From an uncultured delta proteobacterium (GTDB taxonomy: Bacteria > Desulfobacterota > Binatia > UBA9968): a stretch of 64,000 nucleotides of DNA. Every line of letters begins with the position of its first letter. The first letter of the stretch is position 1. The translations under genes and the position numbers were made by a program. This document shows, piece after piece, positions 1-64,000 of the stretch. Location: the NCBI GenBank assembly GCA_963840855.1, contig CAWJBB010000068.1:32001-96000 (forward strand). The letters run 5' to 3'. Below the pieces are notes generated by a model. That model was not told the DNA's origin. It searched no databases and was given only the letters and a program-made list of their open reading frames with translations.

Positions 1-1
1 C

Positions 2-61
2 TCCCTGCGCGTGGACAAGGGCGAAGTCACCTACGGGAAGAAAATCGAGCACAAACACTAG
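2..61 (+). CDS. 3' end of a gene truncated by the window edge (…SLRVDKGEVTYGKKIEHKH*)
   Basis: Open frame with typical codon usage ending in TAG at 59-61; too short to assign a product. Confidence 0.35.
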   Translation, partial: SLRVDKGEVTYGKKIEHKH

Positions 62-160
62 AATTTTCCAGCTTCGAAGTCATCCTCAGAATCACTTCTC
101 GATCCAGCATCCGGGACAGAGTCGGAGACCCAGAAACTCCCATACTCCAAAACCCCTGTC

Positions 161-817
161 CTAAGCGAGCATGCTTCGGTTGAAGCTTTGAATCGCCCGG
201 CCAAACAACTCGCAGCCCTTTTTTAGAGCGTCGAGACATTTCTGCTGGCTCTCGGCGTCCCTGGCGTAACGCCTGAGAATTTCAGGCGCGATCCATTCGT
301 GCCCTTCTTCGTCGGCGAGCAGAGTATCCCGGTAAATTGACGCGGTGGCGGGATCGATAGGCGCCACTCGCTCGATAAAAGATTTCGACGTGCGCGGAAA
401 AAATTCTTCGTGGCCGAACTGGACGCTGGCGATCAACTCACAAAGCGATCCCAGGGAGGCGTGAAAGTCCCAAAGCTCTTTCAATTCCGCAAGCGGGTTA
501 TTCCACAAGGCGTCGGGATCGCCGTCGAGTTCCCGGATACGGCCGCGCAGGATCGAGGCATGCTTGAGCTCGTTGACCACGTACTCCGACATCGGCTGCT
601 GTAAATCGAGATCGGGAATCCTGCCGACCCACGGCGCGGTCACCTCCGCCGCCTTGCGTTCCATTACGACGCCGAACTGCAAGCGGCGCAGCACCACCGC
701 CGCCGTCAATGGTTTTTCCGCCCCATAACTTTTTCGCTCCGCGTTCATCTTTTCCCAAAACGACTCGCGCGTGGCGACCAACTGCTGCAGAAACTCCTCC
801 GGCTTTAGCGTTTCCAT
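161..817 (-). CDS. Ferritin-like diiron protein
   Basis: 218 aa helical protein with E…ELKH…E…DEEGH paired ExxH motifs; GGAGG SD upstream. Confidence 0.7.
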   Translation of the reverse strand: METLKPEEFLQQLVATRESFWEKMNAERKSYGAEKPLTAAVVLRRLQFGVVMERKAAEVTAPWVGRIPDLDLQQPMSEYVVNELKHASILRGRIRELDGDPDALWNNPLAELKELWDFHASLGSLCELIASVQFGHEEFFPRTSKSFIERVAPIDPATASIYRDTLLADEEGHEWIAPEILRRYARDAESQQKCLDALKKGCELFGRAIQSFNRSMLA

Positions 818-944
818 GCTTTCCTCCGCTAAATTGAAGCCCGGTGATTGACTCCCGGTTTCTTTTAGGTTTTAACATTACAAGAATTGAACTTCGGGTC
901 AAAGCTCGTCGGACAAGTCCAATTATCTGTGATCTACGACTTTC

Positions 945-1688
945 ATGGAACCCGCGCAAGCCAAAGCCTACGTCGATGACCTTTATGATGAGGTCCACGC
1001 CCACTGGGACAAAAAGATCAATCAGGGCGAATTCATGACTCGACTCCGGGCAGGCACATTGCCACTGCCTTGCCTGCGCCGTTTCTTTAAGGATTGGGGC
1101 ATGTTTTCCATCGAGGTGGTCGCTCTCAACGCGGTTTCCTATTACGTCCACCTGCCATTCTTCGTCGACAACTTCGATCTTCTCCCGGCGCTCTGCGACA
1201 AAGTCGCTGAGGAGCTGATTTCTCCCAAGCCCCCCGGGCATATTCTCATCCTGCTCGAGACCGCCAACGCCCTGGGCCTTTCCAAAGAAGAATTATTCGA
1301 GACACCCGCTTCAGCCGCCGGCCGCGCCATCAGTGACTACTGCCGGCGAGTGTTTCAGGATGGTTCGATCATCGAGCTCTGGGGCGCCCATGTGTATGAA
1401 GAAACCCTGGGCCACTGGGCCAAGCAGTGGGGCGATGCCATGGTCGCCCATTACGGCATGAGCAAACGCCAGGCGGTTTATTTCACCGCCCACGCCGAAG
1501 CTGACTTGCTGCAGCATGAAGACCGCATGGGCCACGGCCCGCTCAACAGAATGATTCTGCAGCGCATCTTGGAACAGGGAAAGACCGCCAAGAAGCTCGG
1601 CTACGACCCGAGATACTGCGCTTTCACCATGGTCGATCTTCAAGCGCTGATGGAAAAACACGCCCTCGAAGATCCCTACCCCGCTTGA
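945..1688 (+). CDS. Heme-oxygenase-like diiron protein (TenA/PqqC/CADD superfamily)
   Basis: 247 aa; EELISPKPPGH, YEE and YFTAHAEAD…H motifs match the CADD/PqqC-like ligand layout. Confidence 0.7.
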   Translation: MEPAQAKAYVDDLYDEVHAHWDKKINQGEFMTRLRAGTLPLPCLRRFFKDWGMFSIEVVALNAVSYYVHLPFFVDNFDLLPALCDKVAEELISPKPPGHILILLETANALGLSKEELFETPASAAGRAISDYCRRVFQDGSIIELWGAHVYEETLGHWAKQWGDAMVAHYGMSKRQAVYFTAHAEADLLQHEDRMGHGPLNRMILQRILEQGKTAKKLGYDPRYCAFTMVDLQALMEKHALEDPYPA

Positions 1689-1824
1689 ACTCTTGCCCGG
1701 TGCATCTTGATTCCGCCTCAGAGAGACCGGGACCCTCACCTTCCGTCTCCCGCAAGCGTGCGAGGGTGATGATAACGCAAGACTATGAACACTGCATGCG
1801 AAGAGACTGAAGAAAGTCGGCATC

Positions 1825-2760
1825 ATGTTTGTCGTCCTGTTTCTTGAGCTCCTAATCATCGCTTGCGTTTATACGCCTGTCAGCGCCGCCGACTCTCCAC
1901 CCGGAAAATGGCAAAGCCGCGCGCCCATGCCGTCGGCGCGCACTGAGGTCGCGGCGGCGGAGACGGGCGGAAAAATTTATGTCATCGGCGGTTTGGAAAA
2001 ACATGGCGACCGCGTGGAGGAATATAATCCCGTCAATAATAGCTGGCGGCGCCGCGCCTCGCTGCCGCGCCCGCTGCACCATCTCGGCGCCGCTGCGGCG
2101 AACGGCAAAATATACGTCATCGGCGGATATATTTCCGGCGTCGGGCCGGTCGATACCGTCTATGAATACGACCCGGCCAGCGACCGCTGGCGCGCGCGCT
2201 TGGCCATGCCTACGGCGCGCGGCGCATTGTCCGTCGGCGTGATCGCCGGAAAGATTTTTGCCGTCGGCGGCGTCGGCACGAATAAGAAAAACACCGGCGC
2301 AAACGAAGAGTACGACCCCGCGCAAGATCGTTGGTCACGCCGCGCGCCTATGCCGACCCCCCGAGATCACCACGCGATCGGCGTCGTTGGCGAGAAACTT
2401 TACGCCGTCGCCGGGCGCCTGGACGGCGAGCATAGTAGAAACGTCGCGGTAAACGAAGAATACGACCCGGCCACCGACCGCTGGCGCCGCCGGGCGCCGA
2501 TACCGACGATCAGAAGCGGTCTCGGCGGCGCTTCATTGGGCGGCCTACTTTTTGTCTTTGGCGGCGAGTCTCGTGGCCGAACACATAATGACGCCGAGTC
2601 CTTCGATCCGGCGAACAACGAATGGCGCGCCTGGGCCCCGATGCCCACCGCCCGCCACGGCTTCGCCATCGCGGTTATCGGCAACTCGATCTACGTGATC
2701 TCCGGCGGACCTAAAGCCGGCGCGACGTTTTCATCGGTGAATGAAGTCTTCACGCCGTGA
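1825..2760 (+). CDS. Secreted Kelch-repeat beta-propeller protein
   Basis: Six repeats of MPxxR…GKIYVIGG…EEYDP..xxW; hydrophobic N-terminal signal peptide. Confidence 0.9.
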   Translation: MFVVLFLELLIIACVYTPVSAADSPPGKWQSRAPMPSARTEVAAAETGGKIYVIGGLEKHGDRVEEYNPVNNSWRRRASLPRPLHHLGAAAANGKIYVIGGYISGVGPVDTVYEYDPASDRWRARLAMPTARGALSVGVIAGKIFAVGGVGTNKKNTGANEEYDPAQDRWSRRAPMPTPRDHHAIGVVGEKLYAVAGRLDGEHSRNVAVNEEYDPATDRWRRRAPIPTIRSGLGGASLGGLLFVFGGESRGRTHNDAESFDPANNEWRAWAPMPTARHGFAIAVIGNSIYVISGGPKAGATFSSVNEVFTP

Positions 2761-2809
2761 AGCCGCGTTGAATGAACCTGCGCCCGGGCATTCCCGCTTG
2801 CCGCATGGG

Positions 2810-3806
2810 TTAAAAATCCCTACGCCCAACATGGCTCGCCGGTTCAGTGTTGAGAAAATCCAATACACGGCGGGTTAGCCAATCTAAACTTCCCGGAAAT
2901 CCACCGGAGACAAAACCGACATGACCGCCGGTGACGGCATAGTTCAGAGTCACCGCGTTGGACACTTCCTCGGGACGCGGCATACGATGCGGCCGGAATG
3001 AATGGATCGTTAAACGCATGGACCAGCAAGGTCGGCACTTTGATTTGTTTCAGCCACGCCTTGCTGCTGGCCCGCGTCCAATAATCCTAGCGTCTTTGAA
3101 GCCATGAACCGGCGCGGTATAGAGATTATCAAATTCGCGAAACGTGGACGCTCGTCTTACCTGCCGCGGATCCAAGGATAATTGATGCGCTGTTATTTTT
3201 CCAAGTACTTTTCGTCTAAGCGGCCGAAGAAAATCGGGTGTAGATCAGTTTTTTCATGCCGCGATCGAGTTCACTGGCAGCGGCCACCAGATCCACCGGA
3301 ACCGAAACGCCGACCGCGCGCCGGATGATTGTTGAAGCGTTTTCCCCCTGTTCACCGAGCCACTTGAGCAGCATGTTGCCGCCGAGCGATACTCCAAGTG
3401 TGAATATTTCGGCGCTGGGATGCCGTTCCTTGAGCCGGCGCAGTATCCAGTCAATTTCATCCGAATCCCCCGAATGGTAAGAGCGCACCAGCCGGTTGGG
3501 CTCGCCGCTGCAGCCGCGAAAATGAGGCACCACCCCGCGCCAGCCTTGCTGTCGCACCGCCGACATCAGCGCCAGAGCATAATGGCTGCGCGAACACCCT
3601 TCCAACCCGTGGAACACAACGAGCAACCTGGCCTCGGTGCTCGCAGAATCGATCCAGTCCAGGTCGATGAAGTCATTGTCCGGCGTTTCCCAGCGCTCAC
3701 GGCGGTAAACTAAATTGGGGGTGAGCTTTTGGTAATAGGCATAGATGGTTTGTAGCGTACCACCGGGCAGCCACAGGGGCGCCCGGTAGCCGGAATCTAA
3801 GCTCAC
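2810..3806 (-). CDS. YheT-family alpha/beta hydrolase (frameshifted in this sequence)
   Basis: FHGLEG, GVSLGG nucleophile elbow, PTLLVHAxNDP and GGHVGF spread over three frames; GTG start at 3806 inferred. Confidence 0.85.
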
Positions 3807-3922
3807 ATCGTCCCCGAATCGTTGCACCGCAACATTCCTTTGAGGGCCGCGCAAAAAGGATTCGGACGCGAGCCGCGCGGCTCTCGTGGTTCGTGTTCGT
3901 CCGGACGGTGAAACGAGCACGA

Positions 3923-6880
3923 TCACGAGCCACGAGCACGATTCCCATCCTGCTCCTCCGGCGGCATAAACCCATGGCGCTGAGTATTCTCAGAGATCGT
4001 TCGCGGTTCGAGAAATTGCAAAAGATAATCCGGGCCACCGGCCTTGGAGCCAATGCCCGAGAGCTTCAGTCCGCCGAAGGGCTGGCGTTCGACGACGGCG
4101 CCGGTGATGCCGCGGTTGATGTAGAGATTGCCGACCCGGAATTCTTTCCGCCCCTGCTCGATATGCGCGGGAGAACGCGAGAAGAAGCCGCCGGTCAAAG
4201 CGTATGAAGAGTCATTGGCGATCGCCAGCGCGTGGTCGAAATCCCGCGCTCTGATGACCGACAAAACCGGGCCGAATATTTCCTCCTGGGCGATGCGGCT
4301 TTGCGGATCGACATCGCTGAAAATTGCCGGGCCGATGAAGAAACCTTCCGCGGGCGCGTCCATTTCGAGCACGCACTTCCCTTCTTTTTTGCCAATTTGG
4401 ATATACTCGACGATTCGACTTTTCGCTTCGGCATCGATCACCGGGCCGATGGCGTAGCGCGGATCTTCGGGGGGGCCGATCTTGAGGCTTTTCGTCGCTT
4501 CGACGAGCCGCGACAGCAACCGGTCGTGCACTTCTCCCAACAGGATGAGGCGCGAAGCCGCTGAACATTTTTGTCCTTGATAACCAAACGCGGAATCAAT
4601 GATATGCACCACCGCTTCATCGAGATCGGCGTCGTTGTCGACGATCACGGCGTTTTTGCCGCCCATCTCGCAAACCACTTTCTTGACATGCGTTTGTCCG
4701 GGACGATGGCTATAGGCCTGCTTGAGAATCTCCAGACCCACTTCCCGCGAGCCGGTAAACGCGATCAGATGAATTTTCGGCGACCGCACCAGATGGGCGC
4801 CCAGCTCTCCGCCGCCCTGGAGAAGCTGGCAGGCATCATCGGGCAATCCCGCTTCGCGCAGGATGGCGAGCAGGTGTTCGGCCATCACCGGCGACTGCTC
4901 GGCCGGCTTCATGAGCGCGCAGTTGCCTGTCACCAGCGCGGCAGCGGTCATACCGGCAAGGATCGCCAGAGGAAAATTCCAGGGCGCGATAGTCACCGCG
5001 ACGCCGCGCGGTTCATAGAGATAGAGATTCGTCTCGCTCGGCAGCCATTGTGTGTTTCGCGGCTTGGCGAGCCGCAACATCTCCCGGCCATAATATTCGA
5101 GATAGTCGATGGCCTCCGCCACGTCGGCATCCGCTTCGCGCCAGCCTTTGCCGGCTTCGAAGAGCTCCCAGGCGGCTAACTCCCAGCGTTTCTCGCGCAT
5201 GATCCCGGCTGCCGAGAAAAGAATTTCGGCGCGCTTCTCCGCCGCCGTATCGCGCCACTCGGGGAAAAAGCGCGCCGCGGCATCAATGGCTTCGTCGGCT
5301 TGGCCGACACTCGTGAGACGCACGCGGCCAATAATTTCCTTGGCATTGGCGGGATTCACCGATTCCAACCACTCACCGGCGCGACGACGGCTTTTCAATT
5401 GGCCTCGCACCCTGTCAAGCGTTACGCGGAAGCGCTCGCGGTTTTCCCGCCGCGAAAAATCGATGGGCGGCTCGTTTTGAAACGCCCCTCGACCGCCTGC
5501 CGGTTGCGATTCATGCGCCGCCACCGAGCGCCTCACCGCGGCTGCCGGAGGTTTGATCAAAGAATCGATATCTTTTTTATCGGCGTAGGTCTGGCGCAGA
5601 AAAGAGGTGTTGGAAGTGTTCTCCATCAGGCGGCGAATCAAGTAGGAAATACCCGGCAGCAACTCGCCCACCGGCAAATAGACCCGCACTCTTTGGCCGT
5701 TTTGAATGATCGCCTGGCGCACCGGCTCGGCCATGCCGTAAAGCATCTGGATTTCATAACCGTTGACGGGAACGCCAAGCTGCTTGGCGGCTACGATGGC
5801 ATAGGCAAGACTGCGCAGATTGTGACTGCCGAAAGCGGCGTCGATAATGTCGTGGCCTTCCAGCAACAAACGACTGAGGCGCTCGTAGTTGGCGTCGGTT
5901 TCCGCCTTGTCTAAGAACACCGGGATGGGCCAGTTTTTCTGTTTGGCCCAGGCGATCTCGCTGTCCCAGTACGCGCCTTTGACCAGGCGCACGCCGACTC
6001 TTCGTTTGCGCCGCTGCGCCCAGCGTATCAGTTCGCGCACGTCCTTCTCGGTGTCTTTCAAATAGGCTTGCAGCGCGATGGCGGCGACCGGCGCGTGGCG
6101 AAATTCCGGTTCTTCCAGTACGCTGCGAAAAATCGCCAGGGTGAGGTCTCTGAAAGCATTCTGCTCCATGTCGACGGTCACCGCCGCGCCCAAGCGCGCG
6201 GCTTCGCGGAAAAGCTCCGCCAGGCGCTCCCGAACAACCGATTCCGTGGCCGGGTCCAAGGGATCGAAGCGGGCGCAGAGCGACGAAAGCTTAACGGACA
6301 GATTCACCCGCGGTAGCGGGCCGTATGGCGATTCATCGATTTGCCGAATGAGCGGCCAGGATTGGCTAACGGACGCCAGACGCCGCAGCAGATCGAGATA
6401 CCGTTTCTGCATGGCAAGCGCTTCATTATCGCTCACCGTCGCTTCGCCGACGACGTCGAGCGTGAAAGCGGCGGGTTCCTTTCTGAGTTGCGCCAAAACC
6501 GTCTCTAAATGATTGCCGCTTTCCTCGGCGATGAAGCGGCGCGCCAGTTTGACGACGTTGCGCCGGACCATGGGGGCGACCAGCGTGCCGGCGCGCAGCG
6601 CCTGGGCGAGAAAAACCAGGCCGCCGAGGGCATGATCCACCCGAGAAAAATACTCTTCCAAGTGCCGGCCGATTTCCGCTGAAGACCCCAGACTCGGCAG
6701 CACGTCGACGAAGCGGAACAGCGCCACGCGCAAGGATTCATCTTCCAATGACCATTCGATCATGCGGCCCAACAAATCCTGGGCTTCGAAGAGCGAAGGC
6801 TTGTGCTCCGCCGCATGCCGAGAAAGCGACCGGGCCAGCCGCTGTACTTCTTGTTCAAACGCGTCAACTACCGCAGCCAT
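3923..6880 (-). CDS. putA: Bifunctional proline dehydrogenase / glutamate semialdehyde dehydrogenase
   Basis: LFRFVDVLP, VRLVKGAYWD, YLIRRLMENTSN (PRODH) plus EMGGKN, GQKCSA, EEIFGP (ALDH); start trimmed to MAAVVD. Confidence 0.95.
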   Translation of the reverse strand: MAAVVDAFEQEVQRLARSLSRHAAEHKPSLFEAQDLLGRMIEWSLEDESLRVALFRFVDVLPSLGSSAEIGRHLEEYFSRVDHALGGLVFLAQALRAGTLVAPMVRRNVVKLARRFIAEESGNHLETVLAQLRKEPAAFTLDVVGEATVSDNEALAMQKRYLDLLRRLASVSQSWPLIRQIDESPYGPLPRVNLSVKLSSLCARFDPLDPATESVVRERLAELFREAARLGAAVTVDMEQNAFRDLTLAIFRSVLEEPEFRHAPVAAIALQAYLKDTEKDVRELIRWAQRRKRRVGVRLVKGAYWDSEIAWAKQKNWPIPVFLDKAETDANYERLSRLLLEGHDIIDAAFGSHNLRSLAYAIVAAKQLGVPVNGYEIQMLYGMAEPVRQAIIQNGQRVRVYLPVGELLPGISYLIRRLMENTSNTSFLRQTYADKKDIDSLIKPPAAAVRRSVAAHESQPAGGRGAFQNEPPIDFSRRENRERFRVTLDRVRGQLKSRRRAGEWLESVNPANAKEIIGRVRLTSVGQADEAIDAAARFFPEWRDTAAEKRAEILFSAAGIMREKRWELAAWELFEAGKGWREADADVAEAIDYLEYYGREMLRLAKPRNTQWLPSETNLYLYEPRGVAVTIAPWNFPLAILAGMTAAALVTGNCALMKPAEQSPVMAEHLLAILREAGLPDDACQLLQGGGELGAHLVRSPKIHLIAFTGSREVGLEILKQAYSHRPGQTHVKKVVCEMGGKNAVIVDNDADLDEAVVHIIDSAFGYQGQKCSAASRLILLGEVHDRLLSRLVEATKSLKIGPPEDPRYAIGPVIDAEAKSRIVEYIQIGKKEGKCVLEMDAPAEGFFIGPAIFSDVDPQSRIAQEEIFGPVLSVIRARDFDHALAIANDSSYALTGGFFSRSPAHIEQGRKEFRVGNLYINRGITGAVVERQPFGGLKLSGIGSKAGGPDYLLQFLEPRTISENTQRHGFMPPEEQDGNRARGS

Positions 6881-6964
6881 ATTTGCCTCGGATCCGATAC
6901 TATCATAAACCCGTCGCGGCGAGGCATGAAAACCATAGAGCAATCTGCTACAGATCATGGCGAC

Positions 6965-8659
6965 ATGAACAATGCCTCCGACACCGTGACCGGCGCCGAA
7001 GCGGTAGTTGAAATGCTCACCCTGCATGGGGTCGAGATGCTGTTCGGCTTGTGCGGCGACACCAGCCTGCCGTTGTACGACGCGCTGGCGCGATTGCCGC
7101 ACGGCATGCGCCACATCCTCGCGCGCGACGAGCGTTCGGCGGCCTACATGGCCGACGGTTACGCGCGCGTCGCCGGCAAAGTCGGCGTCTGCGAGGGGCC
7201 CAGCGGGGGCGGCGTGACGTACCTGTTGCCGGGCCTCGCGGAAGCCAACGAATCAGCCGTACCCGTGCTCGGCATAAACAGCGACATTTCCGTTGCCGCC
7301 CGCGGACGATATACCTTGACCGAAATCGACCAGGGCGCGCTGATGCGCCCCGTGACCAAGTGGAACGCGGTGCTCGACCGTTCTCAGGACATCCCAAGAA
7401 TTTTTCGCGCCGCATTCGATCAAATGACCACCGGGCGGCCTGGCGCGGCGCATATCGCTTTGCCCTTCGACGTGCAAAACGGCCCGGTGCACCGAACCGA
7501 GCTGTTTGCCGATCCGAGCCTGGGCCAATATCCGGCACGGCGAGTCGCGCCGGATCCCGCCGAAGTCGCGCGCGCGGCAAAACTCCTCGGCGCAGCGGCT
7601 CGTCCGGTTTTCATCTGCGGCGGGGGCGTGGTGATTTCTGGCGCACATGAAGAACTGCTTCGGCTCGCGGAACGACTCACCGCTCCGGTGGCAACCAGCA
7701 TAAGCGGCAAAGGTTCCATCGGCGAAGCGCATCCCCTCGCCGCCGGCGTCGTCGGCTCCAACGGCGGCACACCGGAGACCCGCGCCATTATCGATGACGC
7801 GGATTTGATCGTCTTCGTCGGCTGCCGCGCCGGATCGGTAACCACGGAGCGCTGGCGTTATCCAGCGCCCGGAAAAGTAAAGGTGGTTCATCTCGATATC
7901 GATCCCGCCGTGCTCGGCGCCAACTATCCCGTAGAAGCCGGGCTGGTGGGAGACGCCAAGCTTGGGCTGGCGGCGTTAAACGACGCGTTGGCAACGGCAA
8001 TGCGTCGTCCGCTAAACGCCGACCGGGTGCAAAAAGCCAAAGAAGAAAAATTTAGAAAATTCCAAGCCCTCGCGGCATCGATTGAAAAACCGATCAAGCC
8101 CGAGCGCGTGGTCGCGGAACTAAGCCGGGCGCTCGATCCGGACGCCATCGTGGTTGCCGATGCCGGCACGCCCTGTCCCTATTTATCCGCTTACTACGAG
8201 CTCAGCCGGCCCGGACGGCGCTTTATTTCCAACCGCGCCCATGGCGCCCTTGGTTACTCTTTGCCGGCAGCCATTGGCACGCACTTCGCGCGGCCTCAAG
8301 GAAAATGCGTTGCGGTGATGGGCGACGGCAGCTTTGGCTTCGCCTGCGGCGATCTCGAAACCGCTGCGCGCTACCGACTGCCGATCACTTTCATCGTCAT
8401 CGCCAACGCAACCTATGGCTGGATCAAAGCCGGGCAAAAATCGGGTTACAACCAACGCTACTTCGGAGTCGATTTCACCGCCACCGACCACGCCGCGGTG
8501 GCCGCCGCCTTCGGCCTAAGAAGCTGGCGCGTAACGGAGCCAGATCAGCTCGGCAAGGTCTTACGCGAAGCTCTGGCACCAGCGGAACCGACCCTCGTGG
8601 ATATCGTCTGCCAGCCCTTGCATGAGGCCAAAGCGCCGGTGTCGGAATGGATCGCCTGA
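6965..8659 (+). CDS. Thiamine pyrophosphate-binding enzyme, acetolactate synthase large subunit-like
   Basis: TGAEAVV, ARDERSAAYMADGYAR and GDGS…N TPP motif. Confidence 0.9.
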   Translation: MNNASDTVTGAEAVVEMLTLHGVEMLFGLCGDTSLPLYDALARLPHGMRHILARDERSAAYMADGYARVAGKVGVCEGPSGGGVTYLLPGLAEANESAVPVLGINSDISVAARGRYTLTEIDQGALMRPVTKWNAVLDRSQDIPRIFRAAFDQMTTGRPGAAHIALPFDVQNGPVHRTELFADPSLGQYPARRVAPDPAEVARAAKLLGAAARPVFICGGGVVISGAHEELLRLAERLTAPVATSISGKGSIGEAHPLAAGVVGSNGGTPETRAIIDDADLIVFVGCRAGSVTTERWRYPAPGKVKVVHLDIDPAVLGANYPVEAGLVGDAKLGLAALNDALATAMRRPLNADRVQKAKEEKFRKFQALAASIEKPIKPERVVAELSRALDPDAIVVADAGTPCPYLSAYYELSRPGRRFISNRAHGALGYSLPAAIGTHFARPQGKCVAVMGDGSFGFACGDLETAARYRLPITFIVIANATYGWIKAGQKSGYNQRYFGVDFTATDHAAVAAAFGLRSWRVTEPDQLGKVLREALAPAEPTLVDIVCQPLHEAKAPVSEWIA

Positions 8660-8741
8660 AAAACAGGCGTGAGGCAACAGGCAATAGTAAATCAAAATCG
8701 TTTTCCTTTCGTACTACTGCCTAATGCCTCATTGCCTCCAT

Positions 8742-9203
8742 TCAGTTTTCCAGCCGCACTTTGGTGCCGAGATTGGCGCAGTCCTCGTCGGTCTTCAGAC
8801 CTGCGGCGCGGATGCCGTGGGCGGCGAGTTCTTCATCGCGCTCTTGGGTGTCTCCCGTGACGCCGACGGCACCGATGACTTCCCCGTCGTTATCACGGAT
8901 CAGCATACCGCCGCCTTCAGGAAAGATTTGATCGCCCGAGGCGCGCATCAGATACTGCATGAACAGCGGCCGTTCTTCGGTGCGGACGCGGACGAGCGAC
9001 GAAGAACGCCCCAGGGCAAGCGCGGCATAGGCTTTGCCGTAAGCCATCTCGAAGCGCATCATCGACGAGTCGTCCTCTTTTTGAAAGGCTTTCACCTTGG
9101 CGCCGGGTTCGACCACGATGGCGCTGAGCGGACGACAAGCAAGCTCACGCCCGCGCGCGAAAATGGCTTCAATAATACGATTCGACTGAGCTAGCGTGAC
9201 CAT
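8742..9203 (-). CDS. GlcG/HbpS family heme-binding protein
   Basis: AYGKAYAAL and GGMLIR…IGAVGVTG…DEELA motifs. Confidence 0.85.
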   Translation of the reverse strand: MVTLAQSNRIIEAIFARGRELACRPLSAIVVEPGAKVKAFQKEDDSSMMRFEMAYGKAYAALALGRSSSLVRVRTEERPLFMQYLMRASGDQIFPEGGGMLIRDNDGEVIGAVGVTGDTQERDEELAAHGIRAAGLKTDEDCANLGTKVRLEN

Positions 9204-9266
9204 GGCTAGATTCCTACCTATTAATTGTTCGACAGAAGAGCTTTAACAGAGTTTGTCGCCCCCCTA

Positions 9267-9520
9267 CTCTGTCATCTCTGTACTACTATGTTTAAGAGTT
9301 TTCGCAGGCTCGCGCAAATTTTCCGGTAACCTGCAATACTTGAATGAGGGGATCGACTCGCGCCAAGGCGCAAAGCGCGCCAAGTTCGGAAGGGAAAGAT
9401 TGATAATCTTACAAACGATCTTCACCATTTTTCTCCGCCCTTTGCGGCCTTGGCGTACTTTGCGCGAGATATTCCTAGTTTTGGTTGCGGCTTCGCCGCG
9501 CTAGGCCCTCTGTGGTTAAA
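9267..9520. repeat. Composite intergenic palindromic (REP-like) elements
   Basis: CGCCAAGGCGCAAAG arm at ~9361 pairs with CTTTGCGGCCTTGGCG at ~9440; TTGCGGCTTCGCCGCG hairpin at ~9485; CTCTGT motifs on both flanks. Confidence 0.6.
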
Positions 9521-9532
9521 TTTCTTCTTTCG

Positions 9533-10390
9533 CTAGCTAAATAGAACCTTGGCCAGCTCGGAGCGATACTGGTCCGTCAACGGATCCTCCGAGCCCAGCA
9601 CCTCGAAGATTTGCACCATCGCCTTGCGCCCGCCGTCGTCTTGGAAACTTCGGTCGGTTTTCACGATGACGAGAAGCTCCGCGAGCGCTTCTTGGTATTT
9701 TTCCGCGCCCGCCAATGCCTGAGCGAGCTCGAATCTCGCATCGAGATTCTTCGGCTCCGCGTCAACCTTGGCGCGCAGCGCCGTTAGGTCCTGTGCCGCG
9801 CCGCCGTGAAGTTTCAAGCGAGCGATCAGCCGATCCGCTTCTTTTCGTTCATCGGCGACAATCGGGATTTTGTCGAGGAATTCCAAAGCCGCTTCATTAT
9901 CACCCGCGTTCATCGCCAGACGTCCCAATCCAAGCAGTGATTTTGCGTGACTCGGGTCGGTTTCCAAAATCGACTGAAACAGAGCTTTCGCTTCCGCGTC
10001 TTTACCCTGATCTTCGAGCGCCGCGGCTTCTTGCGCTCGTTTGTCAGCCGCGCTCGGTAAAAACTTGGACAAAAATTCTCGCAGCATCGGTTCCGGCAGG
10101 GCGCCGGTGAATTCCGACGCAAGATCGCCGTCTTTGAACAGCTTCACAGCCGGGATGCCTTGAATGCCAAACGCTCCCGCTAGATTCTGATTCTCGTCGA
10201 CGTTGACTTTAGCGAGCACGAACTCGCCACCGTACTCGTCGGCCAATTTTTCTAGTACCGGACCGAGTACTTTGCACGGTCCGCACCATTCCGCCCAAAA
10301 ATCCACCAGCACCGGAACTTCCTTGGATTGTTCCAGCACCGCCAGCTCGAAATTTTCCTCGTTAACGTCGATGGTCCACTGATTCTCGAT
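9533..10390 (-). CDS. cnoX: Thioredoxin-TPR co-chaperone (CnoX/YbbN)
   Basis: WCGPC thioredoxin domain followed by TPRs ending [11 protein letters not shown]; frame extends upstream ([10 protein letters not shown]) but the start codon is unclear. Confidence 0.85.
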
Positions 10391-10455
10391 TCAGCAGTAA
10401 ATCCTACTTCGACGTTTCTTCGAACCGAGTTTCGAAACGTTGGCAAACTACTGAT

Positions 10456-10701
10456 TTATTCAGCAATGATCGCTTTGCCGAAGTCACGCACTTTGGCCGC
10501 GGTTGGGCGCATCGCATATACCAGCGCTTCCGTGATCTCATCTTCGCTGGCGCCGGCTTTGCGCGCCCGTGCCAAGTGGCGTCTGGCGCCGCCCTCGCGG
10601 CCGATGGCGACGCACACGGCAAAAAATACCAACTGCGCCGTCTTCGGATCCATTGATCCTTCCTTATATTTCACATTAAAGAATTCTTTCTCCGTCGTCA
10701 T
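10456..10701 (-). CDS. Carboxymuconolactone decarboxylase (CMD/AhpD-like) family protein
   Basis: MDPKTAQLVFFAV…H…ARKAGASEDEITEAL signature; AAGGAG SD. Confidence 0.8.
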   Translation of the reverse strand: MTTEKEFFNVKYKEGSMDPKTAQLVFFAVCVAIGREGGARRHLARARKAGASEDEITEALVYAMRPTAAKVRDFGKAIIAE

Positions 10702-10864
10702 GTCTTCTCCTTATATTTTTCCCCGACCGCCAAAAGCGAAGTCGTGGGAGTTTGCACCGCCGAGGCGCAGAGGGCGCAGAGTCGAGAGCGTTTGTTAAAA
10801 AATCTCCGAACTCGGCGAACTCTGTGTCTGTGGTGAAGACGCTTTCACAAAAAACCGCATTATC

Positions 10865-11356
10865 CTACATCTTGAACGATTCTGGATCGAATACCGCGCC
10901 GTTGAGCGTGTATTCGCTCTTTACCTCGGTCGGCTTTCGAATTGTCTGGATCACATAGCAACCCGCTTCAGCGTTACGAATGACCTTTGCGACTTTTTCC
11001 GGCGCCTCGCTGGACGTGATTTCACAGCGGGTTTCTACACCCAACCCGTCCGCTTGCAGCGTCTCGCGTAACACCGAGCCTTCGCTTTTGAATTTTGCCG
11101 TGACCAACACTTTCGCTTTGTCGATGTGCGTTTTTAGCATTTCCCCGTACCGGGAAATTTGCGTGAGCAGTCAAAACCCAATTGACAGGCCGAAGTACGC
11201 CAACGGCGGCGGCGCGGTATTGTCACCGCCGATGCGCTCGCCTTCGTCGCAATAAACCGTAAAGCCACGGGCGTGCCCTTCCTTGCGCATTCGCTTCAAG
11301 GTCTGCGCGTCCGCTTCCAGGGCGATTTCCCGTTTTATCTGGACATCTTCAGCCAT
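10865..11356 (-). CDS. OsmC-like probable selenoprotein (UGA at 11171-11173 read as Sec)
   Basis: ORFs 11171-11368 and 10865-11140 are in one frame: CDEG…GGDNTAPPPLAYFGLSIGF-UGA-LLTQISRY…AEAGCY; GGAGG SD before MAEDV. Confidence 0.85.
11137..11162 (-). promoter_or_regulatory. Putative bacterial SECIS hairpin
   Basis: mRNA GCAAAUUUCCC-GGUACG-GGGAAAUGC; G-starting apical loop begins about 19 nt after the UGA. Confidence 0.65.
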
Positions 11357-11433
11357 GGTTCCTCCCAATTTTGTTTCCGTTGTTCATGAACCGGCGCCAA
11401 TATATTCAGAATATTTACCGTTGCCAATATCCT

Positions 11434-12513
11434 TTAATGACTTTCCTCGCCGACCCCGGTTTTGCCGTATTCTTCGGCATAGAGATCGAGCAGCACCCGC
11501 AGCAGCGCGAACAGCGCCGGTCCGAGAATGATGCCAACGGCGCCGAAAAGCGCCAGTCCGCCGAGAATACCGAAGAAAAGAAACAACACCGGCAATCCAA
11601 GCCGATTGCCGATCAGCAAAGGTTTGAGAATATTGTCGACCATGCCGACGACTCCGAGGCTCCAGATCAGTAGCCCAATGCCTCTAAGGGTTTCTCCCTG
11701 CAAGAACAAATAAATCGACACCGGCACCGATACGAGCGCCGAACCGCCGATGGGCAATAGCGCGAAAAATCCCGTGATTACCCCCCATAGAACCGAAAAC
11801 GGGACACCGACCACCCAATATGCCAAACCAGCCAGTAACCCCTGGACCATCGCCACCACCAACGAACCCTGCACCACCGCGAGAACCGCATCGACGATGT
11901 TCTTGAGCAGACGCTGTTGATGCTCGCGGTCCATGGGTAGGAGATGTTGAATTTTTCGCAAAAAGTCAGCGCCGTCGCGCAGCATAAAAAACAGCGTGAA
12001 CAAAACAACGACGAAATTGACGGTGAACATCAGCACGTTTTGCGCGATACCTTTAACCTGGCCCACCAAAAACCCCGATGAAACCTGGACCCCTTGAACC
12101 AGCGCTTCCTTCCAGTCGATTTTGAAATCCATCAGTTGGAACGAAACCATGTTCCACCAGCCCAACAGTTTCTGGACCCAGGGCCGAGCCAACCATTCTT
12201 GTTTGCCATCGTCATCCAACAGCGCGCCCACCGACTTGACCAGCGCGGCTGCGTCGTCGGAGAGAAACCAAGCGATTTCAAAACCGGGTGCGATGACCAG
12301 CAGGGTGATGAGCACGACAACAACGATAGCGGCGAGCGTCGCCCGCCCACGTAAGCGCCCGAGCAACCAGGCATAAAACGGATGGACCAAGATGGCGAGG
12401 ATCGCCGCCCAGGTAATAGCGGCCAGGAACGGCGATAGTATCAAGAAGGCAGTGTAAAGAATGAGCGCCAAAAGCGCGAAGAAAAAAGCGGTCACGAGCC
12501 AGTTTGGGTTCAC
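11434..12513 (-). CDS. AI-2E family transporter
   Basis: Multi-TM protein with DNILKPLLIG and GGLALFG…GIILGP motifs. Confidence 0.9.
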   Translation of the reverse strand: MNPNWLVTAFFFALLALILYTAFLILSPFLAAITWAAILAILVHPFYAWLLGRLRGRATLAAIVVVVLITLLVIAPGFEIAWFLSDDAAALVKSVGALLDDDGKQEWLARPWVQKLLGWWNMVSFQLMDFKIDWKEALVQGVQVSSGFLVGQVKGIAQNVLMFTVNFVVVLFTLFFMLRDGADFLRKIQHLLPMDREHQQRLLKNIVDAVLAVVQGSLVVAMVQGLLAGLAYWVVGVPFSVLWGVITGFFALLPIGGSALVSVPVSIYLFLQGETLRGIGLLIWSLGVVGMVDNILKPLLIGNRLGLPVLFLFFGILGGLALFGAVGIILGPALFALLRVLLDLYAEEYGKTGVGEESH

Positions 12514-12837
12514 GATTGATATCTCTTCTCGATGACTTTAACTGTACGCAGAAGGCTGCGGGCCTTCAAGCGCACGGGATTTCAGGCGCGCAGCGTCTCG
12601 AGAAACGTTCGTCAACGTACTCAAAAAGCGCGATGGCGAGGCGCGAGGCGATGGATGTTTCGACGGGGCTGGTCGCGACCGTTCGCACTTGAGGCTCTCA
12701 AAGCGGGCGATTGAGCCCACGAAGCAAGAATCTTTTTCAGCAGCCTGCGAGATTGCCGACCAGCGATTTGGCGTAGTATAAGGATGGTCCAAAGGAAAGC
12801 TCGAAGCATGCTTACGGCGATTTAAAACAGCAATGGT

Positions 12838-14181
12838 ATGCCCAACAAAATTTTGATCGTTGACGACGAGCCGTTTAACCTCGATCTCCTCGAACAGGAG
12901 CTCACGGAACTCGGCTATGCCATCGAGCGAGCGAGCAACGGCGCCGAGGCTCTGCAACTCGTTGACAAGAATAGCCCAGATCTGGTTCTGCTCGATTACC
13001 AGATGCCCGACATGAACGGCATCGAGGTGCTACGCGCCATTCGCCAGGACAACGGCGATCTACCGGTGGTGATCATTACCGCGCACGGCAGTATCGAACG
13101 CGCGGTGGAGGCCGTCAAAGCCCGCGCCGACGACTTCATTACCAAGCCCTTCGATCCCGAGCATCTGGCCTTGGTGGTAAAAAAATGTTTGGAGCGCGCC
13201 CAGCTCAAATCCGACGTCGAGTTCTTCGCTCAAGAACTCGGTGGCCGCAGCCGCCTGATCTCCGGAAACAGCGCGGCGATGCTGCGAATCGTCGCGGAGG
13301 CGAAAAAGGCCGCCACCAGCAAATCCACGGTTCTACTGCTCGGTGAAAGCGGCACCGGCAAGGAACTCTTCGCCAGATCAATGCATGAATGGAGCGAGCG
13401 CAGATTGAAGCCCTTCGTCGCCATCAACTGCGCCGGTCTGGCCAAAGAGCTGCTGGAGAGCGAGTTGTTCGGGCATGAGAAAGGCGCTTTCACGGGAGCT
13501 CATCAATTGAAAAAAGGCAAGCTGGAGCTGGCGCATGGCGGCACGGCGTTTCTCGACGAGATTGGCGAGCTCGCGCTGGAGTTGCAAACCAAGCTCCTGC
13601 GTTTCCTTCAAGAACGAGAATTTGAGCGGGTCGGCGGAACGGCGCCCATCGAGGTGGATTTGCGCATCATCGCCGCTACCAATAGCGATCTTGAAGCGGC
13701 GGTTAAAGCCGGGACGTTCCGCCACGATCTCTTTCATCGCCTCAACGTCATCGCGCTCACCCTCCCGCCGCTGCGCGAAAGAAAAGAGGATATTCCGGCT
13801 CTGGCAGATTATTTCCTGCAGAGATTTTCTTTGGAGACAAAAAAACACTTCGCGGCGATTGCCGACGCCGCGCAGGAGAAACTCCTGGCTTACGGCTGGC
13901 CCGGCAACGTCCGCGAGCTCGCAAACGTCATTGAACGGGCGGTCGTCTTGGGCGATGGGCCGCAGTTAACGCTGCATCACCTCCCCGCCCGTGTGGTCGG
14001 CGCACAACCGGTCGGCGCTATGAATCAGTCGTCGTTCCATGACGCCATCAATAGCTACCGGCGCGAGCTGATCGTCCGCGCGCTCGCCGACGCTCAAGGG
14101 AACCGCGCCGCCGCCGCCAAAGCGCTCGGCCTGCACCGCACCCATCTGATGAAACTGCTCAAAGCGCTTCAGATAACTTAG
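12838..14181 (+). CDS. Sigma54-dependent response regulator (REC-AAA+-HTH, NtrC family)
   Basis: REC domain, GESGTGKE, ESELFGHEKGAFTGA, WPGNVREL and Fis-type HTH. Confidence 0.95.
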   Translation: MPNKILIVDDEPFNLDLLEQELTELGYAIERASNGAEALQLVDKNSPDLVLLDYQMPDMNGIEVLRAIRQDNGDLPVVIITAHGSIERAVEAVKARADDFITKPFDPEHLALVVKKCLERAQLKSDVEFFAQELGGRSRLISGNSAAMLRIVAEAKKAATSKSTVLLLGESGTGKELFARSMHEWSERRLKPFVAINCAGLAKELLESELFGHEKGAFTGAHQLKKGKLELAHGGTAFLDEIGELALELQTKLLRFLQEREFERVGGTAPIEVDLRIIAATNSDLEAAVKAGTFRHDLFHRLNVIALTLPPLRERKEDIPALADYFLQRFSLETKKHFAAIADAAQEKLLAYGWPGNVRELANVIERAVVLGDGPQLTLHHLPARVVGAQPVGAMNQSSFHDAINSYRRELIVRALADAQGNRAAAAKALGLHRTHLMKLLKALQIT

Positions 14182-14201
14182 AAGAAGTCGAGGAGTGCAG
14201 G

Positions 14202-14240
14202 TGTCGCACTCTTGCTACAGGGTGTATCAAATCGACTACA
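14202..14240. promoter_or_regulatory. Tandem enhancer-like sites (two TGT-N12-ACA, 21 bp apart)
   Basis: TGTCGCACTCTTGCTACA at 14202-14219 and TGTATCAAATCGACTACA at 14223-14240. Confidence 0.6.
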
Positions 14241-14338
14241 CTAACCGCGGCCTAGGGCCAATAACCTCGCTGACTGCCGCTGGCAATTGTTTAAGGAATT
14301 CAATGGCTTATTTCACAAACTGGGATATATCTAGCGTC

Positions 14339-14354
14339 TGGTATAGGTCTTGCG
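14339..14354 (+). promoter_or_regulatory. Sigma54 -24/-12 promoter
   Basis: TGGTATAGGTCTTGCG has GG-N10-GC spacing; near-IHF ATTCAATGGCTTA at 14298-14310 upstream. Confidence 0.65.
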
Positions 14355-14467
14355 CTGGAAATCAGTTCTGGGTGATTTACGACGATCAACAGGCCCAGCA
14401 CCCCAGGTTCAAATTTTTCGCTGCTGGAACGCACCATGCAGCCATGCCGGAAGGCTACGCAAAATTT

Positions 14468-15443
14468 ATGATTAAGAAGATTTTTTTTATTACCGTCCTT
14501 TCGTTTTACTCGTTCAATTTTTCCGCCACGGCGCAGCCAGCAAAGCCATACCGCATCGGCGTTATTCTTCCCGGCGGACCGCTGCACGAGGCAATCGACG
14601 GGCTCAGGGACGGCCTCAGAGAGCTCGGCCTTGAAGAAGGCAAACAATTTGCACTGACGATTCGGGATACAAAGGGCGACGCCAAGGAGGGCGAAGCGGC
14701 GGCGAAGAATTTTGAGCAAGAGAAGGTGAGTTTGATATACGCGCTCAGCCACCTCTGTCACAACGGCGGCAAAGGGGGCGACTGCGAGTATCCCGATCGT
14801 ATTCGGCGTCGGCAGCGATCCGGTCGCCGGCGGGGTCATGGATAGTATTTGCGAAACCCGGCGGAAGGCTTACGGGCGTCCACTACCTGGTCACGGACCT
14901 TACGGCGAAGCGCCTTGAGATCCTGAAAGAGATTCTTCCGAAGCTCAGCCGCGTGGTGACGTTCTACAATCCGGGAAACCGTGTTGCCACAGAAGGCAGC
15001 TGAGTCGGGACGCGAGGAAGCAAAGCGGCTGGGGCTCAAGTTCATCGAGAGACACGTTCCCTCCGTCGAGGAACTTCGCGAAGGCGCTGCAGGCGCTCAA
15101 GACCGGCGAGGTAGATGCTTATTTCTATACCTCGGACGCGATGGTGACCAGCCAGGCTCAACTGATCATCGACACGGCGAAGGCCAAGAAGTTGGCGACG
15201 ATGTTCCACGAGCAAAGCCTCGTCACCAAGGGAGCCCTTGCCAGCTACGGCCAGAACTTCCATGAAATCGGCCGCGCGTCGGCGAAGTATGTGCAGCGGA
15301 TTCTGAACGGCGCCCATCCCCGTGATCTACGAATGGAGACCATTGAGAATATGGAACTGGCGATCAACCTTCAGACGGCAAAACAGCTGGGACTCACCAT
15401 CCCGCCGCAGGTGCTGGCGCGAGCGAAGAAGGTGATCAAGTAG
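14468..15443 (+). CDS. Orphan ABC-type substrate-binding protein (ABC_sub_bind/DUF534), frameshifted
   Basis: Signal peptide, RIGV…GLRELG, ASYG…YVQRIL.GA.P and INLQTAKQLGLTIPPQVLARAKKVIK across three frames. Confidence 0.85.
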
Positions 15444-15537
15444 GCAAGCGGCGCGAGGCGGCAGGCAACAGGAAGAAATTTTAGATTTTCGATTTTGGAT
15501 TGAGAGGACCAAGTACATGACGAATCGGCCGGATGCG

Positions 15538-15643
15538 AGCAACCAACGAACTTTGAGTTTGTAATCAATCTGAAAACGCCAAACAGATCGGCCTGACGAT
15601 TCCGCCGAATGTGTTGGCGCGAGCGGACAGGGTGATTCGATAG
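15538..15643 (+). pseudogene. Isolated 3'-end fragment of an ABC_sub_bind gene (repeat copy 1)
   Basis: Translates as EQPTNFEFVINLKT/KQIGLTIPPNVLARADRVIR*; contains a 30-bp core at 15584-15613. Confidence 0.8.
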
Positions 15644-15704
15644 GCGTGAGGCGAAAGGCGTGAGAGGCAAGGAGATGCCAAGACGACTGAGTTCCTACTT
15701 CGGA

Positions 15705-16118
15705 TTAAGGGATTATCTCGAAGGCTCGATTCCGATTCATTCGATACGTGGAAAAGCCGCGGCGATCCAGCGTGAAAATCCAGTTTGTTCCCAACTCTTC
15801 GCCCAACACAACCAAGGTGGCGTCGGCAAAATCCATTGGGACATTGCGATATCTCTCCATCAGAGCCGTAACCCGCTGCAAGCTTTTCGCCGAGGACGGA
15901 ACCAAGTGAAAAGCGCCTCTGAGAACAAACTCAAGGCAAACTTTCTGCGCGCGCCACTGGGGTCCGACCAAATAGAGCGTTTCGGTCAACACGGCTTCAG
16001 TGGTGACGACAGGGCCGGTCCAGTTCTCCAACGCCGCTACGCAGTCACCGTGCAGCTTCTCGTCCCGATCCACGAGCGCCACGAAAGCCCCGGTATCCAA
16101 CAACAGTTCATCTTCCAC
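15705..16118 (-). CDS. vapC: PIN-domain toxin (VapC family)
   Basis: LLDTG…VLTE…MDFADA…FTLDRRGF. Confidence 0.9.
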   Translation of the reverse strand: MEDELLLDTGAFVALVDRDEKLHGDCVAALENWTGPVVTTEAVLTETLYLVGPQWRAQKVCLEFVLRGAFHLVPSSAKSLQRVTALMERYRNVPMDFADATLVVLGEELGTNWIFTLDRRGFSTYRMNRNRAFEIIP

Positions 16119-16357
16119 GGCGCAATCGATGGATCAGATAGTCGCGGTGGCGTTGCCCGAGATCGGAGCGGCCGCTGGCAATACTTGCCGAGCAAATCGC
16201 GCACACGCTCGATGGGGCGCACTTCCGGCTGGGTGTCCAGATATTGCTCCAAAGCCTCGCGCACCACTTCTGAACGCTTGCGCTTCAAGCGCTTGGCCGA
16301 CCGCTCGAGCTTTGCGGCTAAGTCCGCGGGCAGGCGCATGCTCAATTGCCGTTCCAT
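16108..16357 (-). CDS. Ribbon-helix-helix antitoxin (CopG/VapB-like), frameshift near 16185
   Basis: SMRLPADLAAKLERSAKRLKRKRSEVVREALEQYL; corrected frame ends SGRSDLGQRHRDYLIHRLRRGR* overlapping the toxin start. Confidence 0.85.
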
Positions 16358-16431
16358 ATGCTTTGCCTCCTAGTGCAATACAATGTAATGCAAAGTGGTA
16401 CAAAAGTCCATTCGTACCGAGTAGTCTGGAA

Positions 16432-16500
16432 CAGATCGGCCTGACGATTCCGCCGAATGTGCTGGTGAGGGCGGATAGGGTGATTCGAATAGGCGTGAGG
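16432..16500 (+). repeat. Second copy of the ABC_sub_bind 3'-end repeat
   Basis: CAGATCGGCCTGACGATTCCGCCGAATGTG is identical to 15584-15613 and 17536-17565; also shares GGGTGATTCGA(A)TAGGCGTGAGG with copy 1. Confidence 0.85.
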
Positions 16501-16572
16501 CACGAGGCGGATAGGCGAGAGGAAGAATTCGGATTGAAGCAGAAAATCATGGTTAGGAAATCATGATGCGAT

Positions 16573-17595
16573 TTGCACATCTTTTCCGCAGAATCTAAAA
16601 GCGGCAATCCAAAATCTAAAATGGGTGGCGATCTTCGCTATCGTCTCTCAGTCGCCATCGGTGGGGTGGCGGCCACGGCGCAGGAGCCGGCGAAGGTCTG
16701 GCGGATCGGTGTGCTGGTCTCAAGCTCTGCATCCTTGAATGCGTCCCGTGACGAAGCTCTCCGGCAAGGCTTACGCGAGATGGGTTATGTGGAGGGCAAG
16801 AACATCATCATGGAGTTCCGCTATGCCGACGGTAAACTGGATCGTCTTTCTGAGCTGGCCGCCGATCTGGTTCGCTCCAGGCCCGACCTTATCCTTGTCG
16901 GCGGCACCAGGGTGGCTGTTGCCGCCAAGCAAGCAACCGGCACAATCCCGATCGTCGTGGCGGGGGCCGGCGATCTTGTTGCGGCCGGAGTGGTTGACAA
17001 CCTCAACCGTCCCGGCGGCAACGTCACCGGGGTGTCCAGGCTTTCCCCGGAAATTCTCGGCACGCGAGTGGAGCTGCTCAAAGAAGTCATTCCAAAGGCC
17101 ACGCGCATAGCAACCCTCTTGAATCCTGAAAACCCTGGAAACGCGTCCAGTTTGAGAGAGATCGAGCTTGATGCGCTGGCGTGGGGAATGAGGCTCCAAG
17201 TGCTTGCTGCCCGCAGTCCCGATGACCTGGCAAGCGCCTTCAGAGCTGCGGTCAAGGAAAATTGCAGCGCTCTCATTGTCATGGTCGATGCCCTCTTCAG
17301 TAGCAACCGATCATCGATTGTCGAATTGGCGGTTAAGCATCGCCTGCCCGCGATCTATGACAGAGCCGAGTTTGCCGACGCTGGCGGACTGATTAGCTAT
17401 GGGATGAACTTGGCCGATCTGTCCCGGCGCGCCGCTTGGTATGTGGATCAGATTATAAAAGGCGCCAAGCCCGAGAAGTTGCCGCTAACGGAGCCGGCCA
17501 AGTTCGAGCTGATTATCAACCTCGAAGCCGCGAAGCAGATCGGCCTGACGATTCCGCCGAATGTGCTGGCAAGAGCAGACCGAGTGATCAGATGA
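16573..17595 (+). CDS. Orphan ABC-type substrate-binding protein (ABC_sub_bind); start uncertain
   Basis: RIGVL, GLREMGYVEGKNI, RPGGNVTG, GGLISYG and KQIGLTIPPNVLARADRVIR. Confidence 0.9.
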   Translation: MHIFSAESKSGNPKSKMGGDLRYRLSVAIGGVAATAQEPAKVWRIGVLVSSSASLNASRDEALRQGLREMGYVEGKNIIMEFRYADGKLDRLSELAADLVRSRPDLILVGGTRVAVAAKQATGTIPIVVAGAGDLVAAGVVDNLNRPGGNVTGVSRLSPEILGTRVELLKEVIPKATRIATLLNPENPGNASSLREIELDALAWGMRLQVLAARSPDDLASAFRAAVKENCSALIVMVDALFSSNRSSIVELAVKHRLPAIYDRAEFADAGGLISYGMNLADLSRRAAWYVDQIIKGAKPEKLPLTEPAKFELIINLEAAKQIGLTIPPNVLARADRVIR

Positions 17596-17744
17596 TTGCA
17601 AAATCTAAAATCGGGGCGGGCGATAGCTGATTCGGCCGGGATAAGACTAAAGGTTGGAGTCGACAAGCAATTGTGGATGTAGAGAGTATCGTGTAAGAGT
17701 CGAGAACCGGAACCGATGAAGATTGAAAAGGGATAAGCGCGTCA

Positions 17745-20162
17745 TTGGGAATTTGGAGAAGTGAGCGAAAATTGAAATTTCGCGAATTACCCCTGATAAG
17801 ATTGTTTACCGGGCGCCAGCGGGCCCGTTTGATGCGCGACTATTTTCTTATCTCCGTGCTGCTGGTGGGCGGCGGGCTGACCGCCAGCGGACTGATCGAG
17901 ATCTACTTCCGTTATCAGGAGAGCCAACAGCATTTGGCTCATTTGCAGCGGGAAATCGCCGCCGGCGCGGCCGTCAAAATCGAACGTTTCGTGCAAGAGA
18001 TCCACAACACTCTTAAAGGAGCGACGCGGAGCCGGGAGATCGCGCCGAAGGGTCTAACCACGGAATTTCGCTTTGAGCTGGAAAAACTCCTGCTGATCGC
18101 GCCGGCAATAACGGAAGCTCTCGCGCTCAATCAGTCGGGCGCGATCCAAGTCCAGGCATCGCGGTTACGCACAGTGCTTCCCGAAATCAAGAAAGATCTT
18201 GCGATCTCGCCGGCGTTCCTCCACGCCAAACAAGGCAAATCTTTTTTCGGAACCGTTTACTTCGTGCGCGGCTCCGAACCTTACATGACCATCGCCGTGC
18301 CCATCGAGCGTTTCGCTGGCGACGTCATCGGCGTACTCCAAGCCGAAGTCAACCTCAAGTACATCGGCGATGTGGTCACCAATCTCACCATCGGCAAAGC
18401 CGGGTATGCCTATGTCATCAGCCGCAGCGGCGAACTCATCGCCCATCCCGATATCAGTCTCGTTCTTCAACGCCGTAACGTTTCCCTGCTCGAGTCCACT
18501 AAGGCGGCATTCAGCGGCAAAAGCGGCATTAGCAGCCAACACGCCCTTGTGACTCCCAACATCCAGGGTAAAAATGTTCTGAGTTCCTCCGCGCTCATCC
18601 CCGGTCTCGACTGGGCGATCATCGTCGATCGGCCGGTGGAAGAGGCGTACGAACCCGTCTATGCATCGATGCTCAGGACTTCGGGCCTGCTCCTAGTCGG
18701 CCTCGGCATGGCGCTGATCGCGAGCTTGTTCCTGGCCCGGCGAGTCGTCCGTCCGGTGCGGATTCTCCGCGAGGGCGTGGAGCGCATCGGCACCGGCGAC
18801 TTGAGTTACCGGCTCGATCTGAAGACCGGCGACGAGATCGAAGTCTTGGCCGACGAATTCAACAAAATGACTTCTCGGCTGCGAGAGTCCTACGCCAACT
18901 TGGAGCACAAGGTCGAAGACCGCACGCGCGAGTTGACGGAATCTTTGGCGCAACAAACGGCGACCAGCGAGATTCTCGGAATCATCGCGAGTTCACCGAC
19001 TGACCTTCAGCCGGTCTTGGATGCTCTGGCTGAAAGCGCCGCGAGACTATGCGATGCCAATAGCGCGCAAATTTATCGCGCCGACGGAAATACCCTGAGA
19101 CTGGCGGCCTACCATGGATCACTTCCGGCAACTGAAGAGATTCCGATTGTCCGAAGCTCGGTCGCGGGCCGCGTGTTTCTCGACCGTCGAACCATTCATA
19201 TTGAAGATCTGGCAGCAGAAGTCGAAACCGAATTTCCCGCCGCCAAGCAGGCGCAAGAACGCTTCGGGTATCGAACTTTGCTCGCCACACCGTTGTTGCG
19301 TGAAGGAATTGCCCTGGGTGTCATAGGGATCCGCCGAACCGAGGTGCGTCCTTTCACAGATAAACAAACAGCTCTGCTAAAAACTTTCGCCGACCAGGCG
19401 GTGATTGCCATTGAAAACGTTCGCCTGTTCCAAGAACTGGGCGAAAAAAACGAACAGCTGGAAGTCGCCAGCAAACACAAGTCGCAATTTCTCGCCAACG
19501 TCAGCCACGAGCTGCGCACGCCGCTCAATTCGATTATCGGTTTCACCAGGATCGTCCTGCGCCGGTCCGAAGGAAAGATCGACGTTTTGCAGAAAGAAAA
19601 TCTGCAAAAAGTTTTGATCAGCGCCGAGCATCTGCTCAACCTGATCAACGGTTTGCTCGACCTGGCCAAAATCGAAGCCGGGCGCATGGAAATCTACGCC
19701 GAGACATTCAAGCTGGAAGAAATCGTCCGCATCGCCACTGCAACGGTCGAACCCATGCTGAGAAACGGTAACGTGCGCTTGGTCACTGAAATTGCCGCCG
19801 ATCTACCCCTGATCAAAACCGACCGCGACAAGCTCAAACAGGTGGTCCTCAATCTGCTCAGCAACTCGGCGAAATTTACCGAGAAAGGCGAGATCAAAGT
19901 CGCCGCGTGGACAGTGAATGGGTCGATGAAGCTTGCGGTGTCGGACACCGGCATCGGCATGAACCACGACGCAATCAATTATATATTCGAAGAATTTCGC
20001 CAGGTCGATATGTCGACGACGCGCAAATACGGCGGCACGGGACTCGGCCTGGCCATCGTCAAACGGCTCACGAATCTGCTCGGCGGCGACATTGCTGTCG
20101 AGAGCGAAGAAGGAAAAGGGACGAAGTTCACCGTGACACTGCCGATGGAACTGAAAAGTTAG
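17745..20162 (+). CDS. Sensor histidine kinase (Cache-HAMP-GAF-HisKA-HATPase)
   Basis: Two TMs flanking a Cache domain, GDEIEVLADEFN HAMP, TFADQAVIAIEN GAF, SHELRTPL and GTGLGL. Confidence 0.95.
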   Translation: MGIWRSERKLKFRELPLIRLFTGRQRARLMRDYFLISVLLVGGGLTASGLIEIYFRYQESQQHLAHLQREIAAGAAVKIERFVQEIHNTLKGATRSREIAPKGLTTEFRFELEKLLLIAPAITEALALNQSGAIQVQASRLRTVLPEIKKDLAISPAFLHAKQGKSFFGTVYFVRGSEPYMTIAVPIERFAGDVIGVLQAEVNLKYIGDVVTNLTIGKAGYAYVISRSGELIAHPDISLVLQRRNVSLLESTKAAFSGKSGISSQHALVTPNIQGKNVLSSSALIPGLDWAIIVDRPVEEAYEPVYASMLRTSGLLLVGLGMALIASLFLARRVVRPVRILREGVERIGTGDLSYRLDLKTGDEIEVLADEFNKMTSRLRESYANLEHKVEDRTRELTESLAQQTATSEILGIIASSPTDLQPVLDALAESAARLCDANSAQIYRADGNTLRLAAYHGSLPATEEIPIVRSSVAGRVFLDRRTIHIEDLAAEVETEFPAAKQAQERFGYRTLLATPLLREGIALGVIGIRRTEVRPFTDKQTALLKTFADQAVIAIENVRLFQELGEKNEQLEVASKHKSQFLANVSHELRTPLNSIIGFTRIVLRRSEGKIDVLQKENLQKVLISAEHLLNLINGLLDLAKIEAGRMEIYAETFKLEEIVRIATATVEPMLRNGNVRLVTEIAADLPLIKTDRDKLKQVVLNLLSNSAKFTEKGEIKVAAWTVNGSMKLAVSDTGIGMNHDAINYIFEEFRQVDMSTTRKYGGTGLGLAIVKRLTNLLGGDIAVESEEGKGTKFTVTLPMELKS

Positions 20163-20265
20163 GGGTAAACAGTGAGGAGTGAAGCGAGAAGTAAGGGTGA
20201 GGCGAGATCCCCTGTCTTTCGCTTCTAAATCCAGACTCCTTGCCCAAACTGGAAAGGGAAGACCT

Positions 20266-20633
20266 ATGTCCAAAAAAAAAATCCTCGTAGTCGATGACAC
20301 CGATTTTAACCGCGATCTCGTCGTGCAGTTGTTGGAGGACGAGTACGACATGGTGATCGCGGAGAACGGCGAAGAGGCGCTGCAAAAGAGCGAAAGCGGA
20401 AAGACCGGATCTTGATCTTGATGGACCTCGGCATGCCGGTGATGGACGGCTGGGAAGCGACCAGAATATTGAAGGCCAATGACAATCTCAAGCACATTCC
20501 GATCATCGCCGTGACCTCCCACGCCATGGTCGGCGACGAGATCGACGCCCGCAAGGCCGGCTGCGATGATTATCTGCCGAAACCGATCGACGAAGACCTT
20601 CTGCTCAGAAAGATTAGGAAGTATCTCGGATAG
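20266..20633 (+). CDS. Single-domain response regulator (DivK-like), frameshift near 20400
   Basis: MSKKKILVVDD… then LILMDLGMPVMDGWEA…AGCDDYLPKP. Confidence 0.9.
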
Positions 20634-20704
20634 TTTTGGATTTGCGTTTTGCGATACATGGATGGAGCCTATCTACACAACGCTTGGATTGGAGAAGAAA
20701 AACG

Positions 20705-21688
20705 ATGAATAGAAACGTTTGGGTTCTTCCACTGACTGTTTTTCTGTTGCTGATTGCTGCTATTTCAGGGGCGCAGCAAGCGGCCAAAGTATGGAAAATC
20801 GGCGTGCTGGTTTCGGGCAACAAGGCGTCGAACGCGATGCGCGATGACGCGTTGCGCGAGGGGTTGCGGCAACTAGGCTACGAGGAGAACAAGAACATCG
20901 TCTGGGAGTACCGCTACGCCGAAGGCAAAACGGATCGCTTGCCGCAACTCGCGCGCGAGCTGGTCGAGCAAAAACCCGACGTCATCGTCGTGGGTGGCAC
21001 CAGCGTCGCCGTCGCCGCGAAGAACGCCACCAGTGCGATTCCCATCGTCGTCGCCGGCGCCGGCGACTTGGTGGAAGCCGGCCTGGTCAAGAGTTTCATG
21101 TACCCGGGTGGCAATGTCACCGGCGTTTCGCGCATGTCTCCAGATTATTTTGGCGCGCGGCTCAAACTGATCAAGGAAATCATGCCCAAAACCGCGCAGG
21201 TCGCGGCCCTGGCGAATCCTAAGAATCCCGGTTACGCGCGCAGTATCAAGGATGCCGAGTTGGGCGCCCAATCCCTCGGCATGACTTTCCAGACGGTCAA
21301 CGCGCGCACGCCCGACGAGCTGGATAACGCCGTCGGCAGCGCCGGCAAGGGCGGCGCCACTGCGCTCTTCGTCATGACTGACGCAATGTTCAATAGTAAC
21401 GTCGCGCGACTCGCCAAGGCATCGATCAAGTACCGGCTCGCTGCCGTCTATGATCGCCCCGACTTCGTGGAGGCCGGCGGGCTATTGAGCTACGGCGTGA
21501 ACCTGGCCGATTTAAACCGGCGTGCCGCTGAATATGTGGATCAAATCTTCAAGGGCAAAAAGCCCGCTGATCTGACGCTGGTGGAACCGACGAAGTTTGA
21601 CTTGGCGGTCAACTTGAAAACGGCCCAACAGATCGGCATCACGATACCGCCTGAAGTAATAAACCGGGCGGGGAAAGTCGTTAGGTGA
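20705..21688 (+). CDS. Orphan ABC-type substrate-binding protein (ABC_sub_bind)
   Basis: Signal peptide; close paralogue of 16573-17595 (shared VAGAGDLV, GNVTGVSR, YG.NLADL). Confidence 0.9.
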   Translation: MNRNVWVLPLTVFLLLIAAISGAQQAAKVWKIGVLVSGNKASNAMRDDALREGLRQLGYEENKNIVWEYRYAEGKTDRLPQLARELVEQKPDVIVVGGTSVAVAAKNATSAIPIVVAGAGDLVEAGLVKSFMYPGGNVTGVSRMSPDYFGARLKLIKEIMPKTAQVAALANPKNPGYARSIKDAELGAQSLGMTFQTVNARTPDELDNAVGSAGKGGATALFVMTDAMFNSNVARLAKASIKYRLAAVYDRPDFVEAGGLLSYGVNLADLNRRAAEYVDQIFKGKKPADLTLVEPTKFDLAVNLKTAQQIGITIPPEVINRAGKVVR

Positions 21689-21711
21689 AGCGCAGGCGTG
21701 AGGGTGAAGTT

Positions 21712-22794
21712 ATGCCGAACAAAATCCTGATCGTCGACGACGAGCCGTTTAACCTCGATCTCCTGGAACAAGAGCTCATGGATTATGATTACGTGATCGA
21801 AAAAGCGGCCGACGGCGTAGAGGCGCTGGAGAAGATCGATAGCTTCGACCCCGACGTCATACTGCTCGACTATATGATGCCGAGGATGAACGGCTTGGAG
21901 GTTGTCCGGCGCCTTAGAGAGAACGAAAAGCATAAGAGTATCCCCGTCATTCTCTTGACCGCGAAAGCAAGCCAGGAGGATAAAATCGCCGGGCTCGACG
22001 CCGGAGCGGATGATTACGTCACCAAACCGTTCGACTCCTTCGAGTTGTTGGCGCGGGTGCGGGCGATGCTGCGCATTAAGCAGATGCACGATACTTTGGA
22101 AGAGTGGAACAGGACTCTCGCCGATAAAGTGAGCCAGCAAGTCACCGAACTGCAGCGCATGGAACGGCTCCGGCGTTATCTCTCGCCGCAGATCGCCGAG
22201 ACCATCTTGGGCAACGAAGCAGCCCTGTTCAAGACGCACCGGCGGGAAATCACCGTGGTCTTTCTCGACCTGCGCGGTTTCACGGCGTTTTCCGATAGCG
22301 CCGAACCCGAAGAGGTGATGGATTGTTTGCGTCACTATCACGCCGAAATGGGCAAGTTGGTTTTCAAATACGAAGGCACGTTGGAACGCTTCATGGGCGA
22401 TGGTATTGTCGTGATCTTCAACGACCCGATCCCGTGTGAAAACCATTCGCAAAAGGCCGCCCAGATGGCGATTGAAATGCGCAACCGAGTCAAAGAATTA
22501 CGCGTCGCGTGGCTCAAGATGGGTTATGATCTCGATCTGGGCGTGGGTTTGGCGAGCGGCTACGCGACGCTTGGAACAGTTGGTTTTGAAGGCCGAATGG
22601 ACTATGGAACGATAGGCAATCTACCCAACCTGGCCGCGCGGCTCTGCGCGGAAGCTCAAGGCGGCCAGATAGTGACGGATCAGAAGACCATGAGCAAGCT
22701 CGAAGAGCACATCGAAGCCGCAGCCCTTGAAGGGCTGCGCCTCAAGGGGATCAACCGCCCGGTTACGGCGTATAATCTGCTCAACACAAAGTAG
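21712..22794 (+). CDS. Response regulator fused to a class III adenylate/guanylate cyclase
   Basis: REC domain, then VFLDLRGFTAFS, FMGDG, GFEGRMDY and NLAARLC. Confidence 0.95.
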   Translation: MPNKILIVDDEPFNLDLLEQELMDYDYVIEKAADGVEALEKIDSFDPDVILLDYMMPRMNGLEVVRRLRENEKHKSIPVILLTAKASQEDKIAGLDAGADDYVTKPFDSFELLARVRAMLRIKQMHDTLEEWNRTLADKVSQQVTELQRMERLRRYLSPQIAETILGNEAALFKTHRREITVVFLDLRGFTAFSDSAEPEEVMDCLRHYHAEMGKLVFKYEGTLERFMGDGIVVIFNDPIPCENHSQKAAQMAIEMRNRVKELRVAWLKMGYDLDLGVGLASGYATLGTVGFEGRMDYGTIGNLPNLAARLCAEAQGGQIVTDQKTMSKLEEHIEAAALEGLRLKGINRPVTAYNLLNTK

Positions 22795-22799
22795 CGGGG

Positions 22800-23732
22800 A
22801 TGAACCAAAACAATAGATCCGACGCGCGGCGGAGCGCATCATTCGTGGTGCGGTTCTGGGGCGTGCGCGGCAGTTATCCCGCCACCGATCCGGCGACTCG
22901 CGGAATCGGCGGCAATACCTCTTGTGTCGAGGTCGCGGTGGCCGGACAGCGCCTAATTTTCGACGCCGGAACAGGGATCATTCCTTTGGGCAAAGAGATT
23001 TGCAATGATTTTTCCGCGCGGCCCACCGCCTATGTCTTTTTGAGCCATACGCACATGGATCATATCATGGGACTTTGCTTCTTTGAGCCCCTCCTTACGG
23101 CCGGGGCGCGTTCGTTCATTTTCGGTCCGGGAAATTCCCGAGGAGCCTTGACTAGAAGTTTGCGGCAACTAACGCACAGCCACCTGTTCCCGGTAACCAT
23201 CGACGAGCTCAAAGGAAGAAAGGAAATTCACTCCCTTCAGGGCGGCGAGATCATTCGCTTTCCGTCACCCGGCAAAAGACCCACCATCGATAAGAATTCA
23301 CAATCGAATCGGCTCGACTCCGAGGAGCTTGAGATCACCGCCCTCAAGAGCGTGGCTCATCCGCGCTCCGGCGTGATGCTTTACCGGGTGAACTTCGGCG
23401 GGAAAAGTCTGGTGTACGCTACCGACGTCGAACAAAAGGAAGGCGGTTACCCTGAAATTATTGAATTCGCGCGGGGCGCTGATCTTCTGATCCATGACGC
23501 GCAGTACTTACACGACGAATATTTTTCCCAGAGTAAACCGAAAATGGGTTGGGGCCACAGCACCATCGAGATGGCCGCGGAGGTGGCCCGGAAGGCCGGC
23601 GTCCAGCGACTCGCGCTTTTTCACCACGAGCCGAGCCATGACGATAAAACCATGCGGGCTATTGAACGAGAAGGCAAACGGTTATTTCCACGATCGCTGA
23701 TCGCCCACGAGGGCATGAAATTATCATTGTAA
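22800..23732 (+). CDS. MBL-fold metallohydrolase (putative cyclic nucleotide phosphodiesterase)
   Basis: FWGVRGS, GGNTSC, SHTHMDH, HDAQY, GWGHS and HHEP. Confidence 0.85.
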   Translation: MNQNNRSDARRSASFVVRFWGVRGSYPATDPATRGIGGNTSCVEVAVAGQRLIFDAGTGIIPLGKEICNDFSARPTAYVFLSHTHMDHIMGLCFFEPLLTAGARSFIFGPGNSRGALTRSLRQLTHSHLFPVTIDELKGRKEIHSLQGGEIIRFPSPGKRPTIDKNSQSNRLDSEELEITALKSVAHPRSGVMLYRVNFGGKSLVYATDVEQKEGGYPEIIEFARGADLLIHDAQYLHDEYFSQSKPKMGWGHSTIEMAAEVARKAGVQRLALFHHEPSHDDKTMRAIEREGKRLFPRSLIAHEGMKLSL

Positions 23733-23739
23733 CAATCGC

Positions 23740-24726
23740 ATGGTAAACACCGTCACAGTGTTCACTGGAAATCTGCTCGCGATACTTTTCATGCTCGCTT
23801 GCGCGGCCTTCGAAGCCCAAGCACAAATGCACCGTATTGGCGTCTTGGTGCCCGAAATGGGCCGGGCGCAGTCCCAAGCGCAAAAAGGACTGATCGAGGA
23901 ACTGCAACAGTTAGGCTACCAACCACGGAAAAACGTCAGTTTTGAAATCCGCAATGCCAAGGGCAACCGAAATGCGCTTCAACCCGCGGCCAATGAACTC
24001 GCCGCGAGTAAAATCAATTTAATTTTTACCACCGGAACCAGAGCCACGCTGGCGGCAAGCGCGGCCACGCGCGATATTCCCATCGTTTTCGTTCATCCGG
24101 GCGACCCCATCGCGTTGGGTCTCTTGAAAGGTTCCGGAGAATCCAGAGGCAACGTCATGGGTGTCGCCGCCTTCGCGGCGCAAACGACGGACATCCGGCT
24201 CGCGCTTCTGAAAGAAATCTTTCCCGCGCTGCAAAAACTCCACATCTATTTTGACTCCAACAGCAGTTATGCAGCGGAGAATTTGGCTCTAGTGGAATCC
24301 GCCGCCAAAAAGCTGGCTCTACATGTCGTTAACCACGGCGTAAAATCAGTGGACGAGTTGAAAGCGAGCGTCAGCGCGACTCCGAGCGAGCAGGGCGCGG
24401 CAATTTTTCACATACCGGATGACCTGGTTGAAAGCGAGGTGGATTTCATCTTTGAAACGGCGCGGCAAAAGAAACTGCCGACGATGTTCAACGAGGAGGC
24501 TTGGGCCATCGCCGGGGCGATGGCCGCCCACGGGCCCAACTATTTTCAGATGGGCCGCCAGGCCGGCCGTCTCGCGGACGGAATTCTCAAAGGACAAACG
24601 CGCGGTTCCGTGCCGGTCCAGCGTGCCGCTAAATTCGATCTGACGCTCAATTATCGGACGGCCAACATTATCGGATTGCGCCTTTCTCAGGAGATCTTGA
24701 AAAAAGCCGACAAGGTCATTCGCTGA
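23740..24726 (+). CDS. Orphan ABC-type substrate-binding protein (ABC_sub_bind, divergent)
   Basis: RIGVL, IPIVF..GDP and LNYRTANIIGLRLSQEILKKADKVIR. Confidence 0.85.
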   Translation: MVNTVTVFTGNLLAILFMLACAAFEAQAQMHRIGVLVPEMGRAQSQAQKGLIEELQQLGYQPRKNVSFEIRNAKGNRNALQPAANELAASKINLIFTTGTRATLAASAATRDIPIVFVHPGDPIALGLLKGSGESRGNVMGVAAFAAQTTDIRLALLKEIFPALQKLHIYFDSNSSYAAENLALVESAAKKLALHVVNHGVKSVDELKASVSATPSEQGAAIFHIPDDLVESEVDFIFETARQKKLPTMFNEEAWAIAGAMAAHGPNYFQMGRQAGRLADGILKGQTRGSVPVQRAAKFDLTLNYRTANIIGLRLSQEILKKADKVIR

Positions 24727-24738
24727 CCGAGCCAACTC

Positions 24739-27405
24739 ATGGAGCCCGTCGCCGATACCATCAGAACCATTCCCATATTCTCCGGGCTTTCCCGCGAGGA
24801 TACCGCGAAGGTTCTCGGCAAAATGGAAGAGACTTCGTTTGCCGCCGGGACAACGATTGTTTCCCAAGGCGATCAGGGCGATGCGTTTTATCTGATTCAG
24901 TCCGGCGCGGTGCAGGTGATGTTGGAAAGCGACGCCGGCAAGTCGGAAGTCATCGCGGTGCTCGGGGCGAAGGACTGGTTCGGAGAAATGGCGCTGTTTA
25001 CCGGCGAGCCACGTTCAGCGACGATCTTGGCGGTAAAGCCGACGATTCTCTGGCGCCTCAACCGCGAGGCCTGGGATGATCTCATCGACAAACATCCGAC
25101 CTGGCTCTTGCAGCTCTGCGCGACCCTGAGCAAACGACTGTCTCACCTGGATCGGCAATATTCCACGGGACGCGAAGCATTCAACTCGTTGGCGGGAGAG
25201 TTCTACAGCTCGCGGCCGCCCGAGCAGCAACAGTTTTTCCGCCGCGCCTGTCTGCTGAGCGATATCGACAGTTCCACGGTAGAGCGGTTACTCGGCACGG
25301 CCGGGGCGAAATCATACCTGGCGGATCTCGAAAAGAACCGGTTCCGTCTGGTCCGCCGTCTGGACGGAACAAAATACGAGCTGCACAGCTACTTCAAAGA
25401 TTTCCTGCGGGAAAAGCTGCTCGAAACCGATGGCAAAGAAACCAAACTCAAGCTCGACCGGCAAATCAGCGCCGAGTATGCGGCGCTGGGCGATTGGCGG
25501 CAAGCGGTTTACCATTTGTTGGAAGCCGGCGACTCGCCCAAAGCGGCCGAGCTTCTGATTGCGCAAAAGGAGCCGTTGCTGAGCGACGCTGTTGGGTTTG
25601 TCAAGGCGGCCATCGACTCCTTGCCCAGGGATCAACTTTATTCCGACCCGCGCCTGGTTCACTTGCACGCGACGGCGCTGGCCCAACTGGGCGACCCGGC
25701 GGGAGCCGTGCGCATTTACAGAGAAGTTCTTTCTCAACGATCTCGAGAAATTGCCGGGGCCGAGGCCATCACTCGCCATATCCGCATGGCGGAAACTCTG
25801 GCGCGGCGAAAGGAATTTGGCCAGGCGCTTAGCGTTTTGCGCAGTGCCCTCGACATGGCCGGTCATGAGAGCGTGACATCGTCCGGCGACGTCTCGAGAC
25901 TTTACCTCGACGCGAACCATCAGACGGCGACAAACCCGTTGGGCGCAGCTGGGGTCGTGGCATCGCCGTTCCGTTACCGGCTAGGAAAATATTCCGGCTC
26001 AGTCGAAATAGGATCGGTCAGCAAATGGTTCGGCGCCATTCTCGGCTTGGGCCTATGGGGATATCTCTGGTTTGGCAAACCAGACATCGGCCTTGATGAC
26101 AGCGGCACGAAACTACTCGGATTGTTGTCCCTAACGTTGATCTATTGGGTTTTCTGGGTGTTGCCCGATTACGGTGTAGCGTTCATCTTCGCCCTGGGAC
26201 TGATACTTACCGGATTGGCATCGGGGGAAACCGTCCTGGGAGGCTTCGCCAGCACCACTTGGTTTATGACCCTGGGTGTGCTCGGCCTGGGAGCGGCGAT
26301 CACCGGCTCAGGTCTATTTTATCGCCTCTCCCTGCACCTGGTGCGGTTTTTCCCTTTGAGTTTTTATTGGCAGGTCGTCGGCATGGGCCTCATGGGCGTC
26401 GTCGTCATGGCATTGATCCCGCAACAGACCGCAAGAACAGTCGTCATCAGCCAGATGCTGGTGAACCTTTCCGAGAGCCTTGGCTATAAAACCCCTTCCA
26501 GGGCATCCACCGGTTTGTTCGCCGCAAGTTTTCTTGGACTGGGCCAGCTCGGTTTTCTTTTTCTTACGGGTTCCACCACCAGTTTGATCGCCTGGGGCCT
26601 GCTGCCCGCGGATGTGCGCAGCCAACTCACCTGGGGATATTGGTTTCTCGCCGCCCTTCCGCCCGCATCGATCGTCCTCATCATGGTGCTGGCCGCCATC
26701 GTTCTTATCTTCCGGCCCGAGTCGGAGCCGAAGATTTCTTATAAAATGGTGCAAACCCAACTGGATGTTCTGGGGCCGCTGTCCGCCAAGGAATGGATCA
26801 GTCTGGGAGTGCTCTGCTTCACAGTTACAGGGTGGCTTACGGTCTCTTATCACGGCATCGACGGCGCTTGGATCGCGTTGATTGCCTTTTGCGTTTTGGT
26901 CAATACCGGTGTCTTGGGCTGGCAAAATTTGAAAAAGGCGATTGATTGGGAATTACTCCTCTATATGGGCGTAACGTTGAGCATCCCCACGCTCTTAACT
27001 CAGGCCAGAATCGACCAATGGCTGGTGGAACTGATGACTCCGGCAATCGAACCTTTTATGAATCATCCCGCTTCGTTTTTCCTCGTTATCGCCCTGCTTA
27101 CCTACGCGCTCAAATTGTTCTTTACTAGTTTCCTTACCGTGGTAACGCTCTCCGTCGCGTTGGTGCCATTGTCGGTCGATGTCGGCATGAGTCCCTGGAT
27201 CATCGCCATGATCATTCTGATGGCATCGGAAGTCTGGTTTTTCCCGTTTCAGGTGGACTGGCACACGATGGCGTACTCCACCACCGAGAAAAAAGGTTTC
27301 AGCTATCCGCTCATGTGCCGCGTCAATCCCATCTACGCCCTCGCCTACATCACCGCCCTCATCGCAGCGATCCCGTATTGGAGATACCTCGGCCTGATGG
27401 ACTAG
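24739..27405 (+). CDS. cNMP-binding / MalT-like helical-TPR / DASS (SLC13) transporter fusion
   Basis: N-terminal GDQGDAFY…FGEMALFTGEPRSAT; middle YELHSYFKDFL plus TPRs; C-terminal ~450 aa multi-TM region with LIPQQTAR, FLTGS and LGPLSAKE. Confidence 0.85.
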   Translation: MEPVADTIRTIPIFSGLSREDTAKVLGKMEETSFAAGTTIVSQGDQGDAFYLIQSGAVQVMLESDAGKSEVIAVLGAKDWFGEMALFTGEPRSATILAVKPTILWRLNREAWDDLIDKHPTWLLQLCATLSKRLSHLDRQYSTGREAFNSLAGEFYSSRPPEQQQFFRRACLLSDIDSSTVERLLGTAGAKSYLADLEKNRFRLVRRLDGTKYELHSYFKDFLREKLLETDGKETKLKLDRQISAEYAALGDWRQAVYHLLEAGDSPKAAELLIAQKEPLLSDAVGFVKAAIDSLPRDQLYSDPRLVHLHATALAQLGDPAGAVRIYREVLSQRSREIAGAEAITRHIRMAETLARRKEFGQALSVLRSALDMAGHESVTSSGDVSRLYLDANHQTATNPLGAAGVVASPFRYRLGKYSGSVEIGSVSKWFGAILGLGLWGYLWFGKPDIGLDDSGTKLLGLLSLTLIYWVFWVLPDYGVAFIFALGLILTGLASGETVLGGFASTTWFMTLGVLGLGAAITGSGLFYRLSLHLVRFFPLSFYWQVVGMGLMGVVVMALIPQQTARTVVISQMLVNLSESLGYKTPSRASTGLFAASFLGLGQLGFLFLTGSTTSLIAWGLLPADVRSQLTWGYWFLAALPPASIVLIMVLAAIVLIFRPESEPKISYKMVQTQLDVLGPLSAKEWISLGVLCFTVTGWLTVSYHGIDGAWIALIAFCVLVNTGVLGWQNLKKAIDWELLLYMGVTLSIPTLLTQARIDQWLVELMTPAIEPFMNHPASFFLVIALLTYALKLFFTSFLTVVTLSVALVPLSVDVGMSPWIIAMIILMASEVWFFPFQVDWHTMAYSTTEKKGFSYPLMCRVNPIYALAYITALIAAIPYWRYLGLMD

Positions 27406-27525
27406 GCGCGACCGGAATACGCGCCCGTTCCCGAGGGATAAACTCTTTCGTTGTTCGCGCTCGTAGTTCGACCGTTTGACTTTGCTCACGACCCTCAGAC
27501 TTGATCAAGCTGCCAAGCAAAGACT

Positions 27526-29346
27526 CTACTTGTGGCGTTGCACGTAGGGCTCCATCGTCGCTTCCACAGCAGTGTCTTCTTCGCGGTAGAACGCCGCTGA
27601 AGTGTAAACCAGGAGTGGCGCTTCTCGGCCTTGCACCTTGACTCGTTGTAACGGCTTCAACGGCACCCCCTCCGGTAGTTCTGCGGCGGTAAACTCGCTG
27701 ATGAGCATCGGCACCCCCATCTCTTTTGTGAGCGCTTCAAGCCGGGAAGCGAGATTGACAACATCGCCAATCGCTGTGAAATCGGAGCGCAGCTCAGATC
27801 CAATACTTCCCACTACCGCATCTCCGGAGTTGATGCCGACGCCGATCTTTAAAGCCCGGCCCATAAGCTCCGCCCATTTGGGGTCGAGGTTTTCCACCAT
27901 TTCGACCATTTCGAGACCTGTCTTTACGGCTCTCAGGGCGTCATCGCCGTGAGATTTGGGCGATCCGAATACCGCCATCATCCCGTCGCCGATAAATTTG
28001 TCCACCGTCCCACCATGCTTGAAGACGATCTCGGTAGTTTTCGCAAAGTATTCACTGAGGAACGACACGACCTGTTCAGGCTCGATTTGCTCCGAAATGC
28101 TGGTAAAGCCTCGGACATCCGAGAAAAGCACGGTAATATGCCGGCGCTTGCCACCGAGCGCGAGACCTTCGCGGTCTTCCAAAATCTCTTCGACGATATC
28201 GCGGGAAACGTATCTGCTGAATTGCGCGCGGTAACGAAGGCGTTCTCTTTGCTCCCTGACATAATTATTCAGAGTCAATCCGCCATGGCTCAGCACGATT
28301 CCGAGGAGCGCCGGTGTCATGGGAAGCCAGAGCCGGTACTTTGAAAAAGCGATTATGCAACCCAAGACGAACAACGCGGCCAAGGCGATTACGACGGCGA
28401 AAGCCTTGACGGGTTTGAGCTGGATCGATGGCCAGATAGTAAACCCGCATAACAGGATAAAAATGAGCGCATGTTGCCAATCCGCGAGAGGGATAATTGG
28501 ATTGCCGGCGTAGAACGTTTCAATCAAGTTGGCCTGGATCTCCACTCCAGCCATCGGCTGGGTGGCGGAAAAAGGCGTGCCAAAAACATCGTGCAGGCTG
28601 GGCGCGAAGGAGCCTATGAGAACGATCTTATCGCGAAACACGGCAGGGTCGATTTCATCCCGCAAGATTCGGTAGTAGGGCACGGTTGGATAGGTGCGCG
28701 GCGGGCCGCGAAAATTGATCAAGAGTGGCTCCAGACCGATCGTCATGTCCGGCGTCCTTTTGGATGTCATCGCCGCTTGCTGTATCAGATGAGCAAAGCT
28801 AGGGTAGACCTTATCTTGAAAGGACAACGCAGGCCGAGCGCTGCGAACAAGGCCGTCTTGGTCGGTGACCAGATTCACCGGACCGTAGCCGAGCGCGTCC
28901 TCGCGAATCAAAGGAATCGGCAGGTTCATGGTCTTTTTGGGCCCGAAGTCACTCGCCACTTCGGTGAGCTCGCAGGCAAGAACTACGTTGCCGGCTTGTT
29001 TGATCGCTGCCGCGAGCTCGCGGTCCTCGCGCGGATCGGATTTGGGCTCCGTGAACAAAATATCGAGACCGATTATCCGGGCCTGGCTGCTTGAAAGCTT
29101 TCTGACCAGTGTGGCGTGAAGGTCGCGCGGCCATGGCCATGGTAAGTTGAGTTCGTCGAAAGAGTCCTGATCGATGCTCACAACCACAATGGGCGCTTCG
29201 GGGAGCATCGTTCCGCGCATTTGGAATCGCAGGTCCAGGCTGTGCAGCTCGATTTTAGCCAACAAACCAAGCTGGTAAGCGGTATAAATCAGCCCGGCCA
29301 GGCTCACTCCGATGATTACCGGCAGAAAATGCGCTTTAAGTTTCAT
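27526..29346 (-). CDS. CHASE2-domain adenylate/guanylate cyclase
   Basis: WPWPR, DILF.E and MAGVEIQA (CHASE2), three TMs, then FSDVRGFT, DKFIGDG and NLASRLE. Confidence 0.95.
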   Translation of the reverse strand: MKLKAHFLPVIIGVSLAGLIYTAYQLGLLAKIELHSLDLRFQMRGTMLPEAPIVVVSIDQDSFDELNLPWPWPRDLHATLVRKLSSSQARIIGLDILFTEPKSDPREDRELAAAIKQAGNVVLACELTEVASDFGPKKTMNLPIPLIREDALGYGPVNLVTDQDGLVRSARPALSFQDKVYPSFAHLIQQAAMTSKRTPDMTIGLEPLLINFRGPPRTYPTVPYYRILRDEIDPAVFRDKIVLIGSFAPSLHDVFGTPFSATQPMAGVEIQANLIETFYAGNPIIPLADWQHALIFILLCGFTIWPSIQLKPVKAFAVVIALAALFVLGCIIAFSKYRLWLPMTPALLGIVLSHGGLTLNNYVREQRERLRYRAQFSRYVSRDIVEEILEDREGLALGGKRRHITVLFSDVRGFTSISEQIEPEQVVSFLSEYFAKTTEIVFKHGGTVDKFIGDGMMAVFGSPKSHGDDALRAVKTGLEMVEMVENLDPKWAELMGRALKIGVGINSGDAVVGSIGSELRSDFTAIGDVVNLASRLEALTKEMGVPMLISEFTAAELPEGVPLKPLQRVKVQGREAPLLVYTSAAFYREEDTAVEATMEPYVQRHK

Positions 29347-29720
29347 GGGGCTCTGGTGGATCCGTGCAATCAGCGCTAAGCGACTGTTGATAGTCTGTCC
29401 TGTCGCATAATTCAATGCCCCTTCCAGTCAGATAAACTGGATTGACAGGTGAATCAATAACTCCTTGGCACTTGTTGGCGGTTTACGATTTCTCGTTAAC
29501 CCCAACTCGGTTGAACGCGCGCCTGTTTCTATTTCCCGGACGAATCCGGCGCTCTTCTATGCGCCCTGCGATGAACGACAAAACCTCGTAGTGGGTCCGA
29601 CCAAATTTGTCTACGCTTCCGCTCATCAGTATCTTTACCGGGTTCGTATTCCCTCCCTTATGACCCCAGGAGTCACCAATAGTGAAGCCCTTTCTTAACG
29701 CCCTACTTTACGCCACCGAT

Positions 29721-29736
29721 TGGCATGCTTACTGCA
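29721..29736 (+). promoter_or_regulatory. Sigma54 -24/-12 promoter
   Basis: TGGCATGCTTACTGCA has GG-N10-GC spacing, 55 bp upstream of the ATG at 29791. Confidence 0.6.
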
Positions 29737-29790
29737 CCTGCGCCGGGGAACATTCAATCCCTGAGCCGGCGTCAACGCCGGTGTGGCGAC

Positions 29791-30243
29791 ATGAAAACTT
29801 TACCGAAGACAATTTTTGTCAGTCTGCTGTTTCTTACCTCATGTTCCACAGGTATGGTGGGTTCCTCATCGACGCTCCGAGCGGATCCGGAAATTTTTTG
29901 GGTGGGCGAATTAGAGGTTAGGCTCTATCAAGATCGCGAAAAAATGACTCGCGAGCTGCCGCCGTCCTTGGCGTTGCCAGGCGCCTTGAGGATAGGCGGC
30001 AAGCAGCTCCAAATTTTCGGCTACTATGACGAACAAAACAAACGGATTTTTTCAGTAAATGACGCCCGCGTTCTGCTGCACGAAATTAAGCATTATTTGG
30101 AACCGCATTGGCGGCATGAAATTGGCGCTAACTACCTCGATGCGTTGGGGCAGGGTATCCAATCCGCCTGTGTCGATTGTGCCGCTCCGACGCCAGAGAA
30201 GAGCTCGGTAGTCAATCCCATCCTCGTCGGCCAATCCCGTTAA
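29791..30243 (+). CDS. Hypothetical lipoprotein with HExxH motif
   Basis: Lipobox LTSC, LLHEIKH and a C-terminal CxxC. Confidence 0.6.
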   Translation: MKTLPKTIFVSLLFLTSCSTGMVGSSSTLRADPEIFWVGELEVRLYQDREKMTRELPPSLALPGALRIGGKQLQIFGYYDEQNKRIFSVNDARVLLHEIKHYLEPHWRHEIGANYLDALGQGIQSACVDCAAPTPEKSSVVNPILVGQSR

Positions 30244-30293
30244 GTGAGCGGCGCGATCAACGCCGCAGAGCCAGCTCAAGACTTCCTGAGAAT

Positions 30294-31947
30294 TTAGAAC
30301 CGCCACGCCACACTCGTCGTGACCACATGCCGCTTGTATTGGAATGCGGCCAAGTTCGATTGGTTTCTATCGTAGAGATACTCCAGCGCAACGTTGAGTG
30401 AGCAACTGCCGTTCGCGCCGCAAAAGGAAGAAGATTTCAAAAAGTCGGGAACGAAGTCTCTGGCGATGCCTATCTGATGGACCGGTTCTCGGTCTCGCCG
30501 CTTCACCGTGTTGGGCGCAGTTGCCGGCTGCAGACTATTTTTATTCCGATAGAAACGCCAGTGGAAATCGAGATCGTAACGTAAGCGGAGTTCCCACCAC
30601 GGCAAGCTGTATTGAAAGCCCGTCACGAGACGCTGGCCCTGATAACTCCAGTTGTCTCCCTCAGCGAACTCCGCATCGAACTGGTAGCCTAGCCTGGCGA
30701 AGTGCCGCCCCCCGTCAAAAAGCAGGACGTGAGCCAGACCCATCATATAGTTATTGGCATCGCGGACTTCACTGCGCACGACCCTGTCATCGTCATAGAA
30801 ATCCTTCCACTGAAATGTATATTGCAAGGTAGTTATGTTCCCTGCATTGGCCGCTAGGGTCAAATATGAGCTGACGATGCCGCGCTGGGTAAACGGGGCA
30901 TTACCCAATGAAATAAAATCGTACGTGACCTGGAGGCCGGCCTCATAAGGCAGCGCGCCAAAAGCGCTCTGCGTCGCGCCGCGCCGCGCGATGCTTAAGG
31001 TCGGGGTATGACTTTGCGTGTTAAACTCGGTCAGGTGATTGTAATAGGATTGCAGAAACCTGTAGGAGATATCTCCCTCCCAGTCGGGGTTCTTCAGCCA
31101 TGTATAGCCGAGATTGACAGTGGCTAATTCGCCTTCGCTCTTGCGCCGTGGATTAGTTTCCCGGATGACTCGTCGTCGTAATGTCGCTGTTCGGATCGGG
31201 AACCACGGGCACGTTAGTGTCGTAATACACTCCCAGCCGCAGCTCGCCGCGGAAAAATTTTTCTTCACTCTCCGCCTTCTGCAGGATTTCCCCGAAGCGC
31301 TGCAACGGCGCCACCAGAGGAGATACCGGCTGAAGACGCAGAGCCTGATCAATCTCGGCTCGCGCCTCGCCGGCATAGCCGAGGGCGGCAACCGCCAAGC
31401 CGGTATAAAAATGCGCGAGCTGCGCGAAATTATCGTCGCTGGGGACATTGGCCCTAAGGAGGGTCAGGGCATCGCGGTAATTTTTTTTACGGTACTCGAT
31501 GAAGCCGAGATAATAGCCGATGTTGGGGCGGCGGGGGTCAGCCTGATACGCCTGGCGAAGCAGGGGTTCCGCCTGTTCATACTCTTTCTGCGCAAAATGC
31601 AAGACCCCCAGCTGGAACGCGACGTCCGCATCGGCGGGTTGGATCGCTCTGGCCTTTTCGAGCGCTGCGCGGGCATCACCGGGCCGATCCAGAGCGCTAT
31701 AAACAAGGCCCTGATAATAGAGAGCGTCGACGCTCTGCGGATTCAAACGGAGCGCCTCCTGCAACTCCTTCAAGGCCGCATCATATCGCTTCTCGTTGTA
31801 AGCAAGAACCGCCCGATCGACGAAAACCGCTGCCTCGAGTTCCCCGGATTTCGGCGCTTGAGCGCCGGCAGTAGAAGGCGGAAAAATACTTAACAACCCA
31901 AACAGTACGGCAACCAGGACTTTTAGAGCGAAGAAGCGACACGCCAT
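30294..31947 (-). CDS. TPR plus outer-membrane beta-barrel protein (Slam/DUF560-like), frameshift near 31160
   Basis: Signal peptide, several TPRs, YYDTNV barrel start, amphipathic strands and C-terminal VAWRF beta-signal. Confidence 0.8.
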
Positions 31948-31986
31948 TTTATCCTCTAGGTAACATCGATTCTCACAAATTTCCGG

Positions 31987-32015
31987 ATTATCGCTGCTCA
32001 TCCCTAAACTGTCAA
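31987..32015 (-). promoter_or_regulatory. Sigma70-type promoter for the TPR-barrel gene
   Basis: Minus strand TTGACA-N17-GATAAT. Confidence 0.5.
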
Positions 32016-32152
32016 GCAAATTAGTCAATGATGTTATAAACTTAGCAAAGCCCTTGACAATCATTTTTAACCCGGTATAGCTGTTGCACTCGATAATTTT
32101 GATCGAGTGGCCGTGTGATTTTATGTCGACTGGTCTCAATTGGAGGACTTTG

Positions 32153-34885
32153 ATGGACAGATATGTGCCACGATTCGGTGCCATACGAAACGCAGCTTTA
32201 GCTCTTTTGTTCATGCCAGCTCTGCTTAGCGCCCAGCAGCCCACGTCGGGTGTAGTTACCGGGGTCCAGGGTCAAGCACAACTTACTCGGTCGACCTTAG
32301 CCGCCCCGGCGCCGCTTCGTGTCCAAGACGGTATCGTCATCCGCGACGTAATCGATACTCGAGAGAAATCCCTGGCGCGCATTCTCTTCGGCGGAAAAGC
32401 CGCCGTAACGGTTAGAGAGCTAAGCCGTTTTGAGGTCCGGGAAGAAAATCTTCCGGGCGGAGGCACAAGGTCGACCATTGAACTCAACTCCGGCGCGGTT
32501 CTCGTCAACGTGGCCCGCCAGCTTATGGGACCAAGGGACGAAGTTCACATCCGCACGCCCAACGCCGTTGCGGCGGTGCGCGGTTCGGCAGTTTACGCGG
32601 ACGCCGCTGATATATTCAGTCAGATAACCGGCAATTCCGTTCTTAACTGTATCGCCCCGCTGGTCTGTCCGACTATCGCTCTGGCTGAAAATTTTACTAG
32701 CAGGTTTGTGGGCAACGGCTTCAGTCCACCGTCGCCCCTCCCGCCGGGGGCTGCCAACCAGATCGTTAGTTCAATGCAGACGGGGAAATCGGTTACGCGC
32801 GAAGGTAATGCTGCACAAATCTTTGCGGAAGCGGTTGCCGAGGCCACTGCTCTGCAGAGCGCGGCGACAGCACTGGTCGGCGGCCAGTCGACGGTAGCCG
32901 CGCCTCCCCAGCTGATCAGCCCTCTGCCGCCACAGACTAATCCGCAATCCGACTGCACTGGTGAAGGTTGTGGCAGACCCCAACCCGCTCCTCCTCCACC
33001 ACCGCCACCGCCACCACCGCCGCCGCCACCGACGCCACCGACGCCACCGCCGCCACCGACGCCACCGCCGACGCCGCCGACGACACCGACGACACCGACG
33101 CCACCACCGACGACACCGACGACGCCGACGCCACCGCCGCCACCGACGACGCCGCCACCGCCGCCGCCTACGACGCCACCACGCCGCCACCTCCGCCGCC
33201 TCCACCACCTCCTCCGCCGCCGCCACCTCCGCCTCCACCTCCGCCACCGCCACCACCACCTGGCGGCTGTGGCAGTGCCGGCAATATAATCGCAAACTGT
33301 AGCTTCGAAATTACCGGTTCTATCCCGAGCTGGAACCCCGCAGGCGCGGTGACAACGTATCACGGCTATGAAAGATGGTGCCGAGCAACGCCGTATTCAA
33401 GCCGACGGATGGCAGTCGAATGGCATTGCTTCATACACGGTATCGGCGCCGTGACGCCGGAGTGGAACGGAGCTCGACACCAGCAAGTTGTCGCAAAGCA
33501 CTTCTGCGCTCCAGCCGGGAAAGGTTTATCGAATCACGTTTGACTACAACTTCATGTCGAACGAATTCCCCACGCAGGGCGCGGGCTTATAACGACACAT
33601 TTCAGGCTCGGGCGCACTGGCAGTGGCCACAAAATATTTTACTCGACCAAGAGAGCCGAGCAGGTTCCAATTTCAAAACCGACAAGCCAATGATCACTAG
33701 CAGCGGCAAGAGCGATGCCGGCGTTTCAGACTTTTCACTGCGCGCGGGTAACGGCTACACGGATTGGAAAACCGGGAGCAAGACCGTGCTTGCCGGAGGA
33801 TATTATCGGGACTCTGGAATTTAGCATTTTCGATGGATGTGATGACATTAACGTTTTCGATTCGGCGTGCTCATAGACAATGTCAACGGTTGAGCTAGTA
33901 CACGCCGCTCGATGTCATTCCCAATGGGCAGTCGTTGACCGGCCCGAGTCAGAGACCCCTGGTCGAATTTTCTGACCAGTCGACCACCTTTGATTCCGTT
34001 TTGGTCGCGTCCGGCAACGGGCCGAATGGCGTCGCCTTCGGTAAGTCTCAGCGGCCCGTTGTTAAAGGCGGTGCGCAGCGATCTGAACGTGCCCTACAGC
34101 CTGCTCGGGCTTCTGAACGGAAGCAGGTTGGATTCTTCGTCAACCGATCCGCTTGTCTGGTTGCAAGGCGGCAACTACTCTTTGAGCACGCTGAAGGGAA
34201 CGGCGATTTTTGATTTCTGGGGTACAAAAACAACCCTGGACCCGGACTACGGAGGTTGAGGTGGGATCGGGTCCAACCGTGACGCACGCGGGTCCCCTCC
34301 TCCAAGCGTCGGACGGTGCCGCCGTCAACACGCAAAAAGTGTTGAAGTTGGACACGGCGCTCCTTGAAGCCACCATGCCGGTCATCAAGTTAATCGGTTC
34401 GGCCAACGCTCACACGTCATTGACCACGGAAAGCAGCGCCATCGATCTACTCAAAGGCAAATTGATCAGCATAGGTCCAGTTATCGCCTTGGACAAGGGG
34501 CTGATCAATGTCAATAAAGGCTCCTCTGATCAATCTGACTTCCGGCAGCCGGTTAATTACCGTCGGCGATCTCTTGAGCTTGACCAACGGCAGCAAGATC
34601 AACGTCTTCAAAGGTCCGCTGATCAGCGTGTCGGGCGCCGGCAGTACGTTGGATGTCGGCGGCGCGCTGGTGAACTTCGGCGGCACCGGCGGAAATAAAA
34701 TCATCGTCAACAATTCGATCACTCCGACGGCTACGCTGAGTGGGCTTGCGGTCAGCGCTACGTCGGGCGCAAAGATCAACATCGGCCCCAACCCGGTAAT
34801 CAATCCTGGTTTGGGGACTATTTCAGCGACCGGCAGTCTGATTCAAGCGACCAATAACGGCCAGGTGAGTATAAAGGCCAAGTAA
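32153..34885 (+). CDS. Large secreted FecR-domain protein with Pro/Thr-rich linker and beta-rich C-terminus (several frameshifts)
   Basis: Signal peptide, FecR motif IRTPNAVAAVRGS, polyproline tract, then G/S/T/N-rich fragments in successive frames ending NGQVSIKAK*. Confidence 0.7.
32990..33260 (+). repeat. Low-complexity CCA/CCG/ACG triplet tract (poly-Pro/Thr)
   Basis: Directly visible in the sequence. Confidence 0.95.
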
Positions 34886-34903
34886 TAAATTCAGCGGATT
34901 TAT

Positions 34904-34940
34904 AATGGGAGGGAGACTTGTTGGAAAGTCTCCTCCCATC
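34904..34940. terminator. Stem-loop after the FecR gene
   Basis: ATGGGAGGGAGACTT…AAGTCTCCTCCCAT inverted repeat; no U-tract. Confidence 0.45.
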
Positions 34941-35303
34941 ATCCCCTTCCGTCGGCAATAAAACTTCCGCCCGTCCAGTCTAATTCGAGTCGAGCATCGT
35001 TATCTCCGAGATCATCATACGGCACCATCCAGCGTGCCATCGCGGCCATGAAGAGGTTGCGGATTGCACCAGCGGCATATTAATCACTCTCATTCGCTTG
35101 CGCAGTCGTTCGCGCCACTGCAAGCCCTACGTACAACTCGCCTGTTAATAACTTATGCATTTAGCTCGGAGCCGATATAATAGAACGTTCTTTCAGAGCG
35201 CAATCCTGCTAACGCCTTTACCAACAGGTCTAATCGAACACAACGGTAAGCATGTTCGCAGAGAAAATAATTACAAAAAAATTTCTAAAATGATATTTTT
35301 TTC

Positions 35304-35333
35304 TTGACATACTATTAATTGTGTCGTTATAAT
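35304..35333 (+). promoter_or_regulatory. Consensus sigma70 promoter
   Basis: TTGACA-N18-TATAAT, A/T-tract UP-like element upstream and GC-rich discriminator CGCGCC. Confidence 0.8.
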
Positions 35334-35445
35334 CGCGCCACCTACAAAATATGGGAGGGTTTTTAACAAACATTTCTTCGCCTGAGTCTCGCATCGCTCC
35401 CCCGACATGTATTGCCCACCCATGGAATCCTAAAAGGAGGTGTCT

Positions 35446-35493
35446 ATGGCAGCTAAAAAGGCCAAAAAGAAAGCCAAAAAGAAAAAGAAGTAA
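35446..35493 (+). CDS. 15-aa lysine-rich peptide MAAKKAKKKAKKKKK
   Basis: Perfect AAGGAGGT SD just upstream of ATG; lies between a strong promoter and a terminator. Confidence 0.65.
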   Translation: MAAKKAKKKAKKKKK

Positions 35494-35580
35494 GTATTGA
35501 GATGTGAGGTGGTGGTGGTGATTTGAACCCTCCTTAAATCTCAGGCGGTAAGATAGCTGTTCTGGCTATCGAGCAAAACA

Positions 35581-35617
35581 AGCCCCCCGGTAAACAACTC
35601 GGGGGGCTATGTTTTTG
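35581..35617 (+). terminator. Rho-independent terminator
   Basis: AGCCCCCCG-loop-CGGGGGGCT followed by ATGTTTTT. Confidence 0.8.
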
Positions 35618-35879
35618 TAGCCAAATGAAACCTATCACACTATAACGATTCCGCTTCACTCGTCGCGAAGAAAAACACTTTCACCACGAAGGCACGCCTT
35701 CCGGTCGGGTATATTCCAAACGTTCAAATCGCTCAGTACGTTCAAGTTGTTCAACGAACCCACTTTTGCTCGAACGGCTTGAAATACTTGAACCGGCTGC
35801 GCGCAGCATTCTATGTGCTTTTTGTGGTTAGATCGCACAAGTATTGCGTCCCTTGGGACTGTTCGTTAGACTAAATCCC

Positions 35880-36431
35880 ATGTTCATTGCTCGATCACTC
35901 GCGCTTCTCGTTGGTTTAGGTTGGGTGCTCTCAATGACCGCCGCCTCGGCGGCTGAGTCCAAGGTTAATTACAAAGTCATCAAAAACCTGGAACCGATGA
36001 AGGACAATAGCCCGACACCGGATTTCACTATTTCGGGTTTCGACAGCAAGAAGGTTTCTCTAAAAGATTTTCGCGGCAAGACTGTGTTTTTGAATTTCTG
36101 GGCGACCTGGTGCATTCCCTGCCGGGAAGAGATGCCGGCGATGGAGCATCTGTACCAGGAATACAAGGACAAGAACTTCGTGATTCTCGCCGTCAACGTT
36201 AAAGACCGCAAACAAGACGCCATAAATTTTCTCAAAGAACTGAAAATTACTTACCCCGCGGCCTTCGATCCCGACGGGCAGGTAGGTTTGCTCTATGGAG
36301 CCTGGGGATTGCCCACAACCTATCTCATCGGTCCGAAAGGCGAAGGTCTGGCGCGCGCCTGGGGCCCGGCTGAATGGTACAGCCCGGCCGCGCGCAATTT
36401 GATCGGTCAAATCCTCGCAGAAAAAAAATGA
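35880..36431 (+). CDS. TlpA/ResA-family thiol-disulfide oxidoreductase
   Basis: NFWATWCIPCREEMP and GLPTTY; N-terminal signal/anchor. Confidence 0.9.
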   Translation: MFIARSLALLVGLGWVLSMTAASAAESKVNYKVIKNLEPMKDNSPTPDFTISGFDSKKVSLKDFRGKTVFLNFWATWCIPCREEMPAMEHLYQEYKDKNFVILAVNVKDRKQDAINFLKELKITYPAAFDPDGQVGLLYGAWGLPTTYLIGPKGEGLARAWGPAEWYSPAARNLIGQILAEKK

Positions 36432-37166
36432 CCGAGGTTAACGTCTTCGTCGCTTTCGCAGCCGGAGTGTTCTCGTTTCTTTCACCCTGCGTCTTGCCGC
36501 TGATTCCATCGTATCTTTCGTTCGTCTCCGGTGTCTCCGTCGAGGAGATGCGCGGCGCTCAAGCCGCGGCCAGGGTACGCACCCGCGTGGTTTTGAACTC
36601 CGCCGCTTTTATCCTCGGCTTTTCTCTGGTTTTTGTCTCACTGGGCGCATCCGCTAGCTTTCTCGGCGGCTTGTTTTTGGGCTACCGGAATTTCATTCGC
36701 CTCATGGGCGGTGATATTCATCGTTCTAGTCGGGCTTTATCTCGTCGGCCTTTTCAAAATCGCTGCCCTGGAAAGGTATCTTCAGTTCAATTTGAAAGAC
36801 AAACCGGCGGGTTATTTAGGCTCGGTGTTGGTTGGCATCACCTTCGCGGTTGCCTGGACGCCCTGCGTCGGACCGGTTCTGGGCGCGGTGCTCGCGCTGG
36901 CGGGCGCGTCGGCGGAGGTCGGCCGCGGCATTTTTTTGCTCTCAAGCTACGCCGCGGGATTAGCGCTGCCATTCTTCTTAAGCGCACTGGCAGTAAATTC
37001 GTTCTTCCAATTCTCGCAGAAATTTCGCCGCTACATCCATGCCGTTCACGTCATGGGCGGCGTCTTGCTGATCATCGTGGGAGTTTTATTGATCACCGAC
37101 TACATGACCTTTCTCAATGCCTACGTGCTGCGCTTTACCCCCGACTGGCTGCTGAAAAAACTATAA
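36428..37166 (+). CDS. ccdA: Cytochrome c biogenesis protein CcdA (frameshift near 36710)
   Basis: SFLSPCVLPL and WTPCVGP motifs in two frames; ATGA overlap with the upstream gene. Confidence 0.9.
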
Positions 37167-37289
37167 AACACCGAGTTGCTGCGCTGCTTGTTTGACCCTC
37201 ACTATGGCAAATGCTAGTTTTCTAAGGATTTCGTCTCGCACGGCGTGACTAGACAGCGCGCACAACGCCCCGCCCGACTGGGAGCATCG

Positions 37290-37838
37290 ATGGAAGAGCA
37301 TATTCGTAGCATTCTAAAGACCATTGGCGAGGATCCCGACCGCGAAGGCTTGCTTCGGACACCGCAGCGGGTTTCCCAAGCTCTCGAGTTTTTGACCCAG
37401 GGATACCGCATGGACCCCGAAAAAGTCATCAACGATGCGCTTTTCACGGAAGATTACGAAGAGATGATCGTCCAGAAAGACATCGATTTCTATTCCCTGT
37501 GCGAGCACCACATGCTGCCCTTTTTCGGCAAGGCGCACGTGGCGTATATTCCCCACCACAAGATCGTCGGCATTTCTAAACTTGCCCGTTTAGTGGACGT
37601 TTACTCCCGCCGCCTCCAGGTCCAGGAACGGCTCACCAACCAGATCGCCACGATCATCATGGAGAAACTCGACGCCTTGGGCGTCGCCGTGGTCATCGAA
37701 GCGGAGCATCTGTGCATGAGAATGCGCGGCATCCAAAAACAGAATTCATTCGTTATCACCAGCACGCTGCTCGGCGCCTTTCGCACGCGGCAAGAAACCC
37801 GCAACGAATTCATGACTCTAATCAGGCAAAAAGGCTAA
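37290..37838 (+). CDS. folE: GTP cyclohydrolase I
   Basis: [24 protein letters not shown] and HLCMRMRG. Confidence 0.97.
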
Positions 37839-37849
37839 GTGAAAAGCGC

Positions 37850-39329
37850 ATGGAAATAAGGATCAGAGATGCCGGCGTCGAAACGATAAGGACCGACTTG
37901 CTGGTCTTGCCCGTTGCCGAAAAAAAGTTGCAAGAAGCGCCATTGCGCGCTTTAGATCTCCGTCTCAAGGGACAACTGAAGCAGTGTGTACAAAAGAGCA
38001 AATTTGCCGGCGCCGAGGGCGCCAGCTTGCTTTATTCAACGGCGGGCATGCTGCCCGCGTCGCATATCTTGCTCGTAGGTCTCGGCCAAGAGAAAGACAT
38101 CGACCACGACAGTTGGCGCAAAGCGGCCGCGCGGGCGCGCCGCGAGGCTTCGGCCATCGGTGCTCAAGACATCGCTCTGTTCTTCGCGCCGAATAAAGAC
38201 GCCGAAGAGAGAGCCGGCGCGGCTGTCGAAGGCGCGCTGCTCGCGTCATATCAATTTACCAGGTATCGTTCGAACTCCAAGCCGTCCGCCGAAATCAGCA
38301 CGCTCACCCTTTTTAGGCCCGGTTTAAGACGTAGCGCGGCACTGGACAAAACAATCAACAGGGCGCAACAGGTGGCCGCCGGGGTATCATTGGCGCGTGA
38401 TCTGGTCAACGAACCTCCCTCCGTCGCCACGGCACGCTTCCTCGGCGAGCAGGCGGAGCGAGTTTGCCGCGGGCCCGGTCTTTCGGTTGAGGTGTGGGGC
38501 AAGAAAAAAATTGAATCGATGAAACTGGCGGGGCTGCTCGCGGTCAACCGCGGCAGCCAGGAGGAGCCAAGGTTCATCCTCATGCGCTACAAGCCGGCGG
38601 GAAAGCCGCGAAAAAAAATCGCGCTTGGTGGGCAAGGGAATCACTTTCGACTCCGGCGGATTGTCGCTCAAGCCGTCGAAGTCGATGGAGACCATGAAGC
38701 TCGACATGGCCGGCGGCGCCGCGATTATCGCGACCATGAGCCGGCTTCCCCAATTGCGCCCGGACATCGAAGTTACAGGCTATGTTCCAACGACGGATAA
38801 CCTGCCCGGCGCCAACGCGCAAAAACCGGGCGACGTAATCCGCTACTTGAACGGCAAAACGATCGAGGTGTTGAATACCGACGCCGAGGGCCGCTTGATC
38901 TTGGCCGACGCCTTGGCCCTCGCCGCAAGACAAAAGCCGGACTACATGATCAACCTGGCGACGCTCACCGGCGCCTGCATGGTCGCCCTGGGAAGCGGAG
39001 TCGGAGGCTTGTTTTGTAACAACCAAGATTTGGCGGAACATCTGCTGCGTTGTTCCAGGGACACGGGCGAAAAGCTCTGGCAGCTGCCGTTGGTCAAAGA
39101 ATATCGGGAAATGATCAAAAGCAGTGTCGCCGACATGAAAAACATCGGCGGCGCCCACGGCGGCGCAATTACCGCGGCTTTGATCCTGCAAGAATTCGTC
39201 GCCGATGTTCCGTGGGCTCATCTCGACATCGCCGGTCCGGCATTCGCCGAATCGGATCAAACCCTCTGCCCTAAAGGCGGGACGGGATTCGGGGTGCGAA
39301 CGCTGCTCAAATTTCTTTCGACACTCTAA
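37850..39329 (+). CDS. pepA: Leucyl aminopeptidase (M17), frameshift near 38625
   Basis: [25 protein letters not shown] and HLDIAG. Confidence 0.95.
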
Positions 39330-39343
39330 GGAGGACTGAGATC

Positions 39344-39670
39344 ATGGCCAATATTGCCGAAGTGGGAGACAATAATTTCGATACTGAAGTGCTCAAATCA
39401 GACCTGCCCGTGCTGGTGGATTTTTGGGCGCCGTGGTGCGGTCCGTGTAAATCGATTGCGCCCATCATCGAAGAAATTGCCAGCGAGTACGCCGGAAAGT
39501 TAAAAGTAGCAAAGCTCAATGTGGACGATCACCCCGCCACCGCCTCGCGCTACGGCATCCGGGGCATCCCGAATCTGATCATCCTCAAGGGCGGCGCCGT
39601 GAAAGAACAGATCGTCGGCGCGGCGCCGAAGGCAAAACTCGTAAGCGCCATCGAGAAGGCACTGCAGTAG
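39344..39670 (+). CDS. trxA: Thioredoxin
   Basis: WCGPC motif, 108 aa, AAGGAGG SD. Confidence 0.97.
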
Positions 39671-39765
39671 GCCGAGAAGAATGGAATACTGGAGTGGTTG
39701 GAGTGATGGAATGTTGGGTCTCACGGCATCATTCCAGTATTCCGCGATTCCACTACCCCATGGTC

Positions 39766-40869
39766 TCAGAAGATATACCGGCGCATGCTGACGTTGATCA
39801 TCAAGCCGATGGCGAACATCATCGTCGCCAAAGCTGATCCGCCGTAGCTGAAGAGCGGCAGCGGTACTCCCACCACCGGCAACACGCCCGCGACCATAGC
39901 GACATTGATCACCACGTGCCAGAAAATGATCGAAAGCGTGCCGAACACCAAGAGCGCGCCCATTCGATCCTTGGCCCGCTCGACGACTTTAAGGCCGTAA
40001 ACGATCAAGGCGAAGTAGCACGCCAACAAGATGAAACACCCAACGAATCCCCACTCCTCGGAGAAAACCGCGAAGATAAAATCCGTATGCTGGGCGGGCA
40101 AAAAATCGAGGCGGTTCTGCGTGCCGCGCAGATAGCCCTTGCCGAAAAGTTGGCCGGAACCAACGGCGATTTGCGATTGGATGACGTGATAACCCGCGCC
40201 CAGCGGATCACGGTCGGGGTCGATGAAGGTTAACACCCGCTCGCGCTGGTAGGGCCGCAAGAACTGCCAGGCGATGGGCAGGGAAGCCAACCCGGCGCCG
40301 GCCAGGCAAAAAAAAGATTTCAGCCGTAGTCCCCCCAGAAGAATCATGCTCATAAAAACCATGCCAAGAATTATCGCGGTGCCCAGATCCGGCTGAATCA
40401 AAGTCAAAAAGACCAGCGGCGCCACCAGCGCAAAGGGTACCCAAAGATCGCGCAGGCGGTAACCGCCGCGTGGTTCATCCTCCTGAAAATATTTCGCCAT
40501 CACCAACACGATGGCGACCTTGGCGGGTTCGGACGGTTGCAGGCGGAAAAAGCCCAGGTTGATCCAACGTTGCGACCCGCCACCCGAATGACCGACAACG
40601 TCCACCACCAAGAGGAGAAGGAGAATGACGGCGAAGAACGGATAGGCCAACCGATCAACGTAATGGTAATCCAGCGTCAGGGCGGCGAACATGGCGACCA
40701 AACCGAGACCGAGCCATATCAATTGGCGCGACGGCAGCGCTCCCGCGTGTTGCGCGGCAATATCGTAGTTCGCGCTGTAAATAGTCACCACGCCCAGCAG
40801 CACAAGACCCACAGCAAGGAGAAAAATCGTCCAGTCGAAGTGCGAGATCAAGCGCCGGTCAATTTGCAC
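39766..40869 (-). CDS. rodA: Rod shape-determining protein RodA
   Basis: QPSE..K, QPDLGT, HTDFIF and SYGGS. Confidence 0.97.
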   Translation of the reverse strand: MQIDRRLISHFDWTIFLLAVGLVLLGVVTIYSANYDIAAQHAGALPSRQLIWLGLGLVAMFAALTLDYHYVDRLAYPFFAVILLLLLVVDVVGHSGGGSQRWINLGFFRLQPSEPAKVAIVLVMAKYFQEDEPRGGYRLRDLWVPFALVAPLVFLTLIQPDLGTAIILGMVFMSMILLGGLRLKSFFCLAGAGLASLPIAWQFLRPYQRERVLTFIDPDRDPLGAGYHVIQSQIAVGSGQLFGKGYLRGTQNRLDFLPAQHTDFIFAVFSEEWGFVGCFILLACYFALIVYGLKVVERAKDRMGALLVFGTLSIIFWHVVINVAMVAGVLPVVGVPLPLFSYGGSALATMMFAIGLMINVSMRRYIF

Positions 40870-42737
40870 GTTTTTCCCCTTCGACGCGGGCCTCTTGTTG
40901 GATGGGCGGCGATTTTTTCATTTCGGCGTATTTCTCCGCGACCTTTTTTGCCATAGGCGCCGCCGCCTCGCCGCCATGTCCGCCATGTTCGACCAGCACG
41001 GCGATGGCGATCTCAGGCTTGCCCAAGGGAGCGTACGATACGAACCAAGCGTGATCGCGGCTAAAATAAGAGAGCTGTTCACTCTTGAGATAAGCGCCCT
41101 TCATTTCAACTACCTGCGCGGTGCCGGTCTTACCGGCGAGGGCGATGATAGGTGACCTGGCCGCCTTTCCGGTGCCGGCGGCTCCTTGTACAACGTCGGC
41201 CAATGCATTGCGCACCCGGGTTAGCGTCTCAGGTTTTAATTCAATGGTCCGGATCACCTCCGGTCCCTGTTCGTATACCCGTTGCCCCTCGATGGATTCA
41301 ACTCGGCTGACAAGGCGCGGGCGGTATAAGGTGCCGCCATTGGCTACGGTCGCCATCATGTTGGCGAGCTGCAACGGCGTCACGGTGAGATAACCTTGGC
41401 CGATCGCCACCGAGGGCGTTTCGCCCGGATACCACGGCTGGCGAAAACGTTTTCTTTTCCATTCCGTGTCCGGGACCAAGCCGCCTTTTTCGTCGTCGAG
41501 CAAAGCGCCGCTTTTCTCGCCCAGGCCGAAGGCCCGCGACCACTTGGCGATCTTGTCGATGCCCAGGCGGGTGCCGAGCGTGTAGTAGTACACATCGCAG
41601 GATTCCACCAGCGACCTGTGCAGATCCACGGCGCCATGTCCTTCTTTCTTCCAGTCGCGAAAATTGCGGTTGCCGAACGGAAAGAATCCCGGATCGAAGA
41701 TTTTCGCTATCGGGCTGGACCGCTGCTTCTTCGAGACCGGCGATGGCCATCACGACCTTGAAGGTCGATCCCGGTGGATATTGCCCCTGAATCGCGCGGT
41801 TGCTGAGCGGGCGCAGGCGGTCCTTGATAAGGGCGCGCCACTCATCGCCTTTGATGCCACGGGCAAAGACATTAGGGTCGAAGGCCGGCGTGCTCGCCAT
41901 TGCCAGGATAGCGCCGCTATGGACATCGAGAACGACGATGGTTCCTTCCTTGCCCTGCAGCGCTTCATAGGCGGTTTGCTGGAGTTTGCGATCCAGGGTT
42001 AGATGGACGGTATAGCCGGGGCCGGAAATCACCTCAGAAAGCACGCGCACGCGCCGCCCCACAGCGTCCACTTCCACCTGCTGCCCGCCGCCCTTCCCTC
42101 TCAGGTATTGCTCCCATTTTTTCTCTAATCCATATTGCCCGATCTCGTCGCCCAGCTCGTAACCTTCTGCCTTAAAACTTTTGAGTTGTTTCGGGCCGAT
42201 CTCTCCCAGATAACCGAGCACATGGGCGCCGGCGGGGCCGTCCGCGTAGCTGCGCCGCGGTCGAGCACGGAGCGTGACCCCCGGCAAATCCAACTGATGT
42301 GTTTCCACCGCCACCACCGTGGCCCAATCGACGTCTTTCCCCAAGATAATATCGTCGAACGCGCTCCGGCTTTTACTTTGCTTGAAGTTCTCCAGAAGCT
42401 CGCTTTCCTCGCGGCCCAGATACCCCGCCAATTGGCGCAGCGTGGCTTCCGGATTTTCCGAGTCCTCGGGCACGAAAAGAAGATCAAAGGAAGGCCGGCT
42501 ATCGACCAGCAGATCGCCCCGCTGATCGTAAATCATGCCGCGCGTGCCGAGAATCCTCTTGATGCGAATCCGATTGTTCTCCGACAGGTAGCTATAGCGT
42601 TCGCCCTGAATCGCTTGCAGGAAAATCAGGCGCGCCATGATGCCGATAAACGCCAGGGCGACAAGCAAGTAGATCAACCGCGCGCGCGGCCGCAACTCGG
42701 GGGCGCCGTCTTTTCTGCCGAGATCGGATAGAGTCAT
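40859..42737 (-). CDS. mrdA: Penicillin-binding protein 2 (frameshift near 41700)
   Basis: PPGSTFK, SCDVYYY and KTGTAQ; position in the mre operon. Confidence 0.95.
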
Positions 42738-42743
42738 CGTTAC

Positions 42744-43241
42744 CTATTGCGCAGGCCTGCGCACATTTTCGAGATAGCTTTGGCCGCGCCGCAAAAGCGC
42801 GAATACCAGCGGCGCGATCACAGCAGCTATCAAGGCTTCCATAATTATATACCGCACTGCCCCGGTCCAAAACCCCTCCGTGGTCAGAAAAATCGCCCAC
42901 GCCACGACGAGTGCAGCGCCTTTCACCAGAGCCGCCAGTAACACCACCAGTGTGCTCGCAACGGGATTGTGCATCCATATCGATCGCGAACTCAGATAAA
43001 CCGTGAGAAAGACCACCGACATGGCAAAAGCGTTGAGCCCCAAAATGGGGCTGGAAACGACGTCCAGCGAGTAGCCCAGCGCGAATGATCCCAACACCGC
43101 CCCCGCCGTTGGCTGATGCAATCCCCAATAGACGCAAAGTATCAACACCAGGTCGGGAACGACGGGAAAGAGTTGTAAAAAAGTCGACTGTAATAGAACC
43201 ATCAACAGCCCGATCGAGAAGATTAGCAGCGAGAATCTCAT
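42744..43241 (-). CDS. mreD: Rod shape-determining protein MreD
   Basis: Hydrophobic protein with PDLVLI…G..LD; synteny. Confidence 0.9.
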   Translation of the reverse strand: MRFSLLIFSIGLLMVLLQSTFLQLFPVVPDLVLILCVYWGLHQPTAGAVLGSFALGYSLDVVSSPILGLNAFAMSVVFLTVYLSSRSIWMHNPVASTLVVLLAALVKGAALVVAWAIFLTTEGFWTGAVRYIIMEALIAAVIAPLVFALLRRGQSYLENVRRPAQ

Positions 43242-43275
43242 CTGTTCGCAGGCTCTGTCGAAGAATCGGGGAGAG

Positions 43276-44109
43276 TCACTTTCGCTCCTGGACTTGCTGA
43301 GCGCTCACTACGAGCACGTGTTCCGTGCGCTCGAGGGTGACCGCCGGCATGACGCCAATCTGCTGAAAAAGTCCGACAGTCTGCTTGCGGACCGTAGTTA
43401 CCGTGGCCACCATCATCCCTCTGGGATAGACGCCGTCCAGTCCAGAAGTGACGAGGCGGTCGCCGACTTGAACATCCTCGCTATGCTTGACGTATTTCAT
43501 GATCGGACCGTTCTCCAGCGAACCGGACACGATGCCTCGCGCGCGGGTGCGTTGCACGACCACGTCCACGCCGCTGTTGGGATCGATAATCAGCAGCACC
43601 TTGGCAGTGCGCGGGGCAAGCTCGATGACCCGACCCAATGCGCCTAATGGCGTCACCACCGCCATACCCGTGCGGATGCCATCGGCGCTGCCCTTGTCCA
43701 ACAGACAGCTCTTGAACCACGGACTGGCACTCGCGGCTATGATCGACGCCGTGATGCCGCTGCCCGGCACCTGAGAGCGAAACTCCAATAACTGTTGTAG
43801 GCGCCGGTTGGTCGCGTCCGATTCCATAAGACGATTACGTTCTTTTTCAAGTTCGATGAGTTTCTGCCGGAGTCGTTCATTCTCAACTTTGTAGCCCTCC
43901 AGCGTAAGGTAGCTTTCCCGGAACCCCTTGATCCAACCGGTGGCGGTTTGGAACATGACCTGAAGCGGCCGCAATACCCAAAGCAGCGTCGGACCTACCG
44001 GATCGCTTTTTAAGTACCCACGCGCCGCCGCGGTGAGAATGTAAATGGATAGGAAAACGCAAAGGCAGGAGCTAACGGGAACTTGGTACTTGCGCAGAAA
44101 TACGAACAT
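43276..44109 (-). CDS. mreC: Rod shape-determining protein MreC
   Basis: Coiled coil ENERLR, DKGSADG and VTSGLDGVYPRG. Confidence 0.95.
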   Translation of the reverse strand: MFVFLRKYQVPVSSCLCVFLSIYILTAAARGYLKSDPVGPTLLWVLRPLQVMFQTATGWIKGFRESYLTLEGYKVENERLRQKLIELEKERNRLMESDATNRRLQQLLEFRSQVPGSGITASIIAASASPWFKSCLLDKGSADGIRTGMAVVTPLGALGRVIELAPRTAKVLLIIDPNSGVDVVVQRTRARGIVSGSLENGPIMKYVKHSEDVQVGDRLVTSGLDGVYPRGMMVATVTTVRKQTVGLFQQIGVMPAVTLERTEHVLVVSAQQVQERK

Positions 44110-44157
44110 GAGGGCTCGGTCGCCAAAAAAGGCGGGAGACTCAGGGACTACGCGTGA

Positions 44158-45357
<1,200 letters not shown>

Positions 45358-45388
45358 CTACACTGCGTGCCCGAAAGGTCCCTAACTC

Positions 45389-47299
45389 ATGCTCGACTTT
45401 TTAAGGAAACGTAAAAGATCTTGGATCATCACGTTTCTCCTCGGCATCATCATCGTGGTTTTTGTCGCTTTTTACGGCGGCACTCAATTTCAGGACTCAG
45501 GAGTTCTCCATGTCGGCACGGTCAACGGCGAGATCATCACTCAGCGCGAATTCGCCCAGCGCTATCAACGGGAAGTGAACCGTTACCGCGATCTTTTCAA
45601 GGGTTCACTGACCCCCGATATGCTCAAGAGCCTGAATCTCGAGGCCATGCTTATCGACGATCTCGTCAACAAGAAGTTGGCGCTGCAGGAAGCGCGCAAA
45701 CTAGGAATTACGATCACCGATGATGAGTTGGCGCTCGCCATCGCCAAGGCGCCCGAATTTCAGATCAGCGGCAGCTTCAACAAAGGTCGCTACCTGCAAC
45801 TTCTTGGCGCCAACAAAATCAGCCCGGCGGAATTCGAAGACGAGCAGAGAGAGCAATTGATGCTGCAAAGACTGTACGAGGTGGTGACGGACGCGGTGCG
45901 AATTACCGACGCCCAGCTGCAAGAACGTTACCGTTTCGCGCACGAGAAGATCAATCTTCACTTTATCCGGTTGCCGCTCAGCGATTTCACGGCGTCGGTC
46001 AAGCTCACAGACGACGAAATTAATAATTTCTATCAACGCAACCAGGAGATGCTTAAGGAACCGCCAAAGGTTCAAGTCGAGTATCTCGCCTATCCCTTCG
46101 ACAAATTCACCGCGGCGGTAAGAATTACGGACCAAGAGATAGAAGATTACTATAAGGCCAACCGGGATACGAAGTTTCGCAAACCCAGGCAGGCCAAGGT
46201 GAAATATATTTCGCTTCGTCTTGCGCCCGACGCCGCGGCCAAAGAAAAGGAAGCCGTCAATGCGCGCGCCGCGCGCATTGTCGCCGACGCCCGCGGAGGA
46301 AAAGATTTCAATCAGATCATTAAGGAGGTTTCCGCCGATCCGGCCAGTGCCAGCGGCGGCGACGCCGGCTGGGTCGTGCAGGGACAGCTGCCACCGCAAC
46401 TGGAAAAAGCCGTCTTCAGCCTTGCCAAAGGCCAGGTCAGCGACGCGGTGGACGCGCCCGGCGGTCTGCAAATCGTCAAGGTCGAAGACTTCAAGGATGA
46501 AAAAACCGAAAGCGTGAAGGAAGCCGGCGCTGAGATCACGAAGACGTTAACCGGAGAAAAAGCGAAACGGGCCGCCGCCGCGGCCGCCGACAGCGATCGC
46601 GAGAAAGCATTGTCGGGGGTGGATTTTGCCAAGCTGGCGGGGGAGAGCTCCAATAGCGTCAATGTGACGCGCCTGTTTGCCAACGGCGAAGTGCTCCCGG
46701 AAATCGGGCAAAACCAGGAGTTTTACAAGAACGCCTTTGCCTTGGACGCCAAAGGAATCAGCCCCATCGTAGAAGGCAACGCAGCGTATTATTTGCTGCG
46801 GCTGAAACAGAAAAAAGAAGCGGCGGTGCCGCCGTTGGCAGAGATCAGGCCAAAAATCGAACAGAACATTGCCGGTAGCAAAGCCCAGGACTTGCTTGCG
46901 CAAAAAGCAAATACCCTCTTGGAACAACTCAGGAAGGAGAAAAACATCGCGCGCCTCGCCGAGCAAAACGGCTTGAAACTGGACGAAACGGGATTGTTTG
47001 CGCGCGGCGCCGGACAGTTGCCGAAGATCGGTGAATTGCAAGATTTGATGACGCGTGGAATTCCTGTATCCGCGCAAAGCCCCATTGCCGATAAGGTTTA
47101 CAAGCAAAAGGATGCTGCGTATATCATCGCCTTCAAATCTAGCGAACCGGCCGATATAACGCGCTTCGAACAAGAAAAAGATACGCTCAAAAAGCAAGCC
47201 CTCTCGGAAGCCCAACAGCGCGTGGTAAAAAAATTCATCGATGGACTTAAAGCAAAGGCCGATATCAGGATGCAAAACCTTGGCGTCGGAGAAAGCTAG
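45389..47299 (+). CDS. ppiD: SurA N-terminal / parvulin PPIase (PpiD-like)
   Basis: N-terminal TM, VNGEII and S.DP.SASGGDAGW rotamase motif. Confidence 0.85.
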   Translation: MLDFLRKRKRSWIITFLLGIIIVVFVAFYGGTQFQDSGVLHVGTVNGEIITQREFAQRYQREVNRYRDLFKGSLTPDMLKSLNLEAMLIDDLVNKKLALQEARKLGITITDDELALAIAKAPEFQISGSFNKGRYLQLLGANKISPAEFEDEQREQLMLQRLYEVVTDAVRITDAQLQERYRFAHEKINLHFIRLPLSDFTASVKLTDDEINNFYQRNQEMLKEPPKVQVEYLAYPFDKFTAAVRITDQEIEDYYKANRDTKFRKPRQAKVKYISLRLAPDAAAKEKEAVNARAARIVADARGGKDFNQIIKEVSADPASASGGDAGWVVQGQLPPQLEKAVFSLAKGQVSDAVDAPGGLQIVKVEDFKDEKTESVKEAGAEITKTLTGEKAKRAAAAAADSDREKALSGVDFAKLAGESSNSVNVTRLFANGEVLPEIGQNQEFYKNAFALDAKGISPIVEGNAAYYLLRLKQKKEAAVPPLAEIRPKIEQNIAGSKAQDLLAQKANTLLEQLRKEKNIARLAEQNGLKLDETGLFARGAGQLPKIGELQDLMTRGIPVSAQSPIADKVYKQKDAAYIIAFKSSEPADITRFEQEKDTLKKQALSEAQQRVVKKFIDGLKAKADIRMQNLGVGES

Positions 47300-47320
47300 T
47301 CCGAGGCGCGAGGAATAACG

Positions 47321-47926
47321 TTGGAGGTCGTTCTTGTCCGACATGGCGCCACCGACTGGAATCTTCAGGGCCGTTGCCAAGGTTCCTCGGATCGAGCGCT
47401 CAGCGAAGCCGGTGAACGCCAGGCCGAGGAAGTTGCTGCTAACCTTAGCCAGGAGAAGTTGAGCGGCGTCTATTCGAGCGGCTTGATTCGCGCCAGGCGC
47501 ACCGCGCAATTCATCAGCCGGCCGCACGGCCTGCCAGTGCGGATCGAAAACGACGTGCGCGAGCTCGATCACGGCGCCCTCGAGGGGCTGACGTTCAACG
47601 AAATCAAAGAGCAATATCCCGACTTCATCCAGAGGTGGCGCACCGAGCCGGCTGAACTTCAGGTGCCGGGGGGCGAGAGATTAATAGATGTTCAACGACG
47701 CGCCTGGGAAGGTTTAAACCGCATCGTGGACCGTCACGAGAAACGTGAAACGGTGGTCGTCGTGAGCCACAACTTTCCGATCCTCGGAATTATCTGTCAC
47801 GTCACCGGCACGCATTTGAATAGCTACCGCTCTTTCCACCTCGAACCATGCGGCCACACCCGGCTGCAATTGGACGCCGGCGCGTGGCGGTTAACGCATA
47901 TCAACGACAAGATTTACGCGCCGTAA
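47321..47926 (+). CDS. Histidine phosphatase family protein
   Basis: RHGAT.WN, YSS.L.RA and VVSH. Confidence 0.92.
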   Translation: MEVVLVRHGATDWNLQGRCQGSSDRALSEAGERQAEEVAANLSQEKLSGVYSSGLIRARRTAQFISRPHGLPVRIENDVRELDHGALEGLTFNEIKEQYPDFIQRWRTEPAELQVPGGERLIDVQRRAWEGLNRIVDRHEKRETVVVVSHNFPILGIICHVTGTHLNSYRSFHLEPCGHTRLQLDAGAWRLTHINDKIYAP

Positions 47927-48032
47927 ACCGCGCCGGGCGTTTAAGCAGTTTGGAGTTCCAGGTCTTGAGTCTCGAGTTCCGATTCGCCACCTAACACCCG
48001 AAACCTGAAACTGCAACACGAGACCCGAGACT

Positions 48033-49577
48033 CTAGACGCTGGACCGCTTCGCCAGTGACGCGACAGCAAAAAACAGCGCTGCGAGCATCAGATAACCCG
48101 CGGCAAACTCGGGCGCCGCAAGAAAACCAAATCGATTGACAACCCCGGCCGGCGTAAGATCGTAGGCATGGATCACGCCGATGGCGGACAACGCTGATGC
48201 GGCGAGCGACCACAGGCCGGCCCGTTCAAAACGTCTTTCGATAAGCGCCACACCGATGGCTGCGAGAATCATAGAAGTAAAAATAAACCCACGCTCCAAC
48301 GAGATCATGCCGTGAATTGCCAGGCTCTCCTGGTTGAATCTGGGCAGACCGACTTCATACAGTGATTTACCCGCCGCCCTGACGCCGGTCTCGACCATCA
48401 ATAGTCCCCAGCCGGCCAATGCGGGGACGATGCCTAGCGCCACCGCCGGGGCGTGTTCTTTTGGCGTCTCTTGAAAGGACTGAGCGACAATGATGATGCC
48501 GATGTAGAGGAGAATGCCGATCCCGGCTTCAAGGGGTATGAGGCCGAGCACAACCTGGATCGTGCCTGTGAGGCAAAGAAAACTGATGAAGATGCCATTG
48601 AGCGCGGAATAGCCGGAGCGCGCGCCGAGCCGTTTCCAGCCTGGGTGACCGATGTAGATGGTCGTGGGAAAGACGCTGCCAAAGCAAGCCGCCACGACGG
48701 AGCCGATGCCGTTGGCCATGAGCGATGGAAATGTCTCAAATCGATCGCCCGCGGCCTCGGCGCTTTCGATGTTTTGCAACGACCCGACGACATTGAAAAT
48801 CCCCATGGGGAAAATCACCGAGAAATAATTGAGAAACGCCGGATGCATCATCGCTTCCCAGAGCGACCCCACTGCAAAGCTAGGCGCTGAAAACGTAACG
48901 TCTACGACAAGAGCTTTCCCGTTCATCGTGCCAAGCAACCAAGCGAGGATCGTACCAACCGCGACGGCCACCATTCCTCCAGGCAAACCAAGAGGTAGTT
49001 TCTGATGGGAAAAATAAGCGACGAAGATCAACGCCATCGGCACCAACGCAACCAACGGCTGGGCAAAAATCTTGAATGTAAAATCCATGGCGATGAAAGT
49101 AATCGCGATGCCCGCTAAGGCGGAAAGCAGCGCCGCTCTTGGCGTCACCCGGCGCACGCTCTCGGCTATGAACGCGCAAATGATTTCGATGACACCGTTG
49201 AGAAAGCACGCGACCAGCCCGACTTTCCAAGCCCACACCGGATCCTTGGTCTCGAGATAGATCGGCAACATGATGAAAAAAACGAAGGCGAAGAGACTCA
49301 CGGTATTGATGCCGTAGGGCAACGCAGTCACATCGTCCCGGCCCGTCGCGCGCGCGAGCCGGCGCGCCTGCCAGGCATAGAAAACATTGCCGGCCAGGAT
49401 CGAGATCGCCGCGCCCGGGAGGATCTTGCCGAAAATGAAACTGTCCGGCAGATGAATCAGTTCGCGGCAGAGACCGACGATGAGAATGAGCTGAATCAAG
49501 TTGTCGATCATCAGACCGAAGAACCCGTCCAAATCCTTGCGCACGAACCAGGGTGGGTTGGATAATGATTGTGACAT
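48033..49577 (-). CDS. NCS2/AzgA-like permease
   Basis: DLDGFFGL..DN, TALPYGIN and YIGHPGWK; many TMs. Confidence 0.85.
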   Translation of the reverse strand: MSQSLSNPPWFVRKDLDGFFGLMIDNLIQLILIVGLCRELIHLPDSFIFGKILPGAAISILAGNVFYAWQARRLARATGRDDVTALPYGINTVSLFAFVFFIMLPIYLETKDPVWAWKVGLVACFLNGVIEIICAFIAESVRRVTPRAALLSALAGIAITFIAMDFTFKIFAQPLVALVPMALIFVAYFSHQKLPLGLPGGMVAVAVGTILAWLLGTMNGKALVVDVTFSAPSFAVGSLWEAMMHPAFLNYFSVIFPMGIFNVVGSLQNIESAEAAGDRFETFPSLMANGIGSVVAACFGSVFPTTIYIGHPGWKRLGARSGYSALNGIFISFLCLTGTIQVVLGLIPLEAGIGILLYIGIIIVAQSFQETPKEHAPAVALGIVPALAGWGLLMVETGVRAAGKSLYEVGLPRFNQESLAIHGMISLERGFIFTSMILAAIGVALIERRFERAGLWSLAASALSAIGVIHAYDLTPAGVVNRFGFLAAPEFAAGYLMLAALFFAVASLAKRSSV

Positions 49578-49700
49578 GAGATGAGTTTCCTGTTTTGAAA
49601 TTTCGCCGAATGTAGCTGTCACGGCTTTATTCTGTCAATCGGAATGACCGCTAACGAAATGAATCAGGAGGCAAGGCAGCACCGTCGCCAACGGGGCGTA

Positions 49701-52700
49701 TTACACGTCTCGATCAGACATGACTGGAAGCCCGGGCTCATACGTCGCCGTGAACACGGTGTCCGCCAGCCACTTCTGAAACGCGGGGTTCTCGCTAAAT
49801 TGTTTGAACAGTTCGGTGTGGTCCGACAACAGGCCGACGAGTACTTTCTTCAAGGCGATGTCGTGTTCGATCCGAGCGTTTTGCTTGTCTGAGTTTTTCA
49901 TGGCGTTCTGGTAGGCTTTATCTGCGGCGACCTTCGCAGGAATTTCCTCGGTGATAACCTTGCTGATTTTGTCCGCGTCCTTCCAGTCGATGTTCCCAAA
50001 TTGATCATTGAACGCCTTGAGGATATTGCTCAGCCGGTCAAGCTCCGGTTCGGGTTTGTGCCCTCCGCCGATTGTCGGAACAGGCCCGATCTCTGCGTCG
50101 GCATCCGGTAATTGGATCTGGATTGCAGCCTGCTTTTCGACACGGTAACTATCCATGTCAATGGTTTCGAGAATGCCTTTTGAGAGATCTTGCTCCTCTG
50201 GCGCCGGCAATTTCGGGATAAGAAAGTTGAGGAAGATAGAGCGTTTCTCCCACTCCGCGTTCGTGTACGGCAAAATTGACGAGAGAAAGCCGTAGGTGCG
50301 GACGAATGCCTTGGCTTTTCCCTTGAAGTCTACTTGACCGTCCTCATCGAGCTCCTCTTTATAGGTGGCCACACAGCCATCGAGAATCGGGTCGAGCTTG
50401 TCACGGTCGGCTCCGCCCAAATAGAGCCCCACTAATTGATCGACCTGTTCCTGCGCGTACACCTGATAACCATCCAGGGCGGCTTTCAAATCGTGGAGTT
50501 TGTTAGGATCCGTCTCCTCGCTGAGGATTGTCGTGCGATAATAGTCCGTGAAGGCGTCCTGAATCGTATCGGTGTCATTCATGAAATCTAAGACGAACGT
50601 GTCATACTTCTGCGGTCGCGCGCGGTTCAGCCGCGATAACGTCTGCACCGCCTTGATCCCGCTCAGGACTTTATCGACGTACATCGTATGCAAGAGCGGC
50701 TCGTCGTAACCGGTTTGAAATTTGTCCGCGCATATTAGAAACCGGTAAGGGTCTTCTTGGATCTTGTCAGCAATTTTGTTACTTGGGAATCCGTTCAGCG
50801 ACGCCTCCGTGACTTTCACACCGCCATAATCATGCTCGCCCGAAAAGGCGACGATCGCCCGGGTAGGGCTCTTCCGCTCCTTCAGATAGTCGCGAATGGT
50901 GTGAAAATACTGGATGGCGCGCTGTACACCGCTACACACGACCATCGCCCGAGCCTGCCCGCCGATCTTATTCAAACCGATCACCTGCTCGTGGAAATGA
51001 TCCGCCATGATCTCGGCCTTAAGTCGGATGGCGTGGTCATGGCTCTCGACATATCGGCGCAGCTTCTTTTTTGCTCGTTTGGTGTCGAATTCTGGATCGG
51101 CCTCGACCGTCTTCACAAGTCGATAGTAACTCTCGACCGGAGTGTAGCTCTTCAAAACGTCGAGGATGAAGCCTTCCTGAATCGCCTGCTTCATCGTGTA
51201 GCTATGGAACGGCCGGTGTTTTACCTTTCCGACCTCGTTGTAAGCTTCACCAAAGATTTCCAGCGTCTTATTCTTGGGAGTGGCGGTAAACGCGAAGTAG
51301 CTAGCATTGGGCAGCATCTTCCGCGCTTCCATGATCCGGTTAATCTGATCCTCAAGCGTCTCCTCGTCTTCGTCACCGCCCTCTTCGGAAAGGGCGATGT
51401 TCAGTTTCGCGGCTGCCCGGCCACCCTGGCTGGAATGAGCTTCGTCGATGATGATCGCGAATTTCCGCCCACGGTGCTCATCCCCAATTTCGTCAAGAAT
51501 GACCGGAAACTTTTGGATGGTCGTAATAATGATCTTCTTGCCGCTCTCAATAAACTTCCGGAGATCACCCGAGTGCGCGGCATGGCCGACCGTGGCGCTT
51601 ACCTGGCTATACTGCTTAATGGTGTCGCGGATTTGCTTATCGAGGATGCGCCGATCCGTGATAACGATGATCGAGTCGAAGAGCGGCACTTCCTCTTTTT
51701 TGAGGTCAATGAGCTGGTGCGCCAGCCAGGCGATGGAGTTCGATTTTCCGCTACCAGGCGGAATGCTGGATAAGATAGCGATGGCCAACGCCCTCTTCGG
51801 CGCTTGCGGCAAGCAACTTCCTGACAACGTCAAGCTGATGGTAGCGCGGAAAGATCTGCTCGCGCTTCTTCCTACCGGTTTTTGGGTCCTTGCTCTCGAC
51901 TATCTGAGCATAGTTCTCAATAATGTTGGTGAGACCTCGTCTCGTTAGCGCCTGCTTCCAGAGGTAATCAGTTTTTAGACCCTCCGGATTGGGCGGATTT
52001 CCCGCACCGTTGTTCCAGCCTTTGTTAAACGGGAGAAACCATGAAGCCTTCCCTTTGAGTTGCGTGCAGAACTGGACTTCGTGATCGTCAACAGCGAAGT
52101 GAAGGATACATCGGCCGAACTGGAATAACAGTTCCCGCTGATCGCGGTCGCGTTTGTACTGCTCCACCGCATCCGCAAACGGTCTGTTTCGTTAGACTGT
52201 TTTTTAATTCGAACGTGGCGATCGGTAGACCATTGATGAAAAGACAGAGATCGAGGGCAAGTTGTGTCTCATCTCTGCTGTATCTGAGCTGCCGAGATAC
52301 GTTGAAGCGGTTCTGAGCGAAGAGTTTTCTTGCCTTATCATTTCCCGGAGACGGAGTGCCGTAGAAAAGATCAACATGGTGCGCTCCGTGCTTGATACCG
52401 CGCCGGAGCACGTCGATCACGCCTCGTTTTGTAATCTCGCCTTGGAGCCGAGCTAGAAAAGTTCGCCGTGTGGGACTGTCATGCTCAAGATCGAGTGCCT
52501 GAACCAGCGGTCGCTGGGTCTCGAAGATAAAGTTACCAAGCTGCGGCAGGTCTACTGCATACTCGCGGTCGTAGGATTTGGCATCGCCGAGAATCCAACC
52601 GCCCCTGCCGAAACCTGCCTCTGAATCGGCCGCCTCTTCCGGTTTAAGCGGCAGTTGCTCCGGGTCTGCCAGTCATCGCGGCAATGATTAGGCTTTCGAG

Positions 52701-52727
52701 GCCCTTTTCGCTTGTGTCGGTGGTCAC
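49701..52727 (-). CDS. hsdR: Type I restriction endonuclease subunit R (frameshifted)
   Basis: Starts TTDTSEKGLE; NGLPIATFELKN, GSGKSN, DEAHSSQ, FTATPK and QTLSRLNR. Confidence 0.93.
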
Positions 52728-52933
52728 GCCAGCCATTTCATCAAGTACACATCAAATACCGCGGCCTAATATAAGTCATTGATATTTCTTGCTTTACCGC
52801 GCTGCTAGTCATACCTTAGCCTCGTTTCATCAAGTACGAACTTCTCGACGAGGGTCAGCCCAGATCGGAACACAGCGCATCAGCTTAGGTTCGCGCACCA
52901 GGCTCACAGGATACTCGGCAGATCGGTCGGTGG

Positions 52934-54384
52934 TCATGCCTCGTTCGCGTCTGGGAAAGTATCGGTGGCCGAGCCCCCGTTGTCTTCTTCGCCCTCGCTT
53001 AGCATTTCCGTGTCATCGAGTTGCTCAGCTCTTCGATTTCCTCCGGCAACTTTGCAGCCGCCTCGCGCACGTCGAGCTGTCCCGTCACCACATCCGCCAC
53101 TAAGCGCGTCCGATATTCGCGGATCAACGCGATCTCACGCTCAGTGCGAGCGATGGCGGTGTCGAAAGTCACTAACTCGGAATCGAGAAAATCGCACATT
53201 GCGTCCTGCTCTGCCTTCGAAGGGACAAGCACTGTGAGGGCCTTGATATCGCTAATGTTGATTCGCTTGAAAGTTGAGCCGACGAGAAGGAGTTCTAACT
53301 GATGCACCATGAATCGGCTATGGAGCAAATAGTTTAGAAAGCGCTGATTCTGAGACTGCGAGCGGATTAGGCACACGTCCTGTCCCATCGCAAAATCAAT
53401 GTCGGTCTCTATGATCGCGCAGGCACCGACGCTCGTATTTCGGCAATAAATGAGATCACCGCGCTTTGGCTTGCGGTTACCTTCAATCAGAAGACGATAC
53501 CATTCCGGTTTTGTCTTCTTACATCGACGGAGATCTAACGTGAAAGGTTGAACTTCGACGACGCTCGCCAAGGGGATTCCGTCTTCAACAAAAGGAACGG
53601 TCAAGTGCTTGCAGTCAGTGACAGTCCAATAACGACGAAGAGCCGCAACTTCCCAATGCTCCGGGATCTCGCCGAGCCAAGGGATACCGCAGGGCTTAAA
53701 GCGGACGTTCGGGTCGAGACCGCGGGTCACGGCCCGGTGGATAATGGCCTGCTTCTGCTCGTTCAACAGCGCGATCAGCTTCTTCTTCGCCCGGATGTAG
53801 CGCTCGATCCGGCGGTTGGCGTGGTCGAGAAAGCGGACGATGGCGGATTTGTTCGTCGGGAGCGTGGAGCCGGGGAGACCATGCTGATTTGAACTGGTCC
53901 CGAATGACAGCCTGTTGCCGGTCCTTGACGATTCCGCGCGAGTACGCGTCCACCTCGGACATGTAGACGTCAGTGCGAAACAAGTAGCTGTAGTACTCGT
54001 GTCGCGACTTCGCGCAAAAGGACGCTGCGACGACATACGCGGGGCTGACCAGGCCATCAACCGGTGCGACCCCTACAGCTCCCTGCCACATCCGCATCAT
54101 GTTGTAGGCCAAGATCGCCCGGTAGACACGCGCGTATTGATAACTCTTCCGCAAGTCGCACATGACCTGCTTGCGCAGGGAGTTCTCGAAGTCGCGGGAC
54201 ACGAATACCCGTGTCTTCAGCGATGACCGTCGAGGATCGGCAGATCGCGCAAAGCCTGTGTTGCGTTTCGCTGCGCGAACAGACTGCCGTTCCGAACATA
54301 TCTGCCAATGCACCGGAATCCTCCCCAACCAGGGTAGGCCAGAGTTTCTTGTATTCAGGAATAAGGCTTGAGATCGTCGATCAT
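52934..54384 (-). CDS. hsdS: Type I R-M specificity subunit S (5' half error-rich)
   Basis: SGLPWLG, IALLNEQKQAIIHRAVTRGL, GIPWLGEIPEHW and EYRTRLVADVVTGQ. Confidence 0.9.
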
Positions 54385-55257
54385 CGACCGACCTCTGCAT
54401 CCTGGATGGCTTTTAGGGTGCGGCCATCTTTTGTTTTCCATTCTATGCGGCCATTCGCAGAACGACCAAGAACGACACCCGCTGCGGTTGACGGTGACGC
54501 GAAGACATAGTCCTGTGTGACTGTGTAGAACGCCCCGCTATCAGCGAACACGCCTTGCTCGATCAAAGAGCGGCGCAACTCGCTTAGGTACGCATGAATC
54601 GACGCGACTTCAGTCTTGACTGCTTGGGAGCCTTCTCGCACTACGAAACCTGTCGCGGTCTCATACCCTCTCGCAGTAACTCCCTTGGACTCAAGAACAA
54701 ACTCGTTTGTCATCGGTTTGGGTAAGGGTGCCGCCTCGAAGAATCCATAACCTAGCACCGGCACGCAAAGGAGGACATCGGCCAGAAAACCCTCGACCTC
54801 AGCAGTATCAGACTCGGACAGCGACGGCGCCTGCGGCGCGTTCCCATTATCTAGTGTGCAGCGTTTGGCGGCTTTTGCGAATTCGATAAGCCGAGATTCT
54901 AGAAATTGAACATGCGCTTTGTTGAGGTTTTGGTCTTTGCTAGTGAACGCAACGGCATGAGTCCAGAAATCCTTGTTCTTAGCGTGCTGGTCAAGGCGTG
55001 GCCCGATCGGATCGCCCTCTCCAACATAGACACGCGGTCAACTGCGACTGTCTCATCGGGACCAACGAGAAAATACACACCGGCGCGTTGGAGCTCTGTG
55101 CGTGCTCCGAGTCTCAACGAAAGAGCGTACGTGGGATAACAAGCCCTGCTCCCGGTCCAATTCGATTTTTCGATGACCTTGACTCCGTCAGGGTCACCCC
55201 CCGGAAGAAAAAGCCTTCACCGAAAACGCCTTTGGGGCGTTCCCAACTGCTGTTCAT
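54381..55257 (-). CDS. GIY-YIG nuclease with DUF4357 (frameshifted)
   Basis: GVYFLVG…VYVGEG and C-terminal FASPSTAAGVVLGRSANGRIEWK. Confidence 0.85.
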
Positions 55258-57417
55258 CGCACATCACCGCCCGTGATTTCGGTTAAGAGTCCTTCCGTTT
55301 CTTTTTCCAACGCCAGGATGTCGGCGCGAATCTCCTCAAGCGATCCGGAGCGGCTGCGGTTTGTAGAAGTGGCGAGTGAAGGAGATTTCGTAGCCGACCT
55401 CGGTCTTGCTTTCATCGATCCACGCGTCGGGCGTGTAGGGCAACACTTCGCGGCGGATGAATGCTTCGATACCGCCTTCTTCGAGCAGCGGTACTTGCTC
55501 GGTATCGCGCAGTTCGGAGTCGGGCTCGTATTCGACAACTGCGGGCTTGCCGTCGACCGTGGCCGTGAATAGCCCGCGACAGTGGATCAGGCTCCACCTT
55601 GCCGGGTTTGTGGACTCTCGCAATCACCTCGCTTGCGTCTTCGTCACGCTCAGCAAGTACGGTCTGAAGGAGCTTCTTTCGTTTCGTGCTGAGTTTCACC
55701 CCGTGCTTGTCAGTGTCGCGCTCAACTGCGGCATAGAAGGCGTTGAAGTCAGTGTGAGGCCCTGACCCAATCGTTTCAGCTACACGATCCACGACGTTGG
55801 CGATTGGCTCCTCATCCGCCTCTATGCAGGCAGCTCCTCATCGCGGAAGGCGACGCCAGAGCTCGATGTCGTCACCGAGATCGACCTTCAGGCGCAGCGG
55901 CCGCTCGACCGTGACCTTCCAATAGCCGAAAGCTTCGTTCGGAAAGATCTTCGACTGCTCGGTTTCTTGAAAGGCGAGGAAATGTATCGCAGATGCGTTG
56001 GATATCGTCGTCCGACAGTTCGCAGTTTTTCTTGCCGAGGTTTTTGCGCAGCGGCTTGAACCATTGGGTTGCGTCGATGAGTTGCACCTTGCCCTTGCGA
56101 TGCTGCGCTTTGCGGTTGCTGATCACCCAGATGTAAGTCGCGATGCCGGTGTTGTAGAACATATTGAGCGGCAGAGCGACGATGGCTTCCAGCCAGTCTT
56201 TCTCGATAATCCAGCGACGGATGTTGCTCTCGCCCTGGCCGGCATCGCCGGTGAAGAGCGACGAGCCATTGTGGACTTCGGCGATGCGGCTGCCGAGCGG
56301 CGTGCCGTGCTTCATCTTCGACAGCATGTTCGCCAGGAAGAGCATTTGCCCGTCACTCGAACGGGTGATGAGGGAATATTCGGGGTCGCCGGCGTGCTCG
56401 ATGATGAAACGAGGGTCCTTGATACCATCCTTGCCGCCCATGCGTTCGAGATCGCTCTTCCAGCTTTTGCCGTAGGGCGGGTTGGAAAGCATAAAGTCGA
56501 ACTCGCGCGAGGGAAAGGCGTCGTTGGAAAGCGTGGAATGCTCGGGGCCGCCAACGATGTTGTCCGCCGCCTCGCCTTCGCCTTTCAGCAGCAGATCGGC
56601 CTTGCAGATCGCATAGGTCTCGGCATTGATCTCTTGACCGTAAAGGTGCGTGGCGACTTCCTTGCCGTGTTCCTTCGCGAGCTGCTGGAGGGTCTCCTCG
56701 CCCACGGTTAGCATGCCGCCGGTGCCGCAGGCACCGTCGTAAAGCAGATAAGTGCCTGACTCGATTCGATCGGCGATAGGCAGGAATATCAGCTTCGCCA
56801 TGAGCCGCACCGCATCGCGCGGCGTCCAGTGCTCCCCGGCTTCTTCGTTGTTTTCCTCGTTGAAGCTTCGAACGAGTTCCTCGAAAATCGATCCCATCGC
56901 ATGGTTATCGAGGCCAGGATGCTTCAGTGAGCCGTCGTTATTGAGCGACAGGGTTGGGGCTCAGGTTGATTGAAGGATCAAGAAACTTCTCGATGAGTGT
57001 GCCGAGTGCATCGGCCTTAGAGAGGCGCGGTATCTGGTTGCGAAACTCGAAGTTGTCGAAGATCTCCTGGACGTTGGGCGAATAGCCATCGAGATAGGCT
57101 TCGAAGTCGGCCTTGAGCTGCTGCTGGCTCGCGCGGGCGCGAAGGTCGCGAAGCGTAAACTTCGACGTGTTGTAGAAAGACTGGCCGGCTGCCTGCCGAA
57201 GCGCTTGATCCTGGTTTGTGATCCCGGCCTTGTCGAGCCTGGTCTTCATATCCAGCACGGCCTGCTTGGTTGGCTCCAAGACCGCGTCAAGACGCCGCAA
57301 AACCGTCATCGGCAGGATCACATCGCGATACTTGCCCCGCACGTAGAGATCGCGGAGCACATCGTCCGCAATACCCCAGATGAAATTCGTAATCCAGTTC
57401 AGGTCACCGTTACTCAT
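55254..57417 (-). CDS. hsdM: Type I R-M methyltransferase subunit M (frameshifted)
   Basis: NFIWGIADDVLRD, YDGACGTGGM, NPPY and VGYEISFTRHFY. Confidence 0.93.
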
Positions 57418-57489
57418 GTACAAATCAACCTCGGAATTTCCGCGGATTCTATTCGATTTGCCAGCCGGGGGGCAAGCAGGCTTTGTGTA

Positions 57490-58720
57490 GTTTAGTGATA
57501 GTTGTTAGTGTTTAGTGATAGTGGTAGAGGATAGAGGTTTTTTGCTACGAGCGCGATAAGGGATACGGATAAAAAAAGGTGGAGATAAGATTAAGTGGGA
57601 AGTTAGATATATAAGCTAAATAAGTTGAGGTAAGAATAATAGGAAAATAGGAGATTTTTTTAGTTTTATGGGGTAAATTATAGCAAGAAGATAAACTTCT
57701 AAAGGTTTGAGAGGGTTTTATTGAAGGCGGGAGACGATAAGAGTAACTAGGTATAAGTAGTAGGTAGAGACAAAGAAATCGCTTTTTTAGTAGCTATTAT
57801 GTATAAGAAGAGAGGAACGAGCGGACTTTCCCAGCGTTGAATTCGTGCGGATGTCTTCAAACATGCTCAGTAATTTTTAGCTGTGTAGCTAGCCTAGTTA
57901 GAGAGATTTAAGAAACAAGAGTAAAATAGAATTTGAGATAGATTTCGAAGAATAGGTAATAGGTAAGAATAAGATGGAGAGATGAGTAATAAGTTTAGAT
58001 GATGTTGCTTGAAAAAAGATTTAGATAGAGAAGGGGCTGTGAGTATGCTCTAGGTGCATAGTACGAACGTAATCAGAAGCCTGCGCAAACGTCCGTTTCC
58101 GTCCAGGAAGGGATGAATGGTTTCAAATTGCGCATGAGTGAGCCCGGCTTTGACCAGGATGGCGTTGACACTGGGTAGTTATGCAGAAACTTTTCCAGAG
58201 CCCCTTGACGGCATCACTTCATCCACGGGAGGTGGCACATAAAAAGCATTTCCCGGTCTAGTGCCGCCAATCCAATTCTGCGAGCGGCGGAATTCTCCCG
58301 GTTCTTTTTCACTTCTCGGGTCTCTTTCATGAGTATGGCGTGTATCTCCTTGAACAGGCGCAAGCTCAACGGGAGCTCATTCCGTAGACGCTCCAATCCG
58401 TGATACATTGAGGCGACGTAATGTGAAACCTCCTGAACATCTGACAACGGCACGCTGGAGCTCTTTGTTTCGACAGGAGCAAATCCGAAAGCGATGATTG
58501 TGTGCCTTCGATTTGGAGGAAAACACCGCTTCCTTGCGCAAGTACGTATACAGAAAGATTGTGGATCGGGCAGCAAAGCGAGGCGCTTTCAAGACGCCCT
58601 AAAGACTCGATTGCCTGATCTTGGAGTTTGTGAAGCTCAAGATCGTATTGGATCGGCGGATCAGGGTAAAGGCGCAGGATAGAAAGAGGCAAAACCCTCG
58701 GGTTACCGCTGCTTGATCCA
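57490..58720 (-). pseudogene. Fic-family protein, heavily degraded or mis-called
   Basis: [16 protein letters not shown] on the minus strand near 58090-58140; IEGTQSSLSDLL and DVQEVSHY N-terminal motifs; 3' half unreadable. Confidence 0.75.
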
Positions 58721-58909
58721 TTTACCAGCGAGACCGGTCATATCATTATTAAGCGATACGTTACTCATTTTGAGGTTATTAAACGATAAGGATGTTTCGT
58801 TTAATAAGCACTGAGCTTATTTAACGATCCCTATCGGCGCGGCCTTCCAAGGCCATGATCTTCCCCAACTTGAAAGTTCCGAGCACCGAGGCTAAGACTA
58901 AATCACCCG

Positions 58910-59528
58910 ATGGCAACACTGCTTTACCAAGATCTCGGGAGAATGGAGTATCAGGCGGCGGTCGCGCTGCAAGAGAAGCTTGTTGTGCTGCGGCAGCAAG
59001 AGCTCGCCGGTGACACCTTGCTCTTCGTCGAGCACCCGCATGTCTATACTTTGGGTCGCGGCGGCAAAGCGGCGAATGTGCTCGCGCCGAAAGACGTCCC
59101 GGTCTATCGCACCAGCCGGGGCGGCGACGTGACCTATCATGGCCCCGGGCAACTAGTCGTTTATCCGATCATCGACCTAAGATCGAAGCTGCGCAAAGAT
59201 GTGCATCGGTACGTAAGAAATTTGGAACAGAGCGCAATCTTAACCTTGGCGGATTTCGGCATTGCCGCGGTGCGCCGCCCGCCGTACACCGGGATTTGGA
59301 TCGACGACAGAAAAATCGCCGCCATCGGCGTCGCCGTGCGCCGCTGTGTGACGTATCATGGCCTTGCCTTGAACGTAAATTCAGACCTGTCTTACTTTCA
59401 GCGCATCGTCCCCTGTGGGCTTGCCTGGGCCGACGTGACCTCGATGGCTAAGGAACTTGGTCGTGCGCAGAATCATGGCGGAGGTTAGAAAACGATTTCT
59501 CCACCATTTCGCTGAACTGTTCGGCTAA
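58910..59528 (+). CDS. lipB: Lipoyl(octanoyl) transferase (3' frameshift near 59480)
   Basis: EHPHVYTLG, RGGDVTYHGPGQ and IVPCGL. Confidence 0.95.
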
Positions 59529-59635
59529 TGCGGATATTAAGCGAAGAGGCAGATCGACGATCGCGCGCTCATCGACGAGTCTCGATGAACAGTTCGGCGA
59601 TTTGAACGCTTTGAACGGCTTGAACGATTTGAACC

Positions 59636-60484
59636 ATGCCTCGCAGACATCCCGACTGGATTAAAGTCAAAGCCCCCGGAGATCCCAATTATCTCCGGTT
59701 GAAACGGCTGATGCGGGAGAAAAACCTCCATACGGTTTGCGAAGAGGCGCGCTGCCCGAACATCGGCGAGTGCTGGGGCAATAAAACCGCGACGTTTTTA
59801 ATTCTCGGCGACACCTGCACCCGCGGCTGCCGCTTTTGCGCCATCGACAAGGGCAAACCACTGGCCCTCGACCCCGAAGAGCCGCGCAACGTCGGGCTGG
59901 TCGTGAAAGACCTCGCTCTCGATCATATCGTCGTCACGTCGGTGAACCGCGACGATCTGCCGGACGGCGGCGCGGCTCATTTTGCCAAGACCGTCTTCTG
60001 GATCAAGACACTGAATCCTGGCATTCGCGTCGAGCTGCTGATTCCCGATTTCGAAGGCAACCGCGATGCTTTGAAAACCGTCGTTGAGTCCGGAATCGAA
60101 ATTCTTAACCACAACATAGAAACCGTCCCGCGCCTGTATGGCAAGGTCCGCCCGGGTCACAGCTACGAGTGCTCTTTGATTATTCTGAAAGAAGCGAAAA
60201 GATTGCGCGACGACATGCTCACCAAATCCGGCTTCATGCTCGGCGTCGGTGAAACCTCCGACGAAGTCATGTCGACTCTTGGCGACTTGCGTGCGCACGG
60301 CGTCGACATCGTTACCATTGGGCAATATTTGCAACCATCCAATCGCCAACTCAAAGTCGAACGCTACGTGACTCCGGACGAATTTCGAGAATTCAAATCG
60401 AAAGCAGACAAACTCGGCTTCCGCCACGTCGAATCCGGCCCCCTGGTTCGCAGCTCCTATCACGCCTGGAGCCATGTCAATTGA
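59636..60484 (+). CDS. lipA: Lipoyl synthase
   Basis: CEEARCPNIGEC, CTRGCRFC and VRSSY. Confidence 0.97.
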   Translation: MPRRHPDWIKVKAPGDPNYLRLKRLMREKNLHTVCEEARCPNIGECWGNKTATFLILGDTCTRGCRFCAIDKGKPLALDPEEPRNVGLVVKDLALDHIVVTSVNRDDLPDGGAAHFAKTVFWIKTLNPGIRVELLIPDFEGNRDALKTVVESGIEILNHNIETVPRLYGKVRPGHSYECSLIILKEAKRLRDDMLTKSGFMLGVGETSDEVMSTLGDLRAHGVDIVTIGQYLQPSNRQLKVERYVTPDEFREFKSKADKLGFRHVESGPLVRSSYHAWSHVN

Positions 60485-60597
60485 AGTCGAGGATAGAGGA
60501 TCGATGTTGGAGGATAGAATTTTACGATCTTCGATCTTCCATCCGCTATCTCAGCTGATCAAGACGAGTCGATGTAAATCCCAAGAGGAGGAGTACC

Positions 60598-60963
60598 ATG
60601 AAAGTATTACGCATGCGTTCGTGGAATTTTCATGCGGAGAATCTCGACGATATGGCGCGTTTTTATCAGGCCGCGCTGGGCGCGGAAATCACCGCCCAAC
60701 AGACCATTGCGGGAGTCAAAGTCATCCGCTTGCGCGCCGGAGAGACCGGACTCGGTTTCTTTGATGCCGCGGAAAAACGCGCGCCAGGCGTGCCGCATCA
60801 TACCTTTGACATCGAAGGGCCTGACGATCCGCAGGAGCTTATCAAGCAGCTCGAGAGCAAGGGCATCAAGAGCGACGGCATGCGTGTGCACGGCCAAGGT
60901 CCCGGCTACTCGGTTTATGTTATCGATCCCAGCGGCAATCGGCTGGAACTTTCCAAGGATTAA
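60598..60963 (+). CDS. VOC (glyoxalase-like) family protein
   Basis: FYQAALG, HHTFDI and YVIDPSGNRLEL; GGAGG SD. Confidence 0.85.
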   Translation: MKVLRMRSWNFHAENLDDMARFYQAALGAEITAQQTIAGVKVIRLRAGETGLGFFDAAEKRAPGVPHHTFDIEGPDDPQELIKQLESKGIKSDGMRVHGQGPGYSVYVIDPSGNRLELSKD

Positions 60964-60966
60964 CCG

Positions 60967-61064
60967 GTTCAAGGTTCAACGTTCAAGGTTCAAAGTTAGG
61001 GCCTGCGCATACGCGGTTGATAATTGGTCGGAATACCTTGAACATTGAACTTTGAACTTTGAAC
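60967..61064. repeat. Heptamer tandem-repeat hairpin (GTTCAAG)n…(TTGAACT)n
   Basis: Four heptamers in each inverted arm; one example of a window-wide class. Confidence 0.75.
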
Positions 61065-61145
61065 GACACACGAAGTGTGATCCCCGCCGCGCGGAATCCG
61101 CCGCTTGACATGGCCGGCACGCATTAGATAGCGTGCCCGCATACT

Positions 61146-62330
61146 ATGCCTGGACGCCCCTTTCTCCAAATTCCCGGTCCGAGCATCGTGCCGGAGCGCG
61201 TCGTTCGGGCGATGTCTCAGCCTCTGATCGATCATCGAGGGCCGGAATTTGCCGTTCTCCTGCGCGAAGTCTTAATTGGACTCAAAGTCCTCTTTCAAAC
61301 CAGCAAAGGTCATGTGCTCCTTTTCCCCGGCTCCGGTACTGGAGGATGGGAGTGCTGTATTGTCAATACGCTTTCGCCCGGGGACCAGGTGTTGGGTTGT
61401 GTGAATGGTCACTTCAGCGATTTGTTTTGCCGCACAGCAACGTCCCATGGTATCGAAGTCCAGCGATTGGAAGTCGAATACGGCGCCGGAGTGCCGGCGG
61501 ACGCAATCGAGGAGCGCCTGCGTCGGGACCTGGACCGCCAAATCAAGGCGGTTCTAGTGGTCCAAACGGAAACCTCCACAGGGGTGACCAGCAGCTTGGC
61601 AGCCGTACGTAAAGCCATCGACGCTGCGGGGCACCCGGCACTGCTGCTGGCCGATGTGGTTAGCTCCCTGGGCTGCACGGACTTGCGCTTCGATGAGTGG
61701 AAACTCGACGTCGCCCTCACTGCGTCGCAAAAAGGGCTTATGCTGCCGCCGGGCATGGCGCTTCTAGCCGTGAGCGAAAAAGCGCTCATGGCGAACCGAT
61801 CAGCCAAGTGCGCGCGCTCGTTCTGGGATTGGCAGGCGGTTTTGGAAAGCAATGCCGAGGGTCATTACCCTTACACCCCTGCGACCGCCTTATTATTCGG
61901 TCTAAGCGAGAGCCTTAAAATGCTCTTTGAAGAAGGACTGGAAAATGTCTTCAAGCGCCACGCGCGGCTGGCCGGCGCCTGCCGCAAAGCGATCGAAGCG
62001 ATGACTCTGAAACTGTTCGCGCAAAACGCCGCGAACTATTCCAGCACGCTGACCGCTGTGGCGATGCCCCAAGGGCTGGACTCCGACGCGTTCATTGATC
62101 ATACGCTGAAGCTTGTCAATCTCCCCCTCGGCAAGGGTCTGGGCAAAGCAAAAGGAAAACTCTTCCGCATCGGACACCTCGGGAGTTTCAACGAGCTGGA
62201 ACTGCTGGCTGTCTTGGGCGGAGTCGAGATGGCGCTGAAAAGTTTCGGCGTGACGTTACCGCTCGGCGCCGGCCTCGCGGCCGCTGAAACTTATCTCTTG
62301 GAAACCACAAATTATCGTTTGCCCTTATGA
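61146..62330 (+). CDS. Class V aminotransferase (serine/alanine-glyoxylate aminotransferase-like)
   Basis: QIPGP, ETSTGV, DVVSS, SQKGLMLPPG and FRIGHLG. Confidence 0.92.
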   Translation: MPGRPFLQIPGPSIVPERVVRAMSQPLIDHRGPEFAVLLREVLIGLKVLFQTSKGHVLLFPGSGTGGWECCIVNTLSPGDQVLGCVNGHFSDLFCRTATSHGIEVQRLEVEYGAGVPADAIEERLRRDLDRQIKAVLVVQTETSTGVTSSLAAVRKAIDAAGHPALLLADVVSSLGCTDLRFDEWKLDVALTASQKGLMLPPGMALLAVSEKALMANRSAKCARSFWDWQAVLESNAEGHYPYTPATALLFGLSESLKMLFEEGLENVFKRHARLAGACRKAIEAMTLKLFAQNAANYSSTLTAVAMPQGLDSDAFIDHTLKLVNLPLGKGLGKAKGKLFRIGHLGSFNELELLAVLGGVEMALKSFGVTLPLGAGLAAAETYLLETTNYRLPL

Positions 62331-63139
62331 AAATCGATCCCAAAAAGTGTGTTGCCTGCGGCAATTGCTTGCCGGTCTGTCCGATGGGCGCGATTTACAT
62401 CGACCCATCGGCGAACCGGGCGCGCATCAACGCGGACGAATGCGTGGAATGCTTTACTTGCCACCGCGGCATGTCGAAGGAGCACCTGAATCCCGTTTTT
62501 GTGCGCGCGATCCGAAGGACGGCCCAGTTCTTTCGCTTTCGCTTCGACCCGGAGCCCGACATCTGTCCCACCGACGCCATCGTGCCGGAAGAGCTGAGCT
62601 GGCCGCGGGTCGTGCGCCGGGCGTTCTCCGATCCTCAGGTGCCGCATGAATCCACCGGCATCCACGGGCGCGGCACCGCGGAGGTCAAGACCAACGATGT
62701 CACTGGTAGAGTGAAGGAAGGCGAAGCCGGATTCGTCATCGAGTTCGGCCGGCCGGGCGTCGGTGCGCGCTTTCGCGACATCGAGCGGATCACCCGCGCC
62801 TTGGCCGAGTTGGGCGTCGAATTTGAAAGCAACAATCCCGTCACCTCGCTCATGAGCGACCCGGCGCGCGGTGTGATCCGCGCAGAGATCCTCAACGAGA
62901 AGATTCTTTCGGCCATCGTCGAGATCAAAGCCAAACTGGATAAGGTGCCTTCGGTCTTGGCGAAAGTGAAAGAACTTTCCCGCCAAGTGGAGACGGTGAT
63001 CAGCGTCGGCGTCTCGACCCGCTGCGACAGCGCGGGGGAAGAGCCGCTGCAGGACATCCTGGAGCGGGAAGGCTATCCCACTTATCGAGGGAAAACTAAT
63101 TTGGGATTGGGACAAGCCACAATGCAAAATTTAAAATGA
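62327..63139 (+). CDS. 4Fe-4S dicluster protein with uncharacterised C-terminal domain
   Basis: CVACGNCLPVCP and CVECFTC…(insert)…CPTDAI; ATGA overlap with the aminotransferase. Confidence 0.8.
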   Translation: MKIDPKKCVACGNCLPVCPMGAIYIDPSANRARINADECVECFTCHRGMSKEHLNPVFVRAIRRTAQFFRFRFDPEPDICPTDAIVPEELSWPRVVRRAFSDPQVPHESTGIHGRGTAEVKTNDVTGRVKEGEAGFVIEFGRPGVGARFRDIERITRALAELGVEFESNNPVTSLMSDPARGVIRAEILNEKILSAIVEIKAKLDKVPSVLAKVKELSRQVETVISVGVSTRCDSAGEEPLQDILEREGYPTYRGKTNLGLGQATMQNLK

Positions 63140-63234
63140 AAATTGAAAGTGCAAGGCAAAGAGCGGAGAATGCTGTCTCACAGCACTATCAGTCATTTTA
63201 TATTTTGCAATTTCCAATTTGCATTCCATAAACG

Positions 63235-63939
63235 ATGACTAACACGCTGCACCGCTACAGCGAGCACTACGCATTCGAGAGGCCGCCGAACCCAGAGCCG
63301 GTTGAGGATGACTTCATCGTTTTCGCCATGGCGAGCCGCGGCATCAACGATGACGACCTTGTCGAGAAGTATCGCGCCTTCTTGCGCCTGGCGCTGAAGT
63401 ATCATCCGGTAAACCTCGGCGACGCCACCAAAGGCGGCATGCTCCGCCCGCGACAGGATTTGAATCCGAAAGCCCACTGGCGGCGCGATCATCGACCCAA
63501 TCCTGAAGCGGTGATCGCGGGCATCGAGGGGCACACCACGGTGGCGGCGGTCTTTGACGATTATCAGGACATGAAAGCGTTTGTCGACGCCGTACGCGGA
63601 GCCAAGCTCGGCATTTCGGTCAACATTAGCGCGCCCATCGACCAAGCGGCGCGTTGCTGCCGCGAGAACGGAATCACACGTCACAGCGTCGAGTACTCCC
63701 TGGGCTTTTGCGGGCGAGTCGACCGCTTGCCGGACGCCACAGTCCTCGAGCTCACGACGATGTGCGGGCATGGCATGGTCTCAGCCAACTTCGCCAAAAA
63801 AATGATCGATTGGGTCAAGGAGAACCGGCGCAGCGCCGCGGCGGCGGCACGCACGATGGCGCGCTTCTGTAGCTGCGGCGTTTTCAACATCAGTAGAGCG
63901 GAAAGCATCCTGAACGAGGCACGGACAAAGAACCGCTAA
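63235..63939 (+). CDS. Hypothetical protein with Cys/His motifs
   Basis: 234 aa with TMCGHG, CSCGVFN, CC and HSVEYSLG. Confidence 0.7.
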   Translation: MTNTLHRYSEHYAFERPPNPEPVEDDFIVFAMASRGINDDDLVEKYRAFLRLALKYHPVNLGDATKGGMLRPRQDLNPKAHWRRDHRPNPEAVIAGIEGHTTVAAVFDDYQDMKAFVDAVRGAKLGISVNISAPIDQAARCCRENGITRHSVEYSLGFCGRVDRLPDATVLELTTMCGHGMVSANFAKKMIDWVKENRRSAAAAARTMARFCSCGVFNISRAESILNEARTKNR

Positions 63940-64000
63940 GACCGCCTCCTGTCACCCCTAACCTCGCTTCACGACCGGTCGCCGACTTGGCTAATCTCTT

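Follow-up and report, generated by a model that had tools for sequence, protein, structure and literature searches.

Gene content of the locus

The DNA analyzed here is a 64,000-nucleotide stretch (the window) from an uncultured soil bacterium represented by a Binatia MAG, in which genes were called as ORFs and domains assigned with Pfam. As listed in Table 1, the locus encodes an NtrC-type activator, a sensor histidine kinase, a single-domain receiver (REC) protein, a REC-cyclase, an MBL-fold hydrolase and a cNMP-binding DASS-type transporter, with four PF04392 binding proteins (SBP_A to SBP_D) placed among them. At the ORF level, SBP_B is separated from the kinase by 149 nt and REC from SBP_C by 2 nt, the SBP_C and cyclase ORFs overlap by 4 nt, and gaps of 5, 7 and 12 nt lie between cyclase and MBL, MBL and SBP_D, and SBP_D and transporter, respectively.

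Table 1. Features of the locus; positions count from the first nucleotide of the window.
Feature	Position	Strand	Basis
NtrC-type activator (REC / sigma54 AAA+ / Fis-type HTH)	12838..14181	+	Pfam Response_reg, Sigma54_activat, AAA_lid_14, HTH_8
Weak candidate -24/-12 (sigma54) element 5' of SBP_A	14425..14440	+	two-mismatch match, GG and GC kept
SBP_A, PF04392, signal peptide, broken frame in assembly	~14468..15443	+	tblastn and Pfam match to pieces
SBP C-terminus remnant, 22 aa, 95% identical to SBP_B end	15572..15637	+	
Toxin-antitoxin pair, inserted	15705..16357	-	Pfam PIN, RHH_1
PIN (VapC-like) toxin	15705..16118	-	Pfam PIN
RHH antitoxin	16037..16357	-	Pfam RHH_1
Second SBP C-terminus remnant, 20 aa, 90% identical to SBP_B	16429..16488	+	
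SBP_B, PF04392, directly 5' of kinase	16573..17595	+	Pfam E 5.7e-57
Sensor histidine kinase: TM, dCache_1, TM, HAMP, GAF, HisKA, HATPase	17745..20162	+	Pfam; TMs by eye
Single-domain REC, two extra single bases in assembly	~20266..20633	+	ORFs in two frames
SBP_C, PF04392, signal peptide, probable start 20705	20636..21688	+	Pfam
REC + class III nucleotidyl cyclase, probable start 21712	21685..22794	+	Pfam Response_reg, Guanylate_cyc
MBL-fold hydrolase (Lactamase_B_2)	22800..23732	+	Pfam PF12706
SBP_D, PF04392, signal peptide	23740..24726	+	Pfam
cNMP_binding / MalT-like-TPR / DASS-type (SLC13-like) transporter, 888 aa	24739..27405	+	Pfam
CHASE2-sensor adenylate cyclase, convergent with transporter	27526..29415	-	Pfam CHASE2, Guanylate_cyc

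Every gene that a preliminary description of this DNA had named between positions 12838 and 27405 was found there, on the plus strand, by ORF calling and Pfam. Its statement that four PF04392 SBPs occur in the window with no ABC permease or ATPase was also borne out, as Pfam detected no ABC_tran or BPD_transp domain in the scanned window ORFs of at least 110 aa (15 ORFs, then 42). Seven of eight genomes sampled from one family carry the gene set (58-67% identity), its order being conserved along with a two-component system. The preliminary proposal depended on a conserved gene order, and since the arrangement recurs in relatives it is not due to chance.

Two genes of the locus are interrupted in the assembly. 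By tblastn, SBP_A is split over two frames (14498-14740 in frame 2 and 14748-15440 in frame 3, with the shift near 14740-14748), and an alignment of REC with three relatives whose frame is intact shows two surplus single bases. These frameshifts, the two SBP remnants that bracket the inserted minus-strand toxin-antitoxin pair, and the 73 SBP fragments found genome-wide could be read as signs of a decaying locus, with pseudogenes in a junk-rich island. We consider this very improbable: the extra bases of SBP_A (14748, 14847, 14993; one base each) are missing from contigs of other public metagenomes and those of REC (20394, 20413; one each) from contigs of runs X1, X2 and X4, an absence that covers contigs from three to four runs in total, and the genes are intact in relatives. 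Further genes in the window are split (PBP2, M17 peptidase, HsdR, HsdM). PBP2 is regarded as essential in rod-shaped bacteria, and its split gene points to assembly indels. Because other metagenomes' contigs lack the extra bases and other window genes are split, an assembly error or a strain-specific defect appears more likely than decay to explain the frameshifts in SBP_A and REC.

The sensor kinase and the expanded PF04392 family

Relatives of the kinase were found at 80 loci, with 53-87% identity across the sensor part, whose dCache domain has a hydrophobic stretch on either side when the sequence is read by eye. The gene link between SBP and kinase is conserved. Among the 60 loci in other genomes whose upstream sequence extends for 1200 nt or more, 45 have one or more SBP genes directly 5' of the kinase, whatever the output, and 15 have no directly adjacent SBP; in the source genome, all four paralogous kinases of the dCache-HAMP-GAF family (4/4) are preceded directly by an SBP. 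Sorted by output, an SBP lies 5' of the sensor in 6/7 cyclase-type loci, 4/5 with cyclase plus sigma54 activator, 6/9 NtrC-type and 1/1 with a fused dCache-HAMP-cyclase. Downstream, a REC-cyclase lies 3' of the kinase in 16 of the 57 loci where that side extends for 1500 nt or more, followed by MBL in 8 of these and by the sigma54 activator in 5. This kinase-to-cyclase link is mirrored at three loci by an apparent fusion of the same dCache-HAMP sensor straight to a cyclase domain; Pfam confirmed the fusion in one (L131), where the order is SBP, dCache-HAMP-cyclase in one 620-aa ORF, SBP.

In the SBP tree, SBP_B falls together with the SBP that precedes the kinase in the nearest relative. The kinase-adjacent SBPs as a whole are not one lineage and are scattered among other paralogues, with 21 changes needed on the tree, a distribution equally compatible with specific co-receptors and with a sensor that simply sits in SBP arrays. 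The SBPs around the kinase most likely act as ligand-presenting co-sensors, which would touch the kinase physically.

The NtrC-type activator is probably a second kinase output; its receiver domain is 51% identical to that of the cyclase, with no difference over the first 22 residues. An NtrC-type activator follows the kinase in 11/57 loci and the cyclase in five more, in the order kinase, REC-cyclase, sigma54 activator. The sigma54 branch of the preliminary description is plausible from this receiver likeness and these five loci, but the further idea that it drives SBP expression gained nothing from the promoter search. Two-mismatch -24/-12 matches keeping GG and GC numbered 22 against 29.5 expected, and sigma54 matches occurred in 4 of 53 SBP upstream regions against a background of 3.9%, with no enrichment in either case.

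PF04392 is hugely expanded in this MAG, with 53 full-length and 73 fragmentary ORFs in 41 clusters. No BPD_transp_2 (PF02653) permease, which we take to be the type paired with PF04392 SBPs, lies within ~5 kb of any PF04392 ORF (361 neighbour ORFs scanned, 41 clusters), in agreement with the orphan status originally assigned to the SBPs. Elsewhere the genome does hold a single LivHM-type ABC system that lacks an SBP gene of its own (G000:C51, ~97.6-101.3 kb), which could serve the orphan SBPs. Instead of signalling genes, most SBP clusters have transposases, toxin-antitoxin genes, SBPs of other orphan families or catabolic enzymes next to them.

Such an expansion has a precedent in the Bug/TctC proteins of Bordetella and Cupriavidus, where SBP paralogues number in the dozens, membrane partners are very scarce and the SBP genes are often neighbours of catabolic ones (PMC5812351). 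The likeness extends to both of these traits, whereas the present proteins belong to PF04392 and to a different phylum, many copies are fragmentary in the assembly, and no cognate permease type was found beside any copy. This precedent, the mostly non-signalling surroundings of the 41 clusters, the scatter of kinase-adjacent SBPs, the SBP-less LivHM-type system and the frequency of NtrC-type activators behind the kinase or cyclase would all suit a large, fast-turning-over nutrient-scavenging family that feeds a shared transporter elsewhere. The kinase and regulators would then control expression of the SBP arrays, as DctBD/TctDE do their uptake genes, with no sensing through SBPs, and SBP_D would be kept by operon inertia. 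We find this unlikely, since the SBP-sensor link holds when the output is a cyclase, including the dCache-HAMP-cyclase fusion flanked by SBPs, sigma54 motifs are not enriched 5' of SBPs, and the transporter-adjacent SBPs are one closely spaced clade, as described below.

Cyclases, the MBL hydrolase and the cNMP-binding transporter

The solved structure nearest to the window's REC-cyclase is P. aeruginosa CyaB (3r5g, E 9.5e-36), and the catalytic residues of the REC-cyclase (two metal Asp, Asn, Arg) are conserved in 7/7 orthologues. In the same seven the specificity pair is Arg/Gly, versus Lys/Thr or Lys/Asp in adenylate cyclases, and the product is uncertain for this reason; cAMP would be the default guess. 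Fusion of REC to a class III cyclase domain is familiar, for example from Anabaena and Spirulina CyaC, and the Arg/Gly pair sets the present enzyme apart. The preliminary description had also wired an SBP to this cyclase, a view we do not retain. Pfam matched only REC and cyclase domains and no membrane span was seen by eye, so a secreted SBP would presumably be unable to reach the cyclase; SBP_C, 58% identical to SBP_B, falls in the clade of kinase-upstream SBPs, and in L042 and L048 the REC gene is followed by the cyclase with no SBP_C in between. The association of SBP_C with this apparently cytoplasmic enzyme is positional only. A second possible nucleotide source is the CHASE2 adenylate cyclase, which has a Lys/Thr specificity pair by eye against cyclase alignments.

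The MBL protein carries the metal-ligand motif SHTHMDH, with ligands invariant across 60 sequences, and the top folds for its structure model (pLDDT 93.5) are RNase Z (1y44) and YhfI (6kns). NCBIfam scores are far under the cut-offs for both RNase Z (88.8 vs 293) and cyclic-nucleotide phosphodiesterase (45.6 vs 400), with a weak match to NF041851, and in 6 of 13 long relatives a fusion joins the protein to signalling domains (GAF-HisKA-HATPase, STAS or PilZ). The atypical class-II phosphodiesterases (Rv1339 group) are defined in PMC9293780 by a [T/S]HxHxDH motif; MBL shares with them this motif, PF12706 and kinship to RNase Z and YhfI, and differs in being encoded directly after a cyclase and in its low score for the putative activity. 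It fits the RNase Z / YhfI / atypical class-II branch and is a candidate cNMP phosphodiesterase.

In the transporter, Pfam matched cNMP_binding (32-119), TPR_14, Na_sulph_symp (449-886) and CitMHS, and NCBIfam matched dass along with CRP and MalT pieces; the DASS domain scores under the TIGR00785 cut-off (126 vs 198.6). The loop FGEM..GEPRSA, of the type that forms the cNMP-binding motif, is intact. We identified 533 relatives, and the architecture is common to the top 120. SBP_D lies directly 5' of the transporter in 12/18 informative loci (6/10 + 6/8), with a gap of 9-17 nt in most, and the 11 transporter-adjacent SBPs all fall in one clade (support 100) at 42-70% identity, with signal peptides in all SBP_D orthologues in the alignment. 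SBP_D is missing beside the transporter in L043, L046, L047, L049, L061 and L068, and likewise beside all distant cNMP-DASS genes (33-37% identity). Cyclase, MBL, SBP_D and transporter keep together across loci in relatives. By tree and gene order, SBP_D is a dedicated subfamily accompanying the transporter, to which, by analogy, it most likely delivers substrate.

SBP_D might instead be a co-receptor of the CHASE2 adenylate cyclase or the kinase, reporting substrate so that cAMP switches on a transporter that works without a binding protein. To our knowledge, characterised DASS transporters need none; moreover, the CHASE2 cyclase has the adenylate-type Lys/Thr pair, and, as in the window, CHASE2-cyclase matches adjoin the transporter in L038, L055, L056 and L060. 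In L039 and L042, however, the available flanks carry no CHASE2-cyclase and SBP_D still adjoins the transporter, and the short gap is kept in most loci. We therefore rate the co-receptor role as quite improbable and favour substrate delivery by SBP_D.

The cyclase, the cNMP-binding membrane protein and the MBL nuclease-like enzyme might also make up a Pycsar-like anti-phage system, as both cyclases are recognised by PADLOC PycC models (60 and 85 bits) and the cNMP-binding domain by Pycsar effector models (59 bits). These scores are about those of general Pfam cyclase and cNMP models, and MBL and SBP_D match no PADLOC model. In addition, the cyclase is under receiver-domain control, the membrane portion comprises a whole DASS transporter domain, and the set is shared by nearly all sampled genomes of the family together with the two-component system. 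A defence role is thus scarcely credible, in contrast to one in signalling and uptake.

A proposed circuit and its described counterparts

Taken together, these data point to a conserved signalling-and-uptake operon of one Binatia family. The circuit is real and conserved; we put the probability that its full mechanism is as follows at roughly 0.55. The periplasmic dCache of the membrane kinase would sense a solute, most likely helped by the surrounding secreted PF04392 SBPs, and the kinase would phosphorylate the receiver-cyclase, with the single-domain REC and the paralogous NtrC-type activator as probable further targets. The receiver-cyclase would make a cyclic nucleotide, the CHASE2 adenylate cyclase providing a second input. 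This nucleotide would bind the N-terminal cNMP-binding domain of the DASS-type transporter and switch its activity in a presumed direction, and MBL would remove it, acting as an atypical class-II phosphodiesterase. SBP_D, 12 nt 5' of the transporter, most likely hands over the putative substrate, as in TRAP, TTT and TAXI-GltS. The most interesting feature of this circuit is a DASS transporter that may depend on an SBP and be gated by cNMP, and the gene set points to what may be a novel mode of switching nutrient uptake.

The preliminary description knew of no system of this composition. Each part does have a described counterpart; what our literature searches did not turn up is the whole combination or the pairing of an SBP with a DASS transporter. 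SBP-stimulated dCache-type kinases include LuxP-LuxQ, ChvE-VirA, HptA-HptS, CBP-ChiS and AioX-AioS, and genes of such SBPs sit with signalling genes, according to PMC8050422. Common to these and the present locus is a secreted SBP gene beside a kinase with a dCache-type periplasmic domain. Here, the SBP family is PF04392 (the term ABC_sub_bind has 0 occurrences in PMC8050422), arrays of diverse SBP paralogues, whose binding would be to the kinase, flank one highly conserved sensor, and the output is often a cyclase. Ligands in solved PF04392 structures are Trp, Tyr and Phe (PMC10443332; PDB 6hni, 3lkv, 3lft).

TRAP membrane parts have the DASS fold. Co-localisation, translational coupling and fusions led to the recent proposal of TAXI-GltS as an elevator-type transporter that depends on an SBP (PMC12344293). 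The present locus likewise has an SBP gene immediately 5' of an elevator-type secondary transporter gene. It differs in that the SBP is from a family known in ABC systems and the DASS-like membrane part has an N-terminal cNMP-binding and TPR extension. Compared with TRAP and TTT, the 12-nt gap is too small for a Q/TctB-like subunit gene at that position; compared with TAXI-GltS, no SBP-DASS fusion protein was found in a weak search that gave just two matches, both tandem SBPs. Fusions of cNMP-binding domains to MFS transporters have been noted, uncharacterised, in PMC10710835; the regulated transporter at this locus is of the DASS type instead, and a MalT-like/TPR region lies between its sensor and membrane domains.

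Gene order and the state of the sequence

We analyzed the ORFs of the window against Pfam, and the gene set that the preliminary description had assigned to positions 12838-27405 proved correct. As listed in the table, four binding proteins (SBP_A to SBP_D) are set among a sensor kinase, receiver (REC) proteins, a class III cyclase, a metallo-beta-lactamase-fold (MBL) hydrolase and a transporter with a cyclic-nucleotide (cNMP)-binding domain. From the kinase to the transporter, neighboring ORFs overlap or are separated by gaps of at most 12 nt, the spacer between kinase and REC being the exception. By Pfam, a CHASE2-adenylate cyclase gene lies behind the transporter in convergent orientation, an AI-2E family transporter gene lies upstream on the opposite strand, and none of the 57 window ORFs scanned has an ABC ATPase or permease domain.

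Features of the SBP-kinase-cyclase-transporter region (window coordinates)
Feature	Position	Strand	Evidence
NtrC-type activator, REC + sigma54 AAA+ + HTH	12838-14181	+	Pfam
SBP_A, PF04392	about 14468-15443	+	Pfam match in pieces
SBP_B, PF04392	16573-17595	+	Pfam
dCache_1-HAMP-GAF-HisKA-HATPase kinase	17745-20162	+	Pfam
Single-domain REC	about 20266-20633	+	ORF + Pfam
SBP_C, PF04392	20636-21688	+	Pfam
REC + class III cyclase	21685-22794	+	Pfam
Lactamase_B_2 (MBL) hydrolase	22800-23732	+	Pfam
SBP_D, PF04392	23740-24726	+	Pfam
888-aa transporter: cNMP-binding (32-119), TPR/MalT-like middle, Na_sulph_symp/CitMHS (449-886)		+	Pfam

Two of these genes are interrupted. The SBP_A reading frame is split across two frames, and the REC gene, which three relatives have in intact form, carries two extra single bases by comparison with them. 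We compared window positions 14400-20700 with Logan contigs from four public soil and permafrost metagenome runs (X1, X2, X4 and X6), which are close relatives or partial matches rather than the source sample (best share of words, 0.32). One base at each of positions 20394 and 20413 in REC was missing in the contigs from X1, X2 and X4; in SBP_A, one base at each of positions 14748 and 14847 was missing in those from X1 and X6, and one at 14993 in those from X2 and X6. Other window genes likewise appear truncated or split into adjacent ORFs (M17 peptidase, 37712-38800; PBP2, 41298-42737; HsdR, 49701-52420; HsdM, 55872-57423), which suggests frequent indel errors in the assembly, and elsewhere in the same genome such splits affect the genes for hydantoinase B, SRAP and one NtrC. 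In our reading, the frameshifts in SBP_A and REC reflect either indels of the assembly or lesions confined to the strain, and they are no sign that the system is dead.

Between SBP_A and SBP_B, in the stretch 15572-16488, a minus-strand PIN (VapC-like)/RHH toxin-antitoxin pair is bracketed by two 20-22 aa remnants of an SBP C terminus that form short direct repeats. Its position suggests insertion into tandem SBP genes or recombination between them. Summed contig depth over the four metagenome runs showed 10- to 100-fold peaks at 15455-15665, 16299-16509, 17354-17564 and 19253-19674, which coincide with the conserved SBP C-terminal stretch and the HisKA region, common to many soil organisms or paralogues. 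We also note a type I restriction-modification system (HsdR, HsdS and HsdM) with a DUF4357 gene at 49701-57423.

Orphan PF04392 proteins and the dCache kinase

The SBPs are clear members of PF04392, with Pfam scores of 193.6 (SBP_B), 186.2 (SBP_C) and 171.9 bits (SBP_D) against a cut-off of 25.9, and they fall below the NCBIfam TrpX equivalog cut-off (NF041285; 138.8-144 bits versus 390). Their own genome (7.10 Mb in 93 contigs; completeness 94%, contamination 8%) gave 114 PF04392 matches. An HMM trained on the copies of this genome identified 41 clusters, many of them tandem arrays, with a total of 53 full-length ORFs (model coverage of 80% or more) and 73 fragments; the fragment count is probably inflated by the same kind of indel or lesion as in SBP_A and REC.

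The permease type usually paired with PF04392-class SBPs is BPD_transp_2 (PF02653). In the own genome this family had 12 matches at six places, five of which are LivHM-type loci, four with a Peripla_BP_6 binding protein of their own. The fifth (G000:C51:97600-101300, locus L152) encodes two BPD_transp_2 permeases and an ATPase with no adjoining SBP, and the orphan SBPs may have this ABC system as a common partner. At the sixth place, on contig C84, the match was weak (E 6.6e-4, below the Pfam cut-off) and was unconfirmed by the ORF scan. Around the clusters that lie outside the window, we scanned 361 neighboring ORFs, reaching up to 5 kb to either side, and found no BPD_transp_2 protein. The genome-wide tally thus bears out the earlier claim that the SBPs are orphans: the window holds no ABC permease or ATPase, and no PF02653 gene lies beside any of the 41 clusters within flanks of about 5 kb. 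Where ABC components do occur near a cluster (L009, L010 and L035), they belong to the BPD_transp_1 type and come with their own SBP_bac_1/8.

Most neighbors of the SBP clusters are catabolic enzymes (amidohydrolases, Rieske/ring-hydroxylating oxygenases, hydantoinase B, UbiD, molybdenum hydroxylases and glyoxalases), other orphan SBP families, or toxin-antitoxin or mobile-element genes. Across loci L001-L037 of the own genome, PF04392 and aromatic/amide catabolic genes alternate with members of other SBP families that have no permease nearby (NMT1 above all, then SBP_bac_1/6/8 and TctC). Among 20 relatives, matches at E <= 1e-30 ranged from 0 to at least 68 per genome, and the family was present in 11 of 12 genomes of the window's Binatia family (f1) compared to none of four in family f3; the table of counts includes one genome flagged as unpublished (G009), on which no claim rests. 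PF04392 expansion is a trait of the window's Binatia family. The nearest published counterpart is the multiplication of orphan Bug/TctC proteins in Bordetella (PMC5812351). Searches for PF04392 in Binatia, and for Binatota with substrate-binding protein, found no publication, and the COG2984 literature was unrelated. In other Binatia families we observed fused proteins with two or three PF04392 domains per frame, of about 680-1050 aa (G031:C48:32498-35314, G126:C53, G091:C18, G160:C74 and G050:C32; also P0276 and P0277).

The preliminary description had placed an SBP gene directly before the sensor kinase, and we asked how far this arrangement extends. The kinase has a dCache_1 domain at residues 61-294 (Pfam), between two hydrophobic stretches read by eye. 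A search of one-genome-per-species contigs with its N-terminal dCache-HAMP part (residues 1-385) recovered 80 related loci with 53-87% identity. The arrangement is conserved: a same-strand PF04392 gene was found within 700 nt upstream of the kinase in 45 of the 60 loci with at least 1200 nt of upstream sequence, and all four kinases of this family in the own genome (window, L011, L012 and L016) have one or more upstream SBP genes, at L016 with a histidine phosphatase gene in between. The upstream SBPs often form arrays of two to four, and many loci carry further SBP genes behind kinase and REC, the position of SBP_C.

Downstream outputs were counted in 57 kinase loci with at least 1500 nt of downstream sequence. 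A REC-cyclase follows the kinase in 16; of these, 8 have an MBL gene and 5 a sigma54 activator after the cyclase. An NtrC-type activator is directly downstream in 11 loci, only another REC in 18, and a cyclase-type REC stands at the locus end in 2; in 3 the dCache-HAMP sensor is apparently fused to a cyclase domain, and 7 have none of these outputs. Among informative loci, an SBP lies directly upstream at 6 of 7 with a cyclase and no sigma54 activator, 4 of 5 with both, 6 of 9 with NtrC and 1 of 1 with the fusion, and the SBP-kinase link is independent of output. At one fused locus checked with Pfam (L131:2838-7108, OZ245330.1), a 620-aa dCache_1-HAMP-Guanylate_cyc protein lies between two SBP genes. 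This protein provides a Rosetta-stone argument that sensor and cyclase act in one pathway; it also shows the SBPs accompanying the sensor domain and not a particular transcriptional output.

We built a FastTree tree of 102 PF04392 proteins, comprising the 53 full-length copies of the own genome, 10 transporter-adjacent orthologues and 39 kinase-upstream proteins from relatives, with fragments left out. The 43 kinase-upstream SBPs were scattered among other paralogues, with 21 changes needed. We predict, at slightly less than even odds, that the SBPs flanking the kinase are co-sensors; the alternative is that the sensor merely sits within SBP arrays that it regulates. SBP-stimulated dCache kinases are well described, and PF04392 does not appear in the text of the review concerned (PMC8050422). 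The ligands known from solved structures of PF04392 proteins are Trp, Tyr and Phe (PMC10443332).

The earlier suggestion that SBP_C is wired to the cyclase turned out to be positional only. In two related loci, L042 and L048, no SBP_C gene separates REC from the cyclase, and in the tree SBP_C clusters with SBP_B and with the kinase-upstream SBPs of L072, L084 and L093. The REC-cyclase itself matched only REC and cyclase domains in Pfam, with no membrane span seen by eye. SBP_C is best assigned to the kinase.

Cyclic-nucleotide enzymes and the activator

The cyclase domain scored 72.7 bits against PF00211 (Guanylate_cyc), and its nearest solved structure is Pseudomonas aeruginosa CyaB (3r5g, E 9.5e-36). 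Class III cyclases of the adenylate type use two metal-binding Asp residues, a transition-state Asn and Arg, and a Lys plus Asp/Thr pair that specifies the substrate. Aligned to CyaB (3r5g), Cya2 (2w01) and CyaC (1wc0), the REC-cyclase keeps both metal Asp residues, the Asn and the Arg, as do all seven orthologues. It lacks the specificity pair and has Arg and Gly instead, again in 7/7 orthologues: the first position is Arg compared to Lys in adenylate cyclases and Glu in Cya2, and the second is Gly, as in Cya2, compared to Thr in CyaB and CyaC. The product that this enzyme would form is therefore uncertain. The CHASE2 cyclase has the Lys/Thr pair of adenylate cyclases, as read by eye.

The MBL protein scored 69.9 bits against PF12706 and carries the motif SHTHMDH at residues 82-88; H83, H85, D87, H88, H187, D209 and H253 were invariant in 60 sequences. 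Atypical class-II phosphodiesterases (PDEs) are described as PF12706 proteins with a [T/S]HxHxDH motif that are kin to RNase Z, and Rv1339 of this group was modelled on YhfI (PMC9293780); by family and motif, the MBL protein falls within this definition. Its AlphaFold model (pLDDT 93.5) was nearest to RNase Z (1y44), YhfI (6kns), an ElaC homologue (1zkp) and a PhnP-family enzyme. It scored far below the curated NCBIfam cut-offs for RNase Z, its best match (88.8 versus 293), and for the cyclic-nucleotide-degrading PDE NF041851 (45.6 versus 400). The family is large, with 778 representatives at E <= 1e-30. Thirteen relatives stand out by their length, and of these three are fused to GAF-HisKA-HATPase, two to STAS and one to PilZ (P0177, P0181, P0254, P0220, P0244 and P0264), and these fusions speak for a role in signalling.

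The REC of the NtrC-type activator is 51% identical to that of the cyclase, and their first 22 residues are identical. The N-terminal region of REC domains carries much of the specificity for the partner kinase, and the likeness is in keeping with one kinase that serves two output branches. The preliminary description had further proposed that a sigma54 branch drives SBP expression, a proposal that the promoter scans do not support: sigma54 -24/-12 motifs were not enriched in the window (22 matches versus 29.5 expected) or upstream of SBP genes (4 of 53, compared to a background of 3.9%). A scan of positions 12000-29800 for sigma70 promoters and terminators gave counts at shuffle level.

SBP_D, the transporter and the proposed circuit

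SBP_D is separated from the transporter gene by 12 nt in the window. Among 10 informative related loci found in a search with the whole transporter, it is directly upstream of the transporter in six (L038, L039, L040, L042, L048 and L050) and not in L043, L046, L047 or L049. The transporter occurs in 14 of 151 sampled Binatia genomes, including seven of eight of family f1, and within this sample SBP_D is directly upstream in six of eight loci (L055-L060, not L061 or L068). The combined figure of 12/18 is an upper count of independent cases, as the two locus sets may share genomes. Across the 151 genomes, PF04392 and cNMP-DASS (the SLC13-like transporter type) are near-universal in f1 (8/8 and 7/8, respectively) and uncorrelated outside it, and distant cNMP-DASS proteins from other families (33-37% identity) had no SBP within 1.5 kb. 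In the tree, all 11 SBPs encoded next to the transporter fall into a single clade (support 100). A signal peptide is present at the start of every SBP_D orthologue, and the structures nearest SBP_D are 6hni, 3lkv and 3lft. A search for longer relatives of SBP_D, weak as evidence, returned only two matches, both tandem SBPs and neither fused to a transporter or signalling domain.

The membrane domain of the transporter (residues 449-886) scored 113.9 bits against Na_sulph_symp (PF00939; cut-off 27), and the protein falls below the TIGR00785 subfamily cut-off (126.1 versus 198.6 bits). Ser-Asn-Thr hairpin motifs are known from VcINDY of the DASS/SLC13 group; in a reading by eye, no SNT tripeptide was seen in this membrane domain. 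The N-terminal domain scored 88.6 bits against cNMP_binding (PF00027; cut-off 27.5), its cNMP-binding loop FGEMALFTGEPRSA (FGEM..GEPRSA) is intact, and E83 and R92 were invariant in 30 sequences. CAP/CNB domains are marked by a Glu and an Arg in the phosphate-binding loop. The transporter belongs to a large family (533 clusters at E <= 1e-10), and each of its 120 best matches is 884-897 aa long with the same domains.

Taken together, these data suggest the following scheme. The dCache kinase would detect a periplasmic cue, with the flanking PF04392 proteins probably presenting ligands, and would phosphorylate the REC-cyclase; the activator and the small REC are probable further targets. The cyclic nucleotide so produced, for which the CHASE2 adenylate cyclase would be a second source and which the MBL enzyme would degrade, would bind the N-terminal domain of the transporter and alter transporter activity. 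SBP_D, predicted to be secreted and dedicated, would most likely feed the DASS-type membrane domain. We give the overall scheme a probability of roughly 0.55; composition, motifs, synteny and phylogeny are observed, and we infer each binding or catalytic step. We also considered a Pycsar anti-phage system, for which PADLOC returned only generic-level matches. Pycsar is a compact, mobile two-gene cassette of a dedicated cyclase and a cNMP-activated killing effector; the conservation of the present gene set with a two-component system within one bacterial family speaks against membership.

The predicted partnership between SBP_D and the transporter is a tentative one, to which we give nearly even chances. 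The binding-protein-dependent secondary transporters are TRAP, TTT and the recently proposed TAXI-GltS (PMC12344293). Such systems have a dedicated SBP gene that stays close to the gene of the membrane component in different species, a pattern matched by SBP_D at the 12/18 informative loci. Fusions of cNMP-binding domains to MFS transporters have been noted and, according to one review, are uncharacterised (PMC10710835), and no report of a cNMP-binding DASS transporter was found among the literature matches listed. A more far-reaching proposal, which we hold to be rather unlikely, is that SBP_D and the cNMP-binding DASS protein represent an undescribed class of binding-protein-dependent secondary transporter, in which a PF04392 SBP docks on an SLC13-like elevator gated in real time by the cNMP of a two-component-controlled cyclase, and that the same SBP family, with more than 50 orphan copies, supplies interchangeable adaptors for one conserved dCache sensor.

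The system is assembled from known kinds of components; its new element, if real, would be a cNMP-controlled pairing of an SBP with a DASS protein. If the scheme is true, PF04392 would join the binding-protein families used for signalling. Nature would then provide a case in which a second messenger gates a secondary transporter, a mode of control that has been proposed from domain fusions and, according to the same review, is uncharacterised (PMC10710835), and the recruitment of binding proteins by elevator-type transporters (PMC12344293) would extend to the DASS/SLC13 fold. The scheme would also offer a possible explanation of why Binatia, a soil lineage that is widespread and uncultured, has so many orphan SBPs.

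Elsewhere in the own genome, at L028 (G000:C75:18571-29743), an SBP gene is followed by a REC-GGDEF gene and then by a MASE1-GAF hybrid kinase gene, a c-di-GMP counterpart of the SBP-REC-cyclase order.

Follow-up and report, generated by a model that had tools for sequence, protein, structure and literature searches.

The RHH-VapC toxin-antitoxin pair described here is probably an addiction module sitting in a decaying, recombining array of SBP paralogues (Pfam PF04392, the ABC_sub_bind family), with no dedicated recombination site or enzyme. It lies on the 119.7-kb contig C68 of the genome under study (G000), and positions refer to the window, the whole 64,000-nt stretch of that contig that was analysed. 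We favor a reading in which a short tandem array of PF04392 paralogues, bounded by a sigma-54 response regulator and a sensor kinase, has been decaying, and in which the pair would have lodged in the array long ago, in the opposite orientation. The two repeats around the pair would be relics of SBP genes that lost their bodies, tail 1 being a 5'-truncated gene end and tail 2 the last 20 codons of a gene disrupted by the pair; the counterpart of tail 2 in relatives measures ~45-70 codons, and a deletion between two similar words, AAGATC and CAGATC, probably accounts for its shorter form here. The three identical 30-mers at the locus would represent three instances of a family consensus ending that is unusually constant at the codon level, with local homogenisation between neighbouring tails probably adding to their identity. 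The locus contains the following features:

12838-14181: sigma-54 response regulator gene, the gene before SBP1
14440-15443, + strand: SBP1 (PF04392), frameshift-broken, first gene past the sigma-54 response regulator
15477-15505, no strand assigned: GATTTT/AAAATC-rich spacer motif 3' of the SBP1 stop, with 25-28-nt matches on five other contigs
15506-15643, + strand: orphan SBP tail 1, 5'-truncated, ~35-45 codons, stop TAG at 15641-15643, contains 30-mer copy 1; its 5' limit (before 15538) was read by eye from the alignment
15641-15675, + strand: post-stop spacer of the GGCGTGAG-repeat type (class B), a type that also follows other SBP genes
15705-16118, - strand: vapC, PIN-domain toxin gene (Pfam PF01850), 137 aa, frame open
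16115-16357, - strand: RHH (CopG-type) antitoxin gene (Pfam RHH_1), 3' limit inferred from the relative L032
16358-16429, - strand: putative promoter/operator region of the RHH-VapC pair, with the palindrome TGCAATACAATGTAATGCA (16374-16392) and a TGGAC box
16430-16492, + strand: orphan SBP tail 2, last 20 codons, contains 30-mer copy 2, followed by a class B spacer
16573-17595, + strand: SBP3, intact PF04392 (Pfam E 5.7e-57), likely start ATG 16621, contains 30-mer copy 3
17745-20162, + strand: HAMP-GAF histidine kinase (ORF), closes the array

The 30-mer CAGATCGGCCTGACGATTCCGCCGAATGTG occurs identically at 15584-15613, 16432-16461 and 17536-17565, on the + strand throughout, as the sequence-only reading had reported. 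When up to three mismatches were allowed, the whole window held no match beyond these three copies, and none of 100 shuffles held any match. Copies 1 and 2 form direct repeats spaced 848 bp apart. ORFs and Pfam matches agree with the earlier description of these two as orphan SBP 3' ends around an inverted RHH-VapC pair and of copy 3 as a real gene end, where the in-frame 30-mer encodes QIGLTIPPNV close to the C terminus of an intact PF04392 ORF of 340 aa. Both repeats match the C-terminal region of the family by tblastn and by a tail model: tail 1 is 95% identical to SBP3 residues 318-339 and matches model positions 46-149 (nhmmer, E 8.8e-25), and tail 2 is 90% identical to residues 321-340 and matches positions 92-149 (E 1.7e-11). 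The two tails share an identical core of 32 nt. Tail 1 is missing one base near 15577-15579, just upstream of the 30-mer, and its best genomic match is another SBP tail on contig C50 (83% over 144 nt); tail 2 has an extra A near 16488, before the old stop, so that the TAG is out of frame. The post-stop sequence TAGGCGTGAGG is common to copies 1 and 2, as claimed, and this spacer type is widespread after SBP genes, with ~9 further TAGGCGTGAG-type starts among 87 downstream stretches (counted by eye). The GATTTT/AAAATC-rich motif likewise recurs after SBP genes and also elsewhere in the genome. Near 15385 and 21626, paralogue tails depart from the 30-mer at more than three positions, again in line with the earlier reading. 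Between the repeats there are two toxin-antitoxin ORFs only and no recombinase gene.

The neighbouring SBP genes are in different states of preservation. SBP1 is split into ORFs at 14195-14845 and 15141-15443, each of which matches PF04392 (Pfam; tblastn pieces at contig positions C68:46498-47440), and its counterpart in G002, a genome of the same genus, is intact and encodes 331 aa. SBP3 is 87% identical in nucleotide sequence to its G002 counterpart from 16676 on, and the signal-peptide region differs. The G002 array comprises eight SBP genes or fragments versus two genes and two stubs in G000.

The family to which these tails belong is large: at E<0.05 the tail model gives 115 matches in G000, 29 of them orphan or truncated. 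The 30-mer also occurs outside the locus, a finding on which the sequence-only reading had made its proposal depend. G000 contains six exact copies, 31 within two mismatches and 43 within three; at up to two mismatches it is present in 15 of 41 related genomes and in 14 of 24 same-family genomes, including other genera of the family, and it is exact in five other genomes. Synonymous conservation is also higher in the tail than in the gene body, as the same reading had anticipated, with codon-identity ratios of 1.70 and 1.26, respectively, and no part of the SBP gene is more conserved at the DNA level than the tail (75% versus 55% mean pairwise identity). Codon preferences within the tail are position-specific and shared by 52 paralogues in G000 and 65 tails from other genomes; ATC encodes the first Ile in 44/50 G000 paralogues and 45/54 other-genome tails, and ATT the second in 35/47 and 42/59. 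These comparisons indicate that the 30-mer is the DNA consensus of the family's C-terminal motif QIGLTIPPNV and not a special docking site, and they carry a warning for annotation, in that identical repeats flanking cargo need not be att sites and can instead reflect a family consensus. Three of the six exact 30-mers in the 7.1-Mb genome fall within 2 kb, two of them in non-coding relics with decayed flanks, and by our own estimate from per-site frequencies ~0.004 exact 30-mers are expected per tail. Consensus alone thus fails to predict the clustering of exact 30-mers, and a local DNA-level process is needed, for which gene conversion and recent common origin are candidates. Among the papers listed by a literature search, none treats Binatia and the PF04392 family together.

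Comparison with relatives indicates that the vapBC pair is old and largely syntenic. Across 21 named loci the VapC proteins are 72-91% identical to that of the window, and in 16 of these (VapC identity at least 72%) the pair lies beside PF04392 sequence, with opposite orientation wherever SBP sequence is present. The SBP arrays that hold the pair in relatives are bounded by the same regulator and kinase, and the pair usually follows a full-length SBP gene. Two loci correspond to the two ends of the window, L046 (regulator-SBP-vapBC) and L036 (vapBC-kinase, in G029), and the kinase adjoining vapBC in the latter is 64% identical to the HAMP-GAF kinase. The upstream 30-mer copy, an orphan in G000, belongs to a full-length SBP gene upstream of vapC in G007, G019, G021, G029 and G006. 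That distant relatives carry the pair in this regulator-to-kinase array too, in most cases following a full-length SBP gene, argues that its flanks are relics of neighbouring genes. The tail-2 junction beside the RHH promoter is common to five genomes, with a longer remnant in others, and the tail-2 30-mer is decaying in other genomes, where it carries 4-5 or more changes. In the remaining five of the 21 loci, a ~720-nt vapBC unit occurs with no SBP sequence nearby (L037 and L052 represent one shared context), and the pair has therefore moved at times.

The module itself is an ordinary type II vapBC system, likewise composed of PIN and RHH_1 proteins with the antitoxin first, an overlap in relatives, an upstream palindrome and a self-contained unit of ~720 nt. 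VapC matches the PIN domain PF01850 with E 2.2e-12 (48.1 bits versus a cut-off of 23.6), and its gene is the sole copy in G000 at the DNA level. The antitoxin gene, whose ORF starts at 16357, matches RHH_1 (Pfam E 6.3e-08) and lies directly upstream of the toxin gene; in L032 its intact 82-aa form overlaps the vapC start. The palindrome upstream of the RHH gene is a putative operator by analogy with known RHH antitoxins, and the promoter/operator palindrome is conserved in all loci compared, whatever the neighbours beyond. The antitoxin frame is broken in the G000 assembly: one extra base at ~16185 shifts the frame past ~57 codons. This base is a one-base insertion relative to all 10 aligned relatives and is missing from every covering contig of three sequencing runs (X1 1/1, X4 1/1, X6 2/2). 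If the frameshift is real, addiction function would be lost at this locus. An intact antitoxin would be expected to repress its own promoter at the palindrome and to neutralise the PIN RNase. Deletion of the pair, for example by recombination between the direct repeats, would then leave the stable toxin behind, and the segment would thereby be retained, much as toxin-antitoxin cassettes stabilise the Vibrio cholerae superintegron (bioRxiv 10.1101/2023.11.17.567518). SBP arrays, being redundant and recombination-prone, may for that reason collect selfish genes.

In these soil bacteria, small selfish genes do accumulate at SBP 3' ends. In G000, 7 of 36 toxin/nuclease genes lie beside SBP 3' ends where 0.86 are expected, an enrichment of about eight-fold that none of 2000 random placements reached, and in the second genome, G021, the figure is 3 of 18. 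G021 served as the replicate; G029, which has 26 PF04392 genes only, was left out. Toxin genes beside SBP ends are convergent with them in 9 of 10 cases over the two genomes. This enrichment and orientation could reflect targeting instead of tolerance or retention. As a separate observation, a group II intron (Rfam RF02005, RF00029) occupies the same point, between the last codon and TGA, of three SBP tails in G000.

An alternative that we regard as possible but less likely is homology-driven capture, in which the conserved SBP tail and the downstream spacer repeats act as a landing pad without a dedicated recombinase. A DNA piece carrying part of a tail and a small gene would recombine with any of the ~100 resident tails, either by single crossover of a circle or by homology-facilitated illegitimate recombination; the resident gene would be restored, the orphan tail would be pushed to the far side of the cargo, and the same traffic would homogenise the tail. 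The enrichment of toxin genes beside tails and the excess of exact 30-mers are consistent with this process, as is the sequence of the family, in which the tail is the only part with enough homology between paralogues. The expected layout of intact SBP gene, inverted cargo and orphan tail also recurs with different cargo: vapBC in G007, G019 and G006, a DUF3303 gene on C50, and a PemK toxin in G002, there with a 68-codon orphan tail. A Uma2 nuclease gene on C81 has orphan tails on both sides and no intact SBP gene nearby, and a 703-nt unit (part of a spacer, the DUF3303 gene, a 42-codon tail and part of a spacer) occurs twice with 93.5% identity, once inside an SBP array and once outside. However, the vapBC position in the window is syntenic across two families of the order, and no recent event is needed to explain it. 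Repeated use of a circle predicts that both junctions are constant, but only the RHH-side junction is conserved, whereas the stretch between tail 1 and vapC varies between genomes. Moreover, four of the seven G000 toxin/nuclease genes at tails (PIN, PemK, Uma2) have no adjoining orphan tail, tails 1 and 2 are just 87% alike and across 91 nt only, and contigs yielded no circle or empty-site joint with long sides. The MazF-like toxin of G002 has no relative in G000 (tblastn at 1e-3), which leaves no grounds to argue that a single cargo moved from one of these genomes to the other.

Extended to Binatia as a whole, capture would make PF04392 3' ends and their spacer repeats a recombinase-free, homology-based landing pad where small genes of selfish or defence function are taken up, copied and passed between some hundred paralogous sites; a group II intron would home to the same ends, gene conversion would freeze the tail codons, and a functional analogue of an integron array would arise from gene ends, not from attC. 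We consider this broader proposal doubtful. The cargo named for such a pad comprises vapBC, mazEF-like and MNT-HEPN modules, the Uma2 nuclease and the DUF3303 gene.

It is very improbable that the layout arose as an assembly artefact, through misjoining of paralogous tails from different loci or strains in a metagenome-assembled genome with an estimated contamination of 8.27%. Four one-base insertions in the 14.7-16.2 kb interval (14748, 14847 and 14993 in the SBP1 region, and 16185) are absent from related metagenome contigs, and the tails draw very many contigs of other organisms, both of which would fit a faulty assembly. Against this, a 1858-nt contig of another run (X4 record 19) spans 15611-16484 and 16676-17462 and joins VapC, RHH, tail 2 and the SBP3 body in the order of the window. 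The sequence-only reading had named misassembly as a hazard; this contig is from another data set, and the layout is therefore not an artefact of the G000 assembly alone. The order tail-vapBC-tail-SBP is also present in G015 (unpublished), a separately assembled genome of another genus.

The sequence-only reading had proposed that the SBP tail doubles as a recombination or integration site that gives repeat-cargo-repeat cassettes, as in integrons. Parts of this proposal hold up, in the toxin enrichment, the intron at the stop codon and the conserved tail codons, but the 30-mer as an integron-like crossover site is not supported. A dedicated integron-type system, in which the 30-mer or the tail is an att-like site and a recombinase encoded elsewhere swaps cassettes as circles, is largely refuted and deserves almost no credence. 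Synonymous sites of the tail are conserved, toxin-antitoxin genes are typical cargo of chromosomal integrons (bioRxiv 10.1101/2023.11.17.567518), and G000 encodes a true integron integrase, the single TIGR02249 match above cut-off (C1:45987-46880, 442 bits versus 265). However, the neighbourhood of this integrase on C1 has no cassette array and its neighbouring ORFs are large and ordinary. The absence of a visible recombinase from the window extends to the whole 119.7-kb contig, which has none of the 21 tyrosine-recombinase (PF00589) matches in the genome. The 5' ends of the 29 orphan tails are scattered from ~14 to >200 codons before the stop and mark no single point. In six DNA folds of the three tails, covering both strands, z ranged from -1.64 to +0.52, with 14 to 136 of 200 shuffles folding equally, and Rfam gave no match in 14000-18000 at E up to 1. 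The cargo pair is inverted relative to the SBP genes and has its own promoter/operator in every context; the synteny of vapBC and the toxin/nuclease genes without orphan tails weigh further against cassettes bounded by the 30-mer.

The ~848-bp circles or empty sites suggested earlier as evidence of such cassettes found no reliable joint among contigs of other data sets. Joints from 15501/15502 to 16591/16592 (skips of 1089-1090) were rejected as empty sites: each of four runs has a single contig with such a joint, the sides measure no more than 18-25 nt, and the joints fall in AAAATC-rich spacers of opposite orientation. Back joints from ~16475 to ~15477 were rejected as circles; they carry extra letters. 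Both kinds of joint fit SBP tail-plus-spacer junctions of other organisms and were therefore not counted. A link between the C1 integrase and SBP tails was also considered and rejected: an SBP gene does lie 7 kb from the integrase, but seemingly within a normal operon.

An addiction module in a decaying paralogue array resembles several known systems in part. As in the Vibrio cholerae superintegron, addiction modules are scattered through a long series of repeated units liable to be lost by recombination, and retention of the array is their proposed role (bioRxiv 10.1101/2023.11.17.567518). In contrast to the superintegron, the units here are paralogous SBP genes instead of attC-bounded cassettes, no integrase lies beside the array, a hairpin site is missing, and the modules run convergently to the preceding genes. 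In Rhs/CDI loci, C-terminal displacement leaves orphan 3' fragments, the displaced piece being a variable toxin tip with its immunity gene. There too, recombination within the conserved part lets leftover 3' pieces that retain conserved sequence pile up behind an intact gene, whereas at this locus it is the conserved end that has been displaced, and the inserted small genes bear no relation to the SBP. Genomic islands may integrate in the 3' end of a gene and duplicate that end as attL and attR. The succession of intact gene, cargo and duplicated orphan 3' end in several relatives is similar, but the unit here is 850 nt without an integrase, orphan length varies by cargo, and the upstream copy in the window is itself an orphan. 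Group II intron retrohoming is comparable in that the conserved SBP tail can serve as a mobile-element target in G000; it differs in that it occurs outside the window, does not use the 30-mer and carries no toxin-antitoxin pair. Taken alone, the locus, with a toxin-antitoxin pair between pseudogene stubs, is nothing unusual. Less ordinary are a family of about a hundred copies whose final stretch is codon-constant across genera, the eight-fold enrichment of addiction and defence genes at its 3' ends, nearly always convergent and found in two genomes, and the use of these ends as a group II intron homing target. If this pattern holds across Binatia, it would show how a large paralogue family can serve at the same time as a platform for traffic of selfish genes, and how redundant arrays may be protected from deletion by addiction modules.

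Two minor features of the family ends were also recorded. Mini-tails that start inside the 30-mer were considered as marks of repeated breaks and rejected; at least six share one junction (GGTAGGCGATTCC after an AAAATC spacer), so these are copies of one old duplication that has been carried along with the gene family. A palindromic element of a second type (class A) after SBP genes has a perfect 14-bp stem, and its boxes ATTGAAC/GTTCAAT are each one letter away from the attC consensus, a loose likeness.

The exact 30-mer, the DNA word at the 3' end of SBP genes that encodes QIGLTIPPNV, occurs in the window at 15584, 16432 and 17536, all on the + strand; no other window match was found at up to three mismatches, and none in 100 shuffles. 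The gene order, taken from an ORF listing and Pfam, is as follows.

12838-14181, sigma-54 response regulator
14440-15443, SBP1 (PF04392), frameshifted
about 15506-15643, orphan tail 1
15705-16118, - strand, PIN-domain ORF
start 16357, - strand, RHH ORF
16430-16492, orphan tail 2
16573-17595, SBP3 (PF04392), intact
17745-20162, histidine kinase

These results confirm the three exact 30-mers around the cassette, and the sequence-only reading was accurate in its description of the orphan tails, the inverted RHH-VapC pair and SBP3. Tail 1 lacks one base immediately 5' of the 30-mer, and an extra A in tail 2 shifts the former stop into another frame.

Rather than a local repeat, the 30-mer represents the consensus of a gene family. 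G000, the genome containing the window (7.1 Mb in 93 contigs, 94% complete, 8% contamination; the window's contig is C68), holds 6 exact copies, 16 at up to one mismatch, 31 at up to two, 43 at up to three and 76 at up to six. With three window SBPs as tblastn queries, 98 SBP gene ends were found in G000, and a nucleotide model built on the final 50 codons gave 123 matches with E no higher than 1, of which 115 have E<0.05; in our own classification, about 86 of these 115 tails run on into a gene body, the other 29 being orphan or truncated. The search of related genomes proposed in the sequence-only reading also placed the word beyond this locus: of the 41 genomes searched (G000 counted in), 15 have it at up to two mismatches, with 14 of 24 same-family genomes and 0 of 16 in the order's two other families positive. 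Exact copies also occur in G015, G024, G013, G019 and G009, of which G015 and G009 are unpublished.

Conservation at the DNA level, suspected from the synonymous changes in paralogues, was borne out. Among 52 G000 paralogues (53 single-piece full-length genes minus one 67-aa fragment, frameshifted copies excluded), codon identity at identical residues was 0.574 in the 10 codons of the 30-mer vs 0.336 expected from family codon usage (ratio 1.70) and 0.417 vs 0.330 in the gene body (ratio 1.26), a comparison that carries no P value because paralogue pairs are non-independent. The 30-mer ranked 7th of 298 ten-codon windows, four of the six ranked higher being windows that overlap it. Codon preference depends on position and is shared by 65 tails of other genomes: ATC for the first Ile, ATT for the second, ACG for Thr and CCG for both Pro. 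The consensus accounts for the existence of such sequences, but not fully for three side by side, since the exact form is expected at about 0.004 per tail (the product of per-site frequencies), or about 0.5 in 115 tails, whereas 6 were seen, 3 of them within this 2-kb stretch. The three neighbouring copies probably reflect homogenisation within the locus or a recent shared origin.

The vapBC pair is single-copy in G000. In relatives the pair shows 74-80% nucleotide identity and VapC 76-88% amino acid identity, and among 10 loci fetched it is inverted relative to PF04392 genes wherever these are present; at one of the 10, L020 (in G012), its locus is without SBP sequence. PF04392 sequence adjoins the pair at 16 of 21 named loci with VapC at 72% identity or more (the exceptions are L037, L047, L048, L050 and L052), a set that partly overlaps the 10 so that the counts are not additive, and at none of five loci with VapC at 51-60%. 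A full-length SBP precedes vapC in G007, G019 (frameshifted), G021, G029 and G006. Locus L046 has regulator (69% aa)-SBP-vapBC, corresponding to one end of the window's array, and G029/L036 has vapBC-kinase (64% aa), corresponding to the other. A tail remnant adjoins the RHH promoter with a common junction in G000, G007, G015, G019 and G016, extends further, to about 45-70 codons, in G006, G008, L032 and L051, and is absent from G021 and G029; as the alignment suggests, loss of the stretch between AAGATC (within DKIL) and CAGATC (within KQIG) would turn the long remnant into the short. Outside G000 this remnant's 30-mer has 4-5 or more changes, indicating that orphans do decay. The unit kept in every context is some 720 nt and stretches from the TGGAC box, about 65 nt upstream of the RHH start, to about 20 nt beyond the vapC stop, and its presence in several unrelated contexts indicates that the pair has moved at times. 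Overall, the pair is an old one that has mostly remained within this array.

The array itself turns over quickly through gain and loss of entire genes. In same-genus G002, the nearest usable relative for this comparison, the stretch from regulator (93% aa) to kinase (89% aa) spans 8 SBP genes or fragments and contains no vapBC. Two other modules stand there in place of vapBC. In one, a PemK-family toxin is inverted, has a small ORF upstream and precedes an orphan tail of 68 codons; the other is an MNT-HEPN ORF with Polbeta and NTase_sub_bind in a single frame. Their position is as follows.

L021 (G002:C206) 6086-7875, PemK-family toxin and MNT-HEPN modules

The best match there to tails 1 and 2 is the tail of the gene preceding the SBP3 counterpart, at only 77-79%.

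On balance we favour the view that vapBC is an addiction module that settled long ago in an SBP array undergoing decay and recombination, and that the gene ends on either side are relics which happen to keep the codon-frozen consensus of the family. By analogy with the Vibrio superintegron, for which a preprint describes a stabilising role of toxin-antitoxin modules (bioRxiv 10.1101/2023.11.17.567518), vapBC may stabilise the array.

The more interesting, though rather doubtful, possibility is that SBP tails act as sites of homology-driven capture. Two other kinds of 'tail, inverted cargo, tail' or 'SBP, inverted cargo, tail' unit were found in G000: a Uma2 nuclease gene flanked by tails on C81, and a DUF3303 gene with a 42-codon tail, a 703-nt unit that occurs in two copies 93.5% identical, one within an SBP array and the other outside. 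G000 has 36 PIN, PemK and Uma2 matches, and for seven of them an SBP tail is no more than 210 nt away (random mean 0.86; 0 of 2000 random placements reached 7), six of the seven inverted, and in G021, with 21 PF04392 matches, 3 of 18 PIN or PemK matches lie 166-231 nt beyond an SBP gene, all inverted. These recurrent units and the toxin-gene enrichment do support the intuition of the sequence-only reading. Only three of the seven G000 genes have an orphan tail alongside, and several adjoining SBP genes are frameshifted. Orphan-tail 5' ends in G000 lie about 14 to >200 codons upstream of the stop, with no single breakpoint among them.

An integron-like repeat-cargo-repeat array is not supported at this locus, as DNA folds of both strands gave no hairpin at the three tails better than shuffles, no Rfam match fell within 14000-18000, and none of the 21 tyrosine-recombinase matches in G000 lies on C68. 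One true integron integrase (TIGR02249, 442 bits) stands in a row with three more tyrosine-recombinase genes at G000:C1:42601-47012, with no attC-type cassette array visible beside it.

The locus was also compared with contigs of public soil and permafrost metagenomes. Candidate empty-site or circle joints had 18-25 nt sides in repeats and were discounted. One 1858-nt contig confirms the vapC-RHH-tail 2-SBP3 order; in it, 205 letters of a different sequence stand where the window has 16485-16675. These cover the N-terminal signal-peptide region of SBP3 (16573-16675), a part in which the G002 counterpart, 87% identical, likewise fails to match at the DNA level; the SBP3 5' end has been exchanged. 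An extra base at 16185, which breaks the antitoxin frame, is missing in covering contigs of three metagenome sets (X1 1/1, X4 1/1, X6 2/2), and one-base insertions in SBP1 at 14748, 14847 and 14993 are missing from all covering contigs too. None of the four stands in a homopolymer run and the nearby regulator and kinase genes are intact; the insertions reflect either genuine decay specific to this strain or errors in the consensus.

Three recurrent spacer types follow SBP stops. Class A elements are palindromic and about 100 nt long (left arm CCAGGATTGAACTGAATTCTCC, right arm TTCAGTTCAATCC), with 35 of the 57 G000 copies directly after tails, within 80 nt past the SBP stop, and none at the window's three tails; they may serve as terminators, REP-like repeats or substrates for recombination. 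Class B is a GGCGTGAG-repeat and includes the spacers of tails 1 and 2; TAGGCGTGAGG, noted after copies 1 and 2, is indeed common to both but lacks specific significance, being this recurrent family spacer. Class C is the AAAATC type. At least six 'mini-tails' that start within the 30-mer (GGCGATTCCGCC...) stand after complete tails and share one junction with the AAAATC-rich spacer, in several places next to the motif listed below; given this common junction they are copies of one old duplication, not separate events at the 30-mer. This duplication, of ~105 nt, seems to have travelled with the SBP genes. A group II intron (Rfam RF02005 179.8 bits, RF00029 42.4 bits) lies exactly between the last sense codon and TGA of SBP tails, with identical junctions at three loci.

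G000, 57 places, e.g. after C69:59280 and C50:66458, class A element
window 15477-15505, 16592-16625 and 17600-17615, AAAATC/GATTTT-rich spacer motif
G000:C6 (three places), C81 and C32, and L015 (G021), AAAATC/GATTTT-rich spacer motif
G000:C10 about 3098-3751 (L031 1099-1732, - strand), group II intron at SBP tail
G000:C27 about 169648-170315 and G000:C87 about 46736-48617, group II intron at SBP tails

A further intron 3' end (C50:159569) and 5' end (C30:167571) lie away from tails.
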